The notes beneath the pieces are model-generated. The model had not been told where the DNA came from. It saw nothing but the letters and a program-made list of their open reading frames with translations, and searched no databases. A stretch of DNA of 64,000 bases from Amphiura filiformis (taxonomy: Eukaryota): NCBI RefSeq assembly GCF_039555335.1, contig NC_092633.1, forward strand, positions 21,164,334 through 21,228,333, read 5' to 3'. A program made the position numbers and the translations under genes. Of this stretch, positions 1-64,000 are shown piece after piece (position 1 is the stretch's first letter; each line of letters begins with the position of its first letter).

Positions 1-720
1 AATTTCAGGAGATGAGTCTTTGATGAGGGACGCGATCAAACGCTGTTTACCCTTTTCTACTTATTTAGCAATATCATCCACTGTAATGAGTAACTGGGTA
101 TCACAAAATCTGTGTTTCCTACAACCATATTGTCAGTCAATCAGTAAGTGATGACGTTCAAGGTGGTACATTATATGGCGATGGATAACATGTTCGAGCC
201 ACTTGCACACAACAGACGTAAGCCATATGGGACGGTAATTGCTCGCATCGGTTTCACTACTTTATTTTAAACTCGGGAGACACATAAGCAGTAGTCTAAT
301 CATCTGGGAGTTCACCAGTTGATATAGATTGATTGAAAAGAGCTGACAAAAGTGGAACTAACTCCACGCTACATTCTTTTGGAATTCTATTTGGAATGTT
401 GTCTGGTCCAGAGGCCTTGGAGGGGTTAAGATCATTCAGAAGTTTCTCTATGCCAGCGGCCGTGGTTTCAAGTGGTTCAATGTTAGGAAAAAATCGTTCC
501 AGCTCGGGAAGGTTTGAAGCATCTTCGCGGGTAAAGACAGATTTGGAAAATGATTTCAAAACATCTGCTTTGCCAACATGATCAGAAACGGTTTCCGTAC
601 CATTTTTGATGGATGCCCACCAACATTGTCCGCCCGCTTCGATTTTGCATACTTCCAAAACTTCTGTGGGTTCTGCTGGAGGTCTTCCTCTAGCATAACG
701 GAGATATACTCATTGTGGGC
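1..720 (-). mobile_element. 5'-truncated non-LTR retrotransposon (LINE) fragment, ORF2 linker and N-terminal RT region; continues off the left edge
   Basis: Minus-strand ORF 296-658 contains '...FWKYAKSKRADNVGGHPSKMV...NLNPSKASGPDNIPNRIPKECSVELVPLLSALFNQSISTGELPDDW', the canonical LINE ORF2 motif (K-x-x-GPD-x-I ... PDDW) ahead of RT domain 1. Confidence 0.6.
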
Positions 721-3639
721 TTTATTTAGGTTCCTCTCCGGGCGCCTTTGAAGAGTTTGAAATCTTCAGAATTTTTTTATTTACGTTGCTTATTATGCAG
801 TATTTGGAGCTTTCTGCTTTGGCGATGAAGTGCAGGAGAAAACCAAGGCAGGTTAAACCCTGTGGAAGAGTACTTTGAAGGTTTATATTTTTCAGTGAGC
901 TGCATAAGGGAATCTCTCGGGTGGATTCAACTTTCATTAACAGATCTTAATTTCATTCTTGGAGAAAACATTCACCAAAGGTTGGCAAATCATCGAAGGT
1001 CGTCAAATTTACCTTTTTTATAGAGGAAAAAATTGCGACGAGCAGGTTTGGCTGTTGTACAACCGGTATTAACATGGATCTTCACCATACTATGATCACC
1101 TTGGTGCATTCAACAATGGCTCCATGATAGACCTCTTGAGTTTTTAAGAATTTTGATGAATTGTTTACGTGGAAGCATAGTAGCTTACTTAGCAGAAGGT
1201 TATTTGTAGTACCAAAAATTACATATCTTCACAGTCGGCAAATTTTAAGTCTACAGTTGTACTTACAGTCTTGTCTAAGCCACTGGAATAATTGAACTTA
1301 ATCTTGGAATCAGATTGTTTTGTGAGGCTTCTATACAAGTTCAAAAACAACATTATGACAAAATAAAGTACACACATTAAATTAACGTCAGCCTACTTTT
1401 AACATTTAGCGTTTCTCCCTCCACCATATCATGAGATTACTCGTATACATTTGCATTTATGTTGTTGCAGAGAAATTCAAGTAAATAGATCAATAAATAA
1501 ATAATGTTTAGACTGGTAACTTTTCCATAGTATTCATCCGGTAGAGTTAACACCCACGTTGTTACTCCTGTCTCTAACCATTTCCCTCTTATGTTTATCA
1601 TTTAGTTTTAGTTGAACAACGTAAGTGCGATGTTGAATTCAGCATTTTCATTGAAGTCAATCGCATACAAATTGGCTTGTTAATAATTCTATATAAACAG
1701 ATGACAAAGGTATTTGAGCCGTTTGGGGCAATTTCATGTGGTTAACAACTAAAATATTTGAAACGTCTGTTGTAAGTTTTATGACTTTTCTGATTCAGAT
1801 TCTAAATTCAAATGTTCGTATTAGTGTTAGTGTATATCCGTGTTTTACTGATAGCCCCAGTGATAAGAGCTCCAGTGGTTCACTGTATGTGTATATATTC
1901 ATATGATTTGAAATACAAAATATGTATTTCTTAAAAACAAATACAACATTTACTCACTAGTTGATGGTTTCGCTTCTCTTGGACAAAAAGTGATTGCTTG
2001 AGTAATTGTTGTTAAGTATGTTTAGTAATACATTTTTCTATTTGTTCTTTTTTCTTTTACAGCTTACGAATCCTGCTAGTAATGAAAGTAGGGACTTTCT
2101 TGTGGAAAACTAGATGTAATTATTTTCTTCAGCAAAGTCACCGACGAAGGCCCGCCCATAACTCCAAGATGTACAAGCCAAACAACAAAGAACCATGGAT
2201 GAGTAATATTTGTTCATCACATTCAAATCAAAAGATGTTTTCTACCATGAACACCTTACTATCAACGGATAATGTAAAAAGATATTGGATACAGTTGGAC
2301 TTCGTTACGGAGAATTTAGCACACGTGCTTGGAAACATCAAACTGTTCTATAAGCAAAATGATAAATAAATATAATTAATAACAGTACCAGGCACTAAAT
2401 TAATACTTATAAAAGATGATACTTTAAAATAGTACAAACAAGACAAATGGATTAATTGCAAATAATGTAAGTAATTCTACAAAAAATATCCAGCCAGACT
2501 GAGCTACCGCGTGCTATACCCACATATTGAGCGATTTGTCATTCTGCCAAGCAGTGTCTTTGTGCCTGGGCTGGATGGAAGTTATGTGAAAGACGGTGAT
2601 GAATTTGGTATAGAAGGTGTCAACATGGCGTAGAAAATGTCGACGGCTGTGACGTATGCCCATGTTCACTGATGTAGAATTTGAGTCCAAATGAAGAGAT
2701 CGAGTGGAAATTTGAAAGAAATCGAATCGATTAAAATGATTAAATAATTATTATACTAAATATACTAAACAGAGAGTTTGCGAAATGAAGTTTGAAAATT
2801 TACTTCAAACTGCAACGGCAACTTCACTAATATCGATTGGATAGCTTGCTCAAATTTACTTCAACGCCAACGTCTGATTGGTTACTGCACCAACAACATC
2901 TTGTTGCTTAAACTCGAGACATGTACGTATCAATTGGCGATCAAAAGCAGGGTGTGTGTAAGAGCTTGTAAGCGACTGCATTAAAATGTCTCCCTTTTGT
3001 TTAGTCAAGTGGGTTATTAGTCAAGATGTCCCATGTATAAGAGGAGCTGTACCTCCCTCTTAGCTACCGCCGCTGCACCTCCATGTCCACTTCCAATACC
3101 CTCTCTCTCCTCCTCCCTACCCCCTCTCTTACCAGGCGCAACCTACCATGTCATATTCTATTTAAAGATATATGAACCTGCAATCTCTTCCAGAAGTATG
3201 CTACACTGCTCGATCCATTAAAAATAAGCCATTTATACGGAAACTTAATCCCTTTACCGTTGAAGTTTTCACAGAACGCAATTTCGCAAACTGATATTTT
3301 TTTACGTCATGGTCACAAACAAAAGTATATACCAAGCTTGACGTTTGGAATTTTAAAAAAAATATTTTAACCTAATCAATTTGGTTAACCTAACCTAATT
3401 TCAAACATTAATTTTCAACAAGTGGTGCCTTTTTTACCCGAACCAAATTAGATTTCAAATAATTGGTGTTTTAATTAGATAATATATAACAGGTAATTTT
3501 GCAGTTGATGTGGAAATGTGGAAACTATTGTTCTTAAATTAAATTTTGCGTATTTTCGTTCACATGTTCCACACGTTGAAGTTTGTTCTTCCGAACCGTA
3601 TTTCGCAAACTCTCCAATAATAATACTGATATTAAAAAC

Positions 3640-3648
3640 ATCAACAGC

Positions 3649-3681
<33 letters not shown>

Positions 3682-3690
3682 AATAATAAC

Positions 3691-3788
<98 letters not shown>

Positions 3789-3890
3789 CAACAACAACAA
3801 CAAACAACAACAACAACAACAATAATAATAATATATAATAATAATAATAATAATAACAACAACAACAATAACTACAACAACAACAACAAC

Positions 3891-3950
<60 letters not shown>
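3640..3950. repeat. Compound microsatellite (CAA)n/(AAT)n/(TAA)n, about 310 bp
   Basis: Perfect trinucleotide runs are visible. The overlapping poly-Y/I/N/L ORFs in all frames are translation artefacts. Confidence 0.95.
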
Positions 3951-3952
<2 letters not shown>

Positions 3953-6900
3953 AAGAAGTAATAACTAGTATTTTTAATTATGTATAAGCAATTATAATTT
4001 AGAAGGATATTATATTAACAATACAGCAAGAAATACTTTAAGTACTTTTAAAAAAGTGTAGAAAGATGAATATTTTATCAACTTTACATTAACATTTGTA
4101 TGGAGGTATGAGCGAGCTTCTCTCACATTAAATGATATGGATTTTAGATTGTTTTCGTTCTCTGTTTTTAAATTGTCTGTTTTATATAATTTTATAAAGG
4201 TTTCAGATAACATGCTCCATGCACAATGAACTAAACGAGCTCAATATCCCCCGTTTCGTGTGTTATTTGACACCAATTGTTGCAGTTTAACTGAGGTAAG
4301 CTGCAAAATCTACGTCCATTAAGCTTTTTTAAATAATGCTTAAACAATTACCGTTAAGATTTTTTACGGTCTATGTTGACTGAAATTAAAAATATTGTTT
4401 AAAAGCTATTAAACATCATTAACATCAGTATCACCCAAATCAGAGTTCCCACAGACTCTCAAAGTCACGGAATTTTGAAAAATAGCAATGGAGAGATCCT
4501 GGAATTTAGATTAGATCAATCATCAGAAATTCCAGAGAGAGATGGAAAAAGATTGCACAATTCAGTAAGCCAAAAGGTACCAGTTATGTTCAGCCCTGTA
4601 TATCCTAAACAAAGACAGATATGTCATAATTGGAATTGGCTCGAATTTAAGACCTCATTTGTTGAAATTGTTCTAGAAATAAAAACACGACGATCCAAAT
4701 ACCCAAGGAAGATGCCAATTTAAAAGTTGCAGTTTGCTCCATTGCAAGCCCTATTGATGTGTACACAAAGCGTTCGCGAACAAGAGAACTAGCGCCGCGC
4801 TTCCATTGATTAGCACGTTAAAACAAGAACACAAAAGTGCAACTTTTGATTTCGTTTATTCATTAGGTCTTAGATCACCGTGTTTTTAATTCTCAACCAA
4901 TTATAAAGAGTACAGGTATTGGCTGCTTTTGACATACTTGTATTTATTTAGGATATACAGGGGTGAACACAACTGGTACCTTAATTTTTATGGCTTACTC
5001 AATATGAATATAAAGAACGGGAAAAGAAAAACATTCTTTGTTTGATCAATAACGGTGGCTGGATCATGTCGAGTCGATTTCAAATATTTGTTGTGCATGT
5101 AAATATCTGTTAGTTTTGATTTTTGTGATTCGGTCACTGAAAAGTGGAATGTACAATTGAAGTCTGTGGGCAACTAAATGATCGGTACAAACTACGAACT
5201 TTTTTACATTACTAAGTTTCACAGTAATTGTTTTGCAGCTATTCTGTCAACGGGAAAACTGTATATTTTACGGTGTGTAAAATGGCAAGGTGGTAAAATT
5301 TACAGCACACTGAATATTGCTGAATTAATTTTTATGATAACAGTACTGTAAAATTACAGGATTGTTGTGGGTGATTTGCTTCACGATATTTTACTGTAAA
5401 CATTTATTACTGTGTATTTAAACTGGTTTAGCCTTTTAGTTAGACAGTTCGTTTAAAATGTATACAAATGTGTAAGATCTTGTACATTTTAATTGATTTT
5501 TATGTTCAGAACTTATCAGAACTTATCAAGCATATTATTGTTATCTTTTAACATGTTTAAACTGCTGATGTGTTGTAGAGTGTGCCTATACCACAAAGAA
5601 AAATTGTATTTTATCACAGGTTTATTTTGTTGTGTAATAGGTTTTGTACATAGCTGCGGCAGAAACAAACTTACCCAACGTTGGACAAAACAGGCTTCAC
5701 GTTTATTTTGATCCAATAGCGCTATCAGTGCCCGATGGCTATAAACCGATTAGCCTTTCTATCGTACACGTACACTAAATATTTGAATAGTGCTATCGCA
5801 TGTGCATTTAAAATAAACAAAAACGATAGGGCCATACATTATTATGAAAGTCTACAGGAACCCTGCTATTGCTCGATATAATTACATCGTCATGGTAGGT
5901 TATAAGAGCCATATCGGTATATCGGGGCACCGATAGCGCCATGGGTCCAAACTGAACGTCGCGCCTTATCCAACAATTGGTTAAGTTTATCCAATGTTTG
6001 ATCCAACGTTGGGCTATAAACCTGCAATGAATAACCTTTGTTTTTGTGGGTAAATTATACTTTCTCACTGTAGCACTGTAAATATATATTATATCAAATC
6101 TTACAGGTGCACTTGCTATTTAGAGAGACGAGATTATAAGAGATACAGATTTATCAGCTTATCATAGAAAGCAGAAATAGGAAGCGCAAACATTTCACTT
6201 TTGTAAACCAATGGAGCTATACATTTTCGGATTATTCAAGGACATTTCAAGCTGGAAACTTAAATTTCGTTTAAGTATATAATAATGAGATCTCTCAATT
6301 TTCTTATCATATTTTGGCATGTATATTGAAAAATTTTCGCAATCTGGCAGTATTGCTATACATACTTACATTATATAAAACATTCTATTATCAGATTTTT
6401 TTTCTAAATAGCCTTTAAGATATTTTTGCCCTCTATATGGAACGCTCAAGTTAAACTAATGAAAGAACCCGTTTAGTTTCTTTAAAAGGTTCTTTAACCT
6501 TTAGTAGAACCATTTTGGCCTTTTAGAACCTTTTCTTTTCATTATAGAATCGTTGAGGATTCCATATAGAGGACAGGTTTTAGAACCGTCTTTTCTGAGA
6601 GTGTACAGATTTCTAATACGGGTTTCTTTGTTTTCAATTTACTCTTATTAAGGGTATCTATAAAAATAAATTTGGCGATTAACAAATCATTTGTATGACA
6701 AGTTCATAATTGAATGGGCTCTTATAAATTAACTAGTTTAATCGGTTTCAGGGCAGAAAGAAATCAAGCGACCACCGTATATCAGCTTTGTCATGATTGT
6801 AATTGTATGCTTTAGAAACATAATAATCTTCGATTTACTTCAACTTTGTGTGTTTTTTGATTCCTTTTATTTTCTCTTAAAAAATGATTGAAGATAATCA

Positions 6901-7389
6901 ACAAGTATCCGGATTTATTTGTAACGAATACGAACTAACCCGTTTTTATAATTGCCGAGTTGAATGTGTCGCAAAGAGTAAGCCCTGCGTAATTAATCTA
7001 ATCAATATCAGACACGGTTACTATATAGTTAGTCTAAACTTATTCGAGAAAGTAATTTGTAAACGATATGAAAATTGAGTGATCTCTAAATGAAACATCT
7101 AGAACTGTACTATTCCTTAGGATGTATGAATATGGTGTGTGTACATGAAACAGCAAATAATAGAAAGATTTATTTAAAACTATGTCTTTAGCGTTCTTAT
7201 TTTGACTTATGTTTCTATGTTCTTGGTTTGTGAAAATAAATATTATTCATTTATGAATGTTTCTGACAAACATAATTCTTACGAGTATATTATGCTACCA
7301 TTATGCTGGCATAAACACTTATCAACACCCAACATGTACACATGTGACAAAAACACCCCTACCATTGCATAATATAATATTTAAACGGT

Positions 7390-8525
7390 TCCAAAAAGTC
7401 CCCCCAAAAAAAAAAAAGTCCCCCTAACCCAAAAACGGCTTGATAAATTTTCTTGTTAAAGTTTGGAACATTATAAGCTGATTAGTTATGCATCAAGTGA
7501 GCGGGTTTTTGTTGCTACTTTTTATCATCTTTATTGCAAAATGCAGCCATTTATGAAATTTTCGGCAAAAAAAAGTTGCATTTTTCTACATAGGCTTTTT
7601 ATGCTTCAATTTGTGTTTGACAATTTTTGAGTAATTTAATCAAAAAGAAGCATAATTTAATTAAATTAAATTAAAGGTTTCCTGATTTGGGTGTCACGCA
7701 TTCAAAAACAATTTTTATGGTTCAGTGAATAAATTAAAATGAATGCTGCAGTTTATTAATGTCTTTCAATAATGAATAGGCCTTCTCATGTGAGATGACT
7801 TCTAGCATCGTTCGTCTGCTGTTGGTCAAGCTGGTTCCCCGCATGCTGTAGGATTTGCTGCAAAGTCCTCTAAGGTGGTGTTGTCCCTCACTTGTCCGCT
7901 TGTAACAAGTTAAGTCTTGATAATGGCCACCCATATAAATGTTTTTTGAACCATTCAAGGAATAACCACTTGAAACAAGTGTATAGGGATCCAGCATAAA
8001 ACATCTAACCAGGAATCTGTTTGTCCATTGGTTAAATTAATCAATGAACACAAGATTTATCATTGAAGTTACAGTTGTTCCCTCCTAATAAATTTAATTA
8101 AAATAAAACTTTTGTTGCTGAATAAAATTTCAAAAATGGCTATGATTACTCACTGAACCATAAAACATGTTTGAAATGTGTAAAAATTAATTCATGAAAC
8201 TCTTAACTTCAGTTATTTTAACACAAAAAAACAAAAAAAATATAGAAACATTCCTTTTTGATTAATTTTCTTCAAGTGATAGAGGTCTGAAACCAAAAGT
8301 CATGCATAAAAAGCCTATGTAGAAAAGTGCAGCTTTTTTTTGGCCGACAATTTTATAAATGGCTGTGTTTCTCAGTGAAGATGATAAAAGATAACAATAA
8401 AACTCCATTCACTTGATGCATAACTAATCAGCCTATGTTTCAAACTTTAAAACAGGAGAATTGATCAAGCCGTTTTTTGGATTATACCAAAAGTTCTTGG
8501 GGGGGGCTTATTTTTTTGGAAGCGT
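7390..8525. mobile_element. Long-TIR (foldback/MITE-like) non-autonomous element, about 1.1 kb
   Basis: 7400-7740 is the reverse complement of 8140-8510. For example 'ccaaaaacggcttgataaattttcttg' matches 'caagccgttttttgg', and 'gctgattagttatgcatcaagtg' matches 'cacttgatgcataactaatcagc'. Confidence 0.5.
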
Positions 8526-8825
8526 TTATATCTGACCCTAAACACACTCGCAACCCCACCCGCAACCACCCCATTCCTCTTGTGTCGGCTTTATTTGTCG
8601 CAATATTTGAGCGCAAATACCACTAGGTCATGCTCCCCTCCGACCCGCCTTAAAAGCAAGAACATTAGTAACGACAAAGGTATTGGTAATGTCAGTCAAG
8701 AGCTTAGGCAGGATAATAGGAAACCACGCGATCAAAACCAAAACCAAAACCAAAGCTACCAATACCAAAACTTATTATTTGACACGACCGATTGTACACA
8801 AACAATTAATTATACATTATAGCAT

Positions 8826-8905
8826 TCAAGTTAGCTCAATCGTTAAGGCGTTCGACTATGGTGCGAGAGGTTGCGGGTTCGAACCCTGGCGGTGCCTAGT
8901 ATGCT
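8826..8905 (+). mobile_element. tRNA-like Pol III box A/B segment (SINE head or tRNA pseudogene)
   Basis: 'TTAGCTCAATCGTTAAGGCGTTCGAC...GGGTTCGAACCC' carries a D-arm-like box A and a T-arm box B. The acceptor and anticodon stems do not pair, so it is not called as a functional tRNA. Confidence 0.4.
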
Positions 8906-11839
8906 CTCGTGGAAAAATTGAGTTAGCTTGAAATTCCCCTGGACAAGGAACTCACTGCTAATTTGTCTCGTTGTAACCCGTACGAAACTCGGGGAGCTGA
9001 TCCTGGTTGCGATGGTTATTTGTGGAATGTCTAGGGTGTGCGCTCTTGAAGCAGCAAAGTCCCTGAATTGTTGTTTAATGGTTTATGGAATGATGTGGGG
9101 CCATAGTGGTCAACATGTAAAGGTTTTTTTTTTTATCACATCCCCCACACACTCATCCCATCCACATGAGTCAATGAGTAAAACAACGTTTTTAGTAACG
9201 TTGTTTTCCACATTTTTTGTGGAAAAAGGTTTGTAACAAAGGGATCTTGTTGCAACTCCCCTATATTTTTCATAATACTTCAATTATATTTGGTGCCTAT
9301 AATCCAGTGACCAGAATACGTACAAACATCCCCACGTAATGTCACATAATGTGAGCGCCCGCCCGGCATGCCCGGGCGAACCATTGCAAATCGGGACATT
9401 CTGGCATTTGCTTTTTGCCCCCGGGTTTTTGCCTATTCCCATGAGCAAGCGTTTTTCACCTTAAAAAGTATATGAAAGCTTTCTTACTATGCTAATGCAT
9501 AAATTATTAGGTCACAAGCTTGATTCACGAATTAAAATTTCAAAACATTTTCTGACGATTTAACTTTGATCAAGTTGTAAGATTGAAATCATCATTATCC
9601 TCTACCCAAATTATTCTGATGTCTAGGACCAGACCAAATGTTTTGCCTATTCCCATGAAATGTCACTTAATGATAAAAGATGTACCCGTATCGTCATATG
9701 CCTTACTAGATCACTTAAGGGTATTTGCCCATCAATTTCATTCAGGAGCGTGTTTGAAAAGCGGCACAGCGCATTAGTAAAAAGAATAAAAAATACTAAA
9801 TTCGAACCACTGCCAAGGCACTATGAATGCTAAAGATGCCTATTGTGCCACGGTGACTGTGCGTAACATTCGGCGATTTTCAAAGATATACATATCAACA
9901 CGTTTCTAGTGTATTGAAAATCAGATTTTGGTAGGAATACAGTCATAGAAAGACATATGACTCTACTTGTCTGTTTATTTTTCATTTAATACAAATTAAT
10001 TTTGATGAATTGAACTGGTATGACTCTTAGGACTCGTGATAAACGACGATTAATTTTGTAATAATAAAATGAAAACGCTGGGTCATTCACGACGTCATTT
10101 GTAATTCATGTCAAAACCTGGGGAGGCCCACACACATCCGTGTATACGTGCGCAATCGATACTCAATGATCCAGACAATACCGTTTGAATATACCGCCCT
10201 TATGTATGCACCTGCTTGACACATCTTGTCACTTGCGGGAAGATATAGGCCTACCCTAATAGCTTACAATAGATACCCCACCGTAAATAGCTCTCTTCAT
10301 TACCTCGCTGTGCCAGAATATACGCGCAGTATACGTACTTTTGAACCATATTTTGTTCAAAAATGATAGGAAGGACTGTTTTCAGCTAAAATGTTGGCTA
10401 TCAGCAGATGCTCAATGATACCGGGAAGTGTTGCAGAAAGGTAAGCGTACTCTTTATTTATTCAAAATATCACATATCAATTAATTTAAATTGGAAATCC
10501 AAAAAGGAAACGTCAGGTCAAAATGTTCACCTTAGAATTATTATGAAATAAAATCAAACCAAATTTAGGCTCCGCAAACAACGTGCAATTATTCCCATTG
10601 GTGTTTGCTACATCTGAGGCTAATCTAAGAAGAGTTAATGCCTCGAGTTTCAAAATACACCGAGTGATGTTTTTGATCAAAAACATCGACAATTCAAGAC
10701 TCTGTAAAAACAAATCAAGAATTATCTGGGATGATTGCAACTAAGTCTAATGAAAGTTATGATCTAAGCTACCAGATGCATCATTAATTTCTTGACTATG
10801 ATATTTAGTTGTGGGAAAAGATTACTTTAATGTTTTGGCGGGATTATTTCCCGCCAAAAATTGCAACCAAAAATAAGACCTATCCATAGTATAGTGTGTA
10901 TAATTTGGGGTTGGGAAAACTGGCATGACTGGGATGCCTTTCTCGTATAGTCAATCAATAGCGGCCATTGTTGGGCAAATAAGTTTTGCCGAGCGTTTTA
11001 CACCCACGCTCACCAGCGACACTCAATTTCAACTTTCTACAGGCCTACCTGTTTTATCCTATTTTACTTTTTAGGCCGAAAAAAATAATGTTTTGGTTCT
11101 CGCCCCCTCCCTCTTCAATTTATGTGTCAGATTTTTTTTTATTTCTTTAAATTTTTGTAGACTTTGGATTTGGAATGTTTTAGGAAAACTTAATACATAT
11201 ATATAAAAAAAAAAGTTGATTTGAGATCAAAGATCACTTCCAAGTCTTTTTGTAGTGAACCTATGGGGTTTATCCCATTTGAAAAAAAGAAAGAAAAAGA
11301 ATAAGTGCCTCACCTTTCCTCGGGCACTGCTGGAAAAGACCAAAAACAACTAACCATGCTAATTTTACATTGAAGGAAAAAAACTCCCTCCCTCATCAAT
11401 TTATGAAAATCCTCTGGACGAGAACCAAAACGTTAATTTTATACGGCCTTATCGTTCCTTTGCACATGCCCTGGTATTTCAATGCGTTAAAGGGACTTTT
11501 CGTGATCCACAGCATCATCCCCCACTGTTTTCAAAACAAAAGGTTGAGATTTTTATACCACTGGAAACCTCTGGCTACATGTGTTTATGTGCAAAAAAGC
11601 TCTTGCAGATTAATTCGTTTAGCAAAAATGTCGTAACATTTGACGTTCAGGTACACTAGAACGAAATTTAAAAGCACGATTTAGACAATCTAGGCTATAA
11701 TTCCTCTGTGAAAAAGTATAGACCATCATTGAAATATTTGCTCTCAGGATTACAAAAGAAAAGACACTCAAGTGATATAAACAACATCTATTCGTGTGCT
11801 TATCGCATGTATAATTATAGAGTTATTTATTACTCGAAA

Positions 11840-12065
11840 GAAATGAGAAGAGAGAGTGGGAAAGAGTGGGTGTGTGTGGGGGGAGGGAGGGTCGAAAGAG
11901 AAACAAATGGGAGAGAGCATTGGAAGTTGAAAGGGAAGGAGAGGAGAGGAGAGTTCATGAGTGGAGTGGAGTGGAGAAGAGATATCGAGTGTAGAGGAGG
12001 CGAGGGGAGGAGACACTGGGGAGAGGTAAAGAGGAGATAATATAAGTGGGGGAGAGTGGAGCCTA
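11840..12065. repeat. Purine-rich (GAGG/GGAG/GTGGA) low-complexity tract
   Basis: Runs of gagg, ggag and gtggag are visible. ORFs 11708-12040 (+) and 11768-12103 (-) are artefacts of it. Confidence 0.7.
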
Positions 12066-12285
12066 TGTAAGAGGTATGGGTTGTGCTTACCGAGGATAAT
12101 CAACTAATTCATAATCTAATCATCTCCGTCATCATGCATCGTTTATATTTCATACAAACAAAGAAACAAACAAACAAAGTGAAACAATAGTATATATGAC
12201 GCTTATACTTCCAGCACCCATGTCAAGCCAGTCCTGTTACCGTCCACGTGTGAATATAATACACTTAAGTTGAATGTATTACTCT

Positions 12286-12400
12286 ATCACTGAGCGAAAA
12301 GCGGTTGCGATTTGACCAATGAGGTAGTGGCGCTTTTCCCAACCCAACAAAAAGCGCTCTACCTCATTGGGTAAAACCCAATCGATGTCGCTCAGCTATG
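12286..12400. repeat. About 115-bp perfect-arm hairpin (MITE-like palindrome)
   Basis: 'ctgagcgaaaagcggttgcgatttgaccaatgaggtag...' is mirrored by '...ctacctcattgggtaaaacccaatcgatgtcgctcag'. Confidence 0.5.
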
Positions 12401-12929
12401 TAGCATAAATTTAGCTTTAGATGTTATGATTGCAGGCAAGTTCTGTCCCTCATTTTAATCAGCTGAATTTTGTTTTCTGAACAAAAGAGAAACGAAAACT
12501 TATAATTTGAAACGAGGGATTGTTTATGGAGCAGTGTAATACACATAATCATGTATAACTCGCAAACGCAAGCTTTTTTTCATGGATATCTACTGAAAAA
12601 TACCTTTAAAAGAGGATGCTAGGATCATGAAATACTCCTTTACATCAGACCTGTAGCAGAGAGCCTGGCCTGTGGTAAGTGTCGGAACAGTCAGCGCCAT
12701 CAGTTTTGACGATCAATAATAATGTCTTCACAACAACTGAGGGCAATACTTCGGAATTATGTGTGTCCGATTGCAATTATTTAACTTTTTTACATGTTGA
12801 ACATTCTTAAATTTCCCATGGAAATGGCTAGGCAATATCAATTGGAAATGAGGATTTTCAACCTGATAAATACAAATATAGGTGCAAATTTAACCTTTAC
12901 CTTAAATTTAACCTTTTGAGCACATTATA

Positions 12930-13870
12930 GAAAGTCTTACGATTAGGGTCTGTCTTCCCCGCGTAGCAAGCGGGTGAACAGGATGGACGACGCGTCGTGA
13001 CGAAGTCCAGGGCCTCCGAGGGTTCAGGAGCCCCGAGCAAAAGCAATGAAGTTGGTTAGGGATAGAGCTGATAAAGGACATGATAGAAGGGTCCCATATG
13101 CACTACTCATTGTCCATGGGCCTCAAGGCTCTTGCTACGCCCCTGAGAACAATTCGGTTTCACATCTGGAAAAGGAACAGCAGATGCCAGCTATCTTAGC
13201 TGTAATCATTCAGAACATGGCGAAGAAACAGAAGGCAGAGGAATTAAGGCGCCCTTTTGTTGACTTCTACAAGGCGTTCGATTCAGTCTTTTATGATTCC
13301 TTATGGACAGAGCCCAAGGAGTTTGGTGTACCGCAACATCTTATTTGTTTAGCGAAGAGCTTGTATGATGGAGCCACCGGAGTTAACCGGTAGTTCCCGG
13401 TGTAGTACGAGTGTAAAATCAGAGAACGGAATCGTTCTCATATGAGAAAGGAGTAAGACAAGGCTCCTTAGTTCACCTGTCGTCTACAAGGTCTTCCAGA
13501 TAGAGCTGGTAAAGTGTTTGGTGGTAGAGTGATCTGGATATGCAGATGATTCAACACCAAGGAAGCCAACAATAAGGAAGAGCTGAATAACATGGCTGAT
13601 CAGCTTAGAATAGACAGCAATAATGATCAATAACCTTTAATCAACAACAGTCATGCCAAGATAGAAGAGGACGAGATTGAAAATGTGGACAAGTTTAAGT
13701 TCCTTGGTTCATAAATCACACCGCGGCTAGGGAGACAGCGAGACAGAGATTAAAATCAGGCTAAGAATAGCGAAAAGAGCAACAACAGACCTTGTGGAAG
13801 TGTGGAAGTCCAAATAGATTTGAGTTTGGATTTGAAGGTGAAATTAGCAAGGCCCTGGTCTGGAGCATCG
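12930..13870 (+). mobile_element. Degenerate LINE reverse-transcriptase fragment (RT domains 2-7, with frameshifts and stops)
   Basis: Translation gives 'EKEQQMPAILAVIIQNMAKKQKAEELRRPFVDFYKAFDSVFYDSLW...GVPQ...LAKSLYDGATG', then 'YADDSTP' and 'FKFLGS' in shifted frames. These are LINE RT motifs (FxDxxKAFDSV, YADD). Confidence 0.65.
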
Positions 13871-13871
13871 C

Positions 13872-16800
13872 TGGGTTAGCTATTTACTGCTGATATTGGT
13901 GTTGATGAAGTAGCTTCAAATTGCTGATTGTTGCTGGGATAGCCATCTACTACTGATATTGGTGTTGATGAAGTAGCTTCAAATTGCTGATTGTTGCTGG
14001 GATAGCCATCTACTACTGATATTGGTGTTGATGAAGTAGCTTCAAATTGCTGATTGTTGCTGGGATAGCCATCTACTACTGATATTGGTGTTGATGAAGT
14101 AGCTTCCAATTGTTGATTGTTGCTGGATGAATAGCCATTTGCTGATATTGGTGTTGATGAAGTATAGCTTCCAATTGCTGGTTAGTGCTGGATTAGTTAT
14201 CTACTGATGATATTGGAGTTGATGAAGTAGCTTCCAATTGCTGATTGTTGCTGGGATAGCCATCTACCATGTCTACTGCTGATATTGGTGTTGATGAAGT
14301 ATTTTGTTTGATGTATATAGAATCGGCTTCATTATTAACTAAATGCAAACTATAAATGGCGCTATTTACCCTAAATCATTTTGTTTATTTGCAAGGGGTA
14401 GGTGATTAATACTGCCATTAAAACAGCTAAAATAGGTGAAACAAGCAACAAGGAAAGTTTAGAAACATATTTCATCAAACCATAAAAGGAATTATCTGTA
14501 TTAAAAGCTTGAAAGAGTAATTTCCAGTATAGCGCCACCAATTGTGTCATTAATAGATACATTTTATATCCGAAAAAGCTATAAAAATTCTATAAAAGTG
14601 AGTAATTTTGTAAAAGAGGGGAAATCAAAGTTGACAATGACTCAAAAGCATCTGTATACATTAGCATGATATCACATTTAGCTGTTTAAGCCTACAAATT
14701 GGTTGTACATGATGTTTTGTTTGAAAAAATAATAAATGATCCCATCAAACAATATATAGCTTCCAATTGTATGTTGATTGTTGCTGGGTGAATAGCCATC
14801 TACTGCTGATATTGGTGTTCATGAAGTATAGCTTCCAATTGCTGGTTGGTGCTGGGTTAGCTATGTTCATCAACACCAATATCAGAAGTGGATAGCTACA
14901 TTCGCAACAATCGGGAATAGGCTACTACAGACTTGACATTTAGTATGGAATATTTTTTCGAAAAATATCAAGACTGGTCTGGAAGGGGTCTGCATAAACC
15001 GCACGGGCAAAATATTAATTGGGATGTATCGGGAGATGGTGTAAAATAATTGTTTGATAGAAAATGTGCTTTCCGTGAGTTCACATTATGGTTCTCATAA
15101 TGTGGCAAATCTGCCTAAAATGGCGGATTTATGGAGGCTGAATTTGAGCTTTGTGGGGTACACAATTTCGGACTTAATGCAACATTGTTCTGTTATTATC
15201 AAATGTATAGGGATTTGAGGTGATATTTCCTAAACTTCGTCGGCAATTGGCATTCATCACAGCTGAAATACACTTGCAATGTCCCAATTTTTGAACATGG
15301 AGGAGCTTAAAATATGGCTTTTAAAATTGGTACGTACTCTGAAAGTTTGAATGGACTCCCTGAGGTCAAATGTTATAAACTTAAGGTACAAAACAACTGT
15401 GGTGATTCTTGGTTGTCCAATGAACTCACGCTGTTTCTTTGTGTACAGTAAGTTTATAACATTTGGCCCCAGGGGGCCTTTCAAAATATCTGAGTGCGTG
15501 CCACTTTTCAGAGCCATATTTTTAAGACTCCTCCCACTTTCAACACTGATAGATTACAAGTGCATTTCAGTTCTAACGAACACTTATTGGTATTTAGGTT
15601 CAGTAACTGTCACCTCGAACGTCAATAAATTTAATAATATCAGAATAATGTTGCTCAAATTCAGATATTTTACCCCCACAGAAATCCAATTCAATCTACT
15701 TAAAACCGCCATTTTAGGTTAATTCACTACATTATGAGCGCCATAATGTTAACTAAAGGAAAGCACATTTTATGTCAACAAATTACCCTACACCATCTCC
15801 CGACACACCCCAATTAGTATTTATCCCGTGTGGTTTATGCAGACCCCTTCCAGACCAGTCTTGGAATTTTGCGAAAAAATATTCCATACTAAATGTCAAG
15901 TCTGTATATCATGTATATCAACACCAATATCAGCAGTGTAGATAGCTACCTTCAATAGCGCCATTAAAGCTACTTCATCAACACCAACCAGCAATTGGAA
16001 GCTACTTCATCAACACCAATCAGTAGATAGCTAACCCAGCAGCAATCGGCAATAGGATGCTACTTCTTCAACACAATCAACAGTAGATGGCTAAGGCTTT
16101 TAGAGCCAATGAACAATTGAAAGCTCATTCATATCAACACCAGTACCAATATGAGCAGTGTGTAGCTACCTTAGCGCCAATGACCAATTGAAAGGGACTT
16201 CATCAACACCAACAATCAGCAAAAGGAAGTTACTTCATCAACACCAATATCAGCAGTAGATGGCTAACACAGCAACAATCAGCAACTGGAAGCTACTTCA
16301 TCAACACCAATATCAGTAGTAGATGGCTATCCCAGCAACAATCAGCAACTGGAAGCTACTTTATCAACACCAATATCAGCAGATAGATACCCCAACACCT
16401 GTTAACAATAGGGAGCTACTTCATAAACACCATTGACAGTAGGCAATGGTAGATGGCTAAGGGGTGGTGCAATAATTATGTGTACCCCCGGGGTGGTAAA
16501 TTCTCAAAATGGTCTGCCAAAATGCCCCCCCCTTTGACGTGCCAAAAGCCTTTGCCCCCCCCTTTTGATGTGCCACCCCCCCCTTTACACATGCAACATT
16601 TTGGGGAACCAGAATTTAAAACCTTAAATTTACTTTTTGTATATTTAAACGTGTTCCTAACGTTTTCCTACACCTTTTTAGGGCGTAATAAAGAAACGGT
16701 GCCCAAAATATCTGTTCCAAAAATTGCTTGCCCCCCCCCCCCCTTTCGACCTGCCAAAAATCGCTTGACCCCCCCTTCGATCTGCAAAAAATGCTTGCCC

Positions 16801-16925
16801 CCCCTCCCCTTTTTGGCCTGCCAAAATCTTTGCCCCCTCTATAATTTACCACCCTGGGGTACACATAATTATTGCACTACCCCAGCACCAATCAGCAATA
16901 GGGCTTCACCAACGGATATCAGGTT
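13872..16925. mobile_element. Foldback-like element: inverted arrays of a 63-bp tandem repeat flanking about 500-bp inverted inner arms
   Basis: The left array at 13872-14290, with more units at 14750-14900, is the reverse complement of the right array at 15920-16460 and 16885-16925. The unit is 'ctactgatattggtgttgatgaagtagcttcaaattgctgattgttgctgggatagccat'. Inner arms 14930-15420 and 15430-15920 are inverted, with the centre near 15425. Mirror ORFs 15257-15517(-) and 15351-15722(+) reflect this. Confidence 0.6.
16461..16884. mobile_element. MITE nested inside the right tandem array of the foldback element
   Basis: About 41-bp TIRs: 'GGGGTGGTGCAATAATTATGTGTACCCCCGGGGTGGTAAATT' mirrored by '...AATTTACCACCCTGGGGTACACATAATTATTGCACTACCCC'. 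The interior has (C)7-13 and 'ttttggcag/ctgccaaaa' subrepeats. The foldback tandem repeat resumes immediately after it. Confidence 0.7.
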
Positions 16926-16978
16926 GCCACGACTTTATAATCCCGGGCTTTTTAATCAATAATTTATTTTCAAGTTCT

Positions 16979-18077
16979 AGGGTAGGGTAAATTGGGGTAA
17001 ATGGAACGGTGGGGGTAAATGGAACGCTGAAAATACAATTTCCTCAATCAAGAATAAAATTGGGCAACATCATACCAAGTGTTCCATTTACCCCAACGCC
17101 ATACGTTCTGCTTTTGTTTCATACCCCAAACTTGGGTTTACTCGGTATTTGAGCATGTTGAGTGGAAGAAAATCTCAAATGTTGTCACTGACCATGAAAT
17201 GGTGCTACGATTCGGTGAACATTACTAATTTAAGGGTTTTAATTGATTCCTAAATATTTGAATGTTGTGCTGAGAGTTGTCATACAATAGCGCAATATGT
17301 TTGTTATCTACAATAACATAAATGTTTTAAACAATAAAATATCAGATTTTAATAATGAAATGATGCAAATTAATATGCTAATTAGCTAATTAATTAGTTT
17401 GGTGTTCCATTTACCCCACAACAGGTCCACTTGAGGTAAATGGAACACGGTTGACTGACTTCAAATATCATAATATTAATATTTTTTTACTAATTGGTTT
17501 AAATATTATGAAATTATATACTACAAATAACTAATTCATGGTAGATTTAGGCTCCGTATTGATTTTTAAAAATCTGAAAACCATTTTTGTCTGTTATGTA
17601 CCATAAGAAAGTGTATTTTACGTGGTATTTTACCATGTTTATAAAAAAAAACATGAAAACAAAGTTATTGTTGTTATTCTTTTGTTTAGTCACAAAATAT
17701 ATGTTAAATAAAATATTCTGATGTCTTTTCAATGTAAATATAGCTATGAATGTAGGCTCCTTGCAAGTAATGCCCCTTGTTCCAATTACCCACCCCACTG
17801 TTCCATTTACCCCCAATTTTTGGGGGTAACTGGAACACCATGACCATGTATGTATTTGGACCGAGTATAAGAAATAAAGCATAAAATGGGAGTTTATCTG
17901 TTAAAACAACTTCGTTGTAAAAACATATTATCTACTAATTGAAACAAACAAAAATCATATATGGATAGTATCCATATATGGATACTAGGCCTATATGGAT
18001 CATATATGGAGGATACCCTCCCGACCACAGAAAGTGAATTATTACTTAAGCGTTCCATTTACCCCAATTTACCCTAT
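16979..18077. mobile_element. TIR element of about 1.1 kb (non-autonomous)
   Basis: TIR 'GGGTAGGGTAAATTGGGGTAAATGGAACG' at 16979 is mirrored by 'CGTTCCATTTACCCCAATTTACCCTAT' at 18051-18077. Internal 'gttccatttacccc' hairpins occur near 17395 and 17760. Confidence 0.6.
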
Positions 18078-18520
18078 AGTTCTATGATTTTGCAATAACA
18101 TGTTAATTAAAAAAATATCATTCGCCCTATATATCCTGAAAAAAAAAATCTTGAAGCTATTTGTTTGAGACTATCTTTCCTGGACTATAATCATATGCCG
18201 GGCATGAATGATGACATAATTTGCAAGATATTGCACCACAACTGCGATACTTGCATCAAAGTATTACACAGAGGACATGGAGGATGGAAGTTTCCGGGGA
18301 AGTATGAGTGCTCTGTTGAGGACATTGGCTAGAACTGGATACTTAACATGCATGCTTAAATGCCTATTCAGTGATTTGCTCTGTAGGATCGTTAAAATCG
18401 TCAAAATTCAGCCGAAGAATGAGACATTTTTATGAATCTGTAAATTAGCAACATGTATCCGGGGCTTCAACTCCAATACGGGCTCCAATACTGGCTTGTT
18501 TTTTTGTCATTTTTTTTTTC

Positions 18521-20105
18521 ATTTAAGGGAGTGTTCAGAAATACTTTGGTGGGGGGCTGGAAAATATTTTTTTCATGTCGAAAATTTTTAACCCCCTCTT
18601 CGCGAACCAAAACTTTTTTGACCCCCCCTCTTAATGAACCTAAAACTTTTTTGCCCCCCCCCCCCCTCATATAGGTTCAAAACTATTTTGACCCCCCCCC
18701 ATCATAATGTACCATTCTACTAATTCAATTCTGCTACCAAGTGCAATGAAATTGTACTCATGTCATTGATATAAAATATGTGGAATTGTTGGAAGCTAAA
18801 TGAATGAAATTTGATGTAAAAGTGGATTACATACGCGCGAAGCGTGCAAAAATTTGTACTTTGGGAGCTAAAATGGCCAAATATGAGCTTAATTTGGTCA
18901 GAAACACACATACATCAGGCATCAACATTGGGGGGATGATTGAATGTGCCATCCCCCGGGATCTACGCCTATGTTTATTTTTGTTGCGGCGAAGCGCGCA
19001 AAAACAAGACTATTTTAGCCCAAAATACAGGGGGTAGCCAGTTTTCTTGGTCGGGGGTGAATAAAATTTCGGGGGCACAGACGAGATAATAAATTGCAGT
19101 TGCAAATTATACACAATTATACCGGTTTTGTGTTTTAGAGAGACTGTACATGCATTTGAGCTTCAAAAAAGGCTTTATTGGGACAAAACGTGTGCAAAGA
19201 TTGTGTATTTTGCCCATGATGGGATGAAAATGCCTTTATTGTGACAATGTGTGCACACAGCGTGCAAACATTTTGTATTTTACACTATTTTGGCCCATGA
19301 TCAGGTTGAATTTTATATGGAAATGGAAAAGGGTCTTCTTGCTCCTTTTCTTTGCCCTCCAGATTTTCTCTTTCATTTTTTGTCAGAGGGGTACTTTTCT
19401 CTTTCATTTTTTGTCAGGGGCCCTTCCGCCCCCTGTCTACACTACTGCTGAAATTGTGTGTTATTAAATTGATGGGCCAGTTCGCGTGATCGCGAAGCGC
19501 AAAATGTTGAAATTTTACCCTATTTGGGCCCAAAACATGGCGTTTTTCGATGTGCTAAAAAAAGTTGCACATGGCAATTATTCCTTTATTTTTTCTTTAA
19601 GGATTTTTAGGGGATGTCCCCCATGGAAAAAATTAGGGGGGAGGACGTGTACCCCGGTTCTCCAAGCTTCCTCCTATAATTGTAATGCAACATGATTTAG
19701 TTGTACATGTATATATCAGTGATAATAAATTAATAATCTGTAGGGCCTACTACATGAAACATTATTGTAAAAATTGTCAACACTAAAGAAGAGCAAAGAT
19801 ATTGCAGCTTTTAGTGATCTAAAGAGCTGACCAGAAAGAACTGACACAAACCTCAAAATTAAGTTATAGACGACAATTTTTAACACTGGATCAAATGTAC
19901 TTTTGTTCTGGTTTAACATGGGAACATTTGCGCGCGCAGCGCGGGAAAAATTTTACACCCCCTCGACGTGCCGAAAAACTTTTTAACCCCCCTGTTCATA
20001 CACCCAAAACTTTTTAACCCCCCTATTCAGAACTCCTAAAATTTGTTGACCCCCCTACATATTTTCCAGCCCCCCCACCAGAGTATTTATGAACACTCCC
20101 TAAAA
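18521..20105. mobile_element. TIR element of about 1.6 kb with C-rich subterminal repeats and no transposase ORF
   Basis: 'TTAAGGGAGTGTTCAGAAATACTTTGGTGGGGGGCTGGAAAATAT' at 18521-18570 is the reverse complement of 20055-20105 ('atattttccagcccccccaccagagtatttatgaacactccctaaaa'). Subterminal 'aaaacttttttgaccccccc' repeats appear at both ends. The interior has 'gcgcgaagcg(c/t)gcaaaa' repeats. Confidence 0.65.
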
Positions 20106-20288
20106 AATACTCAATGACAATTTAATGACTTATCCTTCACTTTTGGGCAATTTATAAACAATTTTAATATTTTCACACTTTCTCTTGGATCACTGAATAG
20201 ACCATAGTTAAGCTGCTTGCATTTATCGCATTTATACCGTATTTTGCTCATACATAAATGATTTAGGCCTATACCGGTAATATTAAAT

Positions 20289-21293
20289 AAAGGGTTCACA
20301 AAAAATAACTCCCCCCTTAAAATTACGAAGCATTTCTTTGTATAACTTGACATACTTTTCGTTGATTTGAAAAATTTAAAAACCTGTGAATAAAGGAATT
20401 ATTGTCCTACTCTCCCAAAGTTCTTTTCTTTTTAAATCTGTTTGTTTTGGCCAAAAATAATCACATTTTCCAAAAATGATGCTTTCAGAAAATGTTGCAC
20501 TTTTCCACATCCTATACATGTAATGTACAAAAACATTCTCGATATCAATGTTTTGATTGATTTAATGGTGTTTTTGTTTTCTTTATTTTTCATGTATACG
20601 ATAACCCAGTCACCCATGCAATCATCTTGCAATTTAAAAAAAAATGATTCATTGACATGTACGGGGTATTTCTAGAAGGTTTTATTGAGCCGGGGTTTCA
20701 AAAATGGTAAAATCAATATAAGAATTACAGAATTACAAAACATTTCTGTGCATAACTTGACATTCATTTTGTTGATTTAAAAAATTTAAAAACCTGTGAA
20801 TAAAGGCATCTTTTTGCTACCCTACCAAAGTTATCCCTTCTCAAATTCCTTTGGTTTTGGTAAAAAATAATAACATTTTTCAAAAATGATGCTTTAAAAA
20901 AATTGCACTTTTCAACATCCCATACACGTAATGTACAAAACTTTCTCGATATCAATGTTTAATTGTTTTGTTTTCAATTACCTTTCTGTCTCTGATCCCT
21001 TAGTCACCCATGCAACCATCATGTAATGCAAAATAATGATTCGTTGAAGCTAATTTTGACATAAATGAGGATGATGAATAGTGCAACTTTTTCTAAAAGC
21101 ATCATTTTTGGAAAATGTGATTATTTTTGGCTAAATCAAAAAGATTTTTAGAAGAAAAAACCTTGGGAGGGTAGAAACACGATTCATTAATTCACAGGTT
21201 TGTAATTTTTTCAAATCAACGAAATGCATGTCAAGTTATGCAAAGAAATGTTTCGTAATTTTAAGGGGGAGTTATTTTTTGTGAACCCTTTAT
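20289..21293. mobile_element. TIR element of about 1 kb with an internal direct duplication followed by an inverted copy
   Basis: Left end 'aaagggttcacaaaaaataactccccccttaaaattacgaagcatttctttgtataacttgacat' is the reverse complement of the right end at 21230-21293. Units 20290-20640 and 20720-21050 are direct repeats, and 21060-21290 is inverted. Confidence 0.6.
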
Positions 21294-21355
21294 AAGGTCA
21301 TATAAAAAATAATTCGTTTCAAGTCCGCTTCCCTCCACACTTTCTGAGATCATTA

Positions 21356-21627
21356 GGGACCGTTCACAAACACTTGTTAGGGGGGCTGGTGATGCAAAAA
21401 GGGGGCCTGACAATTTTTGACCCTCCTAAGGGGGGGCCTGAAAAAAATAACCACAAATTTTCCTAAGAAAATTGAGTTTATATGATTTTCTATGTCGTTG
21501 ACCCATAATTTTCATGTCAAAAAGGGGGGGCTGAAATTTTTGAGGTCTGTAAAGGGGGCCCCGAAAAATTTTTGCGATGAAATTTTTTTGCATCAGCCCC
21601 CCCTTACAAGTGTTTGTGAACGGTCCC
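21356..21627. mobile_element. MITE (PIF/Harbinger-like, Tourist-type): TIR GGGACCGTTCACAAACACTTGT with a 3-bp TTA TSD
   Basis: The flanks read 'gatcaTTA|GGGACCGTTCAC...GTGAACGGTCCC|TTAggcc'. A second copy sits in MVP intron 4 at 32958-33241, flanked 'catgTTA|GGAACC...GGTCCC|TTAacatt'. Confidence 0.7.
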
Positions 21628-21979
21628 TTAGGCCTATATTAAATTTTAAAATCATTAAATTTAATATGAAATAAAAATATTAACCGATCCCAGAAAGTGA
21701 GGAGGGAGGTGGCCGGGACGTGAAACGAATTATATTTTATGTGGCCGCCACATAAAAAATATTTAAAAATGGCCTAAATATTTCTTGTGTGAGAATTATT
21801 TTACAAAATTCCCCTATCTTTTTTTTTTTTTTTTTTTTTTTGTCTTCTCCTTCTTCTTCATTTTTGTTTTGATGATCTGAACAGAAATCTGTAGAATGTT
21901 TTTATTCCGTCGCTTACTTTGGCAATCAAACCCCTGACGTGTATGATGTTTTTGGGTAAATTTTGCACAAACAAGCAAA

Positions 21980-22110
21980 TTGATGTCATCGTCGGGGATG
22001 AGAGGTCATGTCTAAAAATAATCTATTACGTCAAAATTCTGGCTGCTGATTGGTTGATTAGGTAGGTGTTGCACCACCACACTGTAACTGCACAACCAGG
22101 AAGTACGTAA
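21980..22110 (+). promoter_or_regulatory. MVP: Putative TATA-less MVP promoter: two inverted CCAAT boxes (ATTGG) plus an ETS-like CAGGAAGT
   Basis: 'ctggctgctgATTGGttgATTAGGtagg' lies near 22045-22068 and 'aacCAGGAAGTacg' near 22095. No TATA is seen. It sits about 90-150 bp upstream of the first donor at 22190. Confidence 0.4.
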
Positions 22111-22190
22111 TATACACATACCACTGGTACAAATACTAGTACATTGCATCGTCCCTGGATCTGTATCAGTGAAGCCAGAGCAGAGAACAG
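22080..22190 (+). other. MVP: Probable non-coding first exon (5'UTR) of MVP. The 5' end is uncertain and the donor is at 22190/22191.
   Basis: 'cagagaacag|gtaagaattg' is a consensus donor. The next acceptor, 'ctattttttatcacag|aatataatcagaATGG', lies 800 bp downstream and directly precedes the start codon. Confidence 0.35.
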
Positions 22191-23002
22191 GTAAGAATTG
22201 ACGCTATTTTGTTCTATTCTACTATGTACAAGTATAGAGAAAATGCTTTGCATGCCATTGAAACACATAGAATGTTAATTGTAATACAAATAAAGCATTC
22301 ATTGATAGCATTCACTCATTCAATACATGAAATTGTACAGTACATGGTAGTCACCAGTCAGTCCATTGTAAAATTGTATTGATTGTCACAGTCCTTTCAC
22401 ATCTTTCATGCATGCATGTACTGTACAATGTAGTATGTTCCACACAGCAAATACAATATATCCCCAGTTTATTGTATCTCATACTCATATGAAATGAAAT
22501 GAGCTGTACCCGGGCTGTGTACCTACGTACGTACATAACATGTCATGCATGTACAAGCAAAAAAAATCTACTCTCACATCCCTGGTACAATGTATGTACT
22601 GTGGTACAAGTAAATTGAAGACCGAATTAAAAAGACTAGTTTGCAAATGATGTTTGAACATACTGCACAGGTCAGCAACGAATCTCATCACACCATTGCC
22701 CTGACGCTGGAAAACTCCATACATTTGATGTTCTGTATTCCGAAGTTGCTCAGGCTGATAGCCTCACATTTGAGGCTATAGAGACCATGTAAAGCAATGG
22801 AAGTTCAGAAGTAAACACAGCCAATATGGGTGATCGCATCAAAAATGTTGCTAAAACACAATTACAGTGCCACCCCTTGCAAGTTGCACAAATGCAAAAT
22901 TGCCATATTAAATCACATTCGTATGTACATTTTGTAACACAAATAATAATGTATATCGAATCTTTCCATCTTACCTATTTTTTATCACAGAATATAATCA
23001 GA

Positions 23003-23151
23003 ATGGATCGAAGCAAGCGTGGTGGTAGTCCATCGGACGAGTCCATTTATAGGATTCCTCCATACTTCTATCTCCATGTGTTGGACCAGAACTCAAATGT
23101 CACCAAAGTTGAGCTGGGTCCAAAAACCTACATCAGACAGGACCATGAGAG
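23003..23151 (+). CDS. MVP: MVP coding exon 1 (ATG at 23003; [49 protein letters not shown]+AG)
   Basis: Start context 'atcagaATGG' fits Kozak. The donor is 'GAGAG|gtaggt', leaving an exon end at phase 2. Position is anchored to ORF 22826-23155. Confidence 0.88.
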
Positions 23152-24180
23152 GTAGGTTTCATTTTAAAACGTAATCAACACAATTATCTAAATTTGCTTT
23201 TTTTTAAAATAAAACCGCCTTGCCATTGCCTTGTGGGCAAGGGTTTCTTATCATACTCACATTTGAGCCAAATAAAATTAATTGATAATTTTGAGAAACA
23301 AGTCTTGAATATTATTTCACCTGATCTTGCCAAGAATTGATCAGCGTAAAATTAATTTTAAACAAAATATTGTAATCAATTCATCTGGATTTACGCTATT
23401 TGATGGCTGTGGTATGATTGGTATCAGGTCTCATCCACGATGCATCATCCGGCTGAAACTATTGACCTGTGACAAATAAAGTTGAATTGACAGCAAACAT
23501 ACTGCTTTGAAAGAGGGGTCAAGGAGGCCATAATATGTTTGGGAGGACTCAACCAAGGAGGGGCACTTGGCCATAATCTTTCCAGGACACATGACGTAGC
23601 CATCAAAAAAGTTACTTGTCGATTCTCCCATGTCATTGATTGATTCAAATAATTTGTTCAGTTTTATATATGTGACACGATCTGGTCCAAGGGGGCCAAA
23701 GGAGGCATTTTTGAAAATTGAGTTACTGTAATTATTATATTATACATACAATGCTATCATTTACTGAAAACACCTAAGGTCTAGCATACTTGGTTCTAAA
23801 GTTATGAAGTTTTTTGATGTCTATTTCCTTATGTATTTTATTGTTTTTTACTCCATATTTTTACCTTCATCTCAGTTTCAAATTTGCCGCCTTTGGCCCC
23901 CATGGACCAGATCATGTCACATATAGATCCACCAGGATGATTCAGAACACTCCCTGGATATGATAATGCCAAATGTTTCTTTAGGTTTACCGTTTGAAAT
24001 ATCTACATAAGAATCATATAATTGTCTATTTTATGTAGTTTATTAATAACTCGGAGAGCAGCAGCATCTCGAAGCTGAGAAGTGGCTTGGAAGTGCCATA
24101 GCACCGCCATGCAATAAAGTAGTACAAAAGACTATGCATAATAAAATAGTGCAATAATATCACACCGTTTATACACTGTA

Positions 24181-24446
24181 TTTTGGCCAGGGGTAGCATT
24201 AAGGCCAGAAAGTCAGGGGTTGTTTTCCCATGTTTTTCACTGCCCAGCTTGCAGAAAATCCAAACACATGGGGTGAAAATTAAATCTCGGGGGTGAAAAA
24301 TATTTTGCAGTGTAGTCAGGGGTCCAAGAGTAGAGGGTCAGAGTTCACCCCCGACCTTGCACATATTCCCAATATAGAGGGTGAAAAATTAATATTTTTT
24401 AAATTTATGGGGTCATTCACCTCTACCCCTGATTTTGGCAAGCCCT
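24181..24446. mobile_element. MITE in MVP intron 1
   Basis: TIR 'TTTTGGCCAGGGGTAG...' is mirrored by '...CTACCCCTGATTTTGGCAAG'. Confidence 0.5.
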
Positions 24447-24522
24447 TCTTAATTTTAATAAATTTGAGAATTTTCTAATCGGGTTCAACCTGATAATTGT
24501 TTATTAATCCATTCTACAATAG

Positions 24523-24718
24523 AGTCATCTTTGGTCCAGAGAAGATGATTATGGTCCCACCACGACACTACTGCATCGTAGAAAACCCAGCACAGAGAGG
24601 TGAAGGTGGTGAAGTTATCGTGGATAAATTGGGCCAAGTAAAACTCAGTCATGCTGACCAAGAAATCAGACTAGCACAGGAACCATTCCCCTTATACCCT
24701 GGTGAAGTACTGAAACAG
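24523..24718 (+). CDS. MVP: MVP exon 2 ((R)[65 protein letters not shown])
   Basis: Acceptor 'ctacaatag|A' completes the AGA codon from exon 1. Donor is 'AAACAG|gtaagagc'. Position is anchored to ORF 24497-24811. Confidence 0.9.
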
Positions 24719-24774
24719 GTAAGAGCATATAGTTGTAGTTGCATGTATTGGTTTCCTGTACCTTGGTGCCAACC

Positions 24775-25150
24775 CCAGAACCCCGGGGGGGGGGGTTCTC
24801 AGTACAAATGACCATACGGGGACGTGCCGCAAATATGGGTAGCATTTTCATCCTTTTGGTATATCAATGGCCCCTTTTTCAAAGCCTATTTTGGTATATA
24901 AATGGGTCCTTTTTTCAAAATTGTCTCAATTTTTTCGGAAAATAGCCCAATTTTTCCTTAATTTAGCCAAAATTTTCCCAAAATTTGTAAAAACTAAGAC
25001 AATTTGGGTTAATTTGGCCAAAAATTTTGACTTTTGGTATATAAATGGGTCCAAATTTCTTGAAAAATTGGTATATTTATGGGTCCACTTTGAAATTCTC
25101 AGCGGCACGTCCCTACCAAAACCAAACTTGAGTACCCCCCCCCGGGCCCA
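24775..25150. mobile_element. MITE about 57 bp downstream of the MVP exon-2 donor (intron 2)
   Basis: TIR 'CCCCGGGGGGGGGGGTTCTCAGTACAAATGACCATACGGGGACGTGCCGC' is mirrored by 'GCGGCACGTCCCTACCAAAACCAAACTTGAGTACCCCCCCCCCGGGCCC'. The interior is T-rich with 'ttttggtatataaatgggtcc' subrepeats. Confidence 0.65.
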
Positions 25151-25518
25151 GAACTCTTAATATCATAGTTTTTGTCAAAGCCCTTCCCAAGTTGAAAGCC
25201 TTTTTTACTTGTGCAACAAGCTTTTTGTATACCGTACCACCTTTTCATCTCTCAAAGAGGTTTCACTGCAGTTAAGATGAAGAATTTCATTGAGATTTAC
25301 AATTTAGGCTGTTTTGATGTCTGGCGATGTCAGATGTGAGTTTTTTGTGTGGTGGATTTGGAAAAAAATAAAACAGTGAAAAAAAACCCCAGAAATTTAC
25401 TCAATCCAGCAGGAATAATGCGCAACAAGGCGCCAATTTTACGATGTGTGCTGGGGCTTTGAGACAAACTAATAAATCAAGATGGTCTAACTCTAATACT
25501 TACAAGAAAATAATACTA

Positions 25519-26540
25519 GGGTAGGACTACCAATTATCGGACAATGCCAGTTATCGGACGATTACGTGGTTTGGACCATGTGGAGTTGTTTCTTCAAGTC
25601 AACGTGAATTTATATCGCATCAAATGAAAGAACGAATACTTACTGCATTTAAATGGCTGCCTTGCAGCTGGTTCCGTTTATTATTATTTCGCAAATACGA
25701 GCGTGAATGGACTGAGTATGCCTCTTTATTATTAAAAACATGTTACTTATGAGGTAGCGTAATTCAGCATGACCAATTTGTGTGGGTCTTGAGCTTTTCA
25801 TAATTTACTAAAACTGATATATTTTTATTATTATCTTTGTAAAAGTGTGTAGTTTCTGCAGCAACATCTGACATGACCGGTTGCTAACAACGCTTCTGGC
25901 TGAATGAAGTGTCCGATAATTGGCTTGTAAAATCTGCGCATGCCCAATTACCGGACACCCTGTGGCCTTCATATAAACAGTTGCCAGCCAGCCGGCGCTG
26001 TATGTCAATTAACATGTTGCACTATGTTAGGTGTATTTTAGCTTATTTGAGCGAAGTTGAGAACGCAAATAGGGTTTGATGTTAAGTTTAAGTTATATTA
26101 TAATGTTATGATTAAAACAGTTGATGCGCCTACAATGTATAGGCCTACATTGTACCTAAATGTGGTTTGCGGTGGGGAAAATGCCACCGTGAAGTATCAG
26201 ACAATGTCCAAATATAACCCCAAATCATGAAGGAATAGACACAAACTTAACTGCATTTGGTTGAGTTGAAAAAATAGATGTGTGCCATTATTTTTGTGGG
26301 TGTCCGGTAACTGGCTGCGTAGTGTCCGATAACTGGCATAGGCGTTCGATAACTGGCAAGATGCCTCAATGTAGTTTTCAATCCATATCTATAATGGCTT
26401 GTCTCATCAATTCAAATTTTATGTTACATTTAGGGCTGTCTTTGGTCATTACGTGGATGGTCTATAGTTGGGAAAATATTCTTCAGTTTTTTAAATATTG
26501 AGCAAATTGCTTAAGTGTCCGATAATTGGTAGTCCTACCC
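25519..26540. mobile_element. TIR element of about 1 kb in MVP intron 2 (TIR GGGTAGGACTACCAATTATCGGAC, candidate 3-bp CTA TSD)
   Basis: 'aataCTA|GGGTAGGACTACCAATTATCGGACA' is mirrored by 'GTCCGATAATTGGTAGTCCTACCC|CTAcaag'. Many internal 'ccgataa(c/t)tggc' subrepeats are present. Confidence 0.65.
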
Positions 26541-27101
26541 CTACAAGAAAAGTATACTTACCAAGAAATTGTACTGTATTACAAGTTGGGAAGGAAATAT
26601 ATGATGTGATCATGCATAATTTTCCGGCAGTCTAATAGATGTTTAGATGTCAACAGGGCTGTATGTTGTATGGCATAGCTGTCATTCTCCAGACACTTGT
26701 GATGATAAACAACTAGACTGCAGGCAATTAGTCAGATATATGTGCTGGAATGCATTAACTGAAAACTGCTGGCTCTCAAGTCTCAGCGCTTTGCCCATGA
26801 AGGATCTGCATCTTGGTCAATGAGAGATAATAGGTTAAATTAAATGATAAATAATTTACGAAAATCTTCTAGCCACATGAGTCATGGTGTCATGAGCATA
26901 TTGTAGCCTTGTTCATGTAATTATTGGTTGTAAGCCCACCTTTGGTTCTGGCTCTAAGTCACCTCTATTTTTGCTGAACCATGAAATGGTATCAGCCTAT
27001 AAGAGTGAATGTTACTAGTTTACTTACTAGCTTACTTACTAGCTTACTTACTACATGTAGCTTACTTACTAGCTTACTAACTGACTAACCATTTGGTCTG
27101 A

Positions 27102-27944
27102 AATGGACATATCTCTAAATGCCACGAAGGTATGACCCCATGAGTGGTGTCATATGAAAGAGGAAAACATAAAGAATATAATAAAAATATTTCCAAACGT
27201 CGGAGGTCATCCAGGGGTCACAGGGGTCAAAAAAGGTCATTTTAACTGAAAATGCTCCGATTGAGCTTAAATTTAAATGCAATGATCCTTGTGACATTCT
27301 AAACATGTTCAAAACATTAAAAAATTTATTTAAGGTCATTAAGGGGTCATAAAGGGGTCAAAGGTCAAGTTTTCCAAAATGCTCCAATTGAGCCGAAATT
27401 TAAATGCAATGATCCTTATGACATTCTAAACATTTAAAAAATATTTTAAAATTCATTTAAGGTCATTAAGGGGCAATAAAGGGGTCAAAGGTCAAGTTTT
27501 CAAAATGCTTCAATTGAGCTGAAATTTAAATGCAATGATCCTTATGGCATTCTTAACATGTTTTAAATATTTTAAAATTCACTTAAGGTCATTAAGGGGG
27601 TCATAAGTCAAGTTTTCAAAATGCCAGCTTCTCACACGATCAAGGTATATTAAAACGGCAATTAATGAAACAGTCTTATTAAAATTAATGCTATCCTGCA
27701 CAGTATTGCTGCTTGATCAGATCGTCACAGTCATCCGCCTAACTTATGGTACATGTACCTCGTGCCCTTGCAAAGCTGCACAGTATTGCTGCTTGATCAG
27801 ATCGTCACAGTCATCCGCCTAACTTATGGTACCTCGTGCCCTTTGCAAGGGCACAGTTGCTCTAGTTCATATTCTTTACTTTTCCTCTTTCATTAACACC
27901 AGTTGGGCGGTCATACCTTCGTAGCATTTCGATATAATGTCCAT
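27102..27944. mobile_element. TIR element carrying an internal satellite of about 125 bp (roughly 3.5 copies at 27180-27630), in MVP intron 2
   Basis: TIR 'AATGGACATATCTCTAAATGCCACGAAGGTATGACC' is mirrored by 'GGTCATACCTTCGTAGCATTTCGATATAATGTCCATT'. Internal units run 'ggtcattaaggggtcataaaggggtcaaaggtcaagttttc...aaatgcaatgatcct'. A 12-mer (tagcttacttac)n at 27005-27075 precedes it. Confidence 0.6.
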
Positions 27945-28305
27945 TACAGACTCCGGGTGACAGTGGTATAGGCCTACCACAATATACTGCCGAAGCCACA
28001 TGGTTCAGCTATGGTGTGGTTATCGCTCTAGTTTAAATATACTGGAAACAAAGGTGCACTCGGGGTATAGGCTAAGTGGTCACAAGTTACCAAATCAATG
28101 CTTTGCCCTCATATAAAAAAATATCAGTTAGAAATTGACATTCCATATACCGTACTTAAAACATTGACTAGATGATGCAAGTTACTCGTACATCGAACAT
28201 GAATGTTATACAAATTACAGAGATTTTTTTTAAAATTCAAGTCCTAGCCCCTAACCCCCAGTTATAAGCCCATATGCACCCCAGTCCCCCATCTACCCCC
28301 AGTGC

Positions 28306-28656
28306 CCGGGGGGTCCACTTCCATTGTGGCCTGTACACCATCCACAATAATCAACCTTTGAAAAGCACCCTAAACAAGGATTTAACCCTTGGTTAAAACG
28401 ATACCCTAAACATTTAACATGCGCCTGTTTTCACACCCTAAACAGGGATTTTATTCCTAGCATCAAATTTCATACCCTAAATTCCATTTCCGCGTATTAG
28501 CAATTGCAATTTTGCTACCCATTTCCCCAATTTTTCATGTTTTTGACACCCTAAACATGATATGCGCGTATCGTGCCTACCCACGAAAAACTACCCTTTT
28601 TACACGTTTTTATTATCGCGGATGGTGTACAGGCCACAATGGGAGTGACCCCCGGG
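28306..28656. mobile_element. MITE with 'accctaaaca' subrepeats (MVP intron 2). A related motif is at 28700-28870 and again at 46890-47100.
   Basis: TIR 'CCCGGGGGGTCCACTTCCATTGTGGCCTGTACACCATCC' is mirrored by 'GGATGGTGTACAGGCCACAATGGGAGTGACCCCCGGG'. The shared 45-bp core 'ttgattggcRtaaccYgaccYaccctaaaaKtaggcccgaccc' occurs at 28707 and 46892. Confidence 0.6.
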
Positions 28657-29853
28657 CCCCAGTGTGGGTTATACCAGAGTGGCTAGGCCTAAAAAAAATT
28701 GTTTGATTGGCATAACCTGACCCACCCTAAAAGTAGGCCCGACCCAACTTTTTTTTTTTTTTATATACAAAAAAAATAGTAAAATATAAAAAGAATAAAT
28801 AAAAATCAATAAATATTTAAAAAAGTTCCAAAGCCTTTATCAAACAAAATTTACAACTTAAAATATATACAAATATAACAAAGGGTGAACATATAAAGTA
28901 TCATAAATATGAAATTACAGAGAAATGATGATGGTAATTGATATATGTGCTATCTTTTTCCAAAAAGTGTAAACTGTTTCAGGTTGCTCTCAGTCAGAAT
29001 ACGCAATGACGGTATTTAAAATTGAAATTAATTGAAATTGGAGGATGGTGGGGAAATTTATATTAGAAGTAAAATAGGCATTAATTTTATTCGGAAACCC
29101 AATAAACATGTATCATTGCTTTTAAAATGCATAATATTAAACATCACAATCTTACAACTTTTTTTTAAATTTACTATGTCTGTACAACATCATACCATTT
29201 TACAGTAACGACCAGGTTGATTATTATGTTAAAATGGATTGAGTCATTTGTGGGGTTGCATACATGTAATTGATTATATGGTGTGATCATAGACTTAAAT
29301 AGATATTATGGTAGTACGACTTGAGGGTATTTTTAAAAAAACATTGTGTATTAAACTGTATGTGTGCAGTAGACAGTAACTATTATGATAGATTAGCATG
29401 TCAATAAGACAGGGGTAAAAAAAACTTGTTTCTTGTTCCCTCTCTCTTCCTTTTTTAAGGCCGCTTCAAATTTATTTATATTTTTTAATATCAATTTGAT
29501 ATCAATGATATTACACAATGTACATGATCATGATAATTATCACTAAATAATAACACTGTATAAATGTCAGTAATTCCATAAGGAATTAGTCAAATTTACA
29601 AGAAAAATTTACGTGTTATTTTTGCATGAATGCTTGAAAGGGACAACATTTTATGTTATACATAAGTTTTGATGAATTAAATTTTCCAAATATATCGGGT
29701 CACCTTCTTTGGCAAGACATGAAAAATGGCAAAACAAAATTTACCGGTTTTACAGCAATATATATATAGGGCTGAATTCTGCCAAGAAAGACATATGTTT
29801 TAAACTAACACATGATTTATTTCTAACATGTTTATTAACCATTCCTTCTGCAG

Positions 29854-30204
29854 GCTGTTGCTGCCCTCAAAGTTGTGCCAGCCAACACTGCCCTGAGACT
29901 GCGTGCAATCTTAGACTACGAAGATGACTCCGGTGAAAAGAAAGTTGCAGGAGATGAATGGCTCTTTGAAGGACCTGGAACCTACATTCCTCGTAAGGAA
30001 GTTGTGGTTGATGAGACCATCAGAGCCACAGTGGTAAAGTCCAACCAAGCGATTAAGCTCCGAGCACGTAAAGAACTTGTAGATAAAAGCGGAGAAAAGC
30101 GAGTGACCGGAGAGGAATGGTTGGAAAGGAAGATTGGTGCTTATATGCCTGGTGCATATGAAGAAGTGGTTGGAGTTGTTAATGCCTATGTACTCACAGA
30201 AAAG
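29854..30204 (+). CDS. MVP: MVP exon 3 ([61 protein letters not shown]...[35 protein letters not shown])
   Basis: Acceptor 'ttccttctgcag|GCT', donor 'GAAAAG|gtaagtat'. It spans 117 codons in phase 0-0. Confidence 0.92.
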
Positions 30205-30589
30205 GTAAGTATTTTATGTGATGCTTTCTTACAAGTGCACTCGTGAACACCAGGGTAGTACCGGGCCCAAAAGGGGGAAACATTTTCAAAACGTCCGCTG
30301 ACCCACTATGGAAATAATTTTACTGGGACAAATGCAAAATTTGCATGTTTAATGCTAAAATGGGTCAAAATTTAGAACAATTGTGGCCTAAGGCATAAAA
30401 CATGGCCAACAGAAGATATATTTTAAGCCAGATGGGGTGCAGCTTGATGCCCCTCACCTGACAGTAAGCCTCTGGTGTACACCTCAGGGGACAGTTATTT
30501 GGAGCCAGAGAAGGCCATCCCACATGACAGTACTCCTCTGGTGAATGGCTCAGGACACAGTCATGATCAGATTATTTGTCATATCTTTG

Positions 30590-30790
30590 AACCAAAAGTA
30601 ATTGTACAGGTGTGTTTAAGAGTATACAGTCAGTCTACCCTGAAGTACAAAGTACCAACGCAAACGCACACATTGTGCCGACTTTGAAGGTACGCATACC
30701 TGCCGCAGAGATGCAGCACTGCAAACTGTTTATGCGCTGTATACACGTACGTTGTTACTTTGTGCTTCAGAGTGGGCAAACTGTACATGG
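30590..30790. mobile_element. Palindromic MITE of about 160 bp in MVP intron 3; a paralog lies at 49241-49400
   Basis: 'cagtcagtctaccctgaagtacaaagtaccaacgca...gttgttactttgtgcttcagagtgggcaaactgta' shows about 85% identity to 49241-49400. Confidence 0.6.
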
Positions 30791-31074
30791 TTGTATCAGA
30801 GCTCATAAATTCATCAGGGCTTACATAAATATGAATAACATAAGAACAATGAAGGTACAATATATGGCTCAATTCTAAAACATGTAGGACAGGGAAGTAA
30901 TTGTGCTAGTATCTTTCTATCCATTTCCTGTGTACCATCTAGCCATGACCCAACTGTACAGGTAAACGTGCATTATGTGGGTGACATATCCTATGAAGAG
31001 AGTCAAATATGTACTCTTTAGCTTAATGTTGTAAAATGAAACTACATTAAGGGATCTAAAATGAGCGTTTATTG

Positions 31075-31693
31075 CGTTTCGACAGTATTTTTTGTGGGAC
31101 ATGAGAGCACCTCGGACCTATCGAATTGCATTCTGAATCTGAAGCATGTCTTTCTGATATCAAATAATTTTCATTTTTGAAAATCACAATATAATACAAA
31201 TTTTATGACAAATTATAAAAATTTGATATTTTTCAAATTTTGATATATAACAGTCCTCAAAGTAAATTATATAAATCTAATGATATATTCTTAAAGTGTA
31301 TGTAGCAGGGAGGAAAAGCCGACGGTCAATTGAAAATTTTGACCTTTCATATTGAAGATATGGATTTTTCCCAAAAAGACCTAATTTTTTTGTGTGTTTT
31401 GGGGAAAAAAATCCATATCTTCAATACGAAAGGTCAAAATTTTCAATTGATCGTCGGCTTTTCATCACACCTACATACACTTTAAGTATAAATCATCAGA
31501 TTTATAAAGTTTACTTCAAGTACTGTTAAATATCAAAAATATCAATTTTTAATGATTTGCCATAAAATGTGTATTAAATTGCGAATTTCAAAAAATCAAA
31601 ATTATTTGATATCAGAATGACATTCTTCGTATTCAGAATGCAATTCGATATGTCTGATGTGCTCGGATGTCCCAAAATAAATACTGTCCAAAC
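31075..31693. mobile_element. Hairpin element of about 620 bp with near-perfect 300-bp arms, in MVP intron 3
   Basis: The left arm starts 'cgtttcgacagtattttttgtgggacatgagagcacctcggacctatcgaattgcattctgaat' and is the reverse complement of the right arm, which ends 'attcagaatgcaattcgatatgtctgatgtgctcggatgtcccaaaataaatactgtccaaacg'. The centre is near 31385. Confidence 0.75.
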
Positions 31694-32781
31694 GTTCATA
31701 CCCCAGCCCTTAACAGTGCAAATAATATGAAAACAAGTTTAAAAAGTAGATCTCAAAGTCATATTCTTTTTTCTTTTTAATCTTACGAAAGTCTAAAAAT
31801 GTCAGCAAGTAATTTTGGATTTGTCAATCAAAACATTCAATTTAAATAAAACAATTCTAAAAGCTTATAATTTCCAGAATTGATCAAATTTAGTATAGCT
31901 TCATTTTGGACATACTATTTTGCCTGAATACTAACAACAAATGATCATAGATAATATTAAAGAGTCTAGCTGTGCTACCAATGTAGCTGAATGCAGCCAA
32001 ACTGTTTACGGGTCAATGCTTATCACAATCAATTTGTACAGAGCAAATACAAAGACTTGCTGGTTCAATTGCATTAGGACACTTCCCCATTCCAAAGCAA
32101 ATAACAGTACCCAACCTGTAAAAATTAATAACTACACAAATGCGTATCGGTGAATAATTAATCAGACACTAAATTTCTAATTATGTAATGTTTTTATCTA
32201 TTTTTGTGGTACTTTTCTTGAGATCAATAAGAAGTAGTAAATGACACAGACACAAATTAATTAATTAATTACTCAATAAAATAGATTAAATAAAAAGCAA
32301 TGGGCAAGACTTAATAAATAAAATGAATTATGATAAATTATGTAATAAGTTATTGCTTTACTTACCTCAATATATTTGCATATTATAAACAGTGCTTTTA
32401 ATTGGGCAATCAACAGAATAGGAAGAAAAATCCATCACATCACAAGTGATAGCACTATTTTTTACATGTTAAGGAACCCTTTTTTCATGTTTTTGCTGTA
32501 TTTTATGTATGAACCTGTATTTTTAACATGTTTTTATGTATAAATATATACAAGAAATACAGTTAAAACTTTCCAGAACTAGAACAGTATATACAAGAAA
32601 TACAGTTAAAACTGTATTTTTTTATGTGGACTTAATATTTACACATTGCATGTTTTGTTTATTAATCTGGCAAATAAAATGATATGATACAATAATTGGA
32701 AATATAAGATTGCTATGATAACATAGACACCAAATAGACTGTTTATTTTAATAATAAATACATTATGTTGTTTGTTTACAG

Positions 32782-32907
32782 AAAGCATTACATATGCGTG
32801 CTGTACGCACCTTCAAGGATGGCCAAGGTGAAGTAAGGAAGAATGGAGAGGAGTGGCTTATTAAATGCACACAAGCAGATGCACACATTCCTAATGTATA
32901 TGAAGAG
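32782..32907 (+). CDS. MVP: MVP exon 4 (KALHMRAVRTFKDGQGEVRKNGEEWLIKCTQADAHIPNVYEE)
   Basis: Acceptor 'tgtttgtttacag|AAA', donor 'GAAGAG|gtaagcat'. It spans 42 codons and matches human TALHLRARRNFRD...GEEWLV...HVPDVHEE. Confidence 0.9.
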
Positions 32908-32957
32908 GTAAGCATTGAAAAGGACATTCACAATACAAACCATCCTTAGGCATGTTA

Positions 32958-33241
32958 GGAACCAGTTACAAACACTTGTAACAGGGGGCCTGATGCAAAA
33001 AGAAAAAATCAGATTTTGTTTTCAGGGCCCCCTTTTGGACCTAAATTTATTTTCAACCCCCCCTTTTGGCCATGAAAAATCAACCTCAACCACATAGGAA
33101 ATAGTCTAAACTCATGTTCTACGAGAAAAAAATAAGGTGACATTTTTAAAGGCCCCTTCATAGGGTTTTAAAAATTCAGGGCTCCCCTTTTACATCAGCC
33201 CCCCCCCGCACAGCGCACTACAAGTGTTTGTGAACGGTCCC
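32958..33241. mobile_element. Second copy of the GGGACCGTTCACAAACACTTGT MITE family, in MVP intron 4, with TTA TSD
   Basis: See feature 21356-21627. Both copies share the 'gggggcctga/ttttggacc' interior. Confidence 0.7.
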
Positions 33242-34235
33242 TTAACATTATTGTCCATAGGGTCTGCTATGTTGTTAGAAACTGGATTCTCAATGTCCAC
33301 TTCATGGCATAATGTCGCAATTTATATTTAGTGCAGATTTATAAATATTTGCTTTTGACTGGAATGGTATGTAAAATATTCAAGCAAGGTCACTTCTTGA
33401 AAAGTAGTGTCAAGACATAACATTTGTGATGCAATAAAACAGAACAAATTGTTTGCTGTGTAAAAATAGGATTATAACATTTTTGACTTATATTTGAAGG
33501 ATATCATATGCTGAAAATCCCATTAAAATTGGAATTAGACACTTGTAAGATATGGTCAATTTTTGAAAACAGAGAAATAGATATGAAAGACTAAGACCTA
33601 TTCTTAACTCAAATTGATTTTATCCGCAATTATAAACAACTTATTTTGCTTGAATTCTTCACACATTTTTACAGGATGAAAATAGTATGTATTTCTCCAG
33701 TTCTGTATTAAAAATTTGAAGGAAACAAAATACCAAAAAATGGGATCTTTTAAACAGGGAGGAAAGACTCTGGTCCAATGGGCTATTGAAAAAAGAGGGA
33801 TGATAAGGCCTAAGAAAAATAATGTTATGTTTCCTGTAAAAAAAAATTGTATCCATTCTTTAAAACAAAAGAATAAAAAAAATGTTGACCAGTGAAAGCA
33901 CTCCAATGAGTTTACCAAATTTAAATAGCATAGGCGTTTAATTTTGCTTTCTATTTATGTTTACTGCTATATATTGAATATACATCATTATAAAATATAA
34001 TAGGTTGTGGTTGTTTTTCTGGTATTAACATTTAAATCTATGTATACAAATCACATGGCAATAAATAGGAACAACAAGTTTTTCTTTCTTTCAAAAAGTT
34101 GGTAAAATTTGTACTGACTTTCGGCACATTTTTACACTTGAGATTATCGAGGTGAACTGGTTTTCAAGAATACACATGTGCATTTTCTGTGCAATTTCAT
34201 ATCTGAGCTAACTCTCTTTAATATCACTATTGTAG

Positions 34236-34346
34236 GTAGTAGGAGTGACTCAAATCACCACAATGAGCAACCGTCAGTACTGTGTCATCTTAGATCCTGT
34301 TGGAGCTGATGGAAAACCACAACTAGGAAACAAAAAACTTATCAAG
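34236..34346 (+). CDS. MVP: MVP exon 5 ([37 protein letters not shown])
   Basis: Acceptor 'cactattgtag|GTA', donor 'ATCAAG|gtaagtgt'. It spans 37 codons and matches human [18 protein letters not shown]. Confidence 0.9.
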
Positions 34347-34679
34347 GTAAGTGTTGTGGTGTACGCGCGTGGGCGAGATAGATAGGGAGTGGGCAAACTT
34401 ATCCAAACATTGGTACTTTTATGTGTTTCTCTCTTTCACCCACTCTTCCTCTGCTTGTGTTGTGTGTTTTTATATTTGACATGTTGCTTGTTTGTTCTTT
34501 GGTGTTTGATTTCATAAGTATTACTGTCACCCATAGCTTCGTCTCCCTGGAAATTAAAATTACCTTATTATTCTAGAAACAATAATAGAGAATTAAAAAT
34601 TGTTCAATCCTCATATAATTGAAACTCTGTGAGCAACATATACAGACTTGACTTATATTTTGTTTTATTTAACCTGGTA

Positions 34680-34905
34680 GATCATTCATTGTTGAAACTC
34701 TGCTCTCCCTTGATGCCCAGAGACCATGGTGAGGTGTACAAACAGCCAGGTGTTCCCCAGATCGGAACTGGCTGTGAAGCCATTGTCATCCACTGCATCT
34801 CTCCCACAATTCAAATACTGTAATGAAGTTTGCCCCAGCCAGGGATCGAACCAGGACCTCCTGCACTAAAGTCAAAGACCACAACCACTGGGTCATGCCT
34901 CTCTC
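34680..34905 (-). mobile_element. tRNA-derived SINE (box A TGACCCAGTGG, box B GGTTCGATCCC) in MVP intron 5
   Basis: The minus strand reads 'GGCATGACCCAGTGGTTGTGGTCTTTGACTTTAGTGCAGGAGGTCCTGGTTCGATCCCTGGCTGGGGCAAAC...'. ORF 34629-34823 is an artefact of the body. Confidence 0.5.
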
Positions 34906-34985
34906 TCTAATCAAATTGAGTAAAATGTTTCTATGTTAACTTACAGTGTAATTTTGACGAATAAATCTTTTTCATTTGTGAACAG

Positions 34986-35111
34986 GGTGAGAAGTCATTT
35001 TTCCTTCAGCCTGGAGAGCGACTGGAGAAAGGTATTCAGAATGTGTATGTGATGGGTGAGGACGAGGGTCTGATTCTGAGAGCACAGGAAGCCTTCAAAG
35101 ATACAGATGCT
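34986..35111 (+). CDS. MVP: MVP exon 6 ([42 protein letters not shown])
   Basis: Acceptor 'tgtgaacag|GGT', donor 'GATGCT|gtgagtaa'. It matches human [23 protein letters not shown]. Confidence 0.9.
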
Positions 35112-35360
35112 GTGAGTAACTATTCCATCCCAATATGGGCATCAAAATTAACACATACTTACTGTTTTTATCAGTGTTAAATTGCCACAACAGTATTTTG
35201 TGATGAAGATTAGCACTTGATCCTGATCAGATGCGTTCCATTCCGAGCCAAAATAATATGAAGTAATTCATATTTTTTTAAGTGCAGTTTGTTATCAAAT
35301 GATTATATCAGTGATGTTCTGTATGGACATATTTAATTGTTTAAATTATTTCTATTTTAG

Positions 35361-35510
35361 GACAAAGACAGACTACCTGGAGACAAATGGATGATCAGAG
35401 GACCAAAGGAATATGTGCCACCTGTAGAAGTAGAGGTTGTTTCACAAAGAAAGGCAATTCCCCTGGATGAAAATGAGGGTATCTACATCAGGGATACTAA
35501 GTCTGGAAAG
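35361..35510 (+). CDS. MVP: MVP exon 7 ([50 protein letters not shown])
   Basis: Acceptor 'tttctattttag|GAC', donor 'GGAAAG|gtaaggaa'. It matches human [19 protein letters not shown]. Confidence 0.9.
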
Positions 35511-35939
35511 GTAAGGAACACAATGGTTACAAACAGTGAGCATTAGTAATCCAACTATATCAACCCTCTAATTGTTTCAAGCCAGGCACATATCCAGTGT
35601 TCCAAGGGGTCATTTTAGAATTTTGTCTGGGTTGAAGGGGAAGCAGTTACCAAAAAAAGAGCCACTTTTAAGGAAAATTTCATTCTTTCCATCATTATTT
35701 CATCTAAAGATGTATATCTAGGGGAAGTTTACCCTGCCAACAACTGATTATACCACTTCTTGAAGCAATGTGATCTTTGTGCCTTGAGGATATGAAAACT
35801 GAATAATTACAGGATTAAGTTGCTTAAAGAATCGGCTAATTGGCAATAATATAAAAGATGTGCTTTTATATAATATAATAAAGTCTGCGGCAGAGAAGAA
35901 CAGCAGTTGTTTACATTTTGAGAGCGTGCACAGCGTAAA

Positions 35940-36010
35940 CACGGAAGTGGGGTTCTGATTGGCTGACAATCAGAGCAACATACTGATAATCTGATTGGCT
36001 GATTACGTTG
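35940..36010. promoter_or_regulatory. ETS-like CGGAAGT plus two inverted CCAAT boxes (ctgATTGGctga) in MVP intron 7, about 200 bp upstream of exon 8
   Basis: The sequence is 'acGGAAGTggggttctgATTGGctgacaatcagagcaacatactgataatctgATTGGctgattacg'. It uses the same motif set as the putative MVP promoter, 'gctgATTGGttgATTAGG...CAGGAAGT'. Confidence 0.35.
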
Positions 36011-36213
36011 GTCGGCGCAGATCGGTGCATTTGAAGGGAACTCAAAGCTCCATGTATGTCGCTCATTAACAGGGCGCTTGCGTCAATCTGAGCAAAGGAC
36101 GGGCGTTCTTCTCTGAAACCAAGTGTAGTGTCACCCTAATATCCCCCTTCCCTTTCCTGCATAAAGTAAAACAAAAAAAATCCACATACTCACATTATGA
36201 TATTGTATTACAG

Positions 36214-36452
36214 GTCCGTGCAATCGCTGGTGAAACCTACATGCTAAACCAAGATGAGGAACTGTGGCAGAAGGAACTCCCACCAGCTGTAGAGAGTCTC
36301 TTGCAGAGTGCAAAGGATCCCTTAGCTGATAGAAGTGATCGTTCATCCAGCAGTTCCTCTTCAAGGGCAAGAGATAGGACAAAAGTAGTGACTTTCAGGG
36401 TACCACACAATGCAGCTGTGCAGATTTATGATTACAAAGAAAAGAAAGCAAG
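36214..36452 (+). CDS. MVP: MVP exon 8 ([79 protein letters not shown]+AG)
   Basis: Acceptor 'tgtattacag|GTC', donor 'GCAAG|gtaagga' (exon end phase 2). Position is anchored to ORF 36241-36456. It matches human [24 protein letters not shown]...[19 protein letters not shown]. Confidence 0.9.
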
Positions 36453-36972
36453 GTAAGGAGAATAAATGTATTATGGGTGTCTGTGACCATGTTTGGCATT
36501 GCATGACACTCATGGAGGACAAAATAGTGGTCCTATGGATGTTAGTGTAACATGCTGTTCCTGTAATGTGTGCGGGCCATACGCTTCATGCGCAAACCAT
36601 TGAACAACTGAAGCTTAAAATATCCTCTCCTGATAAATCCTAGAGATACTTTATTTTGGTCCCCATATTCAACAACCCAGTATGGAGGAATTACCTTAGT
36701 ATTGTATAATAGCTATTTCTTTTATTTCCAAACATCAGTTTCAAAAAATAAATTACAATCCCAACTTTTACTTCAACCATCTTTGATGGTTTTCTGTTTT
36801 CTGAAAACTTATATGGCTTGGCATTATTATATCAGCAAAACAAATTCCATGCTGTGGTGGAATTATCATTTAACCTCAGCTGATGGTCTGATAATATGCA
36901 GTGAGTAGTCCATACATTTGACATAGTCTTGTTTTCCTTACACAAATATTTTTTTAAATCTTAATATAACAG

Positions 36973-37170
36973 AGTTGTGTTTGGACCAGAGCTAGTCATG
37001 TTGGGCCCTGACGAGCAGTTTACACAGCTGAGCCTGTCAGGTGGCAAGCCAAAGAGACCTAATGTCATCAAATCTCTGTGCCTTCTACTGGGTCCAGATT
37101 TCTGTACTGATATCATTACTATTGAGACATCTGACCATGCCAGACTACAGCTTCAACTGTCTTATAATTG
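36973..37170 (+). CDS. MVP: MVP exon 9 ((R)[65 protein letters not shown]+TG)
   Basis: Acceptor 'taatataacag|A', donor 'AATTG|gtatgtat' (exon end phase 2). Position is anchored to ORF 36977-37291. It matches human [29 protein letters not shown]...[32 protein letters not shown]. Confidence 0.9.
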
Positions 37171-37940
37171 GTATGTATTCAATCTTGGTATTGACGGATT
37201 TCACAAGAGACACAAGTGTTACTGTTCTATAAAAAAATTAACATGCCCAAACTTTATTGGTCAACCATTAAATGAAAACCTTCATACATAAATATATTCA
37301 TGTTCATAGCAATTTAATTTGTTAATGAAGGGCTTTTTTTTTCAAACTTCACAAAATTATAATTAATGTTTATACTTTGATCATAATATATTATTTTGTT
37401 CTTGTGATATCTCATCAGTAGCATCACATAATAGTAATTCAAGTCCTATAATTTGTCTACTTTCTTTAACATACAAGTCAACTAATAGCATTCTTAACAT
37501 GGGTCTACTTTTTGGCATAATGGTAAAAGCCTAACATTTCCTGCCTATTACAAGCTGACCAAACTATAGGAAACTTGGAGACTGTGTACATAATTTTTCA
37601 GTTCCCTGTTACATTGAATTAACTGTTTTAGCCAATCTTTTATTTCTACTTTCTTGATATAAATGTACAAATTTAATGTATAAAAATAATAAGTTTCTAT
37701 GTGTTCTGTGTAGAGCAGATGATGCACATTGGGATTATCTTTATACAAGCATTTAAATGTCTGCAGCAAAAGCAGCTGTATAAACTTTTCAAATAGACAA
37801 ACATTTTATCAGCATGTTTGGACAAGTCCATTGAGTTAAATGAAATACTGTAAAATGCACACAAGTGTTGAGTCTTGAGTTTGTCCATTACCTCATCACT
37901 TTCTCATATCTACTACGTATTTGTTTTTTGTTTGTTTCAG

Positions 37941-38085
37941 GCATTTTGAGGTTGCTAACAAGGAAGATCCCAAGGAAGCAGCCAAACTGTTTAGTGTACC
38001 AGATTTTGTGGGTGATGCCTGCAAGGCTATTGCTTCAAGAATCAGAGGAGCTGTAGCTGGAGTACAGTTTGATGACTTTCATAAG
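37941..38085 (+). CDS. MVP: MVP exon 10 ((W)[48 protein letters not shown])
   Basis: Acceptor 'ttgtttgtttcag|G' completes TGG. Donor is 'CATAAG|gttagaaa'. Position is anchored to ORF 37921-38109. It is near-identical to human HFEV...[35 protein letters not shown]. Confidence 0.9.
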
Positions 38086-38807
38086 GTTAGAAAACAAATC
38101 TCACTTTAAACAGGTAGCCCCATCTGGCCAGTTCTCCACAGAAGAACTGACAATACACCTGTTACTTTGATGACAGGCAGAACAGAATTTATATGGATAA
38201 ATTTTAACCTTGACGAATTCCACAAGGAACTTGAACCAAAAGTGGGGCTTTCACTTTAAATCACATTAGGGACACAAGCTTGCACATTCAACATCAACCT
38301 GGATTTTATGTAACTACGTTCTTATTGCTCAGTTGTGATTATGATGCAGATGTAATATACGGTCCTAGTAAGTTGAAAATGAGAGCGGTCATTTGATGAG
38401 AAATAAACCCCCCCCCACACACACACACCCACCCACCCAACACACACACACATCACAAAATGGTATTTGGGAGATGTTTTTAATGTGCTTAGTTGGCAAA
38501 CGTTGGCTGCAACTTGCAAATGGTCAAATTAGTCATGAAAATGTCTCAAGTAGACCTTTTTTCTGACAGTTAGGAAAGAAATTTTGCGATAAAAAACACA
38601 AGCAAACAAAATCATTTGTTGAGGGATATATTCTAAAATAGTGTAATATTATGATTTTATGATTTGTAGAGGGGTCATCTCTGGATTGGATGGCTAGAAA
38701 AGGGAGTCGTTATAACCACACAAAGATAACTAAATAATACATAGTGATATCAAGAAGTGGCCACATAATATTTAATTAATATCGATCATTTATTATATTT
38801 CAAACAG

Positions 38808-39019
38808 AACTCTGCCAAAATCATCCGAGCCTCCGTGTTTGGCCTAGATGACAAGATGAAAGTGCGTGACAGGTTTCTGTTCCCTCAGAATAACCTAGTG
38901 TTCACCAGCATTGATATCCAGTCTGTGGAACCAGTGGACCAGAGAACCAGAGATTCCTTGCAGAAGTCTGTGCAGCTTGCCATTGAGATCACAACCAACT
39001 CTCAGGAAGCTGCTGCAAG
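38808..39019 (+). CDS. MVP: MVP exon 11 ([70 protein letters not shown]+AG)
   Basis: Acceptor 'atatttcaaacag|AAC', donor 'GCAAG|gtaactag' (exon end phase 2). Position is anchored to ORF 38835-39023. It matches human NSARIIRTAVFGF...[48 protein letters not shown]. Confidence 0.9.
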
Positions 39020-39732
39020 GTAACTAGTGACATGGAAATGAACTAGTCTACATTAAACCATGGTGTATGGTGCATTTGCCATTTTGAACATTTCCTCTTT
39101 TTGAGGAATGATTAAATACCTTTTGGTGGAAGAGTGACAATGAATGATACATTTGTTTTAAATTTAGTTGAGCTTGAATTTCTGGAATCACTGGTCGGGC
39201 CGGTGAAACCCCCGTCGCTATACCAGTCGGTGATCATGTGGTTGGCACCGGATTATAGAAAGCATCAATACTTTTCTAGATATTGATAATTTTGTAAATG
39301 ATACCTTGATATTTTTTTTCCCAAATTGCTATTCTGAGTAATGGGCCAATTAGTTTTCTACCTTACACAGGATAGTATAGGGATTATCATAGTTCAACTG
39401 TTATTTATTGATTAAATAAACCCCTTTTTTAATAAGTACTAGGATTTGAAAGTCCACTTAGTCCCACAGTCAGATACCATGAAATTAAGAATTCCAAAAT
39501 TCATTTTTTTAAGGGAATGTCATCTTTAAAGGCCTATAGAACTCAAAAACATGTCTGGCGACTTGTTCCGGGTTCTGTTGGAGCTGGTCACATATTGTAT
39601 TCTGAATGCATGTAATTTGACAGAACACTAAGTTCAGTGGCCTGAATAGGAGATTGTTAAAGAGATTCTTCTTAAAACACCTGTTGGTAAAATAAAACTA
39701 TATTTCTGATACACATTATTTCTTATAAACAG

Positions 39733-39976
39733 ACATGAAGCAGAGCGTCTTGAACAGGAGGCGAAGGGTCGTCTTGAACGTCAGAAGATTATTGATGAAG
39801 CAGAGGCAGAGAAAGCTCGTAAAGAGCTCCTGGAACTGCAGGCCAACAGTGCAGCTGTTGAGAGTACTGGTCAAGCTAAGGCAGAGGCCCAGTCTCGTGC
39901 GGAGGCAGCCCGTATTGAAGGTGAAGCAGCAGTAGAACAAGCCAAGCTTAAGGCTGAGGCTAGCAAGATTGATGCT
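39733..39976 (+). CDS. MVP: MVP exon 12 ((R)[81 protein letters not shown]), start of the cap-helix coiled coil
   Basis: Acceptor 'tcttataaacag|A', donor 'GATGCT|gtaagttg'. ORF 39735-39935 is the +1 frame of this exon and is an artefact. It matches human [65 protein letters not shown]. Confidence 0.9.
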
Positions 39977-40377
39977 GTAAGTTGCAGATTAATTCTTATT
40001 GATAGTGAACGTATCTTCTTAACACTAAATTGTTTACAGATACTCATTAAAGCCTCAACCTGACTATTGGTTACCAAATAAGGAAGAATGGAAATGTAAA
40101 GAGTCATTTTTAAACCCTGAACTGAAATCAATTATATTCCATCATTTTTAACATCTTAGATCATGACATGTGAAAACTACCATGTGGAACATAAATATTA
40201 TTAATCCTACCAGTTTACAGTTTGACAGGGCCCCATCCAGATCTTGTAAATTAATCTCCTTTCATGAATACTAATGATTTAGTTTTTTGCCTTTACCTAT
40301 CTGTGACTAAATCTAGCCTTGCCATAATTGAGTCTCTTTTTCATTGACTGAATCTCGAAATCATATTTTTTATTCAG

Positions 40378-40566
40378 GAATCTGAGCTGGAGCGCCTAAC
40401 CAGAGCTAGGGAAGCTGAAACCAAATATGTCAGGGAACAGAATGAGTTGGAGATCTCTAAGTCCAAGGATATGTCTGAAATTGAGACACAGAAATTCAAG
40501 AACATGGTGACTTCGATTGGAGCTGACACCATTAAGGCCATCGCTATGTCAGGACCAGAGATGCAG
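40378..40566 (+). CDS. MVP: MVP exon 13 (ESELERLTRAREAETKYVREQNELEISKSKDMSEIETQKFKNMVTSIGADTIKAIAMSGPEMQ)
   Basis: Acceptor 'ttttttattcag|GAA', donor 'ATGCAG|gtaggttt'. It spans 63 codons and matches human ...[26 protein letters not shown]. Confidence 0.9.
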
Positions 40567-40589
40567 GTAGGTTTCCATATTGATAATAT

Positions 40590-40960
40590 TAGTGTAGTGT
40601 TACATGTAGGTAATTAATGTTTTCATGCATGCAAAACAATTGAAATTCCCTTACACAGGAAGGTGTGCGCCATCCTGCGCTTTCCTGTGCTAGCCTTCTT
40701 TTGTTAAAATCCTGGGCAGGGTGTATCACTGATGCATATAATCCATCCGTTTTATGACCGAGCTTTCCTGAGGCGCGCGCTTCTTTCTGTGTGAAAACGT
40801 GGTAGGGTATTTCAATATGAGCCCTTATATACCTGGGTAGAGAGTAGGAGAGGTAAAGCACCTTACTCATGGGTACAGCACATATGGCCAAAGCGGGACT
40901 TGAACCCACAATCTCACGATCATGAGGCCTCTGCTCTACCCTGGACCACATATTGTAGAC
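40590..40960 (-). mobile_element. tRNA-derived SINE in MVP intron 13
   Basis: The minus strand reads 'GTGGTCCAGGGTAGAGCAGAGGCCTCATGATCGTGAGATTGTGGGTTCAAGTCCCGC...'. ORF 40589-40951 ('VEQRPHDREIVGSSPALA...') is the typical spurious translation. Confidence 0.5.
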
Positions 40961-41092
40961 CTGAAATCTTGCTTCATTATTGCTTTATGAAAATTTCTAA
41001 GAGACAATTAGGAGACCATTATAAGTAAAACACATTTGCAAAGTTATAAATTCACTTTAACAGTTTTATTGTAATCATTTTATCTTATCCAG

Positions 41093-41242
41093 GTGAAACT
41101 TCTGAAGTCTTTGGGCCTCAAGTCAACATTGATTACAGATGGTTCCAATCCCATCAACCTGTTCAACACAGCTTCTGGTCTCATTGGAGGTATTCCTGCT
41201 GTGACCTCCAAACCTGGTCCAGATGACAGTGATGAAGAGTAA
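41093..41242 (+). CDS. MVP: MVP exon 14, terminal ([49 protein letters not shown]), TAA stop at 41240-41242
   Basis: Acceptor 'ttatcttatccag|GTG'. It matches human [32 protein letters not shown]. The acidic tail is short, and no canonical AATAAA was found within about 600 bp downstream. Confidence 0.9.
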
Positions 41243-42009
41243 ACACATTATAAGAAACAACCCACCTTCTGATAAACTCTGTGTTCATATATATTTTTTT
41301 CTTCAGAATATCAGATATGCAGTTGCTTAATAGATGCTTCAGTATAATGATAAATGTGTAGGCATATAATAGTATTGCTATGTGTAAATTGTCACAATTA
41401 CTCATAGTGGATAGTAAGTGCCTTTGAATTTTGTTTCTCAATTTGTGTGATTTTGAAATGGTGTGCCAATAAGTCCTATACATTGGTGTATGGAGGACTG
41501 TCAGTATCTAGGGTGCCAATTATCAGTTAAACTGAAGTTAATTGTACAGTTTAATAAGCATGTTTTGATCAATATAATTGATAGCTGAATGCAATAACAA
41601 CAACAAGCATAACTCCTACTGTGTATTTTTCATGCATGAATACTGAAGAGAATTTCTTAACAGAAACTATGGAACCTTTGGCAAGGCTCTATGATTGAAC
41701 CATATCATACCATGCATCTGTATCAAGTTTCTTAAAGGTATACACACACCAGTGATACAAAGGAGAAAACACATATTTAGCATCAAGTGTCCGAACATTT
41801 ACATTATGCCAAATATGTAAATATAGCAATAAGTGAGGAAATTGGTGAACAGATTTTGTGAAAAATATGCCGGGAAAATGTTTATTTATAACACACAGGT
41901 TAAAAAAAAAGCTGTGTAAATTGGTTTTCTATACATTAGATATTGTGTCTCAGAACCAGTTCATCTATATTAACTAAGGTATATGTACTATATTTTTCAT
42001 ATCTTAAGA

Positions 42010-42190
42010 GAATATTATACAAATAATGAATGTTTATGAGTGCAATGGTAAGAATATTTTCATGAGTTGAAAAATGGAATGTTCCATTCAACGAAGCGAA
42101 GCTGAGTTGAATGGAACATTCCATTTTTCAACGAATGAAAATATTCTTACCATTGCACTCATAAACATTCATTATTTGTTTTATATAACA
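42010..42190. repeat. Hairpin MITE of about 180 bp with near-perfect arms
   Basis: '...tgagtgcaatggtaagaatattttcatgagttgaaaaatggaatgttccattcaacgaagcg' is mirrored across a centre near 42100. Confidence 0.7.
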
Positions 42191-42191
42191 T

Positions 42192-42798
42192 CTAAGTAGA
42201 CCTTTGTCATTTGATTGGTTGATTGTAATGGCCTCGCACGAGACGAGTTTAAAAAAAATCATACGAATCGTATAGACGAGTAGGCCCTTTTTTAGCAAAT
42301 TTATCACCAAAAAATAAGCCAATCAACATGTTCAAAATATTATAATAAGGGCCTATTATTATCAGGCTTTTCCTATGCGGTAAAATGAAATTTAAGCTTA
42401 CCTAGCCACAGGCATGCTGGGCCTAACCTATGCGTGTTGTAAGCTTACCTTTTCACTTTGTTTTCTACTTTCCCCAACGAAAAAGGCATATTCACAGCTT
42501 TATTTGTAGATGTGGATTATATTTCTTACGGTTATTCATCATCCAGAATTGCCACAAAATAAGTGTGTTGTTTTAAAAATCTCCGTAACCGGTATGGCCG
42601 ATCGGACTGAAAAAACATGCAATTCTCTAGCCATGCAATAGAACGTATGGAATATAACAAAATGCACGGTGCATATAACGAAAAAAACACGAAGCATATA
42701 ACCAAATTCCACGGTAGTGACGTAGGTCGTAAAATAGTTTATTTATTGAATGACATGTGACCAACAATCGACCAATCAAATGGCAAGGATCTACTTAG
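42192..42798. mobile_element. TIR element of about 600 bp
   Basis: 'CTAAGTAGACCTTTGTCATTTGATTGGTTGATTGT' is the reverse complement of 'GACATGTGACCAACAATCGACCAATCAAATGGCAAGGATCTACTTAG'. Flanking 'ttatataaca' occurs at both ends in inverted sense. Confidence 0.55.
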
Positions 42799-43423
42799 GT
42801 GTTATATAAATTAAAATAATATATAATATAGATTGTATATTCAATTAGGTGTTTTGTGAAGTGTTTTGAATTCAAAGAAGTACCGATAAGTGTACTAAAA
42901 TAATTATATAATAGAGCATATATTTCAGATATTTGAAAATATATTCATAAATCATGTAAGTGTATTTTGTTATTAGATGTTTTATATTTTGAAGAGGAAA
43001 GTTTGCATTTTGCAAATACTGAACTTAACATTGAATCCAGCTTATATGTATATAATTATCATGTTCTCAATCTGGTTTATAAACTATTGTCATATTTGAA
43101 GGCATGGTCAAACCATTAGTGGCACTAGTTTTTCTTTTAAAGAACTCAAATTTAAAGGGGGGTAACCCTATTGGTTTTGGATATGGATTGTCTTTAAAAT
43201 TACATAATAATATCAAATATCTCCCCCTTTATGCTGCTTTGTGAAAAAACGAGAGCATTTTCAGCGTAAATGTGAATAAATAGCCAAATTTGCAATCCAA
43301 TACCTTGTATACGTGAATTGCATTCTGGGTAGGCATGCAACAACAACAATTCCCGTTAGTATGACGAATGCTGACATGCTGCAATGCCCGGCCCGTATTG
43401 AACGGAAAATATTTGGTTTTTTT

Positions 43424-43625
43424 TTTTTTTTTGTTTTTTCGTACCGTTTCAGAAAAAAAGGAAACAAAATATATTTCCCCTTGCAATATGTACATTTCAA
43501 ATGAATATAAAAAAGTTTGGGTTAAAAATGGAGAGGAAAAAAACCTTCCGATACCGGGTTTTGAACCGGGTACCTCTCGGGTAAAAAGGACGGCGCGCTA
43601 GCCAATTGAGCTATTTCACCAACTG
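43424..43625 (-). mobile_element. SINE with a tRNA-like head (D-arm TAGCTCAATTGGCTA, box B GGTTCAAAACC, CTTTTTA loop) and a poly-A tail (poly-T on +, 43417-43439)
   Basis: The minus strand reads 'TTGGTGAAATAGCTCAATTGGCTAGCGCGCCGTCCTTTTTACCCGAGAGGTACCCGGTTCAAAACCCGGTATCGG'. The acceptor stem is unpaired, so this is a SINE rather than a tRNA gene. Confidence 0.5.
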
Positions 43626-44754
43626 AAATATTCAAGGAATTGTTTTAATTATATACGCCGGACCGTCTCCTCAGCACTTAGCGTAGTCTCCTACACAGCC
43701 AGTTTGCGCCGGTCTGACACTCGTCGATCCTCGTGATAGCCACATACAGTCTGGCAGCGAGACTACACTTAGCGTAGTTCGCTTTTTCTCTTCCCATGAT
43801 CCGAAGAAATTTTTATTGTTTACAAACTGGTAACCTGTAAAACCGCTGTGATTCATGATTTCTCCGAAATACATCGACTTGGAGCGTCAAATTTCAGGAT
43901 AGTAATGAGAAAAATAGTATCTATTATGTGATACCAAAACCTCATCAACAATGAAAAAATCGGGGATGATGCTGTCGATCGGGTTACGGACCTTTAATAA
44001 GATTTGATTGCACTCAAACGTTTTCCATGATATATCCTAAAAATACTGGTCTTACAAATAACAATGTAGTTATTTCCAAAACATGATACCCGGGTTTTCA
44101 ACCTAATTCTGCATATTCACAGAAAATGGTGAAAACTGGTGTATTTATGGGTTCAGTGCTTTGTTATGATCCGTAAAAGTAAACCAATGTCCATTATATC
44201 ATGTTATAGCGTGTATATCAAAAAATCAATAGTAGGATCAAAATTTTCCTTTGTGAAAATATTCTTGTACAGATCAGGTATGGTGTACCAACATATATAT
44301 TCCTGCAGTTGCAGGTAGAATAGAAGTCTTTCATTTGTCTTAAAGATAGTTATATATGTTCTGTTAAATAGTAAGGAAATATTGGCTTGCTCTGAAAAAA
44401 AACTTTAAAAATACAAGAATTATAAACAGATCATGTACTCAAAAACGTTACCAAATACTCTAGTTACTCTGTATATCTAGCGTTTTTCCAAATTTTGTGA
44501 TTAAAAGTAATCCAACAAAATTATGTCAATATAAATTATATAGTTATATACGTCACATACTTGGAGATATGTAAGCCTCCTGGTCACTGGAGAGGCACTG
44601 TATTGAACAGATTGAATGAAATAAAGTTGTCAATGGGACACACAAAATGTACAAGAAGTTTCTATTCTCTGACTCCTCTTCACCTATAAATCATATTCTG
44701 GCTGGGGCAATTACTCCAGATTCCAGAAAAATACAGCACTAATTTGTTATAAAA

Positions 44755-45150
44755 ATATCCTGTTTTGCCAAATGAAACGTGGCTAAATTTAATTTTTGTA
44801 ATTAGTTTGAACTGGCAAAAGTCAAATTTTAATATTTGGATTGTTTTTGGAAACTTTTAGGGTGATTTTTGTATGATGTGACAATCAAGCATAAAGACTT
44901 GTGCAACTATTTATGCGTTCTAATATTTGGATTTTCATTTTCAAATCAATTATCAAAATTAACATCAAATATTAAAATTATGAGCAAAGTCTTAGACTGT
45001 ACTCAAGATTTTGAATCCTTAGATTTGTTCCCAGTCTTTGAATTTTGTGACTGCAATTGTAAAAAAAGTTTCATTTGTACGTTTTGGTCCATTTTCCCTC
45101 ATATTGCAAGGATAAGGATTTAGCTATGTTTCATCTGGCAAAACAGGATA
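44755..45150. mobile_element. MITE of about 400 bp
   Basis: TIR 'ATCCTGTTTTGCCAAATGAAACGTGGCTAAAT' is mirrored by 'ATTTAGCTATGTTTCATCTGGCAAAACAGGAT'. Confidence 0.65.
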
Positions 45151-45559
45151 ATACTTTTTATTTTCATTATTTTTTTTAAATCGGGAGTAGTTATTGGACA
45201 GTAGTACAAACGTGTCCTAACAGGAGCAGGAGGTTCTTGATATAAAAGGCTTAATAACTTAAAAGGTTAGTCATTTCAAATCGCATTTTACAAAGATTTT
45301 ATGTAAAAAATTATTTTCACTTTCTCCCAGCTGACTCGGCACAGTCTTCTAGATCATCCTAGGCCTACCTGGTTTCTTGAGCGAAATCAGGTTGATTAAT
45401 TTGAAAAGTTTTGAGAAACACGGTTGGGTGCTTTGTTGGTCGAGACGCCATATAATCAATTACTTGACAAGTATGCTTGACAAAGGATTTCACTTGGTAT
45501 TAAAGCCTACCTGGATTATTTAAAGTATTTGATTCAGTTTCACACAGGCGAATACTATA

Positions 45560-45850
45560 TAGGAATCAGGGGAAGGTGTGTTCCTGGATCTGCGACTTCC
45601 TCATTGGAAAAATACAACAAAAAACAACCAGACGTTTATTAGGGTGCCCCAGGGATTGATCCTTGGACCAATCTTGTTAACTACATCAACGATCGACTTG
45701 GCGCGAAGTTCAGTCAAAGGGAAATATATTTGCCGACGATACCTATACTGCAGGCATATGGTCAGTGACAACGGTCGCACTAGAATGAAGGAAGACCTAT
45801 AAGCTCTTCAAAAGTAGTCCGAGACATGGTTTCTCAGATTTAATACTAGT
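45560..45850 (+). mobile_element. Degenerate LINE RT fragment
   Basis: ORF 45578-45802 gives 'VPQGLILGPILL' (the GVPQGSVLGPLLF motif), and the +1 frame gives 'IFADDTYTA' (FADD). Confidence 0.55.
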
Positions 45851-46049
45851 ATTAAAGTGCAAACGAATGCACGTAGGCAGCATAAACTAGGGTACTCTTA
45901 TGTTTGGGGTACATATGGCCAGCGTGTGTATTGTCGCTAATGCGATAATGTTTTGAAAAAATGATCTGTATTTCGCAAGAATCATTTCCAAGTTAATATT
46001 TTCTGGTGTAGGTACGCCCGTAATTAGTGAATTTAATTGATAGTCGCTC

Positions 46050-46390
46050 AGCAGGAGATCACAAACATTGATGTTGGAATTGACGTCTGTGGAGTCTGCA
46101 TGGGCATAATTGTTGCGAAGAACACGGGATTCCATAAAACGTTTTACTGTAATTAAATCTTAAGAATAATTTTTCCGCATGATATAATAGTTTCAAAAGA
46201 ATCGGTTTTTGAAAAGACAAACCATGTGAAGTCAAACCATGAACATTGATGTTGGAATTGACGCCTGTGGAGTCTGCATAATTGTTGTGAAGAACACGGG
46301 GTTCCATAAAACGCTTTACTGTAATTAAATCATAAGAATAATTTTTTCCGCATGATTTAATAGTTTCAAAAGAATCGGTTTTTGAAACAC
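46050..46390. repeat. Tandem duplication of about 190 bp, two copies
   Basis: 'aacattgatgttggaattgacg(t/c)ctgtggagtctgcat...ccgcatgat(a/t)taatagtttcaaaagaatcggtttttgaaa' appears twice. ORFs 45887-46135 and 46059-46307 mirror each other. Confidence 0.7.
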
Positions 46391-47339
46391 TGTCAACATT
46401 TTAATGATCAAGATAACATTTCTATCATGCTTGTCTATCAGGTAAACACCTATCAGACAACTGTACATGTATATCATCGTTCTAACAACAACGGCATCGA
46501 ACAGACATTTTTGCGGACGTCTTGGCCTATGATGTAACTTTCAGACCTTAAGTTATATTTGAAACGCAGGTAAGACTCAAGCCTATTTATTTCATATTCG
46601 TAACTGGTTTTTGTTGTTTTTAATTTGATTCATTTGATTAATAAGACTGCCTCTTTTGGCCATATTACAAAGTCAAATCGGCGTTATGGGCATTTTTATC
46701 CGGTTTTCTCCCGATACTTCAGTTTCCCCGCATCTTGCATCTAAACCGGTTCCGGGCGAAAGGGCACCCAGGCAGACACCCTTTCGACACGATAATACTT
46801 TGTTTGCATGGCTTAGGAGCCAGGAAAATTACTGGCTTATTTTGGGTGTCCATTCTATCCGATGTACCCTACTTTAATCTCCCTCGGTATTGATTGGCGT
46901 AACCCGACCTACCCTAAAATTAGGCCCGACCCTAGTATAGAGTTTTTGTTTGTTTGTTTGTTTGTTTGTTTTTTGCAACAAAAAATAAATAAAAACCGAA
47001 ATTTAATTTTAAAAAATGAAGAAAAAAGTTCCAAGGCCTTTATCCAGCTTTAAAAGTAAAAAAATCCCTGCCTACCTTAGTACCCTAATTTTTTATGTTA
47101 CGCCAATCAAACAATTGTTTTAGGCCTAACAGCGATCAAAAACCATCGAAGGAACGGAATCAAAAGTTGCATTTTAATGTTCTAATCAATGGAAAGGACG
47201 GCGAGAGTTGTTCGAGAACGCGTTGTTCGAGACTGTTTTGTATAGGCCTACAAGAGTATCCAATGGAGCAATCTGCAACTTTTGAATTCGTAACTTTAGA
47301 ATTTTAGACATGTCTTTATTTCTTGATAAAGTAGCGCAT

Positions 47340-47510
47340 GTGGCACATACGATGGTCTTGCAGCAAATGAAAAACAAAATTAGCGTGCAAGACTATCGTA
47401 AGTGGCACATACAATAGTCTTGCATGCATTAATTAAAGACTATCGTAAGTGGCACATACGATAGTCTTGCATGCATTAATTAAAATTGCATTGCACGTAC
47501 GATATTTTAT
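47340..47510. repeat. Minisatellite of about 45 bp, three copies (gactatcgtaagtggcacatacgatagtcttgcatgcattaattaaa)
   Basis: Visible directly in the sequence. Confidence 0.7.
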
Positions 47511-47802
47511 TTTATTAATTAAAAATAATTAAGCAATTTTGAAACTTAAAACCTGGTTTAAAATGTGCGTTTTTATATGGCCTTCCATAATTCGTCAAAA
47601 TCTCATTTTGGCCAAAAATGTCACTTACGATAGTGTAGCACTCTGGCGACGATTTGATACTATGTGCTTTGATCTTTTATAATGTTTTTGCTTGTGTCAT
47701 ATATATGCTTGTTATTATTTAAGTTTATCTGTTGTAGCTTAAGGTATTTTATTTGTTCAGCGCCCAGAGGCTATCAGCGTTGGGCGCTATATTAAGTCTC
47801 TC

Positions 47803-47805
<3 letters not shown>

Positions 47806-47878
<73 letters not shown>
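47806..47878. repeat. (ATT)n microsatellite of about 24 units
   Basis: Perfect tta repeats are visible. Confidence 0.95.
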
Positions 47879-48646
47879 TTGTTCTGATAATATTTTTTAC
47901 AGATTTGGTGTTACATATATGAGCAGCTACAATGGCTACAGTACGTTCACTATCAGTGATTGTAATAATCTATCTGAATATTTCTCTGTTGCAATTTACA
48001 CGTGCTCAGTTTTATTGTAAGTATTTTTTGTTTCAAAAAATATTTGTATTTCCTACATAAACATGATAAAAGATAGGCTAGTATGTCATGTATGTGCAAG
48101 CGGTCGTGTTTTTTTTTGGGGGGGGGGGGGGGTTCTGATAACCGGGGACATTGACCCGTTTTACACAAATGTCCAAATTTGTATGTCTCCATCGCGACTG
48201 TTTTTGCAATGTCCGTACGTACGTTTGGTATTTAACCTATCAACCGGGGACTGATTTGTATATCAACAATAGAGGGCGCACTCTCAAATGCATTATTATA
48301 GGCTGTTTGTTGTCAATTGCACATCTTAGCTAAACGGGGATGGTCCTCGGTTGCAGTAACGTCAACGATTGGAGTATAAAGATTCATAGTCCACGTTTGC
48401 CTGAAAACACATACGCACCCCACACCCCACGCACACAAACACAAAGAACGACTGATCTAGAGAAATACAATGTTTAGTCTTGTCAAGCAGCAACAGCTGT
48501 AGCTTCAAACTTATTATCGGAATGGTTTATCAACTACCAGTTCCAAAATTATCCTTTCCAGAATTGTTATCACCACATATTGTAGTAGATCTACTAAATA
48601 CATTCATTCCAGGAGTTTACAAAAACTGACCTTGGGCCTTTTAATA

Positions 48647-49672
48647 GTTTTTCTGACGGCGGAGAACGGTGAACCTAACCCTGTTTAAAATATACTTCAC
48701 AGCAGAATAAATATTAAAACCAACCACGGTAACGTAAATGATGGTTACGTAAATGACAGCATCAAAATGTTTGAGCTATGTTGTAACATTTCCATTAGAA
48801 ATAGATTTGTTCTTTTCCACAAAGTGTTAGTTTTCACTGTCTATATGTCCATTTTCAATTTTGACCAGAACAGACTAGGCAAAACAAACGAAATCGCTAT
48901 TTAATTCCAGCGCATAATATCGCTAATGCGCTCCACTCTGTTTATCGTGACTGAGTTCGTCCTTTTTGATGTGTTATGACCGTGTAACCCCCGGGCAATA
49001 ACCTAAATTGGAATAATTATAATAACGCGGTGAACTACACTATCAGCTACCTTCGACTATATTTTTATAAATACGTATTTGAATAAAACGACTTAATACT
49101 TCTTGTGATTATTGTGATTGAAATATTAGTACGCGTACGCTATTATCCTTATAACCCTGTACGTACACGGCGTGAGGGAAGGTCATAACGCATCAAAAGG
49201 ACCGAACTCAGTCACGATAAACAGAGTGAAGTGCATTACAGTCAGTCTACTCTGAAGTACAAAGTACTGACGCGGACGCACACATTGTGCCGACTTTGAA
49301 GGCACGCATACCTGCAGCAGAGACGCAGCAATACGCACTGTTAACGCGCTGTGTACGCGCGCGTTGTCACTTTGTACTTCAGAGTGGACAAAATGTATAA
49401 ACATTATGCGCTGGAATTAATATCCTTTGTTTTGCCTAATCTGTTTGGGTCAAAATTGAAAATGGACATATCAGACAGTGAAAACTAACACTTTGTGGAA
49501 AAGAAATACAAATCGATTTATAATGAAATGTTACAACATGGCTCAAACATTTTGGTGCTGTCATTTACGTAACCATCATTTACGTTACCGCGATTTGTTT
49601 TAAATGTTTTCTTTTTCTGTGAAGTATATTTTGAACAGGGTTAGGTTCACAGTTCTCCGCCGTCAGAAAAAC
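48647..49672. mobile_element. Long-TIR element of about 1 kb with arms of about 350 bp. The right arm carries a nested copy of the 160-bp palindromic MITE at 49241-49400.
   Basis: 'TTTTTCTGACGGCGGAGAACGGTGAACCTAACCCTGTT' at 48647 is mirrored by 'AACAGGGTTAGGTTCACAGTTCTCCGCCGTCAGAAAAACC' at 49633-49672. The arms are collinear except for the insertion at 'ccactctg|' in the right arm. Confidence 0.65.
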
Positions 49673-50802
49673 CATTCAAAGGACGAAGTCAATTATTTTA
49701 AACTACTGGTCTACTACAATATCGGGGGTTTTTTTTTTTTGGGGGGGGTTGGGTCGCTGCTTCTTTTTTTCCTAGGAAGTCGTCGGGTCAACCAATTCAT
49801 CTCAATCCAAGTATAATGTGCTTCAGGAATGCGAGTCGATTTGGACTATTGTCATTGAGTTATCAATTCTATAGAGACTGTGTAAATACAAACTTATTGT
49901 CCGACATAGAATAATCAGTTTTGCCTGGGTATTTTGAAAGATAACTCATACAGCTGAATTAGTTACATCGCTGAGCTAACTATAGCGATTAGTTTTTAGC
50001 CAATGAGATACCAATACCAATCGCTTAAGGCATGGCGACAGGTAGTGCCTGGGCCGCCGAGTGCTAATATATATTTATTTTGGAAGGTTCGTGTTTGTTT
50101 TAAATTTTGGGGCGTTTTTCCAAAATTTGATATTTTGGTGATATTTCAAAAAAGCGACATGCCAAAGACAAATCTTTTTGCACATACTTTGTTATTGCTA
50201 ATACAACTCTTTTCTGCATACCTACGTTACAATTCGTTTTGGTGATTTAGTAATATTATAAATTTTGTGACTGCATTTTGGCGTTTTCGATGCGATTTTA
50301 GGCTTATACCGTGATTTAACGTTGATATCTGGTCTTGCTCCTTTTATAATTTTACTTTGATCGTCGGCTTTTGTAAATAACAGAATGTAGATTGGCTCTG
50401 AATAAGTCTCGTAGTCCTCTTGGTGGGTTTTTTCATGATATAATTAGTTTGTATTTGCATGTAACACCCCAAAATCGACCTCTGAATTCAGGGTTGAAGG
50501 CTGTTTTCGGAATACCCGTGGACTCAAACAAGTGCACGAGTGGCGACTATGGTTTTATACTTCCCGCATTGATGATTGCGTCTACGCCTAACAATATACT
50601 TCTTTCTATATGTTGACTGTATAGCTGGTATACAAAGAATTGGTTGACCATTTGGTTAGTATAACTTCAGGGATAGACCCTTTATGCGCCTTTCTATCAT
50701 GCAGTATCTTTACCCGCAGACATGTGCCCGTGTCATGTGCCAATATTGCGTAACGTTAAAGGTTAATATATTTCTTTGACTTTGAATAAACTGTGTGATT
50801 CT

Positions 50803-50880
50803 ATGGCCGAGCGGTCTAAGGCGTTGTGGTTTCTTAGTTGCTGTTCTGAGCGTCGCTTGTTCGAAACCGTGCGTCTGTTT
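50803..50880 (+). ncRNA. tRNA-Leu-like Pol III segment (GGCCGAGCGGTCTAAGGCG...GTTCGAAACCG) within duplicate A; the second copy is at 53403-53480
   Basis: The 5' half matches the tRNA-Leu D-arm. The presumed anticodon region differs between copies (TTTCTTAG versus TTTCTAAG) and no cloverleaf forms. It is probably a SINE or pseudogene. A second tRNA-like 3' half (GCCGGGTTCGATTCTCACC) lies at 51215-51250 and 53860-53895. Confidence 0.3.
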
Positions 50881-50924
50881 TATTTATTTTATTTATTTAT
50901 TTAATGACGTTTTGGGGCTCGAGA

Positions 50925-50936
50925 GAACGGACACAC

Positions 50937-50999
<63 letters not shown>

Positions 51000-51010
51000 T
51001 TTTATTTATT
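50925..51010. repeat. (ATTT)n microsatellite; the paralogous copy is at 53640-53672 and (TTTCTTTA)n at 53545-53585
   Basis: Visible directly in the sequence. Confidence 0.9.
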
Positions 51011-52030
51011 TATTTATTTTTTTCGATTGATTATTTGATGATTGAGTGAGCAGATTTATCGATTGCTACTTAGTTAGTTGTGGGACTTCTATTTGATTTT
51101 GATTGACATCGTACATTAGTATTGATTTTTTCCATTAAGCATTATCAAGAATTAATATCACAGGTTTTAGTGCAGATAGGAAGTTGGCTTAGTGATACTA
51201 TCCGTTGATTCAGAACCGGAAGGTGCCGGGTTCGATTCTCACCTATGCCTATTTTTTTAAAGACTTGGAAAATTACTGCAGTAAGTTTATTTGGCGCGCG
51301 ATCTCAGTTATTCATTTTCTGATGGCTGTGCCTCTTACAGACACCCTCCCTCTGGAATCCAAACCACGGTTCGCTCATTACACCTCCCTTAACTCGCGCG
51401 GAGTTATTTTATGACCCTCAGCAGCTGGCGCCCGGAGCTGGCGGAGCATTTATAGACCGGTTCGTTTCACTGCCTGTACAAAATAATTATTTACTTGGTG
51501 TAGACGATGTGTGGTGGATGATAAACAGTGCGTAAGGTCTTTGCAAACTATTTAACCATGGTAACCTGACTTTCTTGGAATTTCTTATAGAGTTATTGCA
51601 TCATTATATTATTATAATACCTCGTACAGAGGAGGCTTAAATACATCCTCAATGCACTATGATTGGGAAATGTGATCAACATAACCTAATTTTAAAGATA
51701 ATCGTAATTTTAAAATTGCAGCGAACGGGCTAATAGTCAAAACTTATATAATTAAATTTGATTTTTTTATAGAAAACATTCATATTGTCCCACTGCATTA
51801 ATTTTTATTCATAAGTCTCAATGTTATGAATGCTAAATAAAAGAATGAACACATTAGATATTTGCACACAATCCCAATGCAGGGTATGGTCATCTGTGCC
51901 ACAAGTGTACAAAAGGCTGACATACCAAGGTCAGAAACCCCGTTGGGTTACGGGAATGTATTTAAACATCATCTGATTATAATAGTTCCCGCTGTCTTTA
52001 ATTCCAGCAAACATTGATAACGTTCCACAG

Positions 52031-52226
52031 GAATGGATAGACTACTATGGTTATTCTTATATTGAAAGATTAATTGAGTTTTATAACAATGTCGGTAATG
52101 GCGGCAGCAGCAGCAGCAGTTATGACGGCGGCGACGATTTTTACTATTATTATCAAGATTACTACTACAGCAGTTATGACGGCGGCGACGATTTTTACTA
52201 TTATTATCAAGATTACTACTACGATG
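52031..52226 (+). CDS. Candidate exon encoding a Tyr/Asp/Gly/Ser-rich low-complexity peptide (EWIDYYGYSYIERLIEFYNNVGNGGSSSSSYDGGDDFYYYYQDYYYSSYDGGDDFYYYYQDYYYD). It contains a perfect 54-bp tandem duplication at 52116-52223.
   Basis: The open frame runs from 51986 to 52259 with no ATG. A plausible acceptor 'gataacgttccacag|GAA' and a strong donor 'TACGATG|gtaagtat' bracket it. It could equally be a minisatellite. Confidence 0.2.
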
Positions 52227-54334
52227 GTAAGTATGCTTATTTGTGTAACTAGTAAAGAAGAGGCCGCTTGTCCAACGCTTGATTTAATAAGTGGCGGATG
52301 TAGAAAACGTACATAATTGTCGCGAAGCGGCAATCGCGACGATGTGGTGTCTGAGAGGGATGTAGAAGTGAGAAACTTTTACAAAACGAAGGCTCAATTG
52401 AAGCCATTTTTAGTGGGCCATTTTGGTATTATTATTGTGTACAATTTTAGTTTGAAAAAGCCGAACATTTGTGAAGTAAAGGTCGAATTAAAGCCATTCG
52501 TGGAAAAGTTCTTACTATTATACAAATTATTGCTCCTAGACCATTAAGGCGTGGGCCGTGGGGTATGAGCGACCTTGAAGTACAGGTATCTGGAGAAGGG
52601 AAGCAACGAGTTACCCCAAATCACAGCGACAGGTAGTGACTTGGCCGCCGAGTGTTAATATATATTTATTTTGGAAGGTTTGTGTTTGTTTTAAATTTTG
52701 GGGCGTTTTTCCAAAATTTGATGTTTTTGGTGATATTTCAAAAAAGCGACATGCCAAAGACAAATCTTTTTGCACATACTTTGTTATTGCTAATACAGCT
52801 CTTTTCTGCATACCTACGTTACGATTCGTTTTGGTAATTTAGTAATATTATACATTTTGTGACTGCATGTTGGCGTTTTCGATGCGATTTTAGGCTTACC
52901 GTGATTTAACGTTGATATCTGGTCTTGCTCCTTTTATAATTTCACTTTGATCGTCGGCTTTTGTAAATAACAGAATGTAGATTGGTCTGAATAAGTCTTG
53001 TAGTCCTCTTGGTGGGTTTTTTCATGATATATTTAGTTTGTATTTGCATGTAACAACCCAAAACCGACCTCTGATTTCAGGGTTGAAGGCTGTTTTCGGA
53101 ATTTCCGTGGACTCAAACAAGTGCACGAGTGGCGACTATGGTTTTATACTTCCCGCATTGATGATTGCGTCTACGCCTAACAATATACTTCTTTTTTATA
53201 TGTTGACTGTAGCTGGTATAACACTGGTATACAAAGAATTGGTTACATGTCAATGACCATTAACTTCAGGGATAGACCCTTAGATTATTTATGCGCCTTT
53301 CTATCATGCAGTATCTTTACCCGCAGACATGTGCCCGTGTCATGTGCCAATATTGCGTAACATTAAAGGTTAATACATTTCTTTGACTTCGAAGAAACTG
53401 TGTGATTCTATGGCCTAGCGGTCTAAGGCGCTGTGGTTTCTAAGTTGCTGTTCTTGGCGTCGCTTGTTCGAAACCGTGCGTCTGTCACTTTTCTTATGCT
53501 GCTTTATTTTTCCAACGTTAGGGCCTAGAACAACTAATTTATAATTTCTTTATTTCTTTATTTCTTTATTTCTTTATTTCTTTATTTCTTTTTTTTTTAA
53601 ATTTATTTAATGACGTTTTGGGGCTCGAGAGAACGGACACATTTATTTATTTATTTATTTATTTATTTATTTTTCGATTGATTATTTGATGAGTGAGTGA
53701 GCAGATTTATCGATTGCTACTTTAGTTGTGGGATTTCTATTTGATTTTGAATGACATCGTACATTAGTATTGATTTTTTCCGTTAAGCATTATAAGCATT
53801 ATCAAGAATTAATATGACAGGTTTTAGTGCAGATAGAAATTTGGCTTAGTGATACTATCCGTTGATTCAGAACCGGAAGGTGCCGGGTTCGATTCCCACC
53901 TATGCCTATTTTTTAAAGACTTGGAAAATTTCTGCAGTAAGTTTATTTGGCGCGCGATCTCAGTTATTCATTTTCTGATGGCTGTGCCTCTTACAGACAC
54001 CCTCCCTCTGGAATCCAAACCACGGTTCGCTCTTTACACTCCCTTAAGCGTAGGGTGTCCAAAGCAGAAACGAAACGGGCGACTTGTATGCATACGTTGG
54101 GGACGTCTGAGGGGATGTTCCCCCTGAAAAATGAGAAACTTTTGCAAACCGAAGGCCCAAGTTGGCCCAATGTTGTAGGCCCACGTTGGAAAAAAACCAC
54201 AGTGCACATTTTAATCTTTAATGCTCTGGGTAAAAATTAAAATTTGTTCATCATATCAACCTAGTATATAATGCTCATCACAATGTGACTTTGTATATTT
54301 CTTATAAAAATATACAGTTCTGATGCCTTCCGAT

Positions 54335-54412
54335 AGGAACACAACACGTTGGCACGAGCGGGACTCGAACTCGCAACCTATCGATTATGAGTCGGGCGCC
54401 TTATCCACTCGA
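54335..54412 (-). ncRNA. tRNA-Met-like sequence (anticodon loop CTCATAA, T-loop GGTTGCGAGTTCGAGTCCCGC), probably a pseudogene
   Basis: The minus strand reads '...GGTCGAGTGGATAAGGCGCCCGACTCATAATCGATAGGTTGCGAGTTCGAGTCCCGCTCGTGCCA'. The D-arm and anticodon loop are good. The acceptor stem is unpaired and the T-stem has an A-C mismatch. Confidence 0.3.
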
Positions 54413-55477
54413 CCAATCTCTCTTGGGAAAAAAAAGATAATTTGCTTTTTGGGGTTAGTCCTAACTATATTGTTTTGGATTTGATTCTAATTTTATGCAG
54501 ATTTCATATCAAATGAAAATGAAAGAAAACAACCCTTCGATCCACATTTTCAAAAAAGAACTGAAAAATCATTATAAATTAGAAAAATATATTAACATAT
54601 GTAGTAATAATATTCGTTTATTCTATAAAAGATGGTGTATTTTCAATTCACTTTAAAGAGAATAAGATCTAGGCCCTTAAACACACAGAGAGGTTTTTAC
54701 ATGGGGGTGTGTAGGGATAGAACCTCGTAATGTGAGGTTCTGTACTCATGGTACTTGCATAGCGTTGTGTGAGAGTTTCTCTGTGTATATAAAATTATAT
54801 TTTATCATGTTTATCATTGTGTATCACGTGTATTATTAATGTTTACCTCTGTTTAAACTTACATTATTTTTCCTCTGAAAAAAGGGAATTTTTTTTTGTC
54901 AAAATCAACTCAAAATCAATGGATGATTTTGCAAGCCACAATAGAAATATCGATTAGTTCTGCTGGTTATGTTAGAAATGAAGTACTAAGTTGGACATTT
55001 TGGCAGTTGCAAGTAAATAAACGTGAAATCAAAACGGATATTCCGACAAAACTCTAATATATAGACCCACACGATGTGTCTTACAGAGGTGGGAAATAAT
55101 GTATCTTTCTTTAGCAAACTATATTAGTTTGAAATGCTAAAAATGAATTCGAAAAAAGCTCGCGGCCGAAGTTAAGGCCTATTAAAAATCAAACATTTTT
55201 CACTAAAAGACACAATTTCATACCTAATTTTAAGACCAGGATTTTTTCTACTAAATGTATATCCAAGCACTATGTTTTAACTGACATTTCTGAAGGAAAG
55301 AAAAATATTGCTTTATATTTGACCGAGAAAATAAATTTCATAGCAAAAAGGTGTATCTCTGAATTGTGCTGATTTCAACATTGTATCGATCGACTTTTAG
55401 CGCGACTATGTATAACAAAAGAAGCTGTGACTAAAGTTCTGCCTGTCAACAACAACGTTGATGTTTCTTTACCTTAG

Positions 55478-55756
55478 GACTGTTTAAAGCAGAATTGGAG
55501 TGTTACCTTAGCCCTGCTGGTATTGATTATCGTGGTACCATGTCGACGGACATTGACGGTGCAGAATGCCTGATATGGGACGATACGTCGCAGCAATATA
55601 ATTCACTTAATTTTCTATACGCCGGGCTCGGTTCTCACAACTACTGCCGCAATCCGGATCAAGACCCTACTGGACCGTGGTGCCTCGTAGCAAATGAAAA
55701 CGGATACCAATATTGCGATATTGGTACCCGGACTGAGACTTTTTGCGACTGGTTAG
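55478..55756 (+). CDS. Kringle-domain exon, phase 1-1 (..ELECYLSPAGIDYRGTMSTDIDGAECLIWDDTSQQYNSLNFLYAGLGSHNYCRNPDQDPTGPWCLVANENGYQYCDIGTRTETFCDW)
   Basis: The kringle signature is present: C-x-x-x-x-G-x-x-YRGT-x-S-x-T ... NYCRNPD ... PWC ... YCDI ... C. The acceptor is 'tttaccttag|GA' and the donor 'TGGTTAG|gtaagatc'. Position is anchored to ORF 55495-55779. Confidence 0.8.
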
Positions 55757-57529
55757 GTAAGATCGAATTTGCTTATTAATTTTTTTCCAATGCGCATTTT
55801 TGCCCCGGGATTTTTACATTGGCCCGAGCTATATAACTTCATCCCGGAGGTGGGGCATGCACTGAAAACTGAATGTGCGATCGTGCGGGCACTGCGCATT
55901 AACCTCTTTTTGAACTCTTATCGCCCAATCATCTCGATTCGCCTTTAAGTTAAAAAGAATTTCATTCTAGTCATTGCTAGTGAAAGAAACCTAGATTTTG
56001 TCATTGTCAATGCGCATACCATCAATGCGTACTCTCGACAAATTACCGATGGCCAATGATTATTTTTGCAAATCAACGCATAACCAAGTCGAAACAAGAG
56101 GTGTTTTTATTACAATTTTAAATAAATATAGATTAACAATCGAAAAGTGTTCTAATCATTATTAGTCCCACAATATCAATCCAGAGGATGACAGGTCATT
56201 AGTTCTCACCTGCTTTCTTAATTATTCATTTAACCTTATGATTTCAACAAATGTACCAATCTTCAAATGTTTGGTCAGAACTTCATCAGGAGACTGGTAT
56301 TAAGGAAGGTTTTTTTATTTCAAACTCTAATCGTGACCCGCAGGTCAAATTGCTAGAATTGTACATTAAACACACCTAAACAGACACAATGCAATTTGCA
56401 GGCAGCAGTTTAATCAGCGCCAATATTGCAACATTGAAACAAACAACTATACAAACATCCAATCCAACCCAACCCAACCACATCCCCCAAGTTAAACCCA
56501 AGTTCGGAATCGGTGACCTTTTGGACACTTGACCCCAAAACTTATCGGTTTGTCTCTGATAAAGGAAGTAATGTACTGCTTCTTTCTTCTCGGTTTTGTC
56601 TTTGGTTGAGACAAGTAACTGCCTCAGAGTTTGATGGTTTAAAACAACCTCTGGTTCCATAACCGCCGAAAATCCTTCGTAGGGCTTGTGCCCGGGGCTT
56701 GTGCCCTCCAGATCTGAAGGCACTGCTACCAAAGCCATTTGTAGTCATAAGAGCTACCCGCTCCAGCTTGTCCGGGTCCATGTCTTGCCATGCTCTCACA
56801 GTACCAGTTTCTAGAACCACATCTACTGGCAGAACCTTCGTCCATACTGCAGTCCACCTTTGGAGTAGTCAGAGACATATCTGACAACGGCGCACCACCC
56901 TTCAAGAGCAGAGTGCATAAGCATCTTATTTCTCGTGTCTGATGGTTTGCTGTACCCTTTCATTCTTGTTGTCCCTAAGCTGCTGTGAACCACTGGCATG
57001 ACTGGTCCGATCACTAAGTGTGTTGTCCTGTTCCAAACGAGCTAGAATAATTCTCAACGCTTTGTAAACGGGTGCCGAGGTCAAAAGAACTGTGACATAT
57101 CTTAATATCGTAATTCTTCGTCCTCCTCAACTATTTATTTCTTTATTCGCTCAGCGCATTGGCGACGTGGTCGTGGCTAACAATTTTATACAATCACGTG
57201 ATTGTCCCGATGCTGATCACAATGCATGGTTTAAGCGGAATGTCGTTCTTGTGGACTTGCGCAACTCATAAAATTTGGGTTGGTTTTCGGTGGTAGGTAA
57301 CAAATGTTTATACTCAACTCTGTTAATACCACCCTCTTTCTCAATTTCAAGAAGTACATATGTTAATTGTTTCTTGTTCTTACTGCACTGTTTGGATCCT
57401 TTTTACCAAAGTCCATCTTGGTATACACCTAGGTTTCATTATCATTGAGGTATAGGACTTTTTATTTTTTCGGAGAAGAGCAGGTAAGGCAACTACTTGA
57501 TTATATTTCTACATGTTCATACTACATAC

Positions 57530-57705
57530 TCTGAAAATTTTAGAAAATTCGCACGAGTCCGTTTTTTTAAATCACATTTTGTTCCTAAAATGGGGGTCAT
57601 AGCGCCCTCAACGGGCACTCTCTCCATAGGGCTACATGTAAAGACCAGTTATAGACAAATGGCCCTAAAATAAAACGGACTCGTGCGAATTTCCTCAAAT
57701 TTTGC
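57530..57705. mobile_element. MITE of about 175 bp in the inter-kringle intron
   Basis: TIR 'GAAAATTCGCACGAGTCCGTTTTT' is mirrored by 'AAAACGGACTCGTGCGAATTTCC'. Confidence 0.6.
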
Positions 57706-58487
57706 ATATGATGTATATTTAACATCTGGAATGTAATGCAAGTGATGTCGTTGCTGCTCTTCTAAATTCATTTTTAAAATGTCCGCCCCAGACCAAGGTG
57801 TATATTTTGGTGTCACTAAGAAGTTTCTCACACGTGCTATGGTATTCTTCGCTATTATATTCTTCGCTAATATGGATTGATTTTCTGAAGCTGTTGCACA
57901 GCTTTCCTCTCCCCTTAGAAAGGTTAGGGCGGCTTAAAAGGTTGACTACGTTAGCTTTCAGGCTAGTCGCACCTGGTGGTAGTTTGCGACATGTTGGTTT
58001 GGAAGATGTAACCATGGTAACAATGTCAGCAACATGTATTCCTAACTTGGGTTGCCGGTCTCCTGATGAAGGGCATAATTTGAGGTACGTCTTAATTTTG
58101 TGTTGAGATCATAGTCTACCAACACAAATGAATTTCCATGCTACCTGCTATCTTAGTTTGCATATTTCAAGCGCACATAATACCATCAAATGATCATTAT
58201 AATGTTATATATTTATGAATCCTGCTTAGGCTGTTAAAGTGACCGGGTATATATAAATAATAAATTTCGGATTTGTATAGCGCCTTTTTCCCGATCTTTC
58301 TCTGCCGTGGTGAATCATCACAATCAGATCGCATCAACTGCCGCAGACCTATCCGCACTTAGATTGTAACATCCACCAATTTTCAATGCATCTCCACAAA
58401 TTCCATTGGGTGAAGGAAGTTTCTTTTTATAACCAAACAACTAATCACCGATTTTTCTTTTGACATTCAATATTTCTTAATGAACAG

Positions 58488-58736
58488 TCAGAGTAGACCC
58501 GGAGTGTTTCATAGAAACTACAGGTGAGGATTATCGTGGTGATGTTTCAACTGCGAGCGGTACACCCTGCATTGTATGGAATGTCTTCACCCTTCAAACT
58601 CTCGGGGGTCTTGGTAATCACAACTCCTGTCGCAATCCGGATGGAGACCCGGACGGAGCGTGGTGCTTTACATCCTTGGAGGGTGGATATGATTATTGTG
58701 ACATTGGTACGGCAAGTAACGAGTGCGCGGTAATAG
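58488..58736 (+). CDS. Second kringle-domain exon, phase 1-1 (..VDPECFIETTGEDYRGDVSTASGTPCIVWNVFTLQTLGGLGNHNSCRNPDGDPDGAWCFTSLEGGYDYCDIGTASNECAVI)
   Basis: It has the same motif set. The acceptor is 'aatgaacag|TC' and the donor 'GTAATAG|gtaagatc', matching the first kringle donor 'TAG|gtaagatc'. ORF 58524-58733 is an off-frame artefact. Confidence 0.8.
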
Positions 58737-58804
58737 GTAAGATCTCAGACAAAATATGCAAGTGTATGGCTCATTATTGAAGAGATTCATCAGGAATACA
58801 ATAT

Positions 58805-61558
58805 TCAAATTTCAAAGTTTTTCTTAGTAAAATTCCAATAAAAAACTCACGTTTTCCAGACAGTTTCGGCAATCCACTCTGTTGCCTTTATCAATGGTGT
58901 ATGCCAATCGATCCTTTGGTGGATGGTATGACGTCATCGGAAGATGATGACGCCACTGAATCAATTCGTCGGGTGCATCACATACTGGTCTATCTTGAAT
59001 TTTTGACTTTTCTGAGAAAATTGGTATATAGTTCTTTTTTACGAAGCTCTTCTAATTCAACAAATTACAGACCTCAATTTTTCCTAAATAATTAGTTATA
59101 AAATATTAAATTTGAACTATCTATGATTTTTACAAAATACGTTTTTCACATACTGATCTATCTCGAAAAAACACGCATTTATAGAAAATCTCAATTGAAA
59201 ATCTGCGTATTAAGTTTACCTTTCTATAATTTAATTAGATTATGGATTTTCATGAATGTGGTTTTAAATTAAAGCATATCCTTAACAGATTTATTTAAGT
59301 GGAATCTTTAATTATATTTACGTATGCAATATTGCTTAAAACTACACATAAGTTGTAGTTCTGTATGTGAAATAGTTAATTTCCCGATATCGTATTTAAA
59401 GTGCATTACATACTGGTCTATCTCGATAAGCTTCGAGATAGACCAGTATGTGATGCGTCTAAAGTCACGTCACCGATCGCGAACTTGAGATAGCCCACAA
59501 GATAGACCAGTATGTGATGCACTTTAAATACGTTATAGGGAAATTAACTATTTCACATACAGAACTACAACTTTAGTGAAGTTTTAAGCAATATTGCATA
59601 CGTAAATATAATTCAAGATTCCACTTAAATACTTCTTATAAGTATATGATTTAATTTAAAACCACTTTCATGAAAATCCATAGTCTTATTAAATAATAGA
59701 AAAGTAAACTTAATACGAAGATTTTCAATTGCGTTTTTCTCGAAACAAGTGTTTTTCGAGATAGACCAGTATGTGATGCGTCCGACGAATTGGTCATAAA
59801 CGTGACTCAGTTGGTAGGCCCCTCGTCGCCGTTCATTAGGTTCTCTTTCATTACTCCGATGATGAAAAGACCTATGAAAAACTTGATAAAGACCCAACAC
59901 CTAGATTTAAGCGCAAATTAGTAGGTATGCTTTCAGAGCTTAAAAAAGAGAAAAAGATCACTGAGGAGCAATAATAAAGATTTATACCCCAAAACAGAAA
60001 ACATCCCCCGGGTATACGCTACTCCAAAAATTCATGAGCCGAATGTGCCGCTCCGTCCAATAGTGGATTATACGGGGTCGATCGGGTATGCGACGTCACG
60101 AGCATTAGCGGACATCCTGTCCCCCCTTGTAGGAAATACCCACAGCATGTAAAAAATTTCGCAAGATCTCGCTGAAGAAATGACTGTAATTTACATTGAG
60201 GAGTGCTGTTTTATAGTATGAGCTTGGAACGGTCCATGGATTTCCCATGGATTAGCATGTGTCCCTCACGGACCAACCTGGGTAAACAAACAAACAAACA
60301 AACAAACAAACAAGATGAAGTGTTCGTATCACACGACGTTGTATCACTATTTACTAACGTTCCCATCCCCAAAGCGCTTGAAATTGTGAAACAGAGATTA
60401 ACTAATGACAAAGCCCTTGCTACACGCACTAACCTCTCGGTTGAATGATGACATTATGAATTTGCTCGAGTTCATCCTGGCTACTTCTATATCGGGATCA
60501 GTTGTACAGCCAAACATTTTGGGCGGCTATGGGCAGCCCAGTTTCCCCGATTATCTCTAACATTGTCATGGAACACTTAGAACTTAGTAACGGCTCCCAT
60601 TAATTGTAAACCGAGACTGTTCAAGAGATATGTAGATGACATTTTAGAAATTGTCAAGAAAGACTCAGAAAAACTACTCACTGAGCATCTCAACAAAGTG
60701 GATGAAAGATGGAGGAAAGCGGGTCTATACCATTTCTGGACACCCTTATAGTGCGTAAGCCAGACGGCAGTGTCAAACTTTTGGTTTACAGAAATGCAAC
60801 GCACACAGACTGAACTTCAATTCCGCCCACCCATTACATCAAAAACTAGGGGTTGTGAGAACTTTATTGGACAGAAAAGACAAAATTGTAACTGAACAGG
60901 AGGACAAGAAAATAGAGGAAGAACACATAAGGAAAGCGCTACCCCAACTGATTGATAAGGTTAAAAAGGAAAAACAGCAACCCAAGAAAAAGACCACCAA
61001 TAAGACATCTGAGAACAAAACTAGGATCAATGTTACGCTCCCCTATATTGAGGGAATTACGGAGCGTGTTCAACGAATCTTACGCATCCACAACAGCGCA
61101 TCCACAACATCGCGTCGTCAGTGAAACCTCACACTAGTTTAATACGGCTTTTAGTCCATCCTAAGCACAAGGTTGCTACGGACGACAAAACTGGCGTCAT
61201 ATATGAAATTGCTGGCCACAATTGCCAAAAAACTTATGTAGGTACTCGAAAAAAGGAGCATAAAGTTGAATCTGAAAAAAGGCTAGTAAAGGTAAAGAAA
61301 ATCATATCATAAACTGGGACAATTCAAAAATCCTTGCTATGGACGACACCAGAAACACCAGATAGGGAGTCGATCTGGGTTACGTTTATGACCAATTGAT
61401 TCAGAAGGCGTCATCATCTTCCGATGACGTCATACCATCCACCAAAGGATCGATTGGCATACACCATTGATAAAGGCAACAGAGTGGATTGCCAAAACTG
61501 TCTGGAAAACGTGAGGTTTTTATTGGAATTTTACTAAGAAAAACTTGGAAATCTGTAT
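58805..61558 (+). mobile_element. Degenerate Penelope-like element (PLE): RT plus GIY-YIG endonuclease, flanked by terminal inverted repeats of about 190 bp (pLTR-like), with an internal 2 x 350-bp inverted repeat at 59090-59790
   Basis: RT motifs are read with frameshifts and stops between about 59990 and 61120: 'LPKIHEPNVPLRPIVDYTGS', 'DEVFVSHDVVSLFTNVPI' and 'RYVDDILEI'. The GIY-YIG motif 'GVIYEIAGHNCQKTYVGTRKK' is in ORF 61121-61312. Terminal IRs at 58805-58995 and 61380-61558 are inverted; ORFs 58901 and 61401 both begin MPIDPLVDGMTSSEDDDA. Confidence 0.75.
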
Positions 61559-62097
61559 GGCTCATTTCTAGTATTCGCCATTCGATGATCTCACTTCTTC
61601 CTATAGTGCCGTACCTCAATGTATGAGTACTATCGGTTACAGGTCGATAGTCAAAGGATCATTAGTCCCAAAACCCAATAAATGTAGGCCCTATTATATC
61701 CTTTCCCTAACTCTTAACTAAATCCTATATGCCTAAGCTCTAATCCTAACCCTAACCTACCTATCTATCCTCTTCGGGCCCTGTGGCCCATTAGGCTGCA
61801 AATCTCCTCCTCCAGCTGTCCCTGTCTCTAGCTATTGGCTTGGCTTCGTTCCATGACCTACATCCTAACCCTAAACCTGACTATAATCCTAACTCTGACC
61901 CTAACCCAAGCTTATCCATATCCCTAATTCTAAACCCTAATACTAACCATAACCCTAACCTTCACTCTACCGTTAACCTTAACCTAACATAAAATCATAA
62001 AAATCGTTAACTTTAAACATTTTGGGACTAATAATCCGTCGAAGTAAATGGGCTGTTCCCGTATTATTGTAAGACGTTCCTGGAGCCTGCACTGAAA

Positions 62098-62722
62098 GCC
62101 AAACTGGAGTCTAGGTGACTCTAAAAGCAGAGTCCTGAGACTCTATGTCTAAAATGACTTCACATTGGGAGTCAAAGTTCTTGACTTCGCTGAAGAGCCA
62201 CTGTTGATGACTCAATACAGGAGTCATTTGACTCCCAATGTAAAGTCATTTTAGACATAGAGTCGCGCAGTGGCTGGACTCTGCTCCTAGAGTAACCCAG
62301 ACTCCATTAATAGAGTCACCCTGACTCTATTACAGGGTCACTCCGACAGTCCGAAAAAGGACAAAATAATGATACACATAGATGTACATCAAGATACAAA
62401 TTCAAAGTATAGACCTACCGGAATAGGAGACTTTACTGTTGAGTTTGACGCCATAGGCGTTTGTCAGACGACACGATGGAGAAAATTGGTCTTGACCAAT
62501 GACCACCATCCCCTTGGAATGGGAGAATATACATTCCATGGTGTCAAGAGCCAAACAATTACAGAGTCATAATGAGCCATAAATTTCTTGACTCCGTCGA
62601 CGACTCTGAATGTAGAGTCAATTGACCCCACAGGTAGAGTCAATTGACTCTCCTGTGATAATCAGGTGACTCCTTTGGAGAGTCAGTGCTAGTTTACTCC
62701 ACTTATAGAGTCACTTGACTCC
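62098..62722. mobile_element. TIR element of about 625 bp with an internal hairpin (62135-62270)
   Basis: TIR 'GCCAAACTGGAGTCTAGGTGACTCTAAAAG' is mirrored by 'CTTATAGAGTCACTTGACTCCATTCTGGC'. The internal palindrome reads 'gactctatgtctaaaatgacttcacattgggagtcaa...ttgactcccaatgtaaagtcattttagacatagagtc'. Confidence 0.55.
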
Positions 62723-64000
62723 ATTCTGGCTATCAGTGTGGGATTGATTGCATATATATCAGAACCGGGAATTATCCCCCTTCTCATTTTGGGAATAGCT
62801 CTGACACTTATAAGGTGCACAGGAATGACTCTTCTGTACACGGGAGCGGGACCAACAGCTTACGTGAATTCCGAACGACGAGATGCCTTGTATACACTAC
62901 CTTACATTGCTAAATACAGAATTGTATGGGGTGAGAAACAAACTAGTCTCAAAGTAACTGGACACGATCGTAGGATTCCCGAGCAGTACCTTATAGGAAC
63001 ATTTTGGAAGAGGAAAAGAATTCTCGCCTGATGCAAGCCTAGTGAGGAACACCTCACCGTCGCTCTTTTATCATTGGGTGTCTAATACGAGAGTAGTATT
63101 CTGTTAAAAGAAATGTCAGTATGATAACAGTCGATGTCTGTGCTGACGAAAAAAAGTTGGACGTGGGCAACTATGCAAGCCCAAGGCTCGAACTCCCGGT
63201 TCTTTTGACCGACAGCTCGGCCAACTCACCGTCTCTCCCAGAAAAAAATACCACTTGTTTCCTATCAAAACCATACTTGGCATGTATGTTACTTTGGATG
63301 AAAGTAGTAAACAGTGTACTTCGGTTATATTTATAAATGCGCTTTTATAAATAAGCACGTGACCACCTCCGCGCTTCCATAACAGCTTATAGACAGTAAG
63401 TCTCTAAGTTACCTTCTACATAGCGAGTGGTCTTCCAATACATTTGAATGCAAAGGCGGAACATCATGAGACTGCTGTGCAGCAAAACTGTCTATTTTGT
63501 TCAACTTTATGATTATATTGTAAACGTTTCCGTCATTGAATATTTTTTTCCGTCGTCAAATACTTTCAAAATGTTGTTTTTGATAACATGTTACAAATGC
63601 GGAATTGCAAAATGTGTAATAAATTTGCAATTCAATTAATACTTACATTTGATGATATTTATCTACAGAGTTCCTATCCCTTTCTGTATAGTGGTCAATG
63701 CATGAGGATTTGGTCACGCTCGCTGGTCTTGGTATGTCATGCCCATGGGCCTTAAAAAACACATATTAAGGGTAGACGAGGTATTGTTGGTCGTAGCAAC
63801 CGAAAAAACGATTTTCATTATCTAAATCAATATATTATTGAAAAATAACACTTTGATCTTTTGCAAAAGTTCATTTTACAACCCATATACTTTGAAAACT
63901 TGCTTAATTTATTGCTGCTAATGAGTTATCTACGTCTTACAAAAGTGTTGTTGTTTCAGCCCTTTTTAGAACATAACTCAAGAACCACATGACCTACAAA

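Follow-up and report, generated by a model that had tools for sequence, protein, structure and literature searches.

A complete major vault protein gene in Amphiura filiformis with ancient introns and the usual non-vertebrate termini

We identified a complete major vault protein (MVP) gene on the forward strand of the 64,000-nucleotide stretch of Amphiura filiformis DNA that was analysed as a whole (hereafter the window). The locus is an unambiguous MVP orthologue. We regard it as almost certainly the single, intact and functional MVP orthologue of an echinoderm genome, with ancestral introns and the normal termini of MVPs outside the vertebrates.

Gene model and orthology

The gene has 14 coding exons between positions 23003 and 41242 (+ strand), which were joined into one ORF of 2586 nt encoding 861 aa, with no internal stops, no frameshifts and consistent intron phases. 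All 13 introns have GT...AG boundaries and sum to 15,654 nt; the GC content is 46% in the exons vs 35% in the introns. The joining thus reproduced what a first-pass annotation of this DNA had proposed, namely 14 coding exons and about 861 aa with canonical junctions and consistent phases, about 16 kb of introns in total and every exon intact; the peptides it quoted, from exon 8 and from the terminus (PGPDDSDEE), were all found in the translation. When the window was searched with human MVP (tblastn), matches were obtained to each of the 14 exons in collinear order, well beyond what chance would give. The coding exons are listed below.

23003-23151, + strand: exon 1, ATG at 23003, residues 1-50, ends in phase 2, donor GTAGGT
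24523-24718, + strand: exon 2, 196 nt, repeat domains R1/R2
29854-30204, + strand: exon 3, 351 nt, Vault repeats R3-R4
32782-32907, + strand: exon 4, 126 nt
34236-34346, + strand: exon 5, 111 nt
34986-35111, + strand: exon 6, 126 nt
35361-35510, + strand: exon 7, 150 nt
36214-36452, + strand: exon 8, 239 nt, repeat-8 loop with a run of seven serines (Ser7)
36973-37170, + strand: exon 9, 198 nt, R9 and the start of the shoulder
37941-38085, + strand: exon 10, 145 nt, shoulder
38808-39019, + strand: exon 11, 212 nt, shoulder, without the mammalian 10-aa insert
39733-39976, + strand: exon 12, 244 nt, cap-helix
40378-40566, + strand: exon 13, 189 nt, cap-helix
41093-41242, + strand: exon 14, cap-ring and a 17-aa acidic tail, stop TAA at 41240-41242

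The start at ATG 23003 is supported by the homology of its MDRSKRG to MDRGKRG, MDKGKR and MDRSR of orthologues, and its Kozak context has A at -3 and G at +4.

All five Pfam families were detected in the 861-aa protein above their curated cut-offs (PF01505, PF17794, PF17796, PF17795 and the shoulder family PF11978). Vault was found in four stretches (8.8e-64) and Vault_2 in two, followed by Vault_4 at residues 385-443, Vault_3 at 461-522 and MVP_shoulder at 523-641 (1.1e-53). A phmmer comparison with the MVP chains of the PDB (rat 4V60/4HL8; human; 9Z4W and 11DR) returned E=0, with residues 11-844 of the window protein collinear with residues 3-850 of the chains from rat (4V60/4HL8) and human. 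In the alignment of orthologues, the motifs of the cap-helix and the cap-ring are kept.

The window protein is 80-82% identical to MVPs of sea stars, crinoids, sea urchins and hemichordates, and the best match from the echinoderm classes sampled does not exceed 82%. No exact or at least 90% identical protein was present in the protein collection searched; thus, the gene model stands without an independent annotation. The closest sequence found was a cDNA, the Logan transcript ERR6349665_55845 (P0001/L001, here referred to as L001), with 87% protein identity. It aligned to the window in 14 blocks which break at the predicted junctions, with about 79% nucleotide identity across the 14 exons. L001 has the PPYFYLHV motif of the window MVP and a similar tail (GIPGITSRP...), but it belongs to another species (dS about 1.6) and carries SGSQASKP in its repeat-8 loop in place of the Ser7 run. 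The two proteins together formed the sister group to Asteroidea, within the echinoderms, in a neighbour-joining tree. From this one protein tree and by elimination, as none of the echinoderm classes sampled comes closer than 82%, the source is most probably an ophiuroid (brittle star). Across 860 codons, dN/dS between the window MVP and L001 was 0.055, at a dS of about 1.6 that places the synonymous sites near saturation. The window MVP gene is under purifying selection.

Upstream and downstream regions

Upstream of the start codon, we identified two candidate elements, the first by a motif match and the second from the sequence alone.

22045-22058, + strand: inverted CCAAT / Y-box-like motif CTGATTGGTTGA
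22080-22190, + strand: candidate non-coding 5′ exon, donor AACAG/GTAAGA at 22190/22191

The inverted CCAAT at 22049 is the sole ATTGG/CCAAT in 21500-22300; the human MVP promoter is TATA-less and has an inverted CCAAT box (PMC7916137). An acceptor AG that matches the candidate 5′ exon lies at 22989-22990, 13 nt upstream of the ATG. The UTRs of L001 gave no alignment with the window, and the best local score of its 5′UTR against the candidate 5′ exon (17) was below the shuffled mean (20.5). Downstream of the gene, no AATAAA was found within 1.5 kb after the stop, and ATTAAA does not occur before 42810.

Since no canonical AATAAA lies that close to the stop and the promoter and the 5′ exon remain candidates, one could suppose that this copy has lost its function recently or is not expressed, as a unitary pseudogene or a silent duplicate which still looks intact. 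We consider this extremely improbable, as the frame runs uninterrupted through 861 codons and 13 canonical introns, all domains are intact and above the Pfam cut-offs, and the low dN/dS was obtained against a relative near synonymous saturation. An MVP retrocopy was also considered and is ruled out because the copy has introns in the ancestral structure.

Intron positions and intronic repeats

Intron positions were compared by alignment column and phase in seven species, in which the bat Miniopterus and Python represent the vertebrates. All 13 introns of the window gene are present in Asterias at the same position and phase. Saccoglossus (acorn worm), Lottia (limpet) and Python each share 11 of the 13 and Porites (coral) 9, and each of the 13 is found in at least one non-echinoderm. 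All of these introns are ancient. The first-pass annotation had suggested the same from an exon count equal to that of human MVP, and this part of its reasoning does not hold. The human gene has 15 exons (PMC7916137, from which the human count was taken), and Miniopterus, which provided the mammalian intron positions, has 14 coding exons, as in the window and consistent with the human count. Ten of the 13 positions coincide between the window and the bat (57/2, 123/0, 240/0, 320/0, 415/0, 501/2, 567/2, 696/2, 778/0 and 841/0), while the window introns at alignment columns 282/0, 365/0 and 616/0 have no bat counterpart and the bat introns at 164/1, 208/1 and 735/2 have none in the window. Each of the two genes thus has three introns that the other lacks, and the equal exon count is a coincidence. 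The proposed vertebrate-like architecture is better described as identical to that of Asterias.

The lengths of single exons follow the same pattern of sharing. Exon 9 has 198 nt in all seven species, and the 196 nt of exon 2 are also found in Asterias, Lottia, Python and the bat. The window gene and the 'major vault protein-like' gene of Asterias amurensis (P0002, GCA_032118995.1), whose protein is 82% identical to the window MVP, agree in nucleotide length at 11 of their 12 internal exons. The stretch that forms exon 3 is undivided in the window and in Asterias, whereas intron 164/1 cuts it in the vertebrates, Lottia, Saccoglossus and Porites.

The introns of the window gene amount to 15.7 kb and hold elements bounded by terminal inverted repeats (TIRs), in comparison with about 7.4 kb of introns in Asterias. 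Four such elements were identified in introns 1 to 3.

23667-23925: intron 1, MITE-like element of 259 bp with 50-nt TIRs (90%)
27096-27951: intron 2, TIR-bounded element of 856 bp that contains 127-nt tandem repeats at 27249-27628
28306-28656: intron 2, MITE-like element of 351 bp with TIRs of about 48 nt, flanked by the 8-bp direct repeat CCCCAGTG
31075-31694: intron 3, near-palindromic (foldback) element of 620 bp, arms at 31075-31369 and 31407-31694 (85-89%)

All four have the form of MITEs, being shorter than 1 kb, non-coding and TIR-bounded. The direct repeat CCCCAGTG may be a hAT-like target-site duplication, and a possible TA duplication flanks 23667-23925; no target-site duplication was found at 27096-27951 or 31075-31694. 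The introns had been described as heavily colonised by MITEs and SINEs. MITE-like elements are indeed present, but detectably repeated or TIR-bounded sequence makes up about 2.1 of the 15.65 kb (about 13%), all of it in introns 1-4, and no SINEs were recovered: ARAGORN predicted no tRNA-like genes in the window and Rfam at gathering thresholds gave no matches in the 64 kb, vault RNA included, both being searches that could miss degenerate SINEs.

Termini, repeat-8 loop and the predicted vault

The MVP of the window could instead be read as a protein of truly derived, lineage-specific design, at which a new N-terminal extension, an inserted poly-Ser stretch and a replaced C-terminus would lead to altered vault properties. 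The first-pass annotation had leaned this way in its account of both termini and of a poly-Ser insertion, and all three places do set the protein apart from human MVP. We found this very unlikely, and for the termini it is largely refuted. Sixteen residues precede RIPP in the window protein, 3 of which are K/R, and the invertebrate medians are 15 aa and 3 K/R. The C-tail is 17 aa long and 5 of its final 8 residues are acidic, where the invertebrate medians are 17 and 4. The basic-then-acidic pattern of the N-terminus was also found in sea stars, crinoids, hemichordates, amphioxus, molluscs, a coral and a sponge. The basic N-terminus and the short acidic C-terminus are thus the usual invertebrate state. 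Asterias has both a basic N-terminus and a short tail, with an N-terminal peptide 8 aa longer, and a tail shorter and less acidic, than those of the window protein.

The comparison with mammals points in the same direction. Mammalian MVPs (human MVP/LRP, 893 aa; rat, 4V60/4HL8) have the domain order of the window protein, R1-R9, shoulder, cap-helix and cap-ring, but a short non-basic N-terminus (MATEEF) and a 10-aa shoulder insert (rat 608-620), neither of which is present in the window protein. The tail of placental MVPs has about 40 aa, in contrast to 17 in the window. Among the sequences compared, a long tail occurs only in placental mammals and the tail is short in python, frog, caecilian and platypus; hence, what had been taken for the replacement of a vertebrate tail is the absence of a feature of placental mammals.

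The third place is the repeat-8 loop in exon 8, where residues 447-453 are seven consecutive serines. We placed this run by sequence alignment to rat MVP and by the published disordered segments. The loop aligns with rat residues of about 438-452, and in the rat crystal structure the segment 429-448 is disordered (PMC3595041); thus, the alignment that the first-pass annotation had suggested puts the run in a loop which is disordered in rat. Modelling places the repeat-8 loop at the inner vault wall, in the form of a shelf.

The run is unique among the 144 complete MVPs compared, in which the longest serine run in this loop is 2, and this speaks for a derived design. However, the loop of the window protein has 14 aa, which is the invertebrate median and 2 aa below the length in mammals, so the stretch is not an insertion and only its composition is unusual. 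The serines are encoded by mixed TCN and AGY codons (TCA TCC AGC AGT TCC TCT TCA), and the loop sequence differs in every species, as with the SGSQASKP of L001 and the mixed sequence of Asterias. Perhaps the serines could form a species-specific ring lining the lumen, with 78 x 7 phosphorylatable residues, and alter the binding of cargo or RNA or the opening of the vault, but we consider this very unlikely.

The preferred reading remains that of an ordinary MVP. Judging from its rat, human and sea-urchin homologues, the 861-aa product would form the shell of the vault in 78 copies; the sea-urchin SpMVP forms barrel-shaped vaults that are almost identical to those of rat (Stewart et al. 2005, PMC550661). 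The partners of MVP in the vault are vPARP, TEP1 and vault RNA, and the absence of an Rfam match to vault RNA applies to the 64 kb of the window. The nine N-terminal beta-repeat domains would build the barrel, with the N-termini coming together at the waist on the inside of the particle, and would be followed by the shoulder domain, the long coiled coil of the cap-helix that is expected to drive assembly, and the cap-ring. The loop that appears to have drifted to seven serines would be the only species-specific oddity.

The locus matters mainly for annotation and is otherwise of small significance. An echinoderm lineage which is absent, at 90% identity or above, from the protein collection searched now has a clean, full-length MVP gene model, and the seven-species comparison offers an example of MVP introns whose positions have largely been kept between cnidarians and vertebrates. 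As to the differences from human MVP, the derived state is that of the vertebrates and, for the tail and the shoulder insert, that of the placental mammals.

MVP gene model and its product

MVP-like peptides were found on the + strand at ~23.0–41.2 kb in the ORF listing and frame translations of the window. Human major vault protein (MVP), with a query sequence 100% identical to database cluster P0121, matched 14 segments in order by tblastn, and reading the sequence around the segment ends gave unique GT...AG junctions at each of them. The joined model (23003–41242, +) consists of the following coding exons:

23003–23151, +, coding exon 1
24523–24718, +, coding exon 2
29854–30204, +, coding exon 3
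32782–32907, +, coding exon 4
34236–34346, +, coding exon 5
34986–35111, +, coding exon 6
35361–35510, +, coding exon 7
36214–36452, +, coding exon 8
36973–37170, +, coding exon 9
37941–38085, +, coding exon 10
38808–39019, +, coding exon 11
39733–39976, +, coding exon 12
40378–40566, +, coding exon 13
41093–41242, +, coding exon 14

The exons join to 2586 nt (861 aa, no internal stops) and the introns total 15,654 nt; all the numbers and peptides of the first-pass annotation, which had described a complete gene of 14 coding exons and about 861 aa, were thus reproduced. GC content is 46% in exons vs 35% in introns. The start, MDRSKRG, is homologous to MDRGKRG, MDKGKR and MDRSR of relatives and lies in a good Kozak context.

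Searching the protein collection retrieved only MVPs, with the protein (P0001) of a Logan transcript from run ERR6349665 as the best match (87% identity), followed by those of sea stars, crinoids, sea urchins and hemichordates (80–82%) and a sea cucumber (78%). Every echinoderm class except the brittle stars was sampled and none exceeded 82%, so the window probably derives from a brittle star. In a neighbour-joining tree, the window protein and P0001 together were sister to sea stars within echinoderms. Aligned to the window, the cDNA of this transcript (L001) falls into exactly 14 blocks (72–85% nucleotide identity by BLAST), the ends of which coincide with the predicted junctions within 1–3 nt of over-extension, except for exon 11, where the block is displaced by 3–11 nt. 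Since dN/dS between the two is 0.055 with dS ~1.6 (Nei-Gojobori, 860 codons), strong purifying selection on the window MVP is indicated.

Pfam detected Vault (4 stretches), Vault_2 (2), Vault_4, Vault_3 and MVP_shoulder, far above curated cut-offs, and phmmer against PDB sequences gave E=0 to the rat and human MVP chains (4V60/4HL8, 9Z4W, 11DR), collinear from residue 11 to 844. Sea-urchin MVP builds vaults nearly identical to those of rat (PMC550661). By homology, the window MVP would form a 78-mer vault shell in A. filiformis, its N-termini lying within the lumen at waist level and oligomerisation being driven by the cap-helix (PMC7916137, PMC3595041).

A strong acceptor (ttttttatcacag/AATATAATCAGAATG, the slash marking the junction) 13 nt upstream of the ATG and a good donor (AACAG/GTAAGA) at 22190/22191 are compatible, at the level of motifs, with a candidate non-coding first exon, and an inverted CCAAT (CTGATTGGTT, 22045–22058) with a putative TATA-less, Y-box-type promoter, the type reported for human MVP (PMC7916137). 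The L001 5′UTR does not align to the 5′ region of the window, and AATAAA was not found within 1.5 kb of the stop.

Repeats within and around the gene

The introns had been described as rich in MITEs and SINEs. Four short elements bounded by terminal inverted repeats (TIRs) were identified in introns 1–3:

23667–23925, TIR-bounded element
27096–27951, TIR-bounded element with internal 127-nt tandem repeats
28306–28656, TIR-bounded element with flanking 8-bp direct repeat CCCCAGTG
31075–31694, 620-bp foldback

The third, with its direct repeat, is consistent with a hAT-type MITE. For three more intron stretches, diverged copies occur at other places in the window. Within-window comparison detected ~2.1 kb of repeats in total (~13% of intronic sequence), confined to introns 1–4, with none in introns 5–13 (249–770 nt). 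The SINEs, on the other hand, are unsupported, since neither ARAGORN nor Rfam gave any tRNA-like or RNA-family match.

Outside the gene, 63-nt tandem-repeat arrays in opposite orientations (13807–14312, 14866–14928 and 15978–16454; 13870–14125 vs 16207–16382 are 92–95% complementary) flank a second inverted pair (14926–15158/15674–15906), and together, upstream of MVP, they resemble one large foldback or transposon of composite build. More foldback or TIR elements are a long hairpin at 59167–59756 (257-nt arms, 90% complementary, 76-nt loop) and a 152-nt inverted pair (58803–58954/61407–61558, 97% identity, 2.45 kb apart). A low-complexity array of ~500 bp with a 9-nt period at 3475–3990, which its different frames translate as poly-Y, poly-I or poly-T, has a related inverted copy at 47803–47912. 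ORF fragments at 296–658 (-) and 13046–13393 (+) show, by eye, motifs like those of non-LTR retrotransposon reverse transcriptases (…SKASGPDNIP…, …FVDFYKAFDSV…), with no significant Pfam match. A tandem segmental duplication (50035–51383 and 52626–54039, period ~2.6 kb) has eight collinear blocks 90–99% identical, with (TTTA)n-like low-complexity tracts in both copies. Downstream of MVP, the ORF at 55495–55779 (+; …NYCRNPDQDPTGPWC…) carries a kringle domain (PF00051, E=6.8e-17, above cut-off) and probably belongs, as a single exon, to another gene that contains this domain.

Protein termini and the serine-rich loop

Termini and loop were measured in two sets of complete MVPs, 62 retrieved by the window search (mostly invertebrate) and 82 retrieved by the human search (mostly mammalian).

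Protein features (window; invertebrate median; mammal-dominated set)
N-terminal length before RIPP: 16 aa; 15 aa; 8 aa
K/R in the stretch before RIPP: 3; 3; 0
Repeat-8 loop (DPLADR to KT[RK]V): 14 aa; 14 aa; 16 aa
C-tail after GL(I/L)G: 17 aa; 17 aa; 40 aa
Acidic residues in last 8: 5; 4; 0

The basic-then-acidic N-terminus is also found in sea stars, crinoids, hemichordates, amphioxus, molluscs, a coral and a sponge, and the short C-tail is shared with python, Xenopus, a caecilian and platypus; the long C-tail and the 10-aa shoulder insert are mammalian, not vertebrate-wide. As the terminal values lie near the invertebrate medians and these patterns recur elsewhere, the termini, earlier taken as lineage-specific, show the ancestral condition typical of invertebrates, and it is the vertebrate forms that are derived. 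Nor is there a poly-Ser insertion: the loop has the median invertebrate length, and its HMMER alignment to the rat and human structure chains requires a 2-residue gap on the window side.

The serine run within it is nevertheless compositionally unique, as the longest there in 144 other MVPs is 2; P0001 has SGSQASKP in its place. Its codons are mixed TCN and AGY. This hepta-serine run, in a disordered and fast-evolving loop, is the only truly unusual detail of the window MVP and is most likely neutral drift.

Separately, P0027 (Apostichopus japonicus MVP-like isoform X2, 1022 aa) carries 'GGPEMQVRDKCVL' repeated in tandem over ~160 aa, precisely where exons 13 and 14 meet (…GPEMQ/V…). This seems to be an artefact of annotation or assembly, or else a junction duplicated in tandem, and not a real insertion.

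Intron positions across animals

Proteins of six annotated MVP loci were mapped exactly onto their own DNA with a GT/GC-AG spliced matcher, and intron positions and phases were projected onto a common protein alignment (labels give alignment column/phase).

Window introns shared
Asterias (sea star): 13/13
Saccoglossus (acorn worm): 11/13
Lottia (limpet): 11/13
Python (L006): 11/13
Miniopterus (bat, L007): 10/13
Porites (coral, L005): 9/13, plus two offset by 1 nt or by one alignment column

Each of the 13 introns recurs in one or more non-echinoderms and is therefore ancient, a stronger result than the antiquity first proposed. The argument from equal exon counts for a vertebrate-like architecture does not hold, the match in number being a coincidence. 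Miniopterus also has 14 coding exons, in agreement with the human MVP count, reported as 15 exons (PMC7916137), but reaches them by different introns, lacking 282/0, 365/0 and 616/0 and having 164/1, 208/1 and 735/2 instead. In architecture, the window gene is typical of echinoderms and not specifically vertebrate-like; Asterias matches it in nucleotide length at 11 of the 12 internal exons.

Intron 164/1, present in Saccoglossus, Lottia, Porites and both vertebrates and absent from the window and Asterias, is ancestral and was lost in the latter two, which suggests a lineage-specific event in echinoderms. Among the compared loci, 208/1 and 735/2 occur only in Python and Miniopterus, while losses of 365/0 and 616/0 in the mammal are suggested. 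Porites has six positions absent from the window, including the two near matches listed above.

The first-pass observation is correct and careful, its comparative claims are in part wrong, and the gene itself is ordinary, its novelty being limited to a new MVP orthologue from a poorly sampled echinoderm lineage. The suggested lineage-specific intron events that set the coral, python and bat loci apart from the window merit a wider survey.

Follow-up and report, generated by a model that had tools for sequence, protein, structure and literature searches.

Exons K1 and K2 are, with a probability of about 0.6, adjacent and tandem-duplicated exons of a lineage-specific gene, and each codes for one module of a secreted kringle protein rich in disulfides. 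Their positions, and those of the features around them, are given in Table 1 and refer to the window, the whole stretch of 64,000 nucleotides that was analysed. Each exon would encode one self-folding kringle between phase-1 introns, an arrangement (class 1-1) whose phase symmetry leaves the reading frame intact when modules are spliced together, duplicated or deleted. K2 would be derived from K1, or both from a common ancestor, through a tandem duplication that took in both the exon and its donor site, after which the two copies, now about 48% identical in amino-acid sequence and with all twelve cysteines kept, would have diverged. The two exons would be spliced and translated with a signal-peptide exon situated within 41.3-55.4 kb and with at least a short terminal exon located beyond the neighbouring retroelement or past 64 kb.

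Table 1. Kringle exons and neighbouring features of the window (a slash marks an exon-intron boundary)
Feature	Position	Strand	Description
Major vault protein gene, upstream neighbour	23003..41240	+	14 or more coding exons, matched by five full-length major vault proteins in tblastn
Exon K1	55478..55756	+	279 nt, phase 1-1; splice signals and Pfam Kringle
K1 donor 11-mer	55754..55764	+	TAG/GTAAGATC
Putative phase-1 intron K1-K2	55757..58487	+	2731 nt; donor GTAAGATC, acceptor ttcttaatgaacAG
Exon K2	58488..58736	+	249 nt, phase 1-1; splice signals and Pfam Kringle
K2 donor 11-mer	58734..58744	+	TAG/GTAAGATC, same as K1 donor
Retroelement, left inverted arm	58803..58954	-	152 nt, 97% complementary to 61407-61558
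Retroelement, reverse-transcriptase ORF	59855..61303	+	decayed, frameshifted; followed by a GIY-YIG-like stretch (...GVIYEIAGHNCQKTYVGTRKKEH...)
Retroelement, right terminal arm	61407..61558	+	directly behind the endonuclease-like stretch

The reading frames of both exons are open, and all four splice sites are canonical (AG/GT) and phase-compatible. K1 is preceded by a pyrimidine-rich acceptor at 55476-7 (...ctttaccttAG; tgtttctttaccttAG) and followed by a donor at 55757 (G/GTAAGATC), while the K2 acceptor is at 58486-7 (...aatgaacAG) and the K2 donor at 58737 (G/GTAAGATC). Split codons leave two nucleotides at the start and one at the end of each exon. The encoded peptides are (x)LFKAELECYLSPAGIDYRGT...NYCRNPDQDPTGPWC...YQYCDIGTRTETFCDWL(x) for K1 and (x)RVDPECFIETTGEDYRGD...NHNSCRNPDGDPDGAWC...YDYCDIGTASNECAVI(x) for K2. 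When the exons are spliced in silico the frame is kept (...FCDWL-V-RVDPEC...) across the predicted junction 55756/58488, which reads TGGTTAG/TCAGAGTAGAC... or, in its short form, TGGTTAG/TCAGAGTA. The two symmetric 1-1 kringle exons of the original prediction, which had been made from the sequence alone, are thereby borne out in their coordinates, splice sites and overhangs, as is the claim that neither contains an in-frame stop. Both have the form of a class 1-1 module, with one exon per domain and predicted phase-1 introns on both sides. Within the putative intron between them, an inverted repeat of 35 nt with a spacer of 100 nt lies at 57534-57703, and the minus-strand open reading frames of this intron have no Pfam match.

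Both exons match the Pfam Kringle family (PF00051) above its curated cut-off of 34.3 bits, K1 with 62.1 bits (E 6.4e-17) and K2 with 48.2 bits (E 1.4e-12), and a six-frame search of the window yields no other kringle-like open reading frame. The six cysteines are spaced 21/25/11/10/9 in K1 and 20/19/11/10/8 in K2. The motifs YRG(T/D), (Y/S)CRNPD, WC and YCDI, which had been reported earlier together with the cysteines, can be read in both translations, as YRGT, NYCRNPD, PWC and YCDI in K1 and as YRGD, NSCRNPDG, AWC and YCDI in K2. The second kringle is divergent. The serine variant previously noted in it replaces the usual aromatic residue (Tyr or Phe) before the third cysteine, a rare substitution (10/806 kringles), and the loop between the second and third cysteines is short, its 19-residue spacing being equalled or undercut in 49 of 792 kringles. 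An AlphaFold2 model of the pair has a mean pLDDT of 79.6 with confident kringle cores, and a Foldseek search with this model gave a probability of 1.00 to the kringles of plasminogen, HGF NK2, angiostatin and prothrombin. The sequence matches in the PDB are likewise plasminogen, HGF, angiostatin and prothrombin, and these vertebrate kringles share the fold and the disulfide pattern. K1 and K2 are both predicted to adopt the kringle fold, and the function of the protein, judged by that of kringles elsewhere, would likely be the extracellular binding of proteins or of lysine-type ligands.

Tandem duplication of the exon is supported by the sequences of the pair, because K1 tops the matches of K2, one motif is unique to the two exons, their synonymous sites have stayed similar and they share one and the same donor 11-mer. 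Among 895 kringles the best match of K2 is K1, with 74.3 bits and a runner-up at 67.4, and the motif CDIGT occurs in none of the 893 kringles other than these two. The same codon is used at 27 of the 38 identical residues, the expectation being 15.5-18.9, and the synonymous sites are unsaturated (dN 0.50; dS 0.85-0.98, about 0.9). The donor 11-mer, TAGGTAAGATC, is present in exactly two copies on both strands of the 64 kb, which are the K1 and K2 donors; shuffled sequences contain 0.06 copies on average, and none of 100 shuffles contained two. Both the claim of identical donors and the exon duplication that was proposed from it are thus supported. The flanks of the exons are unalignable beyond the donor. 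The dN/dS ratio of 0.5-0.6 indicates only moderate constraint.

The closest relatives of the pair are multi-kringle mosaic proteins of echinoderms and hemichordates, with 44-48% identity over both kringles. They include a two-kringle protein of Ptychodera flava (XP_070547881; P0386), an astacin-Kr-Kr protein of Glandiceps talaboti (XP_077986277; P0346), an EGF-Kr-Kr-FA58C protein of Amphiura filiformis (XP_072049112; P0335) and multi-kringle proteins of Saccoglossus and Diadema. Such mosaics carry automatic names like "apolipoprotein(a)-like" or "plasminogen-like". The exhaustive search of 1.84 billion cluster representatives that was used for long-protein relatives returned no protein more than 48% identical to K1/K2 and no ortholog. 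The mosaics resemble the pair in having tandem kringles with short linkers, and in the two genes examined, those of Ptychodera and Glandiceps, there is one exon per kringle with phase-1 boundaries. Both Ptychodera kringles are single phase 1-1 exons, and the first Glandiceps kringle exon, also phase 1-1, has the same end as K1 (TTAG/GTAAG). The mosaics differ in their partner domains (astacin, EGF, FA58C, coiled coil), which were not found in the window, and K2 stands apart from them by its shortness and its serine before the third cysteine. In the related assembly JAAUXV01, which is 88% identical in nucleotide sequence in one major vault protein exon, at least seven contigs carry single-exon kringles that terminate with a phase-1 donor or else with a stop straight after the last cysteine, and one contig has two or three tandem kringle exons. 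The matches that a metagenome scan listed for this assembly contain no ortholog of K1/K2; their kringles are all paralogous, with 38-48% identity, and among these matches the kringle contigs have no DNA similarity to the window.

The units in which exon shuffling usually proceeds are class 1-1 modules (PMC8001218). K1 and K2 are a textbook case of such modules as described by Patthy, with domain edges at phase-1 introns and an apparent tandem duplication, and no difference was noted. Multi-kringle genes of invertebrates ordinarily grow by the copying of single phase-1 exons, a pattern that the pair fits, providing a clean example of a class 1-1 tandem duplication in which the donor site would have been copied along. 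If expressed, the gene would add one more lineage-specific kringle protein to the large and poorly studied expansions of the kind seen in echinoderms and hemichordates. It challenges no current view, and its practical value lies in annotation, as a gene model to be sought.

Relatives that end with a kringle are common, as in Glandiceps P0346, where the stop codon immediately follows the last cysteine, and in the JAAUXV01 loci L033 and L042. By analogy, K2 might be the last coding exon of a compact signal peptide-K1-K2 gene contained in the window, its GTAAGATC donor being an unused leftover of K1. The frame stays open for just 14 codons beyond the donor (...AVIGKISDKICKCMAHY, with the stop at 58778-58780), the protein would then end in ...NECAVIGKISDKICKCMAHY, and an AATAAA can be read by eye at about 58837. 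However, this AATAAA falls inside the inserted arm of the retroelement, and the read-through tail would bring in two unpaired cysteines. Moreover, whereas the stop stands right behind the last cysteine in Glandiceps P0346, L033 and L042, K2 continues for three codons into a good phase-1 donor, a form that matches both Ptychodera exons and the internal exons of L013, L033a, L037 and L055, all four of which end in a phase-1 donor. A terminal K2 is accordingly rather improbable. If both K1 and K2 are internal exons, as we prefer, a further exon would follow; no terminal exon of the kringle gene was found in the window. The gene may extend past 64 kb but need not do so, since a last exon can be minimal: in the Ptychodera two-kringle gene, the exon that follows the phase-1 kringle exon supplies just 2 nt and a stop codon.

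The major vault protein gene upstream is the 5' boundary of the kringle gene and not a part of it. Its translated segments match the Pfam Vault families, the best full-length match having a mean identity of about 77% over the tblastn segments (67-91% per exon), and it is about equally similar (66-70%) to the proteins of sea stars, crinoids and acorn worms. As this gene is on the same strand and ends at about 41.2 kb, the 5' exons of the kringle gene are confined to the 14 kb between 41.3 and 55.4 kb. Other than the kringles, no Pfam domain was found on the plus strand between 42 and 64 kb in ORF segments of at least 40 amino acids, and neither Pfam nor tblastn detected PAN, Frizzled, Ig, astacin or EGF exons between K1 and the major vault protein gene, although EGF exons are short and could escape a scan with this length limit. 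When 273 kringle-containing relatives, among them carriers of PAN, Fz, WSC, CUB, LDLa, astacin, EGF and FA58C domains, were compared with the whole window by tblastn, nothing of significance appeared beyond K1 and K2. A minus-strand peptide resembling half a kringle, at 36451-36564, was rejected as not significant, its best E value over the 273 queries being 0.009. A first exon with an ATG, a hydrophobic core and a phase-1 donor was not found between 40 and 55.5 kb under strict criteria, and four weak candidates obtained under relaxed criteria (among them 43104-43161 and 47932-48016) were indistinguishable from chance. These searches agree with the earlier remark that the window shows no recognisable exon for a signal peptide, a protease or a kinase. 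A coding-potential scan that took its codon usage from the exons of the major vault protein gene is uninformative here, since K1 and K2 themselves score negative. A tRNA scan found none.

The gene had also been suggested to be HGF/plasminogen-like, ROR-like or Kremen-like. Kringle similarity alone cannot separate these families, because K1 scores nearly equally (47-54 bits) against plasminogen, Kremen and ROR kringles, with 54 bits for Kremen1 and 47-48 for ROR1/2. In HGF and plasminogen the kringles are preceded by an N-terminal PAN/apple domain and followed by a trypsin-like protease. ROR has Ig and Frizzled CRD domains upstream of its one kringle, with a transmembrane segment and a kinase after it, and in Kremen a single N-terminal kringle is followed by WSC and CUB domains. 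No PAN domain was found on the plus strand between 42 and 55.4 kb, nor by tblastn, and the major vault protein gene blocks the way further upstream; no trypsin-like protease domain was found in 58.7-64 kb, and one could lie beyond the window. ROR is disfavoured by the presence of two tandem kringles instead of one and by the lack of a detected Fz or Ig exon upstream, and Kremen by the two kringles and by the absence of WSC and CUB domains from the limited downstream sequence (58.7-64 kb). The PAN, Ig and Frizzled domains went undetected in 41.3-55.4 kb, and none of the three suggestions could be upheld. An astacin-kringle protease of the Glandiceps type is not supported, since neither Pfam nor tblastn with P0346 and P0252 detected astacin, and for an organization like that of Amphiura P0335 no EGF domain was detected upstream, where exons as short as those of EGF could escape a Pfam scan of segments of at least 40 amino acids, and no FA58C domain in the window. 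The protein may carry an additional domain whose exons lie outside the window. The vertebrate plasminogen, angiostatin, HGF and prothrombin kringles are about 30-36% identical to K1/K2 and share with both of them a DxD after CRNP, read by eye. They differ from the pair in their setting, which here has no upstream PAN/apple and no protease exon within the window. In vertebrate plasminogen, each kringle is encoded by two exons, unlike the single exon per kringle found here.

The pair might instead be a relic, that is, a gene that lost its activity recently or a fragment left stranded, unexpressed and so far free of disabling mutations. This would explain why no 5' exon or other domain was detected in the 14 kb that separate K1 from the major vault protein gene, although a missing signal-peptide exon is weak evidence, because such exons are short and escape homology searches. 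An ortholog was not found, and neither was a conserved gene order: the first 10 kb downstream of the major vault protein gene contain no kringle gene in either Asterias amurensis or Antedon mediterranea, and the flanks of that gene in these two species gave no tblastx matches with the window. The retroelement inserted 66 nt past the K2 donor, the tandem and foldback repeats upstream, the rare core serine and shortened loop of K2, and the dN/dS ratio point in the same direction. However, both frames have stayed open, the cysteines are retained along with YRG, CRNPD and WC, the splice sites are intact, and the predicted model has confident kringle cores. We therefore consider a relic unlikely, and the kringle gene remains the preferred reading.

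The surroundings of K1 and K2 are dense in repeats and mobile elements. It is conceivable, though extremely improbable, that a mobile element carried the pair here as part of a gene, exon shuffling in progress with no resident gene. The evidence for this is all circumstantial and consists of the class 1-1 form of the exons, the repeat and mobile-element sequence on either side, and the absence of recognisable partner exons in the window. But there are no direct repeats, target-site duplications or element termini around 55.4-58.8 kb, the arms of the retroelement enclose only its own sequence (58803-61558), and the retention of the intron shows that the pair is not a retrocopy. Very improbable, too, is a pair that forms a free-standing class 1-1 cassette between repeat and retroelement sequence, its partner exons lost or never present at this locus, or the core of a very young, genus-restricted, two-kringle secreted protein. 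A free-standing cassette, if true, would be a natural intermediate of exon shuffling that a neighbouring gene could capture.

The retroelement with a reverse transcriptase, which had been placed about 70 nt past the K2 donor, is confirmed by its stitched fragments, which match Pfam RVT_1 with an E value of 5.1e-7. Its motifs SLFTNVP and YVDDIL are presumably Penelope-like. No hammerhead ribozyme or other RNA family was found in it with Rfam, even at E values up to 1. The endonuclease-like stretch matches SegE_GIY-YIG with an E value of 0.076, which is a weak hint. GVIYEI...YVGT can be recognised in this stretch by eye.

The two kringle exons, K1 and K2, were delimited by reading positions 55300-59000 and translating both stretches. 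Two bases of a split codon open each exon and one base closes it; the flanking introns are thus of phase 1 on both sides, and a fusion of K1 to K2 stays in frame (...FCDWL-V-RVDPEC...). Modules of this 1-1 class are classic exon-shuffling units (PMC8001218). Each peptide contains six cysteines together with the signature motifs of kringles, and the Pfam PF00051 scores are 62.1 bits for K1 and 48.2 bits for K2, the cut-off being 34.3. The exon coordinates originally given are thus exact to the base. An AlphaFold2 model of the pair (mean pLDDT 79.6) is confident in the core of each half and matches kringle structures in Foldseek. K2 is atypical in having a Ser before Cys3, a state found in 10 of 806 kringles, and a short Cys2-Cys3 loop of 19 residues. 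A motif scan in six frames found no third kringle in the window.

Features of the kringle locus and its surroundings (a slash marks the exon-intron boundary)
Feature	Position	Strand	Description
Nested inverted repeats	48631-49688		arms 48-81 nt, 77-94% complementary
Tandem duplication	50035-51383 and 52626-54039		period ~2.6 kb, 90-99% identity, upstream of K1
Kringle exon K1	55478-55756	+	acceptor pyrimidine-rich, tgtttctttaccttAG; 3' end ...TGG TTA G/GTAAGATC
Kringle exon K2	58488-58736	+	preceded by ttcttaatgaacAG; 3' end ...GTA ATA G/GTAAGATC
Left retroelement arm	58803-58954		152 nt; 97% complementary to 61407-61558
Internal inverted repeat of retroelement	59167-59423 and 59500-59756		257 nt, 90% complementary, 76-nt spacer
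Reverse-transcriptase ORF, frameshifted	~59855-61303	+	RVT_1 at E 5e-7

The donor 11-mer TAGGTAAGATC is found at K1 and K2 and nowhere else in the 64 kb, where shuffled sequences lead one to expect 0.06 sites. The two donors agree at four non-consensus positions (T at -3 and ATC at +6 to +8), which are not favoured at the donors of the window's major vault protein gene; plausibly, these positions were inherited from a common source. The amino-acid identity of K1 and K2 is 47-48%. Within a set of 893 kringles taken from retrieved relatives, plus K1 and K2, K1 is the top match of K2 (74.3 bits, with the runner-up at 67.4), and K2 ranks third among the matches of K1 (76.3, 74.7, 74.3). Both contain the motif CDIGT, which none of the 893 other kringles has. 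The same codon is used at 27 of the 38 identical residues, with 15.5-18.9 expected. The divergence (dN 0.50, dS 0.85-0.98, dN/dS 0.5-0.6) indicates that synonymous sites are not saturated; the intron flanks cannot be aligned past the donor, which is consistent with a dS near 0.9. As a whole, these comparisons support well the duplication first proposed from the identical donors, in which one exon was copied in tandem together with its donor site. K2 became atypical after the duplication.

A single-exon, phase-1 kringle design is normal in the lineage. Each of the two kringles of Ptychodera flava XP_070547881 is one exon with phase-1 boundaries, like K1 and K2, and the exon following the second kringle adds just two bases and a stop codon. 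In Glandiceps talaboti XP_077986277 the first kringle exon is of phase 1-1, with the 3' end TTAG/GTAAG, and the second kringle is terminal. The related assembly JAAUXV01 (GCA_013332995.1), one major vault protein exon of which is 98% identical to that of the window in amino acids and 88% in nucleotides, has at least seven contigs with single-exon kringles. Beyond the last Cys, these have either a phase-1 donor at a distance of one to three codons or an immediate stop codon. The contig JAAUXV010067833.1 carries two or three kringle exons in tandem (484-804, about 1205-1477 and 1847-2143), showing that kringle exon duplication is recurrent in the lineage. The sequence just 5' of the kringle is nearly identical in two of them (IILNYCSLFIKDPVECYT), and the last has its stop codon right behind the final Cys. 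A compact gene with K2 as its terminal exon is an unlikely, minor alternative; K2 itself ends in a phase-1 donor. No orthologs of K1 or K2 are among the JAAUXV01 kringle contigs listed.

When 1.84 billion cluster representatives were searched exhaustively with HMMER, 3099 matches came up, none of more than 48% identity, and no ortholog was found. The top matches are echinoderm and hemichordate proteins (Diadema, Saccoglossus, Ptychodera, Glandiceps, Amphiura) with the automated names 'apolipoprotein(a)-like', 'plasminogen-like' and 'prothrombin-like'. The architectures of the relatives differ: kringles only, astacin-Kr-Kr, EGF-Kr-Kr-FA58C, Fn2-Kr and coiled coil-Kr-Kr. In a comparison with solved structures, the highest overall scores go to plasminogen, HGF, angiostatin and prothrombin. 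The single kringles of Kremen1 (54 bits) and ROR1/2 (47-48) score as well as plasminogen K1 (48), so that kringle similarity does not identify the family. More can be learned from the architecture. A tandem of two kringles rules out the layout of ROR or Kremen, and the HGF/plasminogen, ROR and astacin types are disfavoured by the lack of PAN, Frizzled, astacin and EGF domains in the closed upstream interval. The HGF/plasminogen-like, ROR-like and Kremen-like identities originally suggested are not supported.

What closes the upstream interval is the major vault protein gene, complete and with no fewer than 14 coding exons (+ strand, 23003 to about 41240); any 5' exons of the kringle gene must fall within 41.3-55.4 kb. 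Pfam detected nothing but the two kringles in + strand ORF segments of at least 40 aa between 42 and 64 kb. No further exons of the gene were found anywhere in the window by tblastn with 273 kringle-bearing relatives, together covering PAN, Frizzled, WSC, CUB, LDLa, astacin, EGF, Fn2 and FA58C, and a scan for signal-peptide exons gave weak candidates only. The interval also holds microsatellites, a 2.6-kb tandem duplication in which no tRNA gene was found, and nested inverted repeats that look like a foldback or MITE-type element. A 54-nt unit is perfectly repeated in two tandem copies at 52114-52222.

The retroelement starts 66 nt 3' of the K2 donor, close to the 70 bp first given, and its 257-nt inverted repeat sits between the left arm and the reverse-transcriptase ORF. 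Its Penelope-like label is reasonable and only partly verified: the RVT_1 match agrees with it, the GIY-YIG-like stretch at the end of the ORF gives a weak Pfam hint (E 0.076), and Rfam scans of the element found no hammerhead ribozyme or any other family. That a mobile element carried a kringle cassette here is a very improbable, minor alternative. The K1-K2 intron contains a 35-nt inverted repeat (57534-57703; 91% complementary, 100-nt spacer), whose core 23-mer has no further site in the window.

K1 and K2 probably belong to a working gene, on predicted splice sites (probability about 0.6), since the ORFs are intact, the 12 cysteines are kept and the four splice sites are canonical and phase-matched. 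The same features count against a recent relic, a less likely but plausible reading, towards which point the missing 5' exon, the repeat-rich surroundings, the retroelement adjoining the K2 donor, a dN/dS that is only moderate and the unusual features of K2. K1 and K2 are biologically ordinary, an addition to already known kringle genes.

Between the major vault protein of the window and echinoderm and hemichordate proteins the identity is 66-70%. The best match over the full length is a transcript assembled from run ERR6349665 (mean ~77% identity across all tblastn segments; 67-91% per exon); proteins of this genome itself seem to be missing from the protein database. A kringle gene within 10 kb of the major vault protein gene was not found in one sea star (Asterias amurensis) and one crinoid (Antedon mediterranea), both of which have an LDLa-TSP1-trypsin gene upstream, head-to-head. 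No tblastx trace of the latter is present in the window, which therefore does not share this local order. One intron of the major vault protein gene contains a peptide (...ITGTACYTNIHRTTILSSMSVMQCQTWSQTPIIH, minus strand, 36451-36564) with weak resemblance to a kringle's first half. It was matched by many kringle queries, yet was judged not significant, the best E being only 0.009 over 273 queries. ORF fragments at 299-709 (-) and 13001-13390 (+), for example ...FVDFYKAFDSV..., read like what we take to be LINE-type reverse transcriptase.
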